In this document: one piece after another, positions 1 through 64,000 of the stretch
Numbering within the stretch: position 1 is the first letter of the stretch
Layout: every line of letters starts with the position of its first letter
Source of the DNA: Octopus sinensis
Lineage: Eukaryota
Assembly (NCBI RefSeq): GCF_006345805.1
Contig: NW_021833032.1
Span: forward strand, 107,516 to 171,515
Length of the DNA stretch: 64,000 nucleotides
Direction of reading: 5' to 3'
Translations under genes and position numbers: made by a program
Notes under the pieces: generated by a model
What the model was told of the DNA's origin: nothing
Databases searched by the model: none
The model's input: only the letters and a program-made list of their open reading frames with translations

Positions 1-506
1 CTTTAAGACCGCGACCTGTTCACTGACAAAAATCCGTGCTGCATCTATATACAGTATGCCATTTATAACCAGTATGTCGTCAATATCCAACATGCCATCT
101 ATATCATCTATATCAGCTATATACAGTATGGTATCTATATCGCATGCCATCTATATTTTGTATATCCTCTATATTCTCTACATCTCAAAACTTTCGAATA
201 TGTCCGCTGTCTACTGATTATGTTTTATTATATTACGCATGTCTTAAAAGTTTCAATTGTCTATCATCTAAAGAAGATACCCTATCTGCATTCTACGTAG
301 ATTTAATTAATTCCCTGATAACTGAGAAATTGATATTCCTTCAAAATAATAACATGAATTCTTATTTTTGAGCAAGTTTTAATATTTTCTATCAAAGTAA
401 CATTTGTATATTTATCGCCGTATTTAAATAAGAAGAAAAACTAAAACCAAAAAGTAAGATATATGATTACCTTATGTTTCACTCCTGGTGAAATACATTT
501 TCTTAG

Positions 507-566
507 TGTCAACGATTTAAAAAAAAATTGTGATTTACTCAGTTCTTCTCTCTATTACACAGGATG
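507..566 (+). CDS. Candidate upstream coding exon of the adhesion GPCR
   Basis: Acceptor ttttcttag at 498-506, strong donor GTGAGT at 567, open 60-nt phase 2-2 frame VNDLKKNCDLLSSSLYYTG compatible with the exon at 1018. No recognisable motif. Confidence 0.3.
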
Positions 567-1017
567 GTGAGTTAAGTTTACTTTAATGCCTTCCTGTTAT
601 AGGTTCAGAGCTCCCTTGAATCATCTTCACTCAAGGCTTTAGGGACAGAAAATTGCGTGTAAAATGTTTTACTCAATACCTGAGGCACCAAATTGCCTCC
701 ATATAATTTCTGGCACCAAACCGCCCCTAATCCATCATTTAAAGGGATCGGTTTACGTGGTTCTAAATATGCTCCTTGTTTAAATTAACTTTTATTATTT
801 AAGACATAAGCTATAAGAGAGTAGGAACTTAATATATTTTCGGTTTCCACCAGAAACCATATCGATTTATTGCTGTTATCAACACCTGGCACGAAATATG
901 AATGTCGTTAATTATATTCTTGCTGGAATTATATTATCCTTCTTTCTTGTCAAATACAACAGCAGTTTCTCTTTACCTCTCAAGTACATTCACTTAGGGT
1001 TTTGTTTATAATTTCAG

Positions 1018-1187
1018 TGATCTAAGAAACAATAAAGATATGATGTGTGGATGTCACCTGCCAGCCTTGGTAAATTATACTAAATCAAAATTCAGCAGAA
1101 CTGTGTGGGTCGACGGCGAGTGTCAGACAGATCCAGGCAATAACCAAAGCAAAATTATACCTATAATGAAATACTCGCAATGTCAAA
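1018..1187 (+). CDS. aGPCR exon: last LRR strand plus LRR C-terminal cap (LRRCT)
   Basis: atttcag|...|GTTAGT, phase 2 to 1. Translation [56 protein letters not shown] has the xLxxN..CxCxL...C...C four-Cys pattern of LRRCT. Missed by the ORF track. Confidence 0.7.
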
Positions 1188-1947
1188 GTTAGTAAAATCT
1201 TCCTTGTTTTTGTTATTTAATTATTAGCACTAACAACGTCGGCGAGTTAACACAATCGTTGGCCCGCCGGACAAAACGCCCAGCAACATTTCGTGCAACG
1301 TTACAGTCATAGTTCAAACTCCGTCCAGAACGATTTTGCTTTTAACCCACTCGGGATCGATAACATAAGAATCACTTGAACGCTGTGGTCGATGTAATCA
1401 ACTAAATCTCTCCACACAATATTTCAGGCCATGTGCCTAATTGCCATAAAGAGAACTCGGGATATTCTCTCCTGCTCATAATATGTATGTAAATATATAT
1501 ATGTACACATACATACCCACACATACACACACATATACAGAGTGGCTCTGTGGTAAGAAGCTTGCTTCCCAACCAAATGGTTCCGGCTTTAGTACCACTG
1601 CATGACACCGTCCGACTAAGGCCTTGTGAGTAGATTTGGTAGAGGGAAACTGAAAGAATCCCATCGTGTATATACATATATATGAGTGTGTGTGTGTTTG
1701 TCTATCTGGGCTTGTCCCACTCACCATCGCTTGATAGCCGATGCTGGTGTGTTTACATCCCCGTAACGTGGCTGTTCGTCAAAGTAAACCGACAGAATAA
1801 GTACTAGGCTTACAAAGAATAAGATATGGGATCGATTTGTTCGACTAAAGGCGGTACTTTAGCATGGTCGCAGTCAAATAACTGAAACAAGTAAAAGAAT
1901 AAAGAATAAGAGAGTATAAAACACACAGGCACACGCACAGACACATG

Positions 1948-1997
<50 letters not shown>

Positions 1998-2019
1998 CAT
2001 ACATATATTAAATATATAT

Positions 2020-2068
<49 letters not shown>

Positions 2069-2612
2069 TATATATTATATATATATATGAATAAAAAATG
2101 GAGTTAACGCAGGTTTAAACAAGTATTTTTACTTTCTACATATGTTTCAAAAATTCCACTGATACTTATTCAAAAGAATAAAAGGTATAAACATTGCAAT
2201 CTTCTCTTCGGGAAAGTGAAAAAACGAAACTTGTCAATACGACATTTTAGCAAAAAATGATGGATTCGTATAGCGATAGACAGAACGCTATTAATATCGT
2301 TTAAAAAAACGTTATATGATATAACGTCATAAGTAGCTAACAGAAAGAGTAGGGATATTAATAGTGAATGTTAAATATAAAGGAAATTAAAGTCTAAACT
2401 ATATATAATGATAGAGACTACTTATATGCACTAAAAGTATGTTTCTGCCAATGCTTACATCTGTATGCTCGTTCTATAACCGTGTTTACTAGAGTATTTT
2501 TAGAAAAAATAATGAAAAATAGCTCAGAATTGCAGGGAAGACAGAATTTCTTGCCTTTGTAACTATTCATTCATTTATCCGTGTTAATTGTTAACAAGGT
2601 AAAATAAACTCA

Positions 2613-2697
<85 letters not shown>

Positions 2698-3114
2698 AAT
2701 ATTAGGGAATAAATCCAAATTTACAGGGAAAAAATCAGATTTAGGATTAAATCCAATTTTATAGTAAAATATTATATAATATTAATTCGAGACAAAACCA
2801 CTATTTTGCAAATCAAACAAGGAAAGACTTAATCAATACATAAAAAAATTTAATATAAAGTAAATAAACCGCCATTACAATTGTTTCATGTCTTCAAATG
2901 ACATTCGTCAGGTGGATTTCCGATCTTCTAATCAGTTTTAATTTATGAAGTCCATAAATTAAAACTGATTAGAAGATCGGAAATCCACCTGACGAATGTC
3001 ATTTGAAGACATGAAACAATTGTAGTGGCGGTTTATTTACTTTATATTAAATTTTTTTATGTATTGATTAAGTCTTTTCTTGTTTGATTTGCAAAATAGT
3101 GGTTTTGTCTCGAA

Positions 3115-3155
<41 letters not shown>

Positions 3156-5576
3156 TGGTCTCGCCCCACACAACGGTCCTCCACAATCCAGGCTTCACTT
3201 GGAGCAACGATTCATTTTCACTCTACAGACCCCACACGGACCCAACACAGCCCCTCCTCTTAGTTACTGCGCTCCACCTCTCCCCACTAGCAATTTTTTA
3301 TATTTTTTTACTTTATTATTATTATTTTTTTATATATATTTTTTGATATTTTGTCCTTATACAGAAACATATACACACACATACTCACGTATCCACGAAC
3401 ACATACTTCCAACACACCACACAAATACAACATACATGCACATGTACACACACATACTTCCACACCTATACATACACCCACACAACCATACGCGCACACA
3501 CACATGCCCGTGCACACACACCAACAGACAATACTCATACAGATACGCAAACACTTATAAACACCTAGCAGAGACACACACACACACATACACGCAAGTA
3601 AGCGCACACACGCACACAAGCACACGCATGTACATTACGCCCACACAACTCCAAGAAACCCCCCACACACGCATAAATTAACACACACACATACACATAC
3701 ATACATACATACACACACATACATACATACATACATTCATACATACATACACACACATACACACATACACACATACACACACATACACACATACATACAT
3801 ACATACATACATACATACATACACACATACATACGCACATACATGCATACACACATACACACACACATACACACATAAACTCATACATACATACACACAC
3901 ATACACACATACACACATACACACATACATACATACATACATACACACATACATACATACATACATGCATACACACACATACACACATACATACATACAC
4001 ACACATACATACACATATACATACATACACACATACATAGATACACATACATACACACACACACATACACACATACACACATACACGCATACACACATAC
4101 ATACATACACACACATACATACATACATGCACACACACAAACACACATACACACATACATACATACACACATACACAGACACACACATACATACATACAT
4201 ACACACATACATACATACATACATACACACACACATACACACAAACATACATACATACATACATACACACATACATACATACATACATACATACACACAT
4301 ACATACACACATACATGCATACACACATACACACACACATACACACATACATTCATACATACATACACACACACATACACACATACACATATACACACAC
4401 ATACACACATACATACATACATACATACACACATACATACATACATACATGCATACACACACACATATACACACATACATACATACACACATACATACAC
4501 ATATACATACATACATAGATACACATACATACACACACACACATACACACATACACACATACACGCATACACACATACATACACACACATACATACATAC
4601 ACACACATACACACATACACACATACATACATACATACACACATACACAGACACACACATACATACATACATATACACATACATACATACATACACACAC
4701 ACATACACACACATACATACATACATACATACACACATACATACATACACACATACATACACACATACATGCATACACACATACACACACATACACACAT
4801 ACTTTCATACATACACACACACACATACACACATACACACATACACACACACATACACACATACATACATACATACATACACACATACATACATACATAT
4901 ATGCATACAGACACACACATACATACATACACACACACATACACACATACATGCATACATACAACACACATACATACATACATACATGCATACACACACA
5001 CACATACACACATACATACATACACACACATACATACACATATACATACATACATACATAGATACACATACATACACACACACATACACACATACACACA
5101 TACACGCATACACACATACATACACACACATACATACGTACATACACACACATACACACATACACACATACATACATACAAACACACATACACATACACA
5201 CATACATACATACATACACACATACATACATACATACATACACACACATACACACACACATACATACATACATACATACATACACACATACATACATACA
5301 CACATACATACACACATACATGCATACACACATACACACACATACACACATACTTTCATACATACATACACACACATACACACATACACACATACACACA
5401 CACATACACACATACATACATACATACATACACACATACATACATACATACATACATACATGCATACACACACACACATACACACATACATACACACATA
5501 CATACACACACATACACACATACACACATACATACACACATACACACATACACAGACACACACATACATACATACA

Positions 5577-5607
<31 letters not shown>

Positions 5608-6715
5608 GGGGTTGGCTGTATTGCAGGCGTGTGTCAGTGTGTGTATGTGCCTGTGGATTCACATACACCCACACCAATTTTTTCCATCAATCTTTCAATT
5701 ATAAAGTGTGTGCCTGCATACATATATATACACACATATAAACATATAAACACACACATAAACCTCTACATTTGTACACACACGCACATGTATACATACA
5801 TTCACTCGCACGCACGTACACATACACGCACACACACACATTTACATATATATACAATACACGCACACACACATACACACGTACAAACACACACAAATTA
5901 ACATACACACCGATACATATACATACACACAATATATACCTACTCGCGCACGCACACATACACATACGTACACACATATAGGCACAGACACACACACATA
6001 CATACACACACAAAAACATGCGCACACATAGGCACGCACACACGCACACCAATGCACACACTCAAAATTCACAACCCCACAGATACACCCATCTACATCC
6101 ATATACACTTACACACACACACACACATACAAACGCACACATACACGAACACACAACTACACGCACATACATACACACACAAATGAACCCACACATACAT
6201 CTCATACACACTGCACGCAATTATACATACACGCACACAATTCTGCATACATATATATACACACACACGCACGTACAAGCACACACGCACACATACTTCT
6301 TTGACCCGTGGCTGGGACACAAAAAACACCACTCCTTATTCTTACAAACTGGCCAGCTACTAGCCTGTTGTTTGCAGCCAGAACCATACACACATACACA
6401 CACACGCACATACACACACACACGTGTCTTCATTGCACACATACACACACACGCGCACACGCAGACCTCCGCGCACGCACACATCCACACACATCCCCCT
6501 CCTACATTCCTTGTCTTTGACATACTACCATACTGTCTTTGAAAGCTCTTCTGTATTTGAAAACAACCTTCTTCACCCTTTCGACTTCCGGCCTTTCAAA
6601 ATGTGACCTCGTGTGTACCGTTGGCGATTTTTTTCCCCCTGTCTCTCCTTCTCGGGATCTTTCCTTCTCCTGTTTCCGACGAAGAGCTCCGCTCGAAACA
6701 TTAAACCCTCCTTCT

Positions 6716-6754
<39 letters not shown>

Positions 6755-9700
6755 TATTAGAGACAAAACCACTATTTTGCAAAACAAACAAGGAAAGACT
6801 TAATCAATACATACAATTTTAATAAATAGTCAAAAAAACCGCCACTACAATTGTTTCTTGTCTTGATCGACAATCTTCAGGTGGACTTCCAATCTAAAAT
6901 ATCAATATTTTAAAATATAAAAATAATAATTTTAAAATAATTAAAGTATGAATGAAGAAATATAAATATATAATCCATATATAACCTATATATAATCCAT
7001 ATATAATCAATATATAAACAATATATAAACTAAAATAAACCTATCAACAATTAAATATAAAATATAAAATATAAAATATAAAACAAAACAAAAAAATTAT
7101 AATAATATAATAATAAACTATATATACACCCATACACATATACCTAATTATATATAACCATATCTAACTACATACACTAAATCACACCCCTATATATATA
7201 TCCCTATACATACACATAAAAACGTCTAGGCAACTATAAATTAATAAAATAGCTAAATACTTCAACACAATACTTATTCATACTCCCACACACACACACA
7301 TACAACCCACATTCACGCTCTAGAAAACGGACATCACTTAAAATTATGAACGGAGAAATGGAATAAATGGAATTAAAAATTATATTCACTTGGTAAAACG
7401 AACACTACTTAAAAATTATGAATGAAACAATGCAATAAAACAACAGACATCGCAAATAGACACAAATTACTACGAATTCCTTAACAAACCTACCATGATA
7501 AACCAAAACTCATAAAAACATATAATGATAAAATCTCCCTTTACTAAACTCTATAACATACCTATATAGCAATCCCCCTAACCTAAACATTCACACACAA
7601 ATACACACACGTAAACCACACACCCACGACATATACAAATACCCACACCACTTACACAAACCTATACATACATATAAACCTCAACATATACTCCAAAAAC
7701 CCATTCAACCCCACACAGACAAATAAACACAAAAATTATGAATGGATTCTTTTATAAAACTACCATGATAAGCTAAAACTCACCGCGTACCTGGAATTGC
7801 ATGTGAGCCTCAACATATACACCAAACGGCCACTCCCGCCCTATACGGACAAATAAACACATACATCCCCAAAAATGGGCGTAATCCCACTCACACCAAT
7901 CATATGTATACAATTATACACACTAGAATAATACATAACTAACCCAAATATACAGAACATATTAAAAATCACCAACAAACCACCATCACAAATGAAACCT
8001 ACACCCATACAATGACAAAACTCCCCCCTCTATACCCAATTTACACCCACATAGCAATTCCAATATATTCATCCATACATGGACGCACGTGCGTGAAGCA
8101 CATGCACACAATAAATACGTACAACCCCCCAATACACACTCATATACATACGTATCAAGCTCGACATCCACAGCAATACGCTTACACCCACTCACACCCA
8201 GATGGGTGAATTGCACAACCAGTGAACGCACACACACACGTGTGCGTATTTTGATTGTGCAACTCGCCCATATGCATGTATGCGGGCGCGATTACATTGT
8301 TGCACATATCGAGCCCAACTAGCATGCATATGTACATGTGAGGGGGTACACGTACATGCCGTGCGCGTGTACCCCCTGCATTTATACCGTGCGTGTATAT
8401 ACACATGGAGACTACCACACAGGTACAAATGTGTATAGTAATGGGAGCCCCATCACTACACTCAATGTATACTCTCACCCATCCGCACGGATTGAAAGCG
8501 AATATCCGGTGTATATGTTGAGGCTTATATGTAGCGCTGTGGAGTTGAACGTCGTTGAAATTGTGAATGAATGGGTGGAGTTGGGAATTGTAACCGGGTG
8601 GTGGGCTAGCGTTGCTTGGAATTGGGAATGGAATAGTGTAGTAGTAAGGCAGGCATCGAGAATAGATTTGGGTTACTGCAAGTTGTTTGTTAGAGCTGCT
8701 AAGATGAGCTAAAGCTCATAATTGTATATAATAATTTATTATGGCAGTTTTATTAAAGAAACCATTCATAATAAATTTTTTTAAGTAGTGTTGGTTTGCC
8801 ACGTGGATATAGTTTTTAGTTCCATTTATTCTATTTCTCCATTCATAATTTTAAATGACGTTTACTTTCCATGGCGCGTATTCTTTTTTTACATAAGTTA
8901 TATTTCTATGGTAACGTAATTTTGGTTTGGTTTTTTTAACGGCTAAGAATTTAATTTCACTTCATAATTTGAAACTGACTTGTAAGTATGTATTTTATTT
9001 CTCCTTATGTCATATTGTTATTTTTGATATTCTGGTTAATTACGATGTATTTAATGTTGTTTTTTATTGGAGTGTTTATGTATATGAGATTGTGTGTGAG
9101 TTTTCAGTTGTATAATTTATTTATCTGTATGAGTGTGGGTGTGTAAATATTGTTGTATATATCGATTTAGTGAGTATGTATATGCGTATATGTGAGGGAG
9201 TATATGTATCTGTTGTGTGTGTGTGTTTTTCGTGTGTGTGTGTTTGTGTGTGAATGTGTATATGGGTTTGTTATTAGGTTTTGGGATGTATGTATTAATT
9301 TGTCTGTGTGGGGAGGGAGTGGGTTTTTGTGTATATTGAGGTTTATAAGTTAGTATAGGTATGTGTATAAGTCGTGGGTCTGTGGTTTACGTGTGTGTTT
9401 TTTTGTGTGTGAATGTTTAGGTTAGGGGGATTGCTATATAGGTTTGTTATAGAGTTCAAAGGGAGATTTTATCGTTATATGTTTTTAAGAGTTTTGGTTT
9501 ATCATGGTTTTTTTAGGGAATTCGTGGTAATTTGTCTATTTTCGATGTTGGTTGTTTTATTACATTGTTTCATTCATAATTTTTGAGTGGTGTTCGTTTT
9601 GCCACGTGAATATTATTTTTAATTCCATTTATTCCATTTCTCCATTCATTATTTTAAAAGATGTTCGTTTCCAGAGCGGTTATACTTTATACATATGTTA

Positions 9701-11014
9701 AGTTCCTTGGTAAAGTAATTTTGTTTGGTGTATATGTTGAGGCTTATATATACTTGTGGGTGTGTGTGAGTGGGGTGGGTGTTTGTATTTGTTATGGTGT
9801 GTGGTTTACGTCTGTGTATTTGTGTGTGAATGTATAGGTTAAAGGATTGCTATATAAGTATGTTATAGTGTTTAGTAAAGGGAGGTTTTATCATTTATGT
9901 TTTGTGAGTTTTAGCTTATCATGGTAGTTTTATAAAAGAATCCATTCATAATTTTTGTGTTTATTTGTCTGTGTGGGGTTGAGTGGGTTTTGGAGTATAT
10001 GTTGAGGTTTATATGTATGCATAGGTATGTGTAAGTGGTGTGGGTATTTGTATATGTCGTGGGTGTGTGTTTACGTGTGTGTATTTGTGTGTGAATGTTT
10101 AGTTAGGGGGATTGCTATATAGGTATGTTATAGAGTTTAGTAAAGGAGATTTTATCATTATATGTTTTTATGAGTTTTGGTTATCATGGTAGGTTTGTTA
10201 AGGAATTCGTAGTAATTTGTGTCTATTTGCGATGTCTATTGTTTTATTTTGCATTGTTTCATTCATAATTTTTAAGTAGTGTTCGTTTTACCAAGTGAAT
10301 ATAATTTTTAATTCCATTTATTCCATTTCTCTCCGTTCATAATTTTAAGTGATGTCCGTTTCTAGAGCGTGAATGTGGGTTGTATGTGTGTGTGTGTGGG
10401 AGTATGAATAAGTATTGTGTTGAAGTATTTAGCTATTTTATTTATTTATAGTTGCCTAGACGTTTTTATGTGTATGTATAGGGATAATATATATAGGGTG
10501 TGATTTAGTGTATGTAGTTAGATATGGTTATATATAATTAGGTATATGTGTATGGGTGTATATATAGTTTATTATTATATTATTATTATTTTTTGTTTTT
10601 TTTTATATTTTTATTTTATATTTTATATTTTATATTTAATTGTTGATAGGTTTATTTTAGTTTATATATTGTTTATATATTGATTATATATGGATTATAT
10701 ATAGGTTATATTGGATTATATATTTTATTTCTTCATTCATACTTTAATTATTTTAAAATTATTATTTTTATATTTTAAAATATTGATATTTTAGATTGGA
10801 AGTCCACCTGAAGATTGTCGATCAAGACAAGAAACAATTGTAGTGGCGGTTTTTTTGACTATTTATTAAAATTTTATGTATTGATTAAGTCTTTCCTAGT
10901 TTGTTTTGCAAAATAGTGTTTTGTCTCTAATAATATTTTATAATATTTTACTATAAAATTGGATTTAATCCTAAATCTGATTTTTCCCTGTAAATTGGAT
11001 TTATTCCCTAATAT

Positions 11015-11058
<44 letters not shown>

Positions 11059-12358
11059 TGCAAATAAGAAAATGAAGAAGCACATTAGTTGGTTCATCAA
11101 CTTTAGGACATTAAAATGTTGACTATTTATCAAAAACGACACCAAAGTAACATACATACATATAGTATATTATTCAATGCATATAATACGAGCAGTTATT
11201 AAAAAACCTGAATATAAATTATCAATTATATATATATATATATATATATAATATGTGTGTGTGTGTTGTATATATATATATATATTATATATATATATAT
11301 ATATAATATATATATATATATATACATACATATATACATACATAATATATATGTATGTATATATAAATACAAACATACATACACACACATATATATATAT
11401 ATATATACATCATTTTGTGAGGAGGGAATTAGTTGATTACATCGACGGCAGCGTTCAACTGATACTACTTATTGCCAAACTAATGAGGTAGTCCATAGAT
11501 ATAGGAGGAATTCTGCTGTTGATTAGCTCAGATCGCCTCTAGCTAGCTATATAACGCACAAATCTGTGTCCATAAACCTTCGAACGGGATAGGTCATCAA
11601 CTTCCCCTTGCTTGCTTGGCATCAACAGACCGGTTTCGGGGTAGTTGCTCCTTATCAAAGTGGAGCAGCCGAGGCCAGCAGGGGTCACTGTTGACCTCTG
11701 TTCAGCATTCGTTCTATTTCTCTGGACTGCCAAGTTAGTTTGGCAATACGTATTAATACCTCTTACTGCTGAGATTTTGAAATTATAACATTTCTATTTC
11801 TGAAAATCAGGGAATGTGTTTCACTGAATAGAATCTTCAAACAGAGGTCGACCCCTACTGAACTCGGCTGCTCCACATTGATAAAGAGCAATTACTCCGA
11901 AACCGGTCAGTGAGTGTGAAACCAGCAGAGGGAAATCGATGACTTCCCCTCTTCGAAGGTTTTTGCACGCAGATTTGTGCGTCATGTAGCTAGTAAGATG
12001 CGATCCCTTCTCGGAGCTCATCAACAGCAGCATTCGTCCTACTTCTCTAGACTACTACGTTTGTTTGTCAATAAATATTAATACCCAGTACTGGTGCTGT
12101 ATCTCTACTTAAGAGAGACTTAGAAATTATAACATTTCTACTTTTGAATATCAATGACAGTTTCATTGAATATACACACGCACACACATATATATATTAG
12201 GAGAGATATCAGAAGAGATAACTGGGATTAACATGGATTTCAGTCATGGATTTCAGTCATGCGAAGGTGGAACATCACCTTTAGTCGAACAAATCAACTC
12301 TTTGTACTTATTCTGTCGGTATTTCGCCAACCGCAAGTATATATATATATAATATATA

Positions 12359-12405
<47 letters not shown>

Positions 12406-12816
12406 TTAGGGAATAAATCCAAATTTACAGGGAAAAAATCAGATTTAGGATTAAATCCAATTTTATAGTAAAATATTATATAATATTAATTCGAGACAAA
12501 ACCACTATTTTGCAAAACAAACAAGGAAAGACTTAATCAATACATAAAAAATTTTAATATAAAGAAATAAACCGCCACTACAATCGTTTCATGTCTTCAA
12601 TGACATTCGTCAGGTGGATTTTCGATCTCCTAATCTGTTTTAATTTATGAACTAAATTAAAACAGATTAGGAGATCGAAAATCCACCTGACGAATGTCAT
12701 TGAAGACATGAAACGATTGTAGTGGCGGTTTATTTCTTTATATTAAAATTTTTATGTATTGATTAAGTCTTTCCTTGTTTGTTTTGCAAAATAGTGGTTT
12801 TGTCTCGAATTAATAT

Positions 12817-12891
<75 letters not shown>

Positions 12892-13185
12892 GTATAAACT
12901 TAGATAAACTTAGATATGTTTCGACCAAAGGGGACGTATAGCCCGTGGTCCAAGTCTTGGATGAACCTTGAAGCTAATGTTAGGTCGTTTGGGCAAAGTT
13001 GGCGGTATATTTTCCACATCGTACAAATGATGTACCGCTCAAGGCGACGCTGGAGGGAGTAAAGTTTCAAGGCTTTAAGGCGATCCCAATAATCGAGAGC
13101 AGCCATGCCTTCAATTTGTTTAGTGAGAGCCCTCTGGGGTGACTCAATTCTGGAGATGTTTTGTCTTGTGTGAGGAGACCACAGT

Positions 13186-13226
<41 letters not shown>

Positions 13227-16200
13227 CTGTGTGTCTGTGTGTAGTTTCTCCTGATGACCCCACAAGCCTGCTAGTTTCCAGTATTATCAGTGTCTTTTTC
13301 CGAACCGCTAGGTTATGGCGAGGTAAACACAGCAACATCAGTTGCCAGAAAATTTTAATGACATTCATAGATTTTATAAAGGAGTTCATTCTACAAAAAC
13401 ATAAATCACCAGTTTAGCATTATTTCCCTTTATTTGAGTTGTTCCACAATTTTCGCGCTTTTTGTGAGAGCAAAATACAAATAGAAAAGACCATCAAATA
13501 GCTTCCATAGTATTCTTCGTTGAATTTCTAACAACTGAAATAATTGTAAATGAAAGTCGTAACATGCTCTTATAGTCTTCATTAATAATTTTCTTTAAAT
13601 ATCTCACATGTATTGATTCCAACCTTAACACTTTTACATTTGGTTTACACCACAAAGTGTTTATTTCCTCTTATTCTTATACATTACATATTTGGTTCCT
13701 AATACGAATATTTTTGTATTGTATAGATTACTCGTTATTTCAACGCAATTTGCAGTGTCAAACATGTTCAGCTTTTACGTGCAAGGAATCAGAAATGACA
13801 AACTGTATAGGCGATGAGGTAAGCTGAAATGTTACATTCTTCTTTTTAATATACACTTAACCCTCACTTAAAGCCAATATGGCTACGTAACCTGTCCCAA
13901 GATTTAGCAAGTTGTTATAGGTGCCCATGAAATCGTAAGTAGATACATACATCCTCTCAGTCTTTCCATCCTTGAATCAGCAGAACATAGATTAGTGGAA
14001 TGTGTGAACATACGTGTCTTGGAGTCAGCTTGGAAGCTTGTTCAGGGACCTCCGATCGCATGACTTATGAGATATTCCTGTATCTTAGAATTTTCGTTTG
14101 AACGATGGCTATGTTATCAGGCAAGTCACTGATTTCAAAGTACGGGCAGTTATTCTCCACATCTGTGCTACCAGATGCTCCACAACGATGTTCTGAAAGC
14201 AATGCATTCGTACAGTGAAGGTGGTATTCCCAGTTTAGTAGTTGTGTGATACCTCTGTGTGAAGGGGGATCGATTTCTCAGGGCATCAGAAAGTTTTCCT
14301 AGGGAACCCTCGATCTCAATTAGGTGAATTTGAAACTGCACTTTATACACAAGGCTGTGTGAGAGTAATGCAAAGAAGGGGCTACAGAGAACATCGAAAT
14401 CCTGCTTTAACGGTTCCAGGGGTCTATAGATTTACGACTGGATTTTACTGATGTAACTGTACAGACTCGGAGCATCCCAGATTGGTCATCTTAATCGGAT
14501 CTTGAAAGAGTGTTAGGCCAGCAGATAAGGATAGTGTAGGATACCCTTAGTTTGAAGTGGAAGTTGGACGTGTGTCTTCGAACTTGCAAAGATTACAGGG
14601 GTTACACTAATAAATTTGTGAAGCAATACAATAGTTGAAAGGGATTATCATCCACGACCAGTGGTAGTGCGTCCTTAAAGGGACGAAGAGGACATTTAAG
14701 TTAAAGAGCGTTTAGCGAAGTGCTATCGATAGGGTCCACGCAGAGATATGAAGCTTTCCCACAGCATTTCGTTCATCTGTTCGGGACAGGCAATGGATCG
14801 GAGACAGTAGTGTTCTGCAGTACTTATATCGATGGACTATCGGCAGATGTGAAATGTAGCGAGAAGCCGATTACATCATTTGAAATATTGAGAGCAATAG
14901 ACTCTTGCACAAGGCGTAAATAGTCCAGTTTGGATGGTCTGCCTTTCAGGTTTTAGTAATACATGCCAGACGAAATCATTCTGCAGTCACTCGTTCAATG
15001 TCCGGATATTGCTGATTTGTGGAGTTATGATAAACAACTCCTGTCTGATGGGGGACGGTTCTGGCTATCAACCGAGTACAGCATGATGAATGCTCCGCCA
15101 CCAAACTTTAATCAGAGTAGGGAAAGTAGTTTTCCTCTGTCTGGTGACTATAACGAAGGAGGTTGAGTGTAAGATGTAAGTTATGAGTTCTAAGACATTC
15201 CTCTTTTGGTCGACGCCTCATTGACCTCTTCAAGATTCAATTACGAAATAAATTGTGTGTGGAGAGGAAGGTGCTGTCCATAAGTGAATTTATTGAAAGG
15301 TTGGTGAAAACGGTTGACGTTGCAAGAGCGAATGGCACTGCTCTAAACGTATAGACCCGTGTGACGGAAGAAAATTAATTGGAGAGGGCAGTTGCCCTTA
15401 ATATTCAGGGTGAGGTTGGATGGTGGGGTTCTTCGATTGGTTCCAGAGGTCCTCCTTCATTACGAGGATCACATCACCATCGTCTTTAAACTCGTATGCC
15501 ATTCTCTTTTATATTGTATACCGTGCATGCTTATTTGCATATATTTACGATTCCATTCTATGAGCATCCACACACTTTATGTCTTTATTTGTATTGGTCA
15601 CTCATCAGTCGCCCATTACCAAAATACAAAAATGATTATTACAATCATTATTATTGGGATAAATCCAACTTTACCAGAAATAATTACTTCACGTTTTTTT
15701 TAAAGTTTATAAATTATTAAGACGTCAGCAACATAGAATTTTCGCTGAAAACAATAAAGTTTCTAAAACGGGTAGAGAGATGCGAAGGATTGCCTTGGTC
15801 TGATGTTACAACACCAATCATGATAACAGGAGATGTGGGTTCGAATTCCGCAGGTAGCCTCCGACACCATTTTTATCCAAAGGGTTTTCTAAACCAATAT
15901 TAATACTCTATTATTTATAGCTTGCCTAATTCAAGATTCATCGTTTCAAGAAAGAATTATCAAGAAGTGTGATGTTTTTCAGTGATTCTTCATGATCTGG
16001 GATATTTTCTCTCCAACTTTTATGCGAATATTGTGTATCTTCATTTTATTGCAATAGAATATGCATGCCGAGGAGAAGCATATACTACACCTTTTTTTCC
16101 CCAAAACCTAAGTGTTTAAGTCCAGCCCTTTTTTTGATTATCCTTATTTACGGCAGTTACCGCTGCGCTTGTTTCTGTTGTTGCTGAGGTTCACACCTAA

Positions 16201-18266
16201 GATATTTCGTACACTTTCTATGAAGACTTCACTGTGCAATACGCAAAAAGTATCGGTTAAATGATAAGGTTTTCAATGGAATTTATCATTTCTTTTTTTC
16301 TGCGTTTGGGAATGGGTGACAGAGCGGTGTTGATATGGTTTCGTTACGTATCTCCAAAGTATATCACACATCATTTACAAGCGATAAATATAAGTAAAAT
16401 CTCCAGAACATTGCTTATGCAGTTGTCTTTCAAGACTTGATCAGTTTGTATCGATCCGATCCAATTCGTTGCTTTTCGATAAGTTTTTGAATTATCATTC
16501 ATTTAACTTTCGCGCATTCTAAATATTCCCTATGCTGTTGCTGTTGCTTGCAGCAGCAGTAGTAGTAGTATCATCATCAACAGAAGTAGTAGTAGTATAT
16601 GATTTTTGTATTTATTGCAACAGCCTGTATGTGAAAATAAGATAACGATGAAGGGTGTTACACTGGAGTTTGAAAAATCCTGCAGCACATACAGAAAATG
16701 TATTGCAGCTCTGAGAAACAATCCCTTTACATGCAATAACTGGACCAGTGGCGCTTCTTGTGTTAGTTGTTGCACCGGAAACTTATGTAACGGGAACCAT
16801 TCCATTGGTAAGCGATGTTTATTTTATAATATAAGTTAACCTGATTTATTAGACGTGAGTGCTTAATAAGAAAATTGTATAATAGTTAATATATGAAAAG
16901 GTATAATTGCCGTAATCAGTTTTCAAAATTTATTGCGTTCCCATTAAAGGTGCGTACATCACTCGACCAATCCCAGAGAAACAAGTAACACAGCTGTTTA
17001 TATAAACAACAGTTCTTGTAACTTCAGACACCTGGAGACACTAATTTGTATATTATTACTATACAACACTTTATTTAAAATCGGACATTCTGTCAACAAA
17101 AATGTCAGTCGACAATGCACACACACATACACGCACGCACACACACGCATACACACACGCACACATAACACACACTCACACATATACACGTATATATATT
17201 TATGTGTGTGTGCGTTTTAGTTGATGTGTCGGCTGCGTTTCAGGTTTAGGAGAATATATTCTTAAAAACACCTGAACGTAAGTTAGAGGGAAGTGAAGCA
17301 ACTTACATCAAGTCCCCTTTTCTGAGTGACAGACTATGATGCATGGTCATTGTTGTGACTTTCAATGTCACGTACCGAACAAGATCTGCTGCAAGTTATA
17401 TCACTGACTATAACTATATGTTAAATGGCTTAAACTCTAATCCATAATTGAATCCTTTTCCGTGGTATCAAATACTGGGAAATGCCAATAGAGGATATTA
17501 ATCTTTATATGAAACAGAATATTCAAAAATGAAATAGAAGCAGCACTCGTGTTATAAGCTTCATCGATCACATACTTAATGTGTTATGTGTTTGAAGGTA
17601 GACTGCGATTCAACGAAGCGGGTATCATCCTGTCAAATTACAAGTTGTTAAGCATCGACGCCCATCCCCACTGAATGGAATTTGGGGCGTGTTGTCTAGC
17701 CTGTCCATGACTTTCAGGTGCTTAAAAAAACCCGGTGGTTTGTAGTAGTAATACACATCACGCTGTTTCGGAGCCTACTATGCAACAAATCGTCTTCCTT
17801 AGTCGAAGATATATGTAATTTAGAGATGTTTCGGCCAAAGATGGGTCCAGGTCATGTCTAACTTAATAGTACAGCCTAATGGGATTTGCTAAATCCTTCT
17901 TATATGTCATATTTTGTGGTATCATGGCCCATTCGAGTAAGGAGTTCTTGTTGATTTATTTGTATCCAGGAATATGTGGTTTACTGACATCCCTTGAAGA
18001 AATTCCTCTAGATTCCCTTCAAATGTTATGGGGTCCTTTCTCTCATTGATCTGTTTTGAGACAATGTTAAATAGGGCAGGGCATGTTGAGGAAAAGAATT
18101 TGTGTGGCTGTGTTTGTGTTTTGTGATTCTGAATTGTGTATGGCCAAAGGTCCTAACCTTGGATGGATTCTGAAACTAAATTTGAGGTCGTTGGGGGAAT
18201 GCTGATGGAATATTCTCTATATCGTTCAAATGATATATTGCTCACGGCGGCGCTGGAGATAATAGA

Positions 18267-18325
<59 letters not shown>

Positions 18326-19115
18326 TGTGTGTGTGTGTGTGTGTGCGTTTGCGTATTAAAAATGTAGCATATGATAAACAAGACGAAAATAGAGAGTATA
18401 TACATATAATCTAATTTATTAACTTATAGATAATTAACTTATAGATAATCAGTTTTACTCAATACCGATTACAAATTTATAAAAATTAAATGAAATTTGC
18501 AGTTAGAATATTATATGAGCAAACTCTCAACCGGGCTAATTGACATAAAAAGATTAGATGTTGTTTCATTGAGATTTTAAACCCAACTGAACCAAGTAAA
18601 AATAAATAAGACAATTTATCCTTTATAAATGTGTACGTGTATAGATTTTACTACATCTGTTGTGTGTGTCTTGTTCCTAATCTCAATGATACCCTTCTAT
18701 TTTTCTATCCTCCCATAGGCTGGACCAATTTCTTTCTGTTTCATCTAATTTACAATTCAACATTAAAAACTCCAGCGAATACAAACCATCTGCTGTAAAC
18801 GTATCTAGAGCCGTGAGTATCTATTAATTCCCTGGCGCTGTTTGTCTCTCTGCTTCACTCTCTTCACAGACTTACTCATACGTATACGTGTGTATATATT
18901 TATTCACTCTCTGTGTTTATTTCCTCGTTCTGTTGAAGAGCGTAGGCTCGAAACATAAAAGACTTCCTCATCTTCCCGAGCGATAAACTGATACACCAGT
19001 TTGTTGTTTATACACCTGTCTTCGTCTTTTGTTTTTCTGTAAATTTCAACTCTATATGTATATATATATATACATCAACACTGACACACACACACATACA
19101 TACATGTATACATAC

Positions 19116-19159
<44 letters not shown>

Positions 19160-19456
19160 CAGCGTTTATCAATTGAACATGGACAATTAAATTACACCAG
19201 AAAATTACATATAATAGAAATATTAAAAATAAAATAACAATAATTTACCGATGATTACATAAATTGCAAAATAATAATAAAAACGTATATATTTGGTAGA
19301 ATAACGACGCGTGTTTCGTGGCTATATTTAAGAAATGATTACAGTAAAATAATTAATAGTAGTATTAAAATCACTTCGATATAAATATAGCCAATCATCA
19401 GGTTAAAATAAACTACAATAATAAAATAATTAATAAATATACGTAAAATATATTTT

Positions 19457-19494
<38 letters not shown>

Positions 19495-20657
19495 AATACT
19501 AAATATAGATTAAGTGAAAATTAAAAAGAATACTTAAATTATACAATACTTGAAAGTTAATTAATATACACAATGCTAGTACAAGCCATTAATATTGTAA
19601 TCAAAATAAGAAATCGTTCAAATATAGACAAACTCATTAAATAAGCTAAATATATAATTAATATATATATATATGAGTAGTATATAAAGATTTAATATAT
19701 CACTCAATAATATAGTTGACTAAATATCAATTAATATAATACCTAATTATCTTAAATTTAATATTACTTAATAAATATACCACCTAATTATTAAATAATA
19801 TATTGTCGAACAAATTTAATTCTCAAATTAAATTAAATGTAATACGTTAGATCCCTTTATAAAATAAAATAAATCTTTCTAAATAAATAGATATAATAAT
19901 TAATATCTTGTTTAACTTATAACTATCAATATATATAAAAATGATATAATGGCGAAACATTTAAGCCCCATAAATTAAAGAAAGATGCAAAAATATTAGA
20001 ACAAATGAACAATACACTATGAAGATATTCAACCACAACCGCCACTTTTCTACAAATCCACTCAATAACAATAAGAAGAAGAACGATCAAACTCAAAATA
20101 ATACAAGATCCAAAAGATATTGATAAACAAACTATATGACGAAGTTCAACGATTAAATTAATCTGGATTTTAAATGTATAAAATGTATAAAAATATGTTG
20201 TAGGGTCTTATTACCTAATGCTATTACTAGTCATGAATAATACAATCAAAAATAGGAAATATTACAAATATACACAAATCCATTATATAAACTATTTTAT
20301 TAATATCTATGTGTAATACCTTTAGATTTAATATTTCACACATTAATAAATTTAAAAATAATATTAATTAAAATAAAGACTAATTTACTTAAATGTAATA
20401 CTCCTTAATAAAAATATTACCTAATTATTAAAACAATTATAGTGTAACGAAACTAATTCTAAATTTTGCAATTTACTTAATCATCGGCATATTATTGTAA
20501 TTTTATTTTTAATATTTCTATTATATGTAATTTTCTAGATGGTGTAATTTAATTGTTCATTTTGAATTGATAAAAGGTGTTTTTTCTAATTTTATACATA
20601 TATATTGTATTTTGTTAAATTTGATTTAGTATTTCAAAAATTGCATTTTTCCCTACA

Positions 20658-20693
<36 letters not shown>

Positions 20694-23660
20694 TGTATGT
20701 ATGTATGTATGTATGTATGTATGTATGTATGTATGTGTATATATGTATGTGTGTGCGTGTGCATGTGTGTGTGTATGTGTGTGTATGAGTAGCTATTTAT
20801 TCTGTCTGAAGAAACACGTGCTGTCCAATTTAGAAATCAGTAGTTCTCTAATTCTTTTCAGAAAATAAATGAATTTAGATTTGATGAGATTTAGTGTTAG
20901 TAAAGGAATGGGATAATGTAAGAGATTTGTATTTATCTATTATATAACGAATCTGGTTTGGGGAAAAAAGCATACGACGCACTACTATTTCTATTACACA
21001 AGACTCAATGCTCTATATTAAAGGCTCACGATGAACTGCTACCAACAGGAATTGCCAATCACTCACAGCTCTTTAATTTATGACAATGAGTCAGTCTACA
21101 TTTACATACTTGGGGTGGGGTCGGAATTCTTTCATGACATATTCGGTTTTTAGAATCAGTCTCTCATTTCTTCTCCTTTTTTAAGAATTGAACTCTGATG
21201 CGAGTTTTGATATCTCTTAAGTTTAGGGTTCAGCTGTAGTGTTTTCAATCTGTTCCGTTTTCTGCTACTAGAACGTGTAGTTACAAATTGTTTTGGTATT
21301 GGTACCTCAAACGTGACATACAATACATCCATCGGTATTTCATTTCATTTCTCGTTACTGTTTTATCCGGGCGTTTTTTCTTCTTAGGCTGGTTAAAATG
21401 TTTTTGTATTGGAAATTGTTTATTAACAGGAATATCATTCTTCCAAATTGTTTAATAATCACACCGTCGTCCAGCTTTCTTTTCCATATCTGTAGGTTTG
21501 AAAATAACTTTGTCACCTAACTTTCTAAGTATTTTTGTTGTTCGCCACTTTTTATTTTCACTCAGTATCAACTTATGGAAAACAGATCTGACCATTCTAG
21601 CAAACATCAATTCTGCAGGTGACATTCCCGACGGTGTATTCAGATTAGGTTTTACTCGATATACTCTTAGAAATGGTTGGAGTGCAAAATCTTCTGTCAT
21701 TTCATTGTTCGCCTTTTTGAATGTCTTCTTGAAAGTTTTAGCAAAATGCTCCACTTGTCCATTTGACCTGGGATGATAGGACGAAGTAGTTTACGTAAAA
21801 CAGAAGAATAAGAAACTAAGAGTTTGCGCAGATTTTTCAACTGCGTGTAATGATTGTGAAGTTGCACATAACTACCAGTCTGGAGGGAGTGTTTGCAAAC
21901 TTCAAATGACCGATGTTCCACTCTAAACTGGATCTCTGGGAGGTGAATATATAAATATAAGTAGCGGTGGAATGCACACACTTATTAACAATTAACACAC
22001 ATCGTGGCTTATCTAACTTTAAGCGACTTCCTTCCGGCGTTAAATTGGCTCCTGCTATATTTCAGCAAATGTTTGATGCAATACTTTGTGATGATTTTTC
22101 TTTGATTTTTTTTTCTGTTTGCTAATTTTTTCTTTCATAATTCTTTTTTCGTATCTTTTCCATTTGAACGGCACATGTCAACACAATTTCTAGTTAACTA
22201 GATGATTTTAATAAAGAGCGAAACTCGGGAACAACTGTTTGAACACGTGAAAAGAGTATTTGAGAATATAAGAGAATATGGATTCAAGTTAACGGAGGAA
22301 AATGTGATTTTTTTAATAAATCAAATATAGGCGCAGGAGTGGCTGTGTGGTAAGTATTTTGCTTACCAACCACATGCTTCCGGGTTCAGTCCCACTGCAT
22401 GGCACCTTGGCTAAGTGCCTTCTACTATAATAGCCTCAGGCCGACCATAGCCTTGTTAGTGGTAGGCGGAAACTGAAAGAAGCCCGTCGTATAACCGTGA
22501 GCGTATAATGTATATGATATAGAAAAATATGTAACACGAATACGAGGTAAACAATTTGTAAGGTTTACACTAAGGAAAGAGAAATAAATAACAGGAAAAT
22601 GGGAGGAACATGTTGAGAGAAAAATACGTTGGAATGTTGGACTACATCTCCGCTAGGTTTTCTTATTCGTTCATCTTACGATGTCTTGCCATCGCCTACA
22701 AACCTAGTAAGAAGGAACGTCTCAGAAAATGATATATGCAAATACGGAAAAGATGGAACCCTGAAACATATTCTTTCCAATTCTTCATTGGCATTCAACA
22801 GATATAAATGGGGACATAAACTGCTCCTGAAGTTTATCTTCAATGCTATAAAGAAGCAAATTGTTCAAATCAACAGTGGAAGAAAATCATTGAAAAACTA
22901 ACCAGAGATTTCATTACCTTTGTGCTCTCAGGACAGCCGATCCGTTTCAAGAAAATTCCTGTGAGCAATGAAAATGGCACGGCTAATGGAAGGTGGCTGT
23001 AGATTTATCAGGGTGCCAAGGATTCTCTCCCAACACAGTTACGGAAAAGAAAATGGATATCATAATGCGGTATGAAAAAAATAAAGTGGAGAATCTAGTC
23101 GAGTTAACGGTTCTTCGCGAAGATAACACGGACGCCGCTCGGGCTCGAAAGACTGACCGTTGTGTAAACCTCCTCAACGAATGTGAAGATGGAGGCTGGA
23201 AAACTGAGCATTTTCCAATTGAAGTCGGATTTAGACGATTCCTTGAACGCAGTGCCAGGTGTCTCTTGTTATCGTTAAAGCAAACTCGTCATAAAGTAAA
23301 TACCACCATGAACGACATCGAAACTACAGTGGATTTGGTTAAAAAGAGACGATGGCTAGAAGAATATTGAGCTATCTTTGATAACCAGATCATCTAGCCA
23401 GCGGGGCTCATGTCAGTGCGTGGTGGTGCGCAATGATGTCGACAGGTAGGCCTCGAAACGGCGCGCATTCTCTCCTGATGACGCATACACTTGCTGGCTT
23501 CTGGTTCGCATAACTTTCGACTGGTAGCATTTGCATCTGCAAATTGTTTGTAAAACGTCTTCCTATATGGTGAGCTGTATTTTTACCTCATAATTTTCTT
23601 CTACATTTATTTGCAGCAGTACACACATAAATACATACAAATATGTGTATGTTTGTGTGT

Positions 23661-23739
<79 letters not shown>

Positions 23740-26526
23740 GTAGGTATATAATACTTTCTTCTATCTATTCATACATTTCTACACATCTGAGTATGTGCAT
23801 ATAAATATTTATGCATGTGTGAATATACTCAGAGCGAATAGAAAAGAAAATGTAGTAAGAAAATGACACTTAAGCAATGAACTCCATTTACTAATATTAA
23901 CCCACCTCAAAGTGAGATGATGTCCTGTGATATTTTCGTTGGAAATGTGAGCTTTGATTCATGAGCACTATCTTTTGAATTTTTGTCATTCTGAGGTTTC
24001 CTGGTATCTCAGCTGGGTAGCAATCAGCCCTTTTTGCAATCATTCCCAGGGCACTTATGTCAAGAGGTATTGTTTTAGTCTTCAGGTTCCATATTTTGCT
24101 ACTTTCTATTTCAAAATCTTTATACTTGGTCAGTTTCTGGTAGGTCTTGAAAGATACGTTTATATTAATTGTGACAGTCGTATCAATGAGGAGGCATGAT
24201 TTTTGTCTGAAGTCTTTCAATATAATGTCTGGCCTATTTGCTTCTATATTTCTGACATCTTGAATGAAGAAATTACTCCAGATGAGTGAGATGTGATCAT
24301 TTTCAAGCACTGGCGGTGATTTGTGTTCCCACCGGTATTTATTATGGGGCAAGTCCAGGTTTTTGCAAATTATCCAGCGAATATATTGTGCTGCTCTATC
24401 ATGCCTGTTGCACATGGAGACAAAATGATCAATGGTTTCATTTTGTTGTTGACATACACGACATGTTGGGCTACTGCCGTTCTCTAATATGTTGACCTGA
24501 TAGTTCCTTTGTAGGTAGGAATTGATCTCGGGTTGCTATGAGTAACCTTTCTATTTCAGATTTTAAGCCAGAAGCCATTACCCATTGATGGGTAAGGGCT
24601 TTGCCAACATCTGCATTATTCGATCGCTTTGGGTATTTACCATTAAGAGGATTTTCGTGCCATTTATGAGTCAGAATATCTAAGGCATCAGTTTTAGCAC
24701 AGATTTTCATACGCTTAGTTTTTTCTGCGCTTCTTTCTAGTACGTCTAATTCTGGAATTTGTTGTATTTGGAATTCACTTAGATATACCTTTGCCTGTTT
24801 TGTTACTGAATATGATGCTTTCTTGTTTCCATGTTTTGAGACAAGCTTTTAACATCCAGTCCCAGAGTTTTTCAGGTAGGTGTCTAGACCAATTGTGGCA
24901 ATCTTCATTGTTAATACCAGTTGTAAAAGTCCACAGCTTCAATCTTTTCTTGGCAGACAAAGTTGTTCTATATTTGCCTTAGGGTGGTGCATTTTATGCA
25001 TTTTCAACAGTTTTTGTATTTTTCTGCCAAGATTACATTACATATTTCAGTAATAATTGACCAGTTAAGGGTATTGAAAATGTAAGTCGCGACTGCTATG
25101 GATAAATCATTGATCGCTTCGATCCTGTTTCTTGCCTTCAGCTCTGTCTTAAGCATTTCTCTCACCCTGCGATAACATTCTCTTCTGATCCTTTCCCTCG
25201 TCGCAGATTCCGTCCCTTTCAATTACCCCTAGTTGTTTGTAGCTCTTCGCTAATTGTATCTATTTTATGACATTCTGCTGGTCAAGGTTACCGTTAGATG
25301 TTTCCGTCATATTTCCTTTGATGAAGGTAGCTTTTGCACATTTATCGAGGCCAAATTTCATTCTGATGACATCACTGAATTGTTTAACAATCGCTATTAA
25401 GCCATTGAGTTGTTGGCTATTTTAGCAAAGAGCTTTAAATCAGCCATCTAAATGAGATAATTTATATTTTTATCAAACATTTTATCTCCGTACTGTGCAT
25501 CAGTGAGCAAATTTAAGAGAGGCATTAAGGCTAGACAAAAGAGGATTGGTGGAATTGAGTCACCCTGGAAAATGCCACATGAAATTCTTACATCTCTAGA
25601 ATTTAGAGATTCATTGTCACTGTTCAAAGTCAGTGTGGTTCTCATGATCTCATACTTATAGAAAAAAAGTCCGCAGAGTCGGAACTATTTTATACATTTC
25701 CATACATTTCCTAATCCATACATTTCCTAATCTTTTGTCTTTTCGAAGAAAATATTTTTCGCAGCGTTCACTATTTTCCTCTCGTCCTGGTCTAAGGACC
25801 CTCTTTGTTTGTTTTCGTTCGTTTGTTTTGTTTCCTTGTATGTCTCCACTGTTATGTTTTTGTTCCTGACTTTGGCCCTCCATAATATCCAAAAGCTTAT
25901 TTTGGAACTTATGGGAGCGACTTTCTTCGAATTCTCACATCGTCGGTGAATGAACGAAATGAGGAGTAGATAGACAGCTGACAACTGATGAAGGGTCGTC
26001 CCCTCTGCTTACTTCTCCTGTTTTCCCATTTTTGTCTCTCATTGTTTTCAACTCGTCTGCTTTTCTACTTCGTTCCTCTTCGTTATTTTCCATACTAATA
26101 ATGTATATATGACTATTGCAGATGGAGGATGAATTATCAAGCTTGACAGGAGCGTATGAGGTTGAATATTGTGGGTAAGCAAAATGGCATTTAATGTTTA
26201 TTGAAATTTTGTTATGGGTGGGATCAAAATATTCCTTTGAATATGTATTATCGTTTACAATAATGCTGTGGAACATAAATAGGAATTTATACTTTCAGTC
26301 AACTGTTCATCTGTTTTGTATAAATGGCAAATAAACTCACATATAAATTGATATATATATATAATATATATATATATATATACAAAGAAAGAGAGAAAGA
26401 GGGGTGGGGAGAGAAAGAGAGAAAGGGAGAGGGAGAGAAAGATAAAGAGACTGAACTACATATATCTTCGTTACCATCACCATCATCAGCATCATTATGA
26501 TCATCGCATTATCATCCCCGTTGTCG

Positions 26527-26574
<48 letters not shown>

Positions 26575-27387
26575 CTCTCAACAGTTATGCTGTGGTTTCT
26601 ATGGCTTTACAGAGTGTCCCATGGATAGAATACATTGAACAATGGAGAGAATCCGCCTTGCAATTTCAAAGAGTAAAGAGACTACAGGGGCTTCTATGAC
26701 TGAAGATTAATAGAAGAAAAATGTCATACTTTAAGACATGATGAAGTTTGACGAATAGAAGACATTTAAAGTAGTAAGGTGATGGTAGGAGAGAAAGAGA
26801 AAGAGGTTGGTCACTAATGTGAGAGGGAATATTGGAGTTAGAGACAGAAGGGAAGGCATTTGTGTTAGAAGTTGATATAAAGGGGCCAGAGAAAGCTGTA
26901 CAGGAGATAAGGAGGGACGCAGGGAGATGGATAAAAAAAGAGTACTTAAGTATGGTTACAGTTATCATGATAGGTCAATGTATTGTCCTACATTGTTCTA
27001 TTGTCCTACCCAGTAAAGGATGGGAAGAGTAGAGTGATAAGGAGAAATTGGGGTAACCGTTCATAGATTGCGAGCTTCATAGGTGGGGAAAAGATGAATG
27101 AATTGAGACTTAACTACCATATTTGATAAGAATATCTGGCAATACGCAATTGTGTGATCCGTTATACTTTCTAAAAGGAACTCAGAAGTTCTAGTTGTTG
27201 ATTTCCTTGTAACAACTAGATACATATTTTGTATGTAGATAAGACATTCCTTAAAATAATATGAGTCCTTTCTTCCCTAGAACCGTAATTTCTCCCGATG
27301 AAGCACACAAAAAATTTGTCAGATTGTTGAAACTTATCTTCATTTAAGATAATATATACATTATAATACTACCTCTATCGCTAATAC

Positions 27388-27418
<31 letters not shown>

Positions 27419-27440
27419 ATTATATATATATAATATATAT

Positions 27441-27472
<32 letters not shown>

Positions 27473-27615
27473 ATATATATAATATATATATATTATATAT
27501 ATATATATATTATATATATTATATATATATAATATATATATATACATATAAATATATATATATATATATATATAATATATATATATATATATAATATAAT
27601 ATATATATACATATA

Positions 27616-27664
<49 letters not shown>

Positions 27665-27853
27665 ATATATATATTATATACATATATATATATACATATA
27701 TATTATATATATTATATATATAGATAGATATATTATATATATATAGATAGATAGATAGATAGATAGATATAGATATATATATACATATATATTATATATT
27801 TTATATATAGATAGATATATTATATATATATTATATATATATATATTATATAT

Positions 27854-27900
<47 letters not shown>

Positions 27901-30900
27901 CATATATATTATATATTATATATTATATATAACGGAGATAGCCCTAGCGAGGTGATTGCGGCTGCGCTGAAGAACAAGGCTACAAGAGGACAGCGGCTCA
28001 GATGGAGCGAAAGAGACGGGAATTCGTGCGCTCATATGCGCTTATACGGTCGCACATTGGCGCACTTGATGCCATCTTTGAGAACGAGCGGGGCAAAGAT
28101 GGCAAGAATGGAGACGATGAAAGAAGTCACCCCCACCTGGTGGACGCCCGGGAGGAGGTTTTGAATGAGAAACCTGCCCGGGAGTGAACCCAGGTGCAAG
28201 TTCTCCAACCGGCAGCAAGGGCCATGGAGACGGAGAACCGGTGAAGAGGTAGAGGGAGGAGGAAGAACTAAAAGAAGGGCTGGAAGAGCTAAAGGAAAAG
28301 CTCAAGCAGGACCAAAGGGTGAAAAAACCAGGAATAGAAGTGGAACCGCAAAAGATGGAAACAAACAGCGCACACGAGTGTGTAGGTTCTACCTGAGAGG
28401 TTCCTGCTGGCATGGAAAGGAAGGTGCAGGCTGCCGCTTTGCACATCGGGGACCCTGCCACAGAGACACGAGGCAGATGGACAAACCATCAACACAAGGA
28501 AGGGATGGACCACGCACCACTTGCCCCAAAGCGGAGGTACGCAGATGTTGTGCGTGCCACACCGCCAACATGATGTTGTCGAAAGGGCAGCTGCTGAGCA
28601 ACAATCTTTTTTGTGCATGGCACAAAAGATTGTACAGCAGCTGACTGGCTTCATCAAACCCAAGCCCGCAGGTGGGACTACCCACTATATATCAGACCAC
28701 CACAGCAAACAGACCCAGGATGGACACCGCCGGCAACAACGTAACACCTCACCTCGATGCTCCTACTGAACATCAGAGGACTGCAAACACTCAGTAACAG
28801 GACAAAAATCCCGTTCCTGAGAGACTTTGTTGCATGCAATCAAGCCTTATGCATAGCACTTACGGAACGCACCTGAAACCGGATATAGCAGATGCGGAGT
28901 TACACATACACAGTATGCTGTACTACGGACCGACAGGAAAGAAAGGAGTCATGGAGGTGTTGCTATGTACATCCGTGAGGACCTCACACCCCAGGTCCTC
29001 TTGTCATACTCAAACTCGGTGTGTGACACACTAATTGTACATATTAGGCAACTTGATGTAGTTGTGTGTGCTACATATCGCCCTCCAGATGCCCCAAGCC
29101 ATGGGGCAAGTTTGAAGACTGCCTTATAAAATAGAAGAAGTTCTAACCACATTAGAACACACATAAGTGTACTTCTTATGGGAGACTTCAATCTGCCCAA
29201 TGTCAGATGGCCCGAGGGCCTTTCTCTCCCAGGAATGACACGATGTGAACGAGGACAGGCGAGGTCCCTCCTGAACCTCATCAACACCCTGTACAGGAGC
29301 AGGTAATACTCCAACCAACCAGGGCAGGTAACACACTGGATCTCTGCTTCACAAATGACATGGATCTCATCCATAATGTGAAAGTGACACCGACACTACT
29401 CTCGGATCACAACATGATAGAGCTGACCATGTACGGGCCAAAAGAGAGCACGGACATGCAGCCTACAAGAAACCCTCAGAATCTTTCCAGCTTGAACTAC
29501 CATAAGGCAAACTGGAAACAAATTGAGAAATAGATCCTCAAACAAAACTGGCCTAAATGTCTCTCCTCGCCAGACATCGACGTGAAACTTCAACAATTCA
29601 TGTCTGTAATGCAAGCCATATGCTACAATGTGTCCCAGAGAGAAAGGCCACTGTACCAGAACAAATCCCCAGAGAGAGGAAAATTTAATGAGACGGCGTA
29701 CAAAATTTTCAAATCGCCTAAACAAACAGATGAAAGCAGTGAAAAGTCCCGCCTAAAAATAAAACTGTTGGAAATCGAAAAATGTCTGCAACTCTCTCAT
29801 GAAAAAGAAAGAGCAGACAAGGAAGCCTGGGCTATAGACAACATAAAATCTAACCCCAGAGCTTTCTACAGGTATGCCAAAGAAACAGCTACGGTGCACT
29901 GTAGAATAGGGCCACTCCTCGAAAGGATGGCACACTTACAGGAAAACCAATGAGGGTAAGTGAAATACTGAATGAGCAATTCAAGAGTGTTTTCACTCCA
30001 CCCCTTGGGCATCTCCAAATCACCAATCCAACTGACTTTTTTTACCACTGCAGATATAAAATCAGAGGCGGCGACGATAGATTACATCGATATAAAGGAA
30101 GACGATGTAATCAAGGCTATAGATGAAATGAAAACAGACTCAGCTACTGGCCCCGATGGATTCCCGGCAATCCTCCTAAAAGCATGTAAGAGAGTCCTAG
30201 CAATACCAATGCAGTTCCTCTTTCAGAGCTTCCTTGCAGCTGGCAAACTTCCAAGAAAACTGAAGGAAGGTAAAATATGCCCCATTCATAAAGTAGGTAG
30301 CAGAGCGGAAGCCAAGAACTATAGACCTATCTCTCTGACCTCACACATCAGCAAGGTCATGGAACGAATAGTCAGAAGGAAGCTGATCACCTTCCTTGAA
30401 GAGAATGACTTGCTGCCCGACACCCAACATGGTTTCCGACCAGGGAGAAGCTGTTTAACTCAGCTCCTACAACACTATGACTGGGTGCTGAAACGGCTGC
30501 TCAACCACTCAAATGTGGAAGTGATATATCTCGACTTTGCAAAAGCCTTTGATAAAGTCGATCATGGAATGATATGTCACAAACTGCGTGATCTCAACAT
30601 AGTTGGAAAACTGGGAGAATGGCTTCATGACTTCCTGAAAGATAGAAGTCAGGTGGTAGTGGCCAATGGGGCCACTTCCATTAACACGCAAATAGTGAGC
30701 GGTGTTCCGCAGGGCACTGTTCTGGGACCACTACTGTTCATAATGGCCCCTCAGCCACGCAGAGAGCCACGATCACAAGTTATGCAGATGATACAAATGT
30801 TTTACAGCCAATACAGAACCCTGAGGACACTAAACACCTGCAATGTGAGCTAGACAAAATATACAAGTGGGCCGAAAAGAATAGCATGCAGTTCAATGCT

Positions 30901-33900
30901 GAAAAGTTTCAAGCTCTATACTATCAGCATGCAAAACTAAATGCAATACCCAATGAATACACTGGACCCGGAGGAATAGCAATCCCAGAGGCACAATCAG
31001 TGCGTGACCTAGGTATTTACATGAGTGATGACGCGACCTTTCGTGTACATGTTGCTAAATTGGCAATGAAATGTAGACGACTGGCCGGATGGATCCTCAG
31101 AACCTTTAGAACAAGAGAGCAAGAAACCATGATGGTCCTCTGGAGACACTTGTCCTAAGCCACTTTGACTACTGCTCTCAGTTATGGTCACCATCCAGTG
31201 TCAAGTTGATCACAGAGCTCGAGGCGATCCAACGTAGCTACACGAAGAAGATAGCCTCTATGCAGACTGTAAGCTACTGGGAAAGACTCAAGAGATTAAA
31301 ACTATATTCCCTGGAGCGTAGGCGGGAAAGATATGCCATAATATACATCTGGAAGATCCTGGAGGGACGTGTCCTGAACTTTGGCATCGAGAGTTACGCA
31401 AATGCCAGAACTGGGCGCCACTGCGTGGTGCCTAGGACTCCAAACTTGCCATCAAGATGTAGGACAAGATTCTGTGATAGCCTGGGCTTCCGAGGCCCAC
31501 AGCTCTTCAATATCCTCCCGAAGAACCTGAGAGACCTGCATGGGGTGGATGCAGATGTCTTTAAAATGAAGCTGGATCTCTTCCTGTCAGGTGTCCCAGA
31601 TGAACCAACTTCACGGTAGGAGGGGCAGATGAGGGCAGCTGCATCGAACTCTCTCATGCACCAAATGGCAGTTGCTAGAAAGCTTTCGTGAAGTGAAACC
31701 AAGTAGCAACACCAAATGGCGGTGCCCCAGCATGGCCACAGCTCATAAGCTGAAACTAGAATCAATCAATCAATCAATCATAGATAGATATATTATATAT
31801 ATATATATATATATAATATTTAACCATTTTATTTATTTTTCCGTGTTAATTGTTAACAAGGTAAAATACATTCATCTATCTATATATATATATATAAACT
31901 AAATAAGGGTAGAAATTGATATTAATAAATTAAAATCAGTGTCTTAGCATATTTTTAAAAAAATCCGAAGATTAAATTGTTTTACATACAAAATTTAGGG
32001 GACTGAACTCTAAAAGTGGACAGCCTATATGCTAAACATGGACGTCAAATCGCCATTACCAGGAAGAATGTGTTCTCAAGGAAAATCTCAGCAAAAAACC
32101 AGCATGTAAAAATAAGCAAGACAAATGAAAATATACGAAATAAAAAGCGATTACCTATGCACCGTTGGTTTCACTTCTCAATATTTTTCGTATATGGACA
32201 CGCAAACATCTGCAAGATCATCAGCATAGTTTGTCGTTTACAAAACAATTTCCAGAACTAGATACAGAATGCTCAACCGGAATCCAACATGTATAAACAT
32301 CTACAAAATTATATTGAGGTGTACCTTTCAAATGCCTTCACTTTGCCGTTCTCTGAGATTTTTCTTGAGAAAACATTCTTCATGGTAATGGCGATTTGAC
32401 GTCTATGTTTAGCATTTAGACTGTCCACTTTTAGTGGTCAGTCCTCTAAATTTTGTATGCAAAACAATTTTTAATCTTCGGATTTTTTGAAAATACGCTA
32501 AGCCACTGGTTTTAATTAATATCAATGTCTGCCATTATTTAGTTTTAAATATAAAAATGTTCTCTAACCAGTAAATTGACAGCTGTAGTTTATTAACTGC
32601 AGAGTAGTTTCCGATCTCAGCGCGCCAAAGTGAAGGCATTTGAAAGATGGTAAATACTGCAGTGAATATGCTTCTGATAGAATACCCATGTATACTTGAG
32701 AATAGACGTTTGCAATAAATCGTACGTCATAAATTGTATTTCAAATAGATCGTTACCTGTTAAAATGCATGTTATTAATATCTACACCGCATACATCCAG
32801 GAATAAAAATACACACACATATACAACAACAATAACAACACACATCCATATGTGTGTATGCATGTATATCCTGATCTGTAATACAGCCATATACCCTAAA
32901 TGGAGTAATGGCCTAGGCGCTTATAATGACGTCAGTAGGTAATAAGTTACTGTTAGAATCTCTCCCGAAGTAGATAAATTATTATCTGACACACATCAGA
33001 TCCTATACATTAGAATTCATTTTTGGTAAATAAAAGTTTGTCTAGGCAAGCAGTACCAGAAAACTGTGGAATTTAGAGTCATAAAATTTTAATCTATTGA
33101 AATAATGTGGTAGACATTGTTGAAACGAATTATATTGTTTTAATCGCTTTTTAATATCCTATTTCAGATTACGAGGGCAGAAAGAGATATTTAGTATTAA
33201 TTGCTTAGTACCAGATGATGTCACTAAAGATGAAGTTTTGAAACAAATTTTTGAAATTTTTAACACATCACAGACATTACATAATTTGAAAATTCAGATA
33301 GAATTGATTGGTGAAAGTAAGTAGTACTTTTCTCGCCATTTTTATAGCCATCACAATCACCATCATCGCCATTGTCATCTACGACGACGTCGTCGTTGTC
33401 ATCAGCATCATGATAAGAAGGTAATACTATTGAGGATACTCACAAACACACTAATACAACAAATACACATACAGAAAAAACACACACAACGCCCACAAAC
33501 ACACACATTTTCACCCTTTTTCTCAAGTCAATAATGTGTTTCGTAATTTTATTTCTAATGTTCTTTTCTCCTTCCCACTGTCAGCTGAATCTCTTTACTC
33601 ATTTTAGTTGGATTAATTGCAATTTCTACAGAGGTACTTGTTTACTACCTATTCTGTGTCTAAGTCTTTTGGAGTCAAAGTAGGACAATACTGTACTACT
33701 GCCGCTTGTGAAACAAGGAACACACTATTCACAGCTGTCCTCTTGTCGCAAGAAAAGAAAGTGACTGGTTTTAGTTTCCTAATGTCATGTTAATTCATAA
33801 GAATTCTAGAGTTACTTTATCGCTTAATAAAGAGGACGATCAGTTCCCTTGAACCTTCACAGGATCTTCGAGGATGATGAGACAGCAGATGCGAAGTATC

Positions 33901-36900
33901 ACAAAACTGGAGACATGTTCTAAATAAGAAAATTCTCCTCCACTAATGGAATCAAAACTGTCAGGTGGGGGCCATTAAACCAGGTGACGGATTAATCCTT
34001 TCAGCCTAGATGGTCATGCTGAAATTTGAAATCAGAAAGTGAAATGTTGGAAGTAGAAACGCAAAGTACCCGGTTACGCCAATACCCCACGCTGACTCGT
34101 AATTTCTTTACAGAACTGGAAATGAGGAAAGCAAAATTTGAAATCATTGCTCAGAATCGGAAGAAATACCATGAAGTAGTTTCGCCTGACGTACTTTACA
34201 ACTCTGCCGATTCATTGCCTACAGACTGTACGGGGCATTTCTGGTTTTAATTGCAAGTTAGTAGCAATCACCGCTAGATGTCTATTCATGTTTTGTTTTT
34301 CAAACGAAGAATAATTCTAAATATCAATAATTTATTTTCCATAATATTTTGTTATTTAATATAAGGGTTTTTAAATTTTGTCCTCCGAATTCATGGCTGT
34401 TGTCATCATCAGATTCTTCTCTTCAAACATTGTAAATTAATAATCTACCTATTCAATGTTAAGAGAATGCGATCGATTCAGTGTCTAGAGCATCGGGCTC
34501 ACAATAATTGTATACTGAGTTCGATTCTGAGACGACGGCGGATGTTGTGTTCTTGAGCAAAGCAATTTATTGGACATTGACTCAGTTCTTTCTGCTGTAT
34601 AGATGAATCGCGATGTCATTGTTGTCAAGTTGTATCGGCCTATGCCATTCCCTTGGAAAGCATTCGTGACGTGGAAAGTGGAGGCTGGTATGAATAGGCG
34701 ACAACTGGCCTTCCACAAACAACATGCCCATCCTTGTACTTCGGAGGGCAATTTTCTCTACATAGTTTATTCATTGTTAATACTTCTTGGCAAATCTAAA
34801 CGTAAAGTTGTGATTGTTGTTAATATTCGTCATCGTCATCCTTTCTTTAGATGGTGTGTCTCTGTAATACAGGTGAATCACTAGTTCAAGGAGTCATATT
34901 GATGAACCTAACAGACTTCAAGCATGAAGCATGCAGAACAGCAAGGGTCTAAGCTATGACATATCTTTTCATTCTTTATAAATTCCTCCAGAGTTGCCAC
35001 CCATGTCACGTCATTAAACATTTATACATGGCTATGAAACAAGCAAACAGCGCCGTACAAAATCATCTATTACATTAGTATGAAAGTTGTTGGACAAGTC
35101 ATTTTTGCAAGTAATTGAAGCCGATCTAATGCAAACTGCCCGTCAACTTGCGGTACAGTTTGTCGTCTCCCATGTCACGATCATCAACCACCTTCATCGT
35201 CTTGGAAAGAACAGCAGGCTTGGGAAATGGGTGCCGCATGAATTGACTGAAGCGAACAAACAAGCACGTGTCACTGCATGTCAAAGTCTGTTCTGGCGAA
35301 GCCGAAGATTCGATTGGTTGGAGTCAGTAATCAATATGGATGAGAAGTGGGCACTGTACTCCAACGTGAGGCGCAGATAATCTTGGTGTAGCAAAGGTCA
35401 ACAGCCAAAACCTTCACCAAAAGGACCCCTTCTTTAAAAGAAGGTTCCGTTTGGTGGGATTGCCGTGGAATGATCATGTTGGATCTCCTTCCACGCAAAA
35501 CCACCGTTTGGAAGGATGTCTACTAAGAACAAATCGACCGTCTAAATATCGCGCTGGCCGAAAAACGCTCAAATTTGAAGAAGATAATTTACCACCAAGA
35601 CAACGCGCCAGCACATCGTGCAAAGAAGACGTCGGAGAAGCTTAAGGAGGCGGTCTGGGAGATTATGGTACACGAACCTTAACCTTTCTGACTACCACTT
35701 ATTCTCTGCCTTGCAACGCGATACAGAGTTAGAAAACGAAAAGGATATGAAATCTTTACTTTACGTTTTTATTGATTGAAAGCCACGCGATTTCTGGATG
35801 AAAGGATTCAAAACTTTACCTGAAAGATGGCAAAAGTTGATGGATAACGAAGGTGATTACCATTTGGATTGATTGTTCTTTATTGCTTTTTTAATTGTTA
35901 ATAAAGTGATGTGTTAAAAGTGTCCAAGAACTTTCTTGCCAAACTAATAGAATGTGCAGGAACACGCTGACATATATCTGAAATGAAGTAAAAGCAGTCT
36001 CTGCTTGGCTGAAAAATTTATACCTTCCTATGTTTTCATAAGCTCAAAAAGCGAAATGTTTGGAAGATGCCCCCAGAATCAAAAGTTCATTTGGCAACAT
36101 GGTCCAGTATATTTCTGAACTAGAGAGTAATCGACACCCATAAGAATGTTTCAAGTTCGCACTAAGTGAAGACCAATTCAAGGGAAACACATCTACACAC
36201 TGCTGAATAATGATATAATGCCTTTCACTGTACATCGTTTCGTTTTTTATCAATAAATTTTACCACTGATGTCAGTTGACCAGTCATTGGCATTGCTTGT
36301 AATATTGCTCGACAATGTATAAAAATATAAACACATACGTATAGATATATGTGTATATAAACGTATGTATATATGTATATATTTGTGTTGAACAGAGTAT
36401 CGTATGAGAGTCGAAATAGAAGAGCTCCGTTTAAGAGCAATGAAAGAATATTTGAAAGATTCGAACTCTAACACAAAATTGAACTTCACACAGTGAAAGA
36501 AACGCAGTGAACAATATTAAAACATAGATTCTGAAGAAACAAACGCTGACACAGAATTGAACTACGCACGGTGAAAAGTAATATACACACAGTGAAAAAT
36601 ATATGAAAAACGATTCTGAAGAAACAATGTCAACACAGAAGTGAACTACACTCAGTCAATAATAATATGTCCGAATAATAATCCGAAGGATTGATAAATC
36701 AGTTCGCTATGTGTTAGTTGCACTACAAGTAATAATATCGACTTGGTACTACCTGCGGAATTTTGAAAAAAGATAATAATAATTGCCGATAGGGGTATAT
36801 CGGAGAAAACCAGAATATAATTAATTGCTCTGTGATAAGGAAATGATAAAAGATTTTGTTGTTCTGTGTAATACATAGATTTGAAAATAATAATTATTAT

Positions 36901-37504
36901 TATTCCCGATAGGTGTATATCGGAGGAATCTATGTAATTAATGCTTTCTCTGTGATAAGAAAATGAAAGAAAACAATTTTTGGTGAATTGCCGATATGTG
37001 TGTATCGGAATGCTGTGTAAATTTTGAAAAAAAATATATGGTTCTGTGGAACAAAAAATAATTCTGGTTAGAAAAAAAAAATGAAACAGAATTAACGACA
37101 TATTTATAGTAATACCAGATTTCAAACGTAAGCATATATCCATCTGCCGAATCAGTTGCTAAGAAAGTTAGAATGGACAAATAAAACCCAAGCCGTTTTG
37201 TGATTGAGGATATTAAACAAGTGCTCTTTGAAAGGACTCCGGATGAAATGGAAGTGACTAGTGAAGAACACGTTGTAGAAAATTCTGTAATTAGAGAATC
37301 TGAGCCATCTGTTACAGGAAAAGGTCCTTCTACTGAAAATGCTTCGCCGGGGAATCATTGTAGTACAAACACTTTATTTTAAAGATAGTGAAAGTTTGCA
37401 GGTAACCGATACAGTTTCTGCCGAGAAAAGTGTAGCGAAAGGGAAAGATGTAGAAATGAACTATACATGTATAATAATAGTGTAAATTTTGAACACACAC
37501 ATGC

Positions 37505-37549
<45 letters not shown>

Positions 37550-38755
37550 ATTCTGATTAGAAGAAATAGAAACAAACCTCAAAGTGGGAGGTGTTGTGAT
37601 GGACGCCTCCAGGTGCGAAGTAGGTTGCTCCACTACTAAGAAATAATGGACTAACACAGTCAGCAGTTTCAGGCAGCGAGGACGCTGTTCCGGCTGGTCT
37701 CACAGACGACGAAGTATATCGTGATGAGGTGGGACGAATTAGTGTCGAGTAGGACACAACAATATAGAAGGTACGGAAGGTATTTGAAAAGAGTTTTATA
37801 GATTACAAAGAAACGCTGAGACAACCCAAATCACAATATCTTCTGATGACACTTAAAATTTGTTCAAAAGTCTTTTGGATCTGATTAAATGATTTTGTTT
37901 TCTTTTTTTTTTATGACATGAATTTAACTCTCCTTATGACGTAAGATTTGTATCTGATGTCTTCATGCACAAAATTTCTGATTGTTGGTTTTTTTTTTCT
38001 GATTCGAAACTTTTTGTAATTGACTTCATTGATTTTCCTCGCTTGTCTTCAACGCTTTGCTTAAGCACCTGAATACATTCAGGCGTGCTGCTAGAATCAG
38101 ATTCCTTGAAATGTTTTGTACGTTTTGACACAGGTAATACGCTTCTATCTTCTTTCTCTAACTCACACCTAATCTTATGGAAAGAAGATCTTGCAAATTT
38201 CAGAAAACGAGAAATTTCTAAGCTGGTTGTGCGTGAACATGGGAGAGAGCAGAGGTTACCAGAGCAAAAGACCTACATGTTGACTGTAGACACGCTCCTT
38301 CGCAAACGATCAGCTATTATTTTGTAAACAATGTTTCGAAACTGTTCATGTTTTCGAGAGGAGAGATCTGACTCTCACATACCTGTGGGAGAAGGTAGGC
38401 CTCTCTGTTCCACTCATGTCTGGGTGCCAAATTTGCATATTGTAAACAATGTTTTGAAACTCTATATTTTCGAAAGGAGAGATCTGACTCTTTTCAACCA
38501 TAACGTCTACCACTTTTGATGTATTTTGTACAAATTTGTTGCCATCATTACTTAGGACTCATGCGATCTTTGAATGCTTTAAGTTCTCCAACCCCCCCCC
38601 CAAAAAAAAAAAACAATCGATGAGTGGAAACAATCGATAAACCGATTCCTTATGGGATTTCCTAATCAAATTGTCTGCAAAATTTCAGCCAAAAGTTTAC
38701 CAATTTTAACGGATTTCACTCAAATTTGACGTCGATGTTACTTAGTTTACTACTA

Positions 38756-38787
<32 letters not shown>

Positions 38788-38833
38788 ACTACTACTACTA
38801 CTACTACTACTGCTACTACTACTGCTGCTGCTG

Positions 38834-38868
<35 letters not shown>

Positions 38869-38896
38869 GCTACTACTACTACTACTACTACTGCCG

Positions 38897-38931
<35 letters not shown>

Positions 38932-38959
38932 GATGTTGTTACTACTACTGCTACTACTA

Positions 38960-38994
<35 letters not shown>

Positions 38995-39061
38995 ACAACT
39001 ACCACTACTACTACTACTATTACTACTACTACTGATGTTGTTACTACTACTGCTACTACTA

Positions 39062-39096
<35 letters not shown>

Positions 39097-42000
39097 CCTG
39101 CTGCTGCTGCTGCTGCAGCTGTTGCTGCTGCTTCTACTACTACTGGATAGAGTAGTAGTACTATATAGATTAGTACAGTTACTTGCCCAGCCACCATTAT
39201 CAATATCCATGTATTTCCAGGATATAATCCACACCAATGAATTCTCTGAGATATATCTCATACAAATGTTTTATTTCTTTTTCAGTGTTTTGTAATGAAA
39301 GCACAACCTCAACAAGCAATGGTACTTTCTATTGGCCAATGACAAAAATAGGAACTGATGTGACGATCCCATGTCATGCAAATGTAGCAACGAGACACTG
39401 GTTCGTTTCTATTGTTTTACGTCTTCTCAAATTTGAAGTTTTCATTGTCATCGAAGTGTAAGAGAATGTTACATTGTATCTTATGATAATTCTGCCTGTC
39501 ACTACGTTACTTAGCCCCATCGGTAACGCCATCACGTGATTAGAGATAAAGAGTGAGAAAGAAAAGATAGGGAGAGTAAAAAGTGAAAACAAAAGACAGC
39601 GATCGAAAAAAGAGAGAAAAAGAGAGAGCATCTTGCATGACGTGTGGCAGAGGGAAAGTAATTGTAAGGCTTTCATGTGATTAGTTTAATGGAAAGAGAG
39701 AAGAGGAGAGATAAAGAAAAAAGTGGATAAGGTTGAGATTGAGACAGAAATAAGGAGAAAGTAAAAGAAGGGGAAAGAAGTGTCCATGACGTATGATAGA
39801 GCGAACCTAATATTTGTTACGTAGTTTATAAAAGTTAGTTGAAGGTAGTGGAGAATTGAAAATATGTCAGCGGAGCGGTGATGTTCTGATGGTGAGATTA
39901 AAGACAGTCAAAGAGAGGGGGAAGGAGATGAGGGAGAGGGGAGAAGAGAGGATGGAGAGATACTCATGGTGGTGGTGGATTTGGCTGTGGGAGTGAATAG
40001 TGAAAATGTTTCTTTTTATTTGAAATAAGTATTTTATATCACCTGTCACCGTGAAATAGTCACCCTTATTTTATTGGAAGATACATGCAATTTAACTAAT
40101 ATGTACGGGATATCATTTTTCATTTGTTTATGGGGGAAACGGGAAAATAAGAGTGAATATTTATTTTATGAGTGTTGTGTATTGAGTGTATAAAATTGTG
40201 AATAAATTATATAAAATATGTATCTATAAAGTGTATTTCAATGAATAGCAGAATATCATTTGATACAAGCGAAGGCTAATCTTTCAGGATATTTCGATTA
40301 AGTTTTCAAAAATAACCATTACGTTTACCGTTAATTCCGTGAACTATTCAGTCTATAATATAAATTGGACATGGGCGATCGTTGTATTCTGTCTTGTCTT
40401 GAGGTTCACAGCTAAACGGTTGGGTGATTCGCGTGAAAAATGGCACACATGTGAAGACGGATGCATAGATTGGAATGTGGTTTGTATTTTCCTAGACCCC
40501 CCTTAGTTACCGAGAAAAACGATTAAACCCTTTTCTAATGGAATCCCCCCCACCCGCCATTAAAACAACCAGTCGCTCACACAGACGGCATATACCATTT
40601 CGCTAGCAACAAGGGGAGTACAGGATGACAGCCAGCCAAAGCCGTACATACAAACATACATAATACATATATACATACATAACCTCTCTCTCCCTTACTC
40701 TGTCCGTTACGCACACATTAACTCACTACAAAAAGTGAAAAACAAAATTGCAGTTAACTCTCTCTCTCGGCCATATATAGATACATACATCTATGTATAC
40801 ATACATACATACATACATGCATGCATAACAACCTGCGTGCGTGTGTGTGTGTGTGTCACTGAAGCCATTCATACATACATAACGTTTCTCTCTCTCGCTC
40901 GCTTTTTCTCTGTCAATCACTCACACATTCACTCACTACAAAAAATAAATAAAAATTCAGTTAACTCTCTCTTTCACACACACACATACATACACACCGG
41001 CAACGTTACTCTCTCCGTTTCTTCACACACACTAACAAAAGGAATTCTATCTCGCACAGTACATCAAGCACACACACACTCTTTCTCGCATACACGCACG
41101 TACACACGCTCAGCAATTCTTCCGCTTCACGCCAACTTCAAAAGAACTTCACTCATATATTCACGCTCTCTGTTATTTTCGATTTCACGCCGACTTTAAA
41201 AGATCCTCTATCCACCTAACCCCATATTAAAACAATAAATATTTTTTATGGAGACCGACGATCCTCTTCAAAAATGTAAATAAACAGACGTGCTTTCGAA
41301 AGATCACCCAATGATTAGACAATAGAATAGCTCTCAGAAACTGACTACGTTCAAATTCGTTCTTCCCAACTCCTGAAGCTGTTTTTAGACAGGGGAGGGG
41401 ATATTCATACATCTGGAGGTTCCAATCGAAACAGGGGACCCGAAATGCTAAGGTTGAGAAAGGCCGTTATAGATTATGCCGAACGGAAAACGATCACAGC
41501 CACATCATCCAAACAGGCCGGGCGGGCTTAGCTGCTAGTAGTATATAAAACACTTAGAGAGATTAAGATAAAACTTATCCATTAGTTCAAATCATTTAAC
41601 ACTGATATTTTACATTTTCCACAATGACATTTTTTGTAAAGATTCCTGTAAGTGCCAGAATGTTAAAAAAAGTTGCGAAGAAAACATAGATCTAGACTCA
41701 GCCAATAGCATTTATCACTAATTCTATTGATTTCAGAGTAACGTTATTTATTCAATTGGTTATTATATGATGGTAAGCGAAGAAAGCTGGTCATTGTGGG
41801 ACCTGTCGCATCATATTTATCATTTTTTTCGTATCCTCCACGTTATTCCACGTGCTAAGCATCTAAAGTGTTATTGCTGGGGTCTGAGTTTTATAAGTTT
41901 AAGACAAAGATGGAAGTTGTCAAATCTGTTCATGTAGAAGATATACGTAAATCTACTATGGATGATGATGACGACGAAATATAAATAGGTGATTTCACCA

Positions 42001-42918
42001 CTCACTTAAGACTAGCAGCATCTTGCCTTAGTACTTCATTCACCATATTAGTCCATCCTAACTTGAATTTTAAAAGTCGCAACAAAATATAACGAATAAA
42101 AGCAGATTTGGCAATATTTTTTAAATCTAACTTTTAGTAAGAAGATATTTTACATTGGTTTTGATGATGAAATGGTGGAGTAAATAATAGATTACTGACA
42201 AAATACATCACAGTATTTAACTTTGTTTCACTAGATTATGAGTTCAAATCACGATAAGGTCAATGTTTTTCTCACTCGATGAAATATACATGCTTATTTA
42301 TATAACGGACAATATTTGATATTTATCTTTCAGTTCCTCCGGAAATGTGGCACAACTAGAAATGCCAACAAATCAGTATGGCACATCACGAAAATGTTCA
42401 CCATTCACTGGCGTCTGGCAAAAACCAGACATGTCTCAATGTTACAATACAGAGAGGATCACCCAACAACTAAAGAACATCACAATCGTAGACATCGGTA
42501 AAGGTGAGTGTTTGGAAATGCTCTTAACGTAGTATTAGTAAATGTGAGGGCGCGTGGCTTAGTGGTTAGGGCATTCGGCTCATGATCGTAAGGTTGTGAG
42601 TTCGATTCCCGGCGACGCGTTGTGTCCTTGAGCAAGACACTTTATTTCACGTTGCTCCAGTCCACTCAGCTGGCAAAAATGAGTTGTACTTGTATTTCAA
42701 AGGGTCAGCCTTGTCACTCTCTGTGTCACGTTGATTATCCCCGAGAACTACGTTAAGGGTACACGTGTCTGTGGAATGCTCAGCCATTTGCACGTTAATT
42801 TCACGAGCAAGCTGTTCCGTTGATCGTATCAGCTGGGACCCTCGTCGTCGTAACCGGCGGAGTCTTTAAGTATTAGTAATAACAGTAACAGCAGTAACAG
42901 GAGGGGTATATATATATA

Positions 42919-42958
<40 letters not shown>

Positions 42959-44448
42959 GTGTGTATGTGTGTGTATATATATATATATGTATATAAATAT
43001 ATATATATATGTATGTATATATACGTATTTGCCTGTGAGTGTGTGTGTGTGACCTTCTTTCCCTGTAATGTATGTATATGTGTATATATGTATGTATGTG
43101 TAACCAAGATCAAAATTATTTGTTAGGATGTAATTCGTTGCATAATTCCTTTTGGGCATGTCTTCTAAAAGCGTGTCACTAGAATCATATATGGAAACAT
43201 GCCGACAGATCTTATAACGTGGGACATTTCAATTTATTATTAAATCTTTAAAACCACTTTTCTTAGTAATTTTCTGCAGAATCATTCAGCAGGTAAAGAA
43301 GCGTAATACAATAGAGCTATCCATGATACAATTTTCTATCCCGTTGTGCTGGGGGTTATAAGATATTTAAATCTTCAATGGCACATTCACCATTGCTGTC
43401 TAGCATTAAATGGAAGCGATGCACGATTCTCAACTGTAGCACTGTAAAATCAAAGAGATTTTCTTAAGATTGCATTGTAGTGATGATTTCAATTTCTCAT
43501 AAGTCATTGATGAACAATGATTAATATTAATCCTTAGATTAATATTGATATTATAGATACCGGACAAGACGGACAATATGCTTAACTGCATTCTGTCCGT
43601 CTTTGCGCTCTGAGTTCAAATATCGTCGACTTTTCCTTTGATCTTTTTCTGGATTGACGAAATAAGAACGAGTAGAGCATTGGTTTCAATATATTTCACT
43701 TAGCCTCTACCCCGAAATTGCTGCTCTTCCGCCAGAGATTATACCAATATTAATCATTAGATCAGCGACCCATATTCCTTTAAGTCCAACATGTAACTGA
43801 ACAATAATTCCGTTCATATTAACAGTTGTTTAGGATGGCTGGTATATCACAGGTCATTGGTTGTCAATGTCATTATTTACAAACATCCACTATCAATTGT
43901 CTGTGTTACTCAAGTATGTAGTGTTGTGCCACCCATCCACTCTTCCAGTTAGCGTTACAGAGCAGGAGACACTAACGATTTATCACAATGAATATATAAC
44001 TGATGAACTGAACTCATTTAGCTATCTCTGTGCTATATGAATTTGGAGATGTTCATTAACTTCCATTCATTCATTAATTTTGTGTGTGGCGTTTAATTTG
44101 AATCTAATATTTCATCTGAAAGCATCTGTAAATTCCCTTAAATTTCATTTTAAATTTTTCGTTGCAGAAAATGTTGAGCAGGTTTCAATAATACTCAGCG
44201 ATATTTCAAAGAAATCAGTTTATTTCAAAGCAGAAGATATTGACTTGGCTGTTGATATTCAAGAGAAAATGCTGCCATTGATATCGAATGTGTCCGCCGA
44301 TATAACACTAAAGAATATACTTCTTAGTATCAACAATATGATAGACACACCGGAAGAGATTTTGGTTGAAGCAGATGGAACTGAGAGCAGGTAAAACACA
44401 TATCACGTTTGCCGTCAGTGTAGCAGCAGCAGCAGCAGCAGTAGCAGG

Positions 44449-44487
<39 letters not shown>

Positions 44488-44583
44488 TTGGCGGTGGCGG
44501 TAGCAGTGGTGGTGGATGTAGTAGTAGTAAGAGGAGAAGGATGAGGAGTGGTTGGGTTATCGACGGTTGCGGTGGCTCTAGTG

Positions 44584-44641
<58 letters not shown>

Positions 44642-45602
44642 AAGAAGAAGAAGAATGGGAACAACAACATGAAAAGACGAAGAATTGATGATGATGATGA
44701 TAGTGATGATAAAGAAGCAACAACTGCAGCTGTAGCAGCAGACGTAGTAGAAACAATAGTAGCATAAATAGATTTATTAATCAATATAATTAGGGTAATT
44801 ACACTTATATCTAATTACGTATTTGAAACACACTCTTAGTTGAGATTTATTTTCTTGATTTTCTCACAGAATGCTGGACATTATAGAAGCAATCCTGGAA
44901 GAGATTCCACTGGAAGGGCAGCAACTCACAGCTTTATATTCTAATCTTGGTATTGGTGTTATCAAAGTGGAGAAGGACACGTTCAATGGGGCTGTCTATG
45001 GTATTTCATTTGGAAATAATGAAACTGAAGCAAAGACAATGGTACAGTACTTTCTCATGATTTCTCACTTATTAACAGTTTGTTCTAAACACCCAAATTG
45101 ATAAAATATATTACAGTGAAATATAATATCTTTATTATCATATAAAGTAGCGATGGTATAAATCTTGATGCAGATTACAATCCAAATACAAAATAAAATA
45201 TATATGCTGCACAGATTAGCAATAAAGCTAAAATAAGAATAATTTCTAATTTAGGTACAAAGCTCAAAGTTTTGGGGAAGGTGTCCAGTTGACTGCACCA
45301 ACACCAATTGCCAGTTAAATCTGAACTTAGAGCGTAAAGACAGACGAAATGCTGCTTTTTGTCCGGCGGTCTAACTGTTCTGTCAACTCACTGCCTTTAA
45401 AGATTGCATAATAATAGAGGCTTATATGCATAAAATTGATCTTCCTTATCTTCCTGATCCTTTGATTCATCAGAAAAATACAGCAGTAGATTGATGGCTG
45501 TTTCATCTATATATGTACAATGGCCAAAATAAGTGTAAGACTGATGATGATATTCCTTCATGAATATATTTTTAACAAAACTCAGTGAATATACTTCACT
45601 GG

Positions 45603-45641
<39 letters not shown>

Positions 45642-48221
45642 TGTGTATATTTAGGGCTAAAATTTTGTCCGGCGATCTAACTGTTCTGTCAGCTCACTGC
45701 CTTTAAAGCTAACATAATAGGAGCTTAAATACATAAAATAGACCTTCGCTATCTTTCTGGTGTAGAAGTAGGTTGATGGTTGTTTCATCTATATATATAT
45801 GTATATACATTTATATATGATATATGTGTATAGATATACGTAAGAATATATCATCATCATCATCATCATTATCATCATCATCATTTTTATCATCATCGTC
45901 GTGGTTGTCGTAGTCGGCGTCTTCCTTATCATCATCATCATTACTTAACGTCTGTATTCCATATCGACATGGGTTGAACGGTTCGACAGGATCTGAGTAC
46001 CATGAAGACTAAATTGAGCTCCAGTGCTTACTTTGGTAAAGTTCTGTGGATAGATGCATTTCTCACTGTCGAACACTTTATAGAGTGTACTGGGCGTTTT
46101 CCCTAGCACCAGCAGTAGTGAGGTTACCATATAATTCGCAAAAGAAGATCCCTTGACATATTGGGGTTGCAGCATTGAGGGAGGTGTCTTTGTGCCAATT
46201 GCTGAGAGGCTGAATTATGATAGACGCACCAGAACGGGTGTCTGGCTGTAAAGGAGATACATGGCTATAACAGCAGGAAATAGAGAAAGAATAGTGAAGA
46301 TGATGTGTCAGGAGTATATATATATACATGTTTATATATATATAGATATATATGGGTAAAATATTGAGAAGTAAGTAATGAATAAATATGATAACAATTG
46401 TGAGAGAATCAATTCTATAAACATATACCAGACGTTGTTGCTATCGAACATAGTGAGAGGAATAATTGTGTGAATGGGTAATTATGTGTTACTATGTGAG
46501 TGTGTGTACCTGGCTGTGTATATGTGTGCGTCTCGTTACAAAACGTTTCGGAAATATATGCTAGCAAATGGATGTCATTGTTTGAAAAGATTGAGATACA
46601 AATAGTTTTATACAACATACTGCTATTTTCATGTCCTTGGTTACCCAAGAACAAGAAGTAGATTCAGAAAAAATATCACTGTATGCATTAATGAGAAGTT
46701 AACCAACGACGGAAATCCAATTTGCACCTGTGTGAGATAGGTGTATTGAGTGGTAAAAGGCGGCGAGCTGGCAGAAGCGTTAGCACGCAGGGTGAAATGC
46801 GTAGCCGTATTTCGTCTGCCGTTACGTTCTGAGTTCAAATTCTGCCAAGGTCGACTTTGCCTTTCATCCTTTCAGAGTCGATAAAATAAGTACCAGTTAC
46901 GCACTGGCGTCGATGTAATCGACTTAATCCATTTGTCTGTCCTTGTTTGTCCTCTCTGTTGAACCTCTTGTGCCTAGTAAAGAAATAGGTATTTCATCTG
47001 CCGCTACGTTCTGAGTTCAAATTCCGCCGAGGTCGACTTTGCCTTTCAAACTTTTGGGGTCGATTAAAACAAGTACCAGTAACGCACTGGGGTCGATATA
47101 ATCGACTTAATCCGTTTGTCTGTCCTTGTTTGTCCTCTCTGTTTAGCCCCTTGTGGGTAGTAAAGAAATAGGTATTTCGTCTGCCGCTACGTTCTGAGTT
47201 CAAATTCCGCCGAGGTCAACTTTGCCTTTCATCCTTTCAGGGTCGATTAAATAAGTACCAGTTACGCACTGGGGTCGATATAATCGATTTAATCCATTTG
47301 TATGTCCTTGTTTCTCCTCTCTGTGTTTAGCCCCTTGTGGGTAGTAAACAAATAGGCATTGGGTGATAATGGTACTTTTAGCATTTCTGTTAATTGTAAT
47401 GGTATAACAATGTAGTAATTGGGGAAGAAGTAGAAGTTACAACAACAACAATAGTAACAATCATAGTAATAATTCCGTTTTTTTTAACGTTATAGATAAT
47501 CATACCGAAATATTGGATTGAAAACTCCTTTTGGGAAGGAAATTACAAGGCAGACTAAGGAACTGTTTTCTAGCTAACAGAGTATAATCAATCCACTATT
47601 TTTGCATTTCGAAATACATTATTCCAAAACAGAATCATTTAGCATTCTCTCAAAAGTTTATAAATTCTTATGATGACAAGTTGTAGTAGTAATTTATTAT
47701 TTATCAATTTCATTTCTTTTCCTTTCATTTTCTTCCATCAGATACATAATTACTCAAATCCAGACCCACAAGTAGAAGATACAGGGAACTTCATTTCATT
47801 ACCAAAGAGTTTATTTAAACAGCTGAAAGAAGAAGAACGATCAACAATTTCAAGGATCGCATTTTTCTCCCTGAAGGATGATAAGCTATATAGGGTATGG
47901 AACCAAAACTGAAATCTGTCTTTCTCCTTGATAACAATACTAATATACCACATCTACAAATGGCTATGTATACATACATATATACACATGTAAATATATG
48001 CGTATGTGTATGCCATTTAGGATGCATATACAAACGCAGAACAGCTGACGTTTTGAATTTGGCCTCGGAGAAACTTCTGCTAAGAGATTGAGTGTGTTCA
48101 AAGCAAATGACAAAACGGAATTATAAGACACCGGTGTTTTGGACTGATTTAGCTTCCTTAGTCATTATGAGTGAATTCAGAATCATTGCTCTAATATGGA
48201 AATCAGCAAAGATAACATATG

Positions 48222-48293
<72 letters not shown>

Positions 48294-48359
48294 TATATAT
48301 ATGTGTGTGTATATATATAAATATGCGCATATATATATATGTACGTGCGTGTGTGTGTT

Positions 48360-48434
<75 letters not shown>

Positions 48435-51400
48435 TTTGAATATCCTTCCTTTGAGGAAGGAACTGGTTTCTCAAAATGATACAAGGTCCCATATTTGGAA
48501 TGTAAATAAGAGAAACAGATTCATATTTTAAACTTGAGAAGAAATTTTGAACTTTTTTACTGATCACTTACAAATTTCTAAGCAGATTGGTAAGATGCGG
48601 CTTAGCTTCTCGGATACTCATAAGCGGGTTTTTGAATGATTTCAAATACTAAATGCATCTGACAATTATTTTGTCAACCAGAGCTGTGGTAGAAATCACC
48701 TTCACAATATGCTATTCAGTGAGATTGAACATCGTCTTCCAGCGAGGTTCTTACGCTTTTGAGGCGCTCGTGCTACTTGGGACATTTCGTATGACCCATT
48801 GCTTTGCTCCTGGGAGTTTGCCGAAGAATGCTCAGTCTTTCTATAGCAGAAGTCGCAAGTTTAAGGAAACATTTCGCTTTGGTTGTTTGTTCCTGTCTAT
48901 GACAAAAACGCAGACTACACCATACACGTGATCGCAAGTATAGAAGTTTCACAACTTGCGAACTAAACACAGCGATGTCACTCGGAACATTGCCTCATGA
49001 AGGCCACTGCTAGCTCTTAGTGCACATGCAACCAAGTGCTGCCAGCTGCTGGTGTGCTACAGAACTAATCGGGGGACATTTTTGATCCGCCTCATATTAA
49101 ATACTTCTATTGAATAAATTAGTTTAATTAATGACACCTCTTTACAGGTAATACAACACTCCAGGACCAAAGCAAATACTAAAATTAACAGTCACATTAT
49201 TGCCGCAAATGTTCCTAACATTCAAATAACCAACCTCGATGAACCAGTTAATATCTCCTTCAGACCAATAGATCAGGTAAATGCTATCGATTTATTATAA
49301 CTGTTGTTTTGTGTTGTTAATGTTTCATTTCGAGGCCATATCTCTTGTTTCCCCGAAAAAAACATGGTGGTAGTAGTAGCAATAGTAGTTATTGCTGTAG
49401 TTGTTGCTGTGTTGTGAGTTTCAACTTGTATGTTTTATAATGTAAACATTGCGTGATGACGGAGATATTCTTTATTTCATTCCAAAATATGCTTCAGGTT
49501 GTTTGTATCGTATTCTCGTATCACCAACGAAACCTTTTAATATATTTCTGTATTAGCTTCATTTTATTGTGTCCGTGTATTTTAAGAGTGAATTACTTTG
49601 GGGTCTCATATTGTGACTCTTGTTGCTGTTTATTTTCATGCCATTCCTGGCCCAGTTAATCCATGAATGTTTTATCCAATTAATTATCCTTATATATTTC
49701 TAGAACTGCACTGTCCAATGTCTTCTACATTTAGAGGCGAGGGGTGTAAATTACGTGAATATACATAGATTTATAAACGAGATGAAAGAGTCAGTTAAGC
49801 TATGTCACAGACGGTGATGTCGGATTCAAAATGGGAATTTCAACCGTGTTTCGTGGTCTGCTACCACAAGAGCTCCTTTATAGGATCCAGTTAGCTCAAG
49901 ACATCATCAGGAGGAACCACGTCCGGTTTCGGCCCCTACTCCTAAACCATTTTGACGTGGCGGGGCCCCCTTTCGGAGTTGTCTTCAGCTCTTGTGTTGG
50001 GTGCATGTCTTCTTTCTTCTGTTCCCTCGCCTCTTCGATGTAGCGTCAACGAGTCTCAGCGGGCGACTGATTGTCTTGTCAATTTTTTCCCTTTAAATAC
50101 CTGCTGCTAGACTCCAGCAGGCAGCCCCAGAAAGTTGTCACGTGACACTGTCTCAACTTTAAATGACCAATGAAGGCGCGTAGTTTCAGCCCTCGCATTC
50201 TCTAAACGACGCTGTCATCTGTCAATCTGTAATCAAACATTGTCGACCATAATTTATTTTGATGTTTTGTTAATGAAATTAGTTAAGATTTATTTCATGA
50301 TTAAATTACCAGAATATGTTTTTCAGAATGCCACCAACCTACGGTGTGTTTTTTGGGATGAATCTCCTGGACAGAATCCTAAATGGTCAACAGAAGGCTG
50401 TAATATGTCCGAGTATGTACCTGGAAAGAAAGTACTTTGTTCCTGTAACCATCTGACAAGTTTTGCCCTATTAATGGTTGGTAAGATTATGACAACCTAT
50501 TAATTACCTCTAATTGAGCTGCTTATGTCTATGTATAAATAATTTTAACGCACACCAGACACTCTGTTGGTGGATATTTTGGTAAATATGTTAGTTTAAT
50601 AGCAAATATATGAGGTTGAAATTTAATAATAATTCACTGTTGTTGTTGTTGCTGTGGTTGCTGTTTATTAGTTTAAACTTAAGATGGCGCTTTATCATCC
50701 TCAACAAAATACATGAGAATTCCTCCTGCATTGAAGTGAAGAGGAATCGAGAGAGATGGTCACCTGGCCTGACTGTACAAATCTGTTATGTTGAAACCAC
50801 CTGAATGGTCGTCTAGTTGATAGAGATGTATTTAAGATATGATGACCCTCCGTAGCTCAATAAACATGTTGACAGCTTAGATATTAAACCCTTGGTCTTT
50901 CATGATCCTGTTATATGGACTCTCCTTATATTTATGCGATTTCTTCTACTGATGCTTTTTTACATCCATACTACACATGTATCCACCACTTGTTACTTAT
51001 ATAACACTTCTGCCGCCCACAAAATAACATATGCACCTATCTATGGCACATATTTTAGCCTACATGATTTTTTAATTAATTCAAATTGCTAGTTCACTCC
51101 ATACCAGTTTCCAATATCACCCGACGCCACAAGAACCGAGATTAAATCGTCAAGTCACTGATATTGCGTCTATCTTTGTCAGTTTTTATCAGAAACATTA
51201 CAGAATCAATTCACTTGTTGTCTTTATTAATGTTTTCATTTCTCTAATTCTTCGTTACGAAAATAATTTCAATTTCCCATTTCTTCCTCTATCTAAATAT
51301 TCATTCTTCACATACTCCGTGTAATATATTGACCCAAAATTAGACGAACAACCTATCGAAAATGCTGTCATATCTATTTTATCATGACTCATAATCTATA

Positions 51401-54400
51401 GTATCCATGGCCAAAACATATTTGAAGTGGACACGTCCTCTTGTTAAAGAATACTGCTTTATGTAAAGGAAACTGAATCATACAGCATCAAGGTCTACTG
51501 GTGGAATATTGATCTTAATCTACTTTGTGTTAAAGGAATGAGAAAGAAATAACACCGGTCTATCTCAGGTGAGATATGGCTTAAGTGAAGCAACCTCAGT
51601 TAGCTGGACTGATAAAATATACGAAGCCATCTTAATTGCATTTGAACTAAAAATCTATGAGTTGGTGGTACATCTCATACTTTTCGTTACACATCCCATA
51701 TATACATAATGAATTCGGTGAAACTGTCTCTCATCCAACATGCAATGTAAGACGGCCCTTTATTAATATTGTCATTAAGGCAGCTTACACATACCCCACA
51801 TCAACACTTTATACACTCATAATTTATATAATTATTGACCGACATAGAAAGGAATGGTAGGAAGAATTAATACGTTGTTGTTTGTTTCTGTTGCAGGATG
51901 TCTACCAGAAATCGGGGGGGAAAACTAGTCACCTCTTATCTATTACATCTTACATTGGCTGCGGAATATCATTTGTCTGCCTCATTCTTACAATAATAAT
52001 TCATGTTTGTTCCAAGTAAGAATTTCATTTTCTATTTTCTTTTATAATCTGTTTAAATACGCGACATCCATCAGTTTATGGGATTCTGACAGACTGGTAA
52101 GATCGAAGTGGTTGATATCTGCAAGAAAAACCATGGATGAGGAGAGAATTCCCGAACGTTGTCACTCCCATGGGTGATTGATTGAAGAAATATTTTAGGG
52201 CAAATTTGTGTACCACATTAAGGGTAATAAAAAAGAAAGCAAGAACGGATAGGGAGCACTATCCTGTGTTTGAGTAGAGTTAGGTTATAGCTTGAGAATT
52301 TAGAAAATTATTGACGAATATAGTAGTTACAGTAGTGCATCTATCTTTACTATTACTAAAATAACAGTCGGTGTTTTTTTATACTGTTTGTTAGTGAGCG
52401 TGGAGGCGCAATGGCCCAGTGGTTAGGGCAGTGGACTCGCGGTCGTAGGATCGCGGTTTCGATTCCCAGACCGGGCGTTGTGAGTGTTTATTGAGCGAAA
52501 ACACCTAAAGCTCCACGAGGTTCCGGCAGGGGATGGTGGTGATCCCTGCTGTACTCTTTCACCACAACTTTCTCTCACTCTTACTTCCTGTTTCTGTTCT
52601 ACCTGTATTTCAAAGGGCCAGCTTTGTCACTCTCTGTGGCACGCTGAATATCCCCGAGAACTACGTTAAGAGTACACGTGTCTGTGGAGTGCTCAGCCAC
52701 TTACACGTTAATTTCACGAGCAGGCTGTTCCGTTGATTCGGATCAACCGGAACCCTCGTCGTCGTAACCGACGGAGTGCTTAAAGAAGAAAGAAAAATAG
52801 TTATTGAGCAGGTTGTGGTAATGTGTTGGTGAGTTAACATTTGCCATTCAACCAAATGATCTAGTTTTCGGTCTGATTGAGAATCCATTGTGTGTGTGTA
52901 TATACATACATCGGTCTACATACATACATACATCCCTACCTACCTACCTACCTACCTACCTACCTACCTACCTACATACATACATATATACATACATGCA
53001 TATATGCATATATGTATACATACATTCAAACATACATATGAAAATACGATCATGCTTACACATATCACAGATACAATTCTTCATTCATACGTAACTACAT
53101 ACATTACATCATCCCGTATGTAATAATATTTACATATATTCATACATACATTCAAACATACATATGAAAATACAATCATGCTTACACATATCACAGATAC
53201 AATTCTTCATTCATACGTACTACATACATTACATCATCCCGTATGTAATAATATTTACATATATTCATACATACATTCAAACATACATATGAAAATACGA
53301 TCATGCATACACATATCACAGATACAATTCTTCATTCATACGTAACTACATACATTACATCATCCCGTATGTAATAATATTTACATATATTCATACATAC
53401 ATTCAACATACATATGAAAATACGATCATGCTTACACATATCACAGATACAATTCTTCATTCATACGTAACTACATACATTACATCATCCCGTATGTAAT
53501 AATATTTACATATATTCATACATACATTCAAACATACATATGAAAATACGATCATGCATACACATATCACAGATACAATTCTTCATTCATACGTAACTAC
53601 ATACATTACATCATCCCGTATGTAATAATATTTACATATATTCATACATACATTCAAACATACATATGAAAATACGATCATGCATACACATATCACAGAT
53701 ACAATTCTTCATTCATACGTAACTACATACATTACATCATCCCGTATGTAATAATATTTACATATATTCATAGATACATTCAAACATACATATGAAAATA
53801 CAATCATGCATACACATATCACAGATACAATTCTTCATTCATACGTAACTACATACATACATCATCCCGTATGTAATAATATTTACATATATTCATAGAT
53901 ACATTCAAACATACATATGAAAATACGATCATGCATACACATATCACAGATACAATTCTTCATTCATACGTAACTACATACATTACATCATCCCGTATGT
54001 AATAATATTTACATATATTCATAGATACATTCAAACATACATATGAAAATACGATCATGCATACACATATCACAGATACAATTCTTCATTCATACGTAAC
54101 TACATACATTACATCATCCCGTATGTAATAATATTTACATATATTCATACATACATTCAAACATACATATGAAAATACGATCATGCATACACATATCACA
54201 GATACAATTCTTCATTCATACGTAACTACATACATTACATCATCCCGTATGTAATAATATTTACATATATTCATACATACATTCAAACATACATATGAAA
54301 ATACGATCATGCTTACACATATCACAGATACAATTCTTCATTCATACGTAACTACATACATTACATCATCCCGTATGTAATAATATTTACATATATTCAT

Positions 54401-57400
54401 ACATACATTCAAACATACATATGAAAATACGATCATGCTTACACATATCACAGATACAATTCTTCATTCATACGTAACTACATACATTACATCATCCCGT
54501 ATGTAATAATATTTACATATATTCATACATACATTCAAACATACATATGAAAATACGATCATGCATACACATATCACAGATACAATTCTTCATTCATACG
54601 TAACTACATACATTACATCATCCCGTATGTAATAATATTTACATATATTCATACATACATTCAAACATACATATGAAAATACGATCATGCTTACACATAT
54701 CACAGATACAATTCTTCATTCATACGTAACTACATACATTACATTACATCATCCCGTATGTAATAATATTTACATATATTCATACATACATTCAAACATA
54801 CATATGAAAATACGATCATGCTTACACATATCACAGATACAATTCTTCATTCATACGTAACTACATACATTACATCATCCCGTATGTAATAATATTTACA
54901 TATATTCATACATACATTCAAACATACATATGAAAATACGATCATGCATACACATATCACAGATACAATTCTTCATTCATACGTAACTACATACATTACA
55001 TTACATCATCCCGTATGTAATAATATTTACATATATTCATACATACATTCAAACATACATATGAAAATACGATCATGCTTACACATATCACAGATACAAT
55101 TCTTCATTCATACGTAACTACATACATTACATCATCCCGTATGTAATAATATTTACATATATTCATACATACATTCAAACATACATATGAAAATACGATC
55201 ATGCTTACACATATCACAGATACAATTCTTCATTCATACGTAACTACATACATTACATCATCCCGTATGTAATAATATTTACATATATTCATACATACAT
55301 TCAACATACATATGAAAATACGATCATGCATACACATATCACAGATACAATTCTTCATTCATACGTAACTACATACATTACATCATCCCGTATGTAATAA
55401 TATTTACATATATTCATACATACATTCAAACATACATATGAAAATACGATCATGCATACACATATCACAGATACAATTCTTCATTCATACGTAACTACAT
55501 ACATTACATCATCCCGTATGTAATAATATTTACATATATTCATACATACATTCAAACATACATATGAAAATACGATCATGCATACACATATCACAGATAC
55601 AATTCTTCATTCATACGTACTACATACATTACATTACATCATCCCGTATGTAATAATATTTACATATATTCATACATACATTCAAACATACATATGAAAA
55701 TACGATCATGCTTACACATATCACAGATACAATTCTTCATTCATACGTAACTACATACATTACATCATCCCGTATGTAATAATATTTACATATATTCATA
55801 CATACATTCAAACATACATATGAAAATACGATCATGCATACACATATCACAGATACAATTCTTCATTCATACGTAACTACATACATTACATCATCCCGTA
55901 TGTAATAATATTTACATATATTCATACATACATTCAAACATACATATGAAAATACGATCATGCTTACACATATCACAGATACAATTCTTCATTCATACGT
56001 AACTACATACATTACATCATCCCGTATGTAATAATATTTACATATATTCATACATACATTCAAACATACATATGAAAATACGATCATGCATACACATATC
56101 ACAGATACAATTCTTCATTCATACGTAACTACATACATTACATCATCCCGTATGTAATAATATTTACATATATTCATACATACATTCAAACATACATATG
56201 AAAATACGATCATGCTTACACATATCACAGATACAATTCTTCATTCATACGTAACTACATACATTACATCATCCCGTATGTAATAATATTTACATATATT
56301 CATACATACATTCAAACATACATATGAAAATACGATCATGCTTACACATATCACAGATACAATTCTTCATTCATACGTAACTACATACATTACATCATCC
56401 CGTATGTAATAATATTTACATATATTCATACATACATTCAAACATACATATGAAAATACGATCATGCTTACACTATCACAGATACAATTCTTCATTCATA
56501 CGTAACTACATACATTACATCATCCCGTATGTAATAATATTTACATATATTCATACATACATTCAAACATACATATGAAAATACGATCATGCTTACACAT
56601 ATCACAGATACAATTCTTCATTCATACGTAACTACATACATTACATCATCCCGTATGTAATAATATTTACATATATTCATACATACATTCAAACATACAT
56701 ATGAAAATACGATCATGCTTACACATATCACAGATACAATTCTTCATTCATACGTAACTACATACATTACATCATCCCGTATGTAATAATATTTACATAT
56801 ATTCATACATACAAAGACACAGAAAGTTAAGAAAAGCGCCTTGGGCCTTGTGCTGAGCCAGCGCTATCACTATTCATAATAACAGACTCGCAAAACCCTC
56901 CTGCAAGACTATGGCACGGTGCTTTGTAATGAATCCTTTATATTTATATACAGAGCAAAAATTTAGATTCAGAAGAATATGGTTCTTAAGTTGAGGCACC
57001 AGAATTTAGTACGGTATTATCCATACAGTTTCAAAGTGAGGTGATTGCAATCAAAATAAACAACAAGGATATCCAAAGTAATGCAGTACGACCGTTTCAT
57101 GCAACTCAATTTAATTGAACAATGTAATCATTACATCAATTTAAAATGCAGTGCAATCTTCAGCTGCACAAAGACATAGAATTTAATTAAATTTGAAAAG
57201 ATGGACACATTAGTATAATTATAGCCAAAATCTCCAAGAAGTTAAGGAGACAGACAACGAACATGTCTCTACTTCAGCATGGGAGATTTTAGCTAGAGAT
57301 AAAAATCCCAATGATCTTCAGTGTTATTGCCTGCATGTCCGTTTTATATTAGTGAGATCCTGTTTTAGAGACAAGCTTTAACGAAAACTAAGCGACGCCT

Positions 57401-57672
57401 CATCTCCGGTGGTCTGTCATCACACCGGACACCAACCTTGAATTTCAGGGAGTCCATGATATTGCTAGATAGTCGTTGTATCTCTACTAGTTTCCTCCGT
57501 CCTTTTGGCAGGTTTTGTTTTTGTTCTGCAGGGCTTTTTAGCAATACCCTTCACCAGGAAATCTTGCGGTTGTCACTTTAGTCATTCGCACCGACCGTGC
57601 AATAGGTTCTACTGGTTTTCATATTATTAACAGCTCACATGAGAGACCTCATACAAATGCACTTGAAGATGT

Positions 57673-57714
<42 letters not shown>

Positions 57715-58557
57715 TATTGAATTAGCTGCCAAGAAGATGCTCTATATGCACATTCCTCAGGCGTATATCCTCGAACTTTTATAAGCTGCATCTCCGTTCA
57801 GAGTTAAAGAGGGTACTCAGCAGATGAAACCCCAACATAGAATTGCAATTAATCAAAGAAAACATTGTACGTAACGACTAGATATTCGCAATTGTCTAAT
57901 GAATACAGTGTTGACTAAAAGACAGATTTTGTACACAGCGTTGCTGTCAATGCACAAACAACGTATATAACGTATATGTGTTTGTGTGCAACATTCCTTT
58001 CTGCGTTTAACGTATCATCACATGTTCGTTGACTGCAAGGAATTACTATCGTAACCAGCGAAACTTGCTCAATGAGTCAAGAAACGATACAGATAGTGTT
58101 TCATATTTCATTCAGATCATTATACCAATATTTTACACACAAATCATATATATATAGGCGCAGGAGTGGCTGTGTGGTAAGTAGCTTGTTTACCAACCAC
58201 ATGGTTCCGGGTTCAGTCTCACTGCGTGGCACCTTGGGCAAGTGTCTTCTACTATAGCCTCGGGACGACCAAAGCCTTGTGAGTGGATTTGGTAGACGGA
58301 AACTGAAAGAAGCCCGTCGTATATGTGTATATATATGTATGTTCGTGTATGTTTGTGTGTCTGCGTTTGTCCCCCTAGCATTGATTGACAACCGATGCTG
58401 GTGTGTTTATGTCCCTGTCACTTAGCGGTTCGGCAAAAGAGACCGATAGAATAAGTACTGGGCTTACAAAGAATAAGTCCCGGGGTCGAGTTGCTCGATT
58501 AAAGGCGGTGCTGCAGCATGGTCGCAGTGAAAATGACTGAAACAAGTAAAAAGAGAG

Positions 58558-58654
<97 letters not shown>

Positions 58655-58905
58655 CGATTTAACATACCGTTTGTCTTCAAATAATCATCATACACACAGT
58701 CGTAGTTATTACTTACATACTAAGAAGGTTTTTTAGCTATATTTCATTGAATTATTATTATTTATTTTGGGATTATTTCAGAAATGTATGGAAATCAATG
58801 GCTTCAAAGATTTTGGTAAACTTGTGCGTTTCTTTGGCTATCACTAATTTGATCTTTCTTGTTGGGATGCAACCGTATGCCTCAAAAATAACAGCTGCTT
58901 GTAAG
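1018..58905 (+). CDS. Multi-exon adhesion GPCR gene (partial: LRRCT - Ly6/uPAR three-finger - SEA-like - HormR - GAIN/GPS - TM1-TM2); start and TM3-7 outside window
   Basis: 14 hand-assembled exons with AG/GT boundaries and matching phases at every junction (2|1|0|1|2|1|2|1|2|0|0|0|0|2|0). Diagnostic GPS motif CVFWD...WSTEGC...[13 protein letters not shown] is followed by TM1 [18 protein letters not shown]. Linkage of the 5' exons (1018-33316) to the GAIN exons rests on phase compatibility and domain order only. Confidence 0.85.
1540..1905 (+). mobile_element. tRNA-derived SINE (family 1), diverged
   Basis: Collinear similarity to 58156-58558 (gagtggctgtgtggtaag...gaaactgaaagaagccc...gaataagtact...gactgaaacaagtaaaagaata). 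Confidence 0.8.
1948..2090. repeat. (TA)n microsatellite (one of many; others at ~2617-2693, 11020-11410, 12335-12400, 12820-12890, 23665-23740, 48255-48430, 58590-58650)
   Basis: Direct inspection. Confidence 0.95.
2132..2216 (-). ncRNA. Hammerhead-like motif with U4C core change and extended stem II
   Basis: Minus strand CTTTC-CCGAAGA-GAAGATT...AATTTTT-GAAA-C(ATAT)G-TA|GAAAG. 5-bp stem I, palindromic ACATATGT stem III, core CCGA instead of CUGA. Confidence 0.5.
2872..2915 (-). ncRNA. Minimal type I hammerhead ribozyme (A-), one stem I mismatch
   Basis: Reverse complement of A+ except that the 3' strand of stem I reads ATGG instead of GTGG. Confidence 0.65.
2985..3028 (+). ncRNA. Minimal type I hammerhead ribozyme (A+)
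   Basis: CCAC-CTGACGA-ATGTC(ATTTGAA)GACAT-GAAA-C(AATT)G-TA|GTGG. Intact core, stem I CCAC/GTGG, 5-bp stem II, GUA cleavage triplet with predicted cut after 3024. Confidence 0.85.
3680..5605. repeat. Compound (CAYA/CA)n microsatellite, ~1.9 kb
   Basis: Almost pure ACAT/ACAC/AC units. Source of the HTY/CVY ORFs. Confidence 0.97.
6842..6884 (-). ncRNA. Minimal type I hammerhead ribozyme (C-)
   Basis: Minus strand CCAC-CTGAAGA-TTGTC(GATCAA)GACAA-GAAA-C(AATT)G-TA|GTGG. Confidence 0.85.
10804..10846 (+). ncRNA. Minimal type I hammerhead ribozyme (C+)
   Basis: CCAC-CTGAAGA-TTGTC(GATCAA)GACAA-GAAA-C(AATT)G-TA|GTGG, predicted cut after 10842. Confidence 0.85.
12575..12617 (-). ncRNA. Minimal type I hammerhead ribozyme (B-)
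   Basis: Minus strand CCAC-CTGACGA-ATGTC(ATTGAA)GACAT-GAAA-C(GATT)G-TA|GTGG. Confidence 0.85.
12683..12725 (+). ncRNA. Minimal type I hammerhead ribozyme (B+)
   Basis: CCAC-CTGACGA-ATGTC(ATTGAA)GACAT-GAAA-C(GATT)G-TA|GTGG, predicted cut after 12721. Confidence 0.85.
12895..13330 (-). mobile_element. CR1-type LINE 3' fragment interrupted by a microsatellite
   Basis: [40 protein letters not shown] matches the ORF2 C-terminus seen at 31206-31400. Confidence 0.8.
13727..13818 (+). CDS. aGPCR exon: N-terminal half of Ly6/uPAR (three-finger) domain
   Basis: tttgtattgtatag|...|GTAAGC, phase 1 to 0. Translation [30 protein letters not shown] contains the LxCxxC start of LU domains. Confidence 0.75.
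13880..15420 (-). mobile_element. Highly decayed non-LTR retrotransposon remnant (possibly I-group with RNase H)
   Basis: Only blurred motifs ([23 protein letters not shown]) with many stops. GC content is higher than the flanks. Confidence 0.3.
16624..16807 (+). CDS. aGPCR exon: C-terminal half of Ly6/uPAR (three-finger) domain
   Basis: ttgcaacag|...|GTAAGC, phase 0 to 1. Translation [61 protein letters not shown] ends in the CCxxxxCN LU signature. Confidence 0.8.
17690..18262 (-). mobile_element. CR1-type LINE 3' fragment
   Basis: Minus strand reads ...QRRREQYII... and aligns by eye with the 12895-13130 fragment. Confidence 0.6.
18719..18812 (+). CDS. aGPCR exon: first part of SEA-like domain, containing in-frame TAA at 18796-18798
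   Basis: ttttctatcctcccatag|...|GTGAGT. The 94-nt length links phase 1 (16807) to phase 2 (33168). Translation [30 protein letters not shown]. The SEA-like call is a pattern impression only. Confidence 0.55.
19160..20620. mobile_element. Second, AT-rich Penelope-like element remnant with short terminal inverted repeat
   Basis: ~19165-19270 is a diverged inverted copy of ~20465-20575. Contains the 19302-19405 hammerhead. A decayed plus-strand coding-like stretch near 19980-20160 ([40 protein letters not shown]) resembles a PLE ORF N-terminus by impression only. Confidence 0.45.
19302..19405 (-). ncRNA. Type I hammerhead with long stem II insertion
   Basis: Minus strand TAAC-CTGATGA-T-TGGCTATATTTA...TAAATATAGCCA-C-GAAA-C(ACGC)G-TC|GTTA. 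12-bp stem II helix, but a U.C mismatch at the first stem II pair. Confidence 0.6.
21450..21800 (-). mobile_element. Gypsy-type LTR retrotransposon integrase remnant
   Basis: [22 protein letters not shown]...[26 protein letters not shown] matches the YHPxSNGxxER...YRxTP...SPAELxxGR integrase signature. Confidence 0.85.
22195..22320 (+). mobile_element. LTR-retrotransposon reverse transcriptase fragment
   Basis: (L)DD then, frameshifted, [24 protein letters not shown], typical of the RT region after YxDD. Confidence 0.55.
22329..22495 (+). mobile_element. tRNA-derived SINE (family 1), 3'-truncated
   Basis: aggcgcaggagtggctgtgtggtaag...ccgggttcagtcccactg head shared with 58156. Confidence 0.8.
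22600..23490 (+). mobile_element. 3' fragment of a HERO/R2-group LINE (restriction-like endonuclease)
   Basis: LKHILS...YKWGH (decayed CCHC finger region), then MDII...[17 protein letters not shown]...[14 protein letters not shown] matching the PD-E-K REL pattern. Confidence 0.75.
23880..25680 (-). mobile_element. R4/Dong-like LINE, disrupted (RT plus REL endonuclease)
   Basis: [21 protein letters not shown] (RT), [23 protein letters not shown]...ANRPDII...LLID...KLTKYKD (REL). Many stops and frameshifts. Sequence to ~26270 may belong to its 5' part. Confidence 0.85.
27385..27930. repeat. Imperfect (TA)n tract with (GATA)n, directly 5' of the CR1 LINE
   Basis: Direct inspection. Confidence 0.95.
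27931..31780 (+). mobile_element. Near full-length CR1-group LINE with ORF1 (CCCH finger) and ORF2 (APE endonuclease plus RT), inactivated
   Basis: ORF1 [25 protein letters not shown] motifs ..GDFNLP.. and LSDHN. RT motifs [46 protein letters not shown], frameshifted YADD. (AATC)n tail at ~31759-31780. Confidence 0.92.
31896..32545. mobile_element. MITE / non-autonomous DNA transposon with ~190-bp diverged TIRs
   Basis: 31896-~32091 is the imperfect reverse complement of ~32352-32545. TA dinucleotides at both ends. No coding capacity. Confidence 0.7.
33168..33316 (+). CDS. aGPCR exon: second part of SEA-like domain
   Basis: atcctatttcag|...|GTAAGT, only one open frame (phase 2 to 1): [49 protein letters not shown]. 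Confidence 0.7.
34480..34745 (+). mobile_element. Degenerate tRNA-derived SINE
   Basis: tRNA-like head (gagttcgattc) followed by gttgtgttcttgagcaaagca, related to the body of 42543. Confidence 0.45.
35075..35948 (+). mobile_element. Mariner transposase pseudogene, 5'-truncated
   Basis: [21 protein letters not shown] and PSDYHLF motifs across broken frames. Mariner-like right TIR ...aactttcttgccaaactaata. Confidence 0.9.
37870..38240 (-). mobile_element. Tc1/mariner-superfamily transposase N-terminal remnant
   Basis: [25 protein letters not shown] then frameshifted [13 protein letters not shown], a helix-turn-helix region pattern. Confidence 0.5.
38749..39155. repeat. Compound (CTA)n/(CTG)n trinucleotide repeat
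   Basis: Direct inspection. Includes an internal ~100-bp duplication marked by ctgatgttgtt at ~38930 and ~39032. Confidence 0.95.
39286..39400 (+). CDS. aGPCR exon: hormone-receptor motif (HormR), part 1
   Basis: ttctttttcag|...|GTTCGT, phase 1 to 2: [38 protein letters not shown] (C...WP.T..G....PC...A.R.C pattern). Confidence 0.85.
42334..42503 (+). CDS. aGPCR exon: HormR part 2 and start of GAIN subdomain A
   Basis: ttatctttcag|...|GTGAGT, phase 2 to 1: [56 protein letters not shown] (G.W..PD.S.C motif). Confidence 0.85.
42543..42865 (+). mobile_element. tRNA-derived SINE (family 2a)
   Basis: A box TGGCTTAGTGG and B box AGTTCGATTCC. The 3' ~180 bp is shared with 52395-52782. Confidence 0.85.
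44168..44390 (+). CDS. aGPCR exon: GAIN subdomain A helices
   Basis: ttttcgttgcag|...|GTAAAA, phase 1 to 2: [73 protein letters not shown]. Confidence 0.85.
44420..44745. repeat. Compound (CAG)/(TAG)/(GAA)/(GAT) trinucleotide repeats
   Basis: Direct inspection. Confidence 0.9.
44870..45041 (+). CDS. aGPCR exon: GAIN domain
   Basis: ttttctcacag|...|GTACAG, phase 2 to 0: [57 protein letters not shown]. Confidence 0.8.
45935..46320 (-). mobile_element. Probable RTE-type LINE/SINE 3' tail
   Basis: (CAT)n run followed by ttaacgtctgtattccat...catgggttgaacggtt...gatagatgcattt, resembling RTE-type 3' ends from memory. No coding motif found. Confidence 0.3.
46757..47356 (+). mobile_element. SINE (family 3) with ~182-bp body tandemly triplicated
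   Basis: One head (ggcggcgagctggcagaagcgttagcac) followed by three units beginning atttcrtctgccg at ~46810, ~46991 and ~47173. Confidence 0.85.
47742..47894 (+). CDS. aGPCR exon: GAIN subdomain B
   Basis: long polypyrimidine tract then cag|...|GTATGG, phase 0 to 0: [51 protein letters not shown] (ISLP.SLF motif). Confidence 0.85.
49148..49276 (+). CDS. aGPCR exon: GAIN subdomain B
   Basis: ctctttacag|...|GTAAAT, phase 0 to 0: [43 protein letters not shown] (NS.II.A......I.NL.EPV.I.F motif). Confidence 0.9.
49740..50230 (-). mobile_element. Short LTR/pLTR-like element with TATA-like box and two CTGAnGA...GAAAC motifs
   Basis: Minus-strand TATTTAAA near 50091-50098, palindrome GTCACGTGAC near 50137-50146, and structured GC-rich segment 49835-49995. 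Confidence 0.4.
50327..50476 (+). CDS. aGPCR exon: GPS motif with autoproteolysis site and start of tethered-agonist (Stachel) sequence
   Basis: tgtttttcag|...|GTTGGT, phase 0 to 0: [50 protein letters not shown]. Consensus H-L|T cleavage falls between codons at 50453-50455 and 50456-50458. Confidence 0.95.
51897..52015 (+). CDS. aGPCR exon: TM1
   Basis: tttctgttgcag|...|GTAAGA, phase 0 to 2: [39 protein letters not shown]. Confidence 0.92.
52395..52782 (+). mobile_element. tRNA-derived SINE (family 2b)
   Basis: A box TGGCCCAGTGG and B box TTTCGATTCC. Different body but the same 3' tail as 42543. Confidence 0.85.
53020..56812. repeat. Tandem array of ~30 copies of a 126-bp unit (intronic minisatellite/satellite)
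   Basis: The GAAAATAC landmark recurs at 53040, 53166, 53291, 53416, 53542, 53668 ... 56703. Copies are near-identical. Confidence 0.97.
58156..58558 (+). mobile_element. tRNA-derived SINE (family 1), full length
   Basis: A-box-like TGGCTGTGTGGT and B-box-like GGTTCAGTCT in the head. Matches copies at 1540 and 22329. Confidence 0.85.
58782..58905 (+). CDS. aGPCR exon: ICL1, TM2, ECL1 up to conserved TM3-top Cys
   Basis: attatttcag|...|GTAAGT, phase 2 to 0: [41 protein letters not shown] (I..NLC.SL motif of family-B/adhesion TM2). Confidence 0.92.
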
Positions 58906-59334
58906 GTAAGTGACAACACATTTTACCAAGTTGTATGTATTTTGTTTTATATGAAACTTTACAAACAACCTTAAATTGATTTCATCCAGTAACAGCCTAG
59001 GCAGCAGCTCTATTCAAATGCGTCCAACGTCATTAAATACTACATTTAATGTTGGCGTTTTTCGTCCTTGTATTCCTTCATTTGTCCAATGCTTTATTTT
59101 CAGATGATGACAACAATTTTTATGGTCAGAAATAACAAATAATGAGTAATCAAATTTTAATTCGTCAAACTATATTTTGTATAACATTTTCCGTAATTCC
59201 CATCGCCTTTATATTAAACGTGTAGCCCACTTCACTTGTCTATGCTAGCTTTCTGTTCAATTTGAATTTTATTATATCTGATTGAGCCCTTACTATCTGA
59301 TTGAACAATTTTTAGGGGGAAGGGTTTAATTGAT

Positions 59335-59560
59335 ACCTATTTCTTTATTACCCACAAGGGGCTAAACTTAGAGGGGACAAACAAGGACAGACACAGGTAT
59401 TAAGTCGATTACATCGACCCCAGTGCGGAACTGGTACTTAATTTATCGACCCCGAAAGGATGAAAGGCAAAGTCAACCTCGGCGGAATTTGAACTCACAA
59501 CGTAACGGCAGACGAAATACCGATAAGCATTTCGCCCGGCGTGCTAACGTTTCTGCCAGA
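59335..59560 (-). mobile_element. SINE (family 3)
   Basis: Reverse complement of the 46757 unit (acaaacaaggacagac...aagtcgattacatcgaccccag...ggcggaatttgaactc). Confidence 0.8.
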
Positions 59561-59705
59561 TACCATCGACCCCAATACTTGACTAGTGCATGCATTTATC
59601 GATCTAAAGAGATGCAAGGCAAAATTGACTCATCACTCTAGAGTTCAGCTGTACCTCTCATCATTGGGGTTGAATTGCCAGACTTGTCATGAAACAGGAA
59701 AGAAA

Positions 59706-59856
59706 TATTATTGTTGTTGTTGTTGTTTCTTCTTCTTCTTCTTCTTCTTCTTCTTCTTCTTCTTCTTCTTCTTCTTCTTCTTCTTCTTCTTCTTTCTTCT
59801 TCTTCTTCTTCTTCCTATTATTATTATTATTAATATTATTATTATTATTATTATTA

Positions 59857-59896
<40 letters not shown>

Positions 59897-60000
59897 TTGT
59901 TTTTATTATTATTATTGTTATTATTATTATTATTGTTGTTGTTATTATTATTATTGTTGTTGTTGTTGTGTTGTTGTTGTTGTTATTATTATTATTATTT
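59706..60000. repeat. Compound (TTG)/(TTC)/(TTA) trinucleotide repeats
   Basis: Direct inspection. Confidence 0.95.
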
Positions 60001-60267
60001 AAGACGTCGCACAGTATCAAATATCGTGATGTTGTTGGTTGAAGCTATTGTGTCTACCGGGAATTTGTACTGCCTCTCAAGCCACACAACGACCTTAGAC
60101 TCACAACACTTTACACAATATGCGTGCAGTTCAAAGAAATGCCGATTTCTGCAATATACCTTGAATGTAGGGTATTTCAAAAGCGTCCACGTTGGGCGGT
60201 ATTGGGCGTTGGGCGATATTGAACAGAAGGCTCCGATGTCAACAAAGACAACGATACATAATGACAT

Positions 60268-63200
60268 TTATTATTATTATCCTTTATGATTTCCTCTCAT
60301 TATAACTTGATTTCAGCTGCCATAGTACCGGGCATCCTATGGAGGCAAAGAGTAGCAAGGGCACTCTTTATTCCATTTTATTCCATTTTAAATGGAGAGT
60401 GCTTTCCGTAGTATATGGGCTGCATCCATCAAGGTTATCCTTTGTGGCCCTACGGAGACTGGAGTTACCAGAGAGTTGCTTAATATACTTCTCAGCTCTC
60501 TTCTTTATCAATCCCAATGCACCAATTACTACCGGACTGGTTTATCTTGTACTAAGCTTCCGCATTTGCAGATCTTTATAGTGAGAAAGCTATTCGTATT
60601 CATTCCTTTCTTGGGACATTTTGATTTAGTGTGACGGATATATCTATTAACAGACAGGTTCCACTGTTATAGGCCTTGATCACAATGTCTGGTCGATTGG
60701 AGTCAATTTTTGTGTTTGTTTGTATTGGAAAGTTCAAAAGGATGGTGACGCCCTTGCCATTTACTACTTCCTCTGTATGGTGCCTGTACCACATATCACG
60801 GGATTTAATTGTGTAGTATTTACAAGCATTCCGGTTCATGTACTGTTGTAGTCTGTCATGTCTTATGAGGTACACAATTTCAGCGAGGACTGGGCAGTCG
60901 GAAACAACGTGATTAATTGTCTTTGTGAAATTTCCGCAAAATCTGCACAAGGGGTCTTTAAGGACGTTTGCATGGTTAGTTTCTGGTAAGTAAACTCTGA
61001 TCTTGCGCTACAATAACAAAACCCTTTGTTTTCGCTTTCAGACCTGCCCCTTGCAGCCACCATTGGTGTGTAAGATTGTGATCAATATCTGGCTTTGACA
61101 GGCGGTTAGGATATTTTCTATGCAGCAGTTTAATTTTCCAGTTGTTTTCGATATTATTCATGCAATACTTCTTTGCTTTTTGTTTCATATTTATTGCATC
61201 AATGATACGTTTGGCACTATTTGGATGTCTTTGGTCTTTCTGATTGTTAACTTGTAGGCCAAGAGACAATTTAAAATTTCAGACTAAGCCTCATGACTGA
61301 AGCTTGCTTGGAAGCTTCCTGCTTCACTGAAGTTCGTAAAAGTACATCTTTTGTTGAATTCAGATACGTTTCAATGACCATTATTGCTGATTTGAAGGAT
61401 TGTTCAAGCTGTATCTTCAACCTATTTTTCTTGTGAGATAAATCCTGTCTACATCTGATTTTGGATGGTGCATTCGGTACCATGTTAAGATTTTACGGAC
61501 GTTTCCATTAATATTCTGCATGTCAGTGAGACTCCACTTAATAATACCAGCTATATGTGGTTACTGGTATGGCCAAAGAATTTATCACATAAATTCTGTT
61601 AGCAGCATTTAAATCTGAGTTTAGAACCTGTCTAGCCCTTCGGTAGCATTCCATGCGGATATTCTCTTTCATTTAAGAGTGCTGGATACCCTCACCTTTA
61701 TTTGTTCCCAGATATGAATATACTTCGGATTGGTCCAGGTTTCGAGTAGCTGTCGTAGTATCAAGTTCTATGTTTTCTGCCATTATCAACTTTCCTGCCT
61801 TGAAAGTAGCCTTTGCCCATTAATCTAGTCCGAATTCCATAGCTTTATCACAGCTGAATTCTTTGATAATATTCAGGAGCTCTTCTAATTCTTTGTCGTT
61901 TTTTGCAAATAGTTTTAGATCATCCAAAAAGAGTAGATGATTAATTTTTTGGCCAAACATCGTATACCCTCTCTTAGCATTATTCAGTTGCGTGGATAAA
62001 GGAAACAGAGCGAGACAGAATAGTAATGGTGATAATGGACCACATTGAAAGATACCACAATCAATATTGATGTCTGGTGAGATGGTATATCCTTGTGTAT
62101 AGTATAGAATGAGGGAATCTTATCTATATCTGGGCTTTCCATTTCTTTGACTTGGCGAACGCTGCTTTCACTTCTTCAGTTGTTATATCCCACAATTCTT
62201 GAGTTGGGCATTGGCCTCTTCTATGTCCCTCATCCAATGTGCATTCTGATTAAACTCCTTTGGATTATTCCAAATGTTTTTCCTAAAATCTTCAGTTTGA
62301 TGTTGGGAAGGGGGTGTTTTCTCAATAATGGTATTTTCCCCCCAGCTCCCTGTAGAATTTTTTGCGTTCTCCTTGAATAGAACGTTTTGTCTATGGAATG
62401 CTTCGTGCCTTTTGTATCTTGCCAGTCGCTTGGTTTTTAATTGTAGTTTTCGTTTGAGGATTTCAATTTGTATATCATTTCTTTTCATATTTAGATCATG
62501 TTTAGCAATTATTCTTATCAGTTTGTTGTGTTTATTAGATTTCCCTTTGCTAGCTTCAAGTAGAAAACATATATCTGCTTTTTGTTGGATTATTTTCCGG
62601 TTTATCCTTTCCATCCATGCACGCTGTTTGTGTACATTGCACTTTTTTGTCTATCTCTAATATTAATACCACATTTCTGAGTTGCAACATAAACAGCTGA
62701 GGAAACGAGCAGACCAATCCCTCCGAGGGCATTTTCTCTACTATTCTCAAGATGCATCAGCTTTCCAAGTAATTGATGAACTTCTTTGATTATTTTCCTG
62801 TTCTTATTAGTATTAATAATTTTAGGAATTGGGGCTCTTTCGTGGAAATGTTGTTCTATTAGATATTGTTCTAGAATTCCATCTGCCAGTTCATTGCTGA
62901 CGGGATCATTTATAGTGTTTTTAGTACCAACTGATGGTCCAGCTTCATAGGGTTTTGTGTACCCAGTTTAATGGTTTGTGTTAGTGATTTCAGAGCTTTT
63001 TACCAGTGGATATAAGTGAGTGTGTGTTATACTGAGCTGAATTTTGACTGATCTGACTAACACTTTACTGTCAGTTAGTCTTTCATATTTTAAGATACGA
63101 CATCTCACAGCTCCTAGTTTATTACTCTCAATGTACAGCCTGCTATGCGGGGTTTACCTCCAGATATTGTAGGTCTCTTTTTGTGTGGTTGATGTTTCTA

Positions 63201-63600
63201 GGTTTAGTGTTGAATAATAATAATAAGCATGCATAACTTCGATATATTCCTCCTTAGTCCATTTCTGTCTTGTATTTTTATTTCCTTGACACAGGTCTGG
63301 TATTTGATTCAGAGCAAGAATATCTCTGGTTTTATTTGCTACAGGTTCTTGAGGAGGTTGGTCCAGATTTAAAGACTTTTCGAATTCAGTCAAGGAATCT
63401 TAGGTCACTGATGAACATGTTCTTCGAACGACACGGGTTCTAGGGGGTATTACCTTGGTTAGTTTCCAGGGCCGTGCTATAAGTGTACAAGGTTAACCAA
63501 TTTTATGGTTCCTTGGCATAATTTTCCGGGTGGTGGGATTTATTTTGAGAAGTTTTAAACTAGTTCGTGTCATGACCTGGAAGGTATCAAATGGCAAGCT
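60268..63600 (-). mobile_element. R4/Dong-like LINE, disrupted, with (TAA)n 3' end
   Basis: RT motifs LSPLLFCLALFPL and INHLLFLDDLKLF. CRFC...INHVVSDC...RHD zinc knuckle. SNRPDIVI...LLIDIS REL. The minus-strand 3' end terminates in ATAATAATAATAA at ~60268-60280. Confidence 0.9.
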
Positions 63601-63789
63601 TTCAGAATTCATATAACGTCGTAGAAAGAGGCAGATATTGAATTGACAGCCAGAGAGAGACAGGGACAGGGAGACAAAACCATCATGCAGCCTCCAACTG
63701 GAATTACCTCCAAGCTATTTTCAGTAGGATGGTAATAGCTTTGGCGGCGGTGGTGCTAGAAGTGGTAATGTGGTTGTACTTGTTCTTCT

Positions 63790-64000
63790 CTACTCTAGGC
63801 ACAAGGCCTGAAATTATGGGGGAGGGGGCCAGTCGATGAGATCAACACCAGTACGCGACGGGTACTTAATTTACTGACCCCAAAAGGATGAAAGTCAAAG
63901 TCGACCTCAGTGGAATTTAGACTCATGACGTCAAGACAGATGAAATACCTATTTCTTTACTACCCGCAAGGGGCTGAATACAGAGGACAAACTAGGTCAG
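63790..64000 (-). mobile_element. SINE (family 3), diverged, runs off window end
   Basis: ccccaaaaggatgaaagtcaaagtcgacctcagtggaatttagactc matches the family 3 reverse strand. Confidence 0.65.

Follow-up and report, generated by a model that had tools for sequence, protein, structure and literature searches.

A predicted three-finger (Ly6/uPAR-type) domain in the ectodomain of an octopus-expanded adhesion GPCR family, with an incomplete gene copy in Octopus sinensis

In the vertebrate adhesion G-protein-coupled receptor (GPCR) ADGRG6/GPR126, a SEA-HormR-GAIN arrangement adjoins the membrane and the N-terminus begins with CUB and pentraxin domains. Neither ADGRG6 nor ADGRG2/GPR64 carries leucine-rich repeats (LRRs) or a Ly6/uPAR (LU) domain. 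The ADGRA2/3 receptors (GPR124/125) are built differently, with N-terminal LRRs and an LRRCT cap followed by an Ig domain, HormR, GAIN and the seven-transmembrane (7TM) domain. LU domains with their three-finger fold are found in single-domain Ly6/uPAR proteins such as human LYPD1 (Lynx2), which has 12 Cys; these proteins are small, GPI-anchored or secreted, and bear their own signal peptide. In the TGF-beta/activin receptors, an LU-fold ectodomain is placed on a kinase. In Ly6/uPAR genes, the mature LU domain is typically split over two exons (PMC4839075).

Two proteins combining an LU domain with a receptor of this type have been reported from the starfish Asterias rubens. LyAr2 (XP_033635706.1, 'ADGRG2-like') comprises 1113 aa with LU at residues 224-305 and 7 TM, and XP_033635539.1 ('ADGRG6-like') comprises 1022 aa with LU at residues 186-244 and 7 TM; both were described as having a 'GPCR-like architecture' with one N-terminal LU, and the LU of LyAr2 resembles human Lynx2 most closely (Paramonov et al. 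2024, PMC11595613). For octopuses, an adhesion GPCR expansion termed 'group 3' was described, consisting of co-localised recent duplicates with signs of positive selection and enriched in suckers, skin, and axial nerve cord; by InterProScan, GPS, 7TM, in some of the receptors LRR, and one Death domain were assigned, and LU, SEA-like and HormR domains were not noted (Ritschard et al. 2019, PMC6408891). For adhesion GPCRs of octopuses or other molluscs, no published description of an LU domain was found.

In this study, we analysed the terminal 64 kb of the unplaced O. sinensis contig VCDQ01009665.1 (171,515 bp), hereafter called the window, which is animal DNA, AT-rich and full of repeats. The original prediction had read a chain of 14 exons from the bare sequence as an adhesion GPCR with an LU domain between an LRRCT exon and SEA, HormR and GAIN exons. 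This chain does give an open frame of 675 aa, from 1018-1187 (LRRCT-like) to 58782-58905 (TM2), but it lacks one exon at 26122-26174. Paralog proteins map by tblastn onto each of the proposed exons and onto this additional one. The homolog-corrected model has 15 receptor exons on the + strand, reaching from LRRCT to TM2, and all of them (15/15) show AG/GT borders and consistent phases:

1018 to 1187, + strand: LRRCT-type cap exon with 4 Cys, ending KYSQCQ; phase 2 in, phase 1 out; AG acceptor, GTTAGT donor; matched by tblastn of P0002, P0004 and P0013.
13727 to 13818, + strand: LU domain exon a, 92 nt; Cys1-Cys4, first finger; phase 1 in, phase 0 out; AG acceptor, GTAAGC donor.
16624 to 16807, + strand: LU domain exon b, 184 nt; Cys5-Cys12, ending CCTGNLCN; phase 0 in, phase 1 out; AG acceptor, GTAAGC donor.
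18719 to 18812, + strand: SEA-like exon 1; phase 1 in; donor GTGAGT; 94 nt, where the paralog frame needs 95.
26122 to 26174, + strand: SEA-like exon 2; AG acceptor, GTAAGC donor; phase 0 in, phase 2 out; tblastn identity 100% to P0005 and 72% to P0002.
33168 to 33316, + strand: SEA-like exon 3, ending IELIGE; phase 2 in, phase 1 out; paralog tblastn.
39286 to 39400, + strand: HormR-like exon a; paralog tblastn.
42334 to 42503, + strand: HormR-like exon b, beginning CSSGNV; paralog tblastn.
44168 to 44390 and 44870 to 45041, + strand: GAIN subdomain A, two exons; paralog tblastn.
47742 to 47894 and 49148 to 49276, + strand: GAIN subdomain B, two exons; paralog tblastn; weak Pfam GAIN match (E 0.15).
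50327 to 50476, + strand: GPS exon, beginning CVFWDE; canonical HL/T cleavage motif; Pfam GPS E 5.1e-14.
51897 to 52015, + strand: remainder of the predicted tethered-agonist stalk (DVYQKSG...) and TM1; Pfam 7tm_2 positions 3-60, E 1.1e-6.
58782 to 58905, + strand: TM2 exon, the last receptor exon in the window; paralog tblastn.

That the gene encodes an adhesion GPCR was supported by Pfam on the assembled peptide, with a GPS match of 53 bits (cutoff 22.5; model residues 550-593) and a 7tm_2 match which is confined to TM1-TM2, the only transmembrane segments in the window; in paralogs, the full 7tm_2 domain is matched with E 1e-33 to 1e-47. The GPS motif is intact (CSCNHL/TSFALLMDV) and is followed by TM1. 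Pfam reported no LU, SEA, HormR or LRRCT domain on the assembled window peptide. Downstream of TM2, neither paralog tblastn nor a dedicated search of the 64-kb window found exons for TM3-7, because the contig ends at window position 64000. At the other end, no LRR exons were found in the window, and they must lie upstream of it; in full-length paralogs, Pfam detects LRR families, with LRRNT in one, and the LRR repeats precede the LRRCT segment. The odd C-terminal tail of the O. vulgaris model P0001 had no detectable counterpart in the window. NCBI's model of the locus is P0005, an O. sinensis protein of 395 aa that shares 99% identity with the window. It starts at the Met of exon 26122-26174 and stops at 49297 via read-through of donor 49276, so that the LU exons and the 7TM exons fall outside it; the GPS is absent from it as well.

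The two LU exons join in frame, as predicted, into a module with 12 Cys that runs from LQCQTC to SCCTGNLCN, the part encoded by exon b starting with PVCENK; tblastn with paralogs lands on the same exons. Like the LU domain of Ly6/uPAR genes, this module is divided between two exons. The 12 Cys are kept with no or hardly any exceptions in 19 aligned paralog domains, which open with LxCxxC and close with CCxxxxCN, and 8 Cys are invariant across 29 diverse sequences. The Pfam LU families (UPAR_LY6, Toxin_TOLIP, CD59) matched neither the LU peptide of the window, even at E<=10, nor the full-length paralogs scanned. The domain is too divergent for a single-sequence Pfam scan, and the silence of these families on the window copy could also be taken to mean that another disulfide-rich fold, for instance a TNFR-, EGF- or Kazal-like one, mimics the Cys pattern of an LU domain.

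Profile searches spoke against such mimicry. With a profile built from octopus sequences only, seven PDB matches were obtained at E<=10, and all are three-finger proteins. The best match was human LYPD1/Lynx2 (E 0.002), which aligns end to end and likewise has 12 Cys; the others were activin receptor type-1 ectodomains, LYPD6, SLURP1, and Lynx1. The same profile retrieved 36 proteins from 1.84 billion representative proteins, among them multi-LU proteins of Holothuria and Ptychodera (3e-10 and 8e-7) that score above the Pfam cutoffs for CD59, Toxin_TOLIP or UPAR_LY6. A profile of 29 sequences matched LYPD1 at 4.9e-8, and three-finger proteins made up 20/20 of its PDB matches at E<=1. Against a word-indexed protein database, the LU profile returned four further Octopus fragments only. 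One paralog fragment is named 'ly6/PLAUR domain-containing protein 1-like' by NCBI.

For structure prediction, the LU domain of P0033 was modelled, which is the closest 12-Cys paralog domain found and 77% identical to that of the window. A first AlphaFold model based on 18 aligned close paralogs reached a pLDDT of only 62.8 with non-significant fold matches and was discarded as evidence. With the 29-sequence alignment, which included recognised LU proteins, AlphaFold2 gave a model with pLDDT 81.5 and pTM 0.73 that comprises two beta hairpins, a helix, and a C-terminal strand. Among the best 50 Foldseek matches of this model in the PDB, 50/50 are three-finger folds. The top match was LYPD1 (E 1.9e-3; TM 0.64/0.68; rmsd 2.9 A over 84 columns), followed by uPAR domains, Lynx1, SLURP-2, PSCA, LYPD6, CD59, TGF-beta-family receptor ectodomains, and snake three-finger toxins. 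The poor model from the shallow alignment, and Foldseek E-values that are modest even for the better model, leave some room for a different fold; given the uniform three-finger identity of the profile matches and of the structural matches, the end-to-end alignment with LYPD1, and the two-exon layout as in LU genes, we consider such a fold most improbable. The reading of the 12-Cys module as an LU domain, as the original prediction had it, is established as far as sequence and structure prediction allow.

Whether the LU domain is part of a receptor was addressed at the level of the gene family. A protein search gave 70 matches, all from O. vulgaris, O. sinensis, and O. bimaculoides, most of them named 'adhesion G-protein coupled receptor G6-like' and many annotated as fragments. 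A search for mollusc proteins bearing both LU and GPS had been proposed along with the original prediction. Of the proteins retrieved here, which comprise Octopus, Argonauta and Nucella gene models as well as translated intron-free transcript contigs, 30 have the LU domain located 450-590 aa upstream of the GPS in one chain. Full-length models with LRR, LU, GPS and 7tm_2 were present in the three Octopus species and in the gastropod Nucella lapillus (whelk); a partial model of Argonauta hians has the same layout, and a scallop fragment shows an LU domain followed by the start of a SEA-like module. In addition, LRR, LU, GPS, and 7tm_2 are encoded together in single uninterrupted ORFs of Logan contigs (4.2-4.8 kb), one ORF being 1155 aa long (SRR21372857) and another 1305 aa, so that these contigs must stem from spliced mRNAs; no paper on run SRR21372857 was found in the literature. 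The layout of the family is LRRNT-LRR-LRRCT, one 12-Cys LU domain of the LYPD1/Lynx2 type, a SEA-like and a HormR-like module, GAIN/GPS, and a secretin-type 7TM domain. It is real and expressed in the family and is not specific to octopuses. The predicted position of the LU domain between LRR/LRRCT and SEA-like/HormR/GAIN in a single polypeptide is thereby confirmed for the family by the 30 proteins, intron-free contigs included, but the idea of a single lineage-specific receptor does not hold, as there is a large Octopus family with 70 matches and the layout also occurs in Argonauta and Nucella.

For some paralogous loci, NCBI provides stand-alone models consisting of LRRCT and LU only (P0071, P0072 'LYPD1-like', and P0073), which end by read-through of the same donor, and P0005 excludes the LU exons of the window. 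Such models would be expected if a separate small Ly6-like gene, made of the two LU exons and perhaps the LRRCT exon, lay within an intron of the receptor. To be secreted or GPI-anchored, an LU protein requires a signal peptide. The short models, however, have none; their start is a Met inside the LRRCT exon (MMCGCHLP...), and this start together with the read-through of the LU donor makes them look like annotation fragments. Furthermore, the phases of the LU exons fit those of their neighbours upstream and downstream, and LRR, LU, GPS, and 7TM lie in one ORF in the 30 proteins and in the intron-free transcript contigs. A separate gene is accordingly very unlikely. The LU exons belong to the receptor at the family level, and are predicted to do so at the window locus as well.

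Introns of phase 1 on both sides flank three modules, namely the LU exon pair, the three SEA-like exons, and the two HormR-like exons. Some paralogs carry tandem LU domains, two or three in number (P0040, P0049), and SEA-HormR units are repeated in P0001, P0033, and P0048. The proposal that the ectodomain arose by phase-1 exon shuffling fits both these phase-1-bounded modules and the gain or loss of whole modules among paralogs.

The SEA and HormR modules named in the original prediction have Pfam matches below the cutoffs only and are called SEA-like and HormR-like here: HRM was sub-threshold in 12/14 family members (best 1.5e-4) and SEA in 3/14 (best 1.3e-5), and a profile of the SEA-like plus HormR region found no match in the PDB. 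For the membrane-proximal part, the family profile from GAIN through 7TM matched ADGRG2 (3e-114) and ADGRG6 (8e-107) best in the PDB, ranking ADGRG4, L3, G3, D1, and E5 behind them. By sequence comparison, the GAIN/7TM core is ADGRG2/G6-like and not clearly ADGRA, and the N-terminus resembles ADGRA in its LRRs only.

Compared with the vertebrate receptors, the octopus family shares with ADGRG6 and ADGRG2 the closest GAIN and 7TM core among solved structures, and differs from them by the presence of LRR and LU. No CUB or pentraxin domain was found in the full-length paralogs by Pfam, and SEA and HormR are only weakly detectable. With ADGRA2/3 the family has in common the order of N-terminal LRR and LRRCT, then HormR, GAIN, and 7TM. 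An Acanthaster 'ADGRA3-like' protein, matched at 8e-81 over 53% of the family profile with 24% identity, was the nearest non-mollusc adhesion GPCR in that search; it is an LRR-Ig-HormR-GAIN protein without LU. ADGRA receptors have an Ig domain where the octopus family has the LU and SEA-like modules, and of the solved structures those of ADGRG2/G6 come closest to the core of the family, which is not clearly of the ADGRA type. The octopus LU domain shares 12 Cys, the three-finger fold and the two-exon layout with LYPD1, and differs from LYPD1 and other single-domain Ly6/uPAR proteins in being an internal module of a receptor.

The original prediction had seen no precedent for an LU domain in an adhesion GPCR, and here the starfish proteins came first (PMC11595613). 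Like the mollusc family, they have one LU about 190-300 residues from the N-terminus, a length of about 1000-1100 aa, 7 TM, and ADGRG2/G6-like names; LYPD1/Lynx2 is both the closest human LU to that of LyAr2 and the best match of the octopus family. They differ in belonging to another phylum, and a large expansion has not been reported there. The agreement in position, length, naming, and LU subtype makes a common origin of the starfish and mollusc receptors plausible, the former being known here from their published description. When the full-length family profile was searched against the word-indexed protein database, the starfish LU receptors were not retrieved, the results being swamped by slit, Toll-like receptors, and chaoptin, so that the published description (PMC11595613) is the sole source of the link to echinoderms. 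Within octopuses, the 70 matches fit the description of group 3 by Ritschard et al. 2019, to which the window gene may belong.

The copy in the window shows one defect. The exon 18719-18812 begins in frame 0 but its end is read in frame 2, and the two parts, when joined, match the paralogs in length, residue for residue; in paralogs, the segment after the LU domain continues into MEHELSNLTG.... From the sequence, the missing base is likely, and most simply, located at the A5 run 18765-18769. An alternative donor at 18794 (GTAAAC) keeps the frame open, but it is not used by paralogs and would drop 25 conserved residues, and was rejected as the main model. Of the claim that every splice phase matches, the part concerning both sides of the LU domain stands, whereas the donor at 18794 is non-conserved and the exon 18719-18812 is off frame. 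The shift in this exon can be either a genuine frameshift or a homopolymer assembly error. Together with the end of the contig after TM2, by which the copy is incomplete in the assembly, it marks the window copy as either a decaying duplicate or a victim of assembly or homopolymer error.

For comparison, a sister locus on another unplaced contig (L003), which is split by NCBI into two genes, was considered. In L003, the LU exons are followed directly by the HormR exons without SEA exons, the GAIN exons are duplicated, and Cys3 of the LU domain is replaced by Gly. Over 918 shared coding bases, the two copies differ by 26 nonsynonymous and 3 synonymous substitutions, with 13 nonsynonymous and 0 synonymous differences in the LU exons; neutrality was not rejected (P 0.10 overall, 0.05 for LU). 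These differences give no sign of purifying selection and fit either relaxed constraint or diversifying selection.

The window copy may be a non-functional duplicate, i.e. a pseudogene or gene fragment that inherited the layout and from which no receptor is made. The one-base shift, the NCBI model of only 395 aa without LU, GPS, and 7TM, the position on an unplaced 171-kb contig, the rearranged state of L003, and a 26:3 ratio indistinguishable from neutral would all agree with this, as would the frequent annotation of family members as fragments. On the other hand, the copy retains 12/12 LU Cys, its GPS motif and all of its splice sites, its sole fault concerns one base within an A run, which is a typical error of long-read assembly, and the end of the contig accounts for the missing TM3-7. 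An excess of nonsynonymous changes is also expected from diversifying selection, and positive selection was reported for the octopus expansion (PMC6408891). Taking both sides together, we regard a non-functional duplicate as quite possible, if somewhat short of probable. As to its kind, the gene very probably is a member of the octopus-expanded adhesion GPCR family (NCBI 'ADGRG6-like') with an LU-bearing ectodomain, and would work as other adhesion GPCRs do.

By analogy with these receptors, the LRR and LU modules would engage a partner presented in cis, by another cell or by the matrix. Self-cleavage of the GAIN domain, in which the consensus residues are present, would take place at HL/T, leaving a non-covalently attached N-terminal fragment that carries the LRR, LU, SEA-like, and HormR modules. 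Force or a ligand-induced change would then expose TSFALLMDV as the tethered agonist, by which the 7TM domain would be switched on. The finger loops of the LU domain are the most likely surface for contact with the partner, and they also differ between the window copy and a sister copy.

Mammalian Lynx proteins bind Cys-loop (nicotinic-type) receptors, and the chemotactile receptors of octopus suckers derive from nicotinic receptors. Provided that the window gene belongs to the octopus expansion, a role in neural or sensory contact is suggested by the tissue pattern described there (PMC6408891). Because of this pattern, the LU subtype, and the surplus of amino-acid replacements between copies in the LU exons, it is conceivable that the Lynx2/LYPD1-type LU domain on octopus receptors binds Cys-loop receptors, including the sucker chemotactile receptors; we consider this extrapolation from the mammalian proteins very unlikely to be correct. 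If it were, touch-taste channels would be linked to G-protein signalling by a rapidly diversifying receptor family enriched in suckers and arm nerve cord.

The receptors described here are not a new kind of system, and the window locus itself may be non-functional. What the family adds is an LU domain to which InterPro and Pfam are blind in one of the most expanded receptor families of the octopus; since standard scans miss it, published descriptions of the expansion list only LRR, GPS, and 7TM. Domain shuffling is visible in the family, with phase-1 modules duplicated (up to three LU), deleted (copies without SEA), and diversified between recent duplicates. The layout running from LRR and LU to GAIN and 7TM may be an old bilaterian receptor type, common to molluscs and echinoderms and lost in vertebrates, a view for and against which the balance is currently even; the link to the starfish suggests such an ancient, vertebrate-lost adhesion GPCR type over a cephalopod invention. 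For the octopus family, the Lynx2-type three-finger domain is a concrete candidate for the ligand-binding module.

The window ends at position 64000 together with contig VCDQ01009665.1, an unplaced O. sinensis contig of 171.5 kb of which it forms the final 64 kb, and the receptor gene is therefore cut after TM2 by the assembly. The NCBI model of this locus, with 395 aa, starts at 26122 and reaches its stop codon at 49297 by reading through an intron. A complete LRR-LU-GPS-7TM receptor of 1155 aa is encoded at positions 452-3919 of a 4.2-kb transcript, Logan contig SRR21372857_4053, which probably originates from another cephalopod.

Within the window, the first SEA-like exon (18719-18812) is one base shorter than required by the frame of all paralogs, and its beginning and end are read in different frames. 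The shortfall is most simply placed in the run of five A residues at 18765-18769, where six are needed, and represents either a true frameshift or a homopolymer error in the assembly.

The following repeats and transposon remains were found in the window:

3695-5606, long intronic simple repeat, (ACAT)n, about 1.9 kb
27384-27931, long intronic simple repeat, (AT)n
38748-39078, long intronic simple repeat, (TAC)n
46807-47360, long intronic repeat, three copies of a 183-bp unit
53000-56813, highly regular satellite with a 126-bp unit and a 377-bp higher-order period
28165-31616, plus strand, transposon remnant ORFs encoding a reverse-transcriptase domain at 29972-30850 (RVT_1, 3e-21)
35084-35776, plus strand, transposon remnant with an HTH fragment (35084-35377) of a Tc3/mariner-type transposase
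60603-63399, minus strand, transposon remnant ORFs (RVT_1, 2e-8, at 61823-62119, minus strand)

The satellite, with about 30 copies at 98% identity, occupies a large share of the intron that separates the TM1 exon from the TM2 exon. All of the transposon ORFs are fragmented.

A sister copy of the receptor gene (L003) is located at positions 5342-19014 of its locus on contig VCDQ01001849.1, where it is annotated as two distinct genes. The SEA-like exons are missing from this copy, so that HormR is spliced directly after LU, and the GAIN exons are duplicated. In its LU domain Cys3 is replaced by Gly, and compared with the window it carries 26 nonsynonymous and 3 synonymous differences. At further paralogous loci, three NCBI models (P0071, P0072 and P0073; 151-160 aa) consist of the LRRCT and LU exons followed by read-through of the LU donor. 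One of them is named 'ly6/PLAUR domain-containing protein 1-like'; none of the three has a signal peptide, and they appear to be pieces of receptor genes.

Some family members from Octopus sinensis and O. vulgaris (P0049, P0040 and P0075) carry two or three LU domains in tandem, and the unit of SEA-like domain and HormR is repeated in others (P0001, P0033 and P0048). Duplication in this family is acting on entire phase-1 modules.
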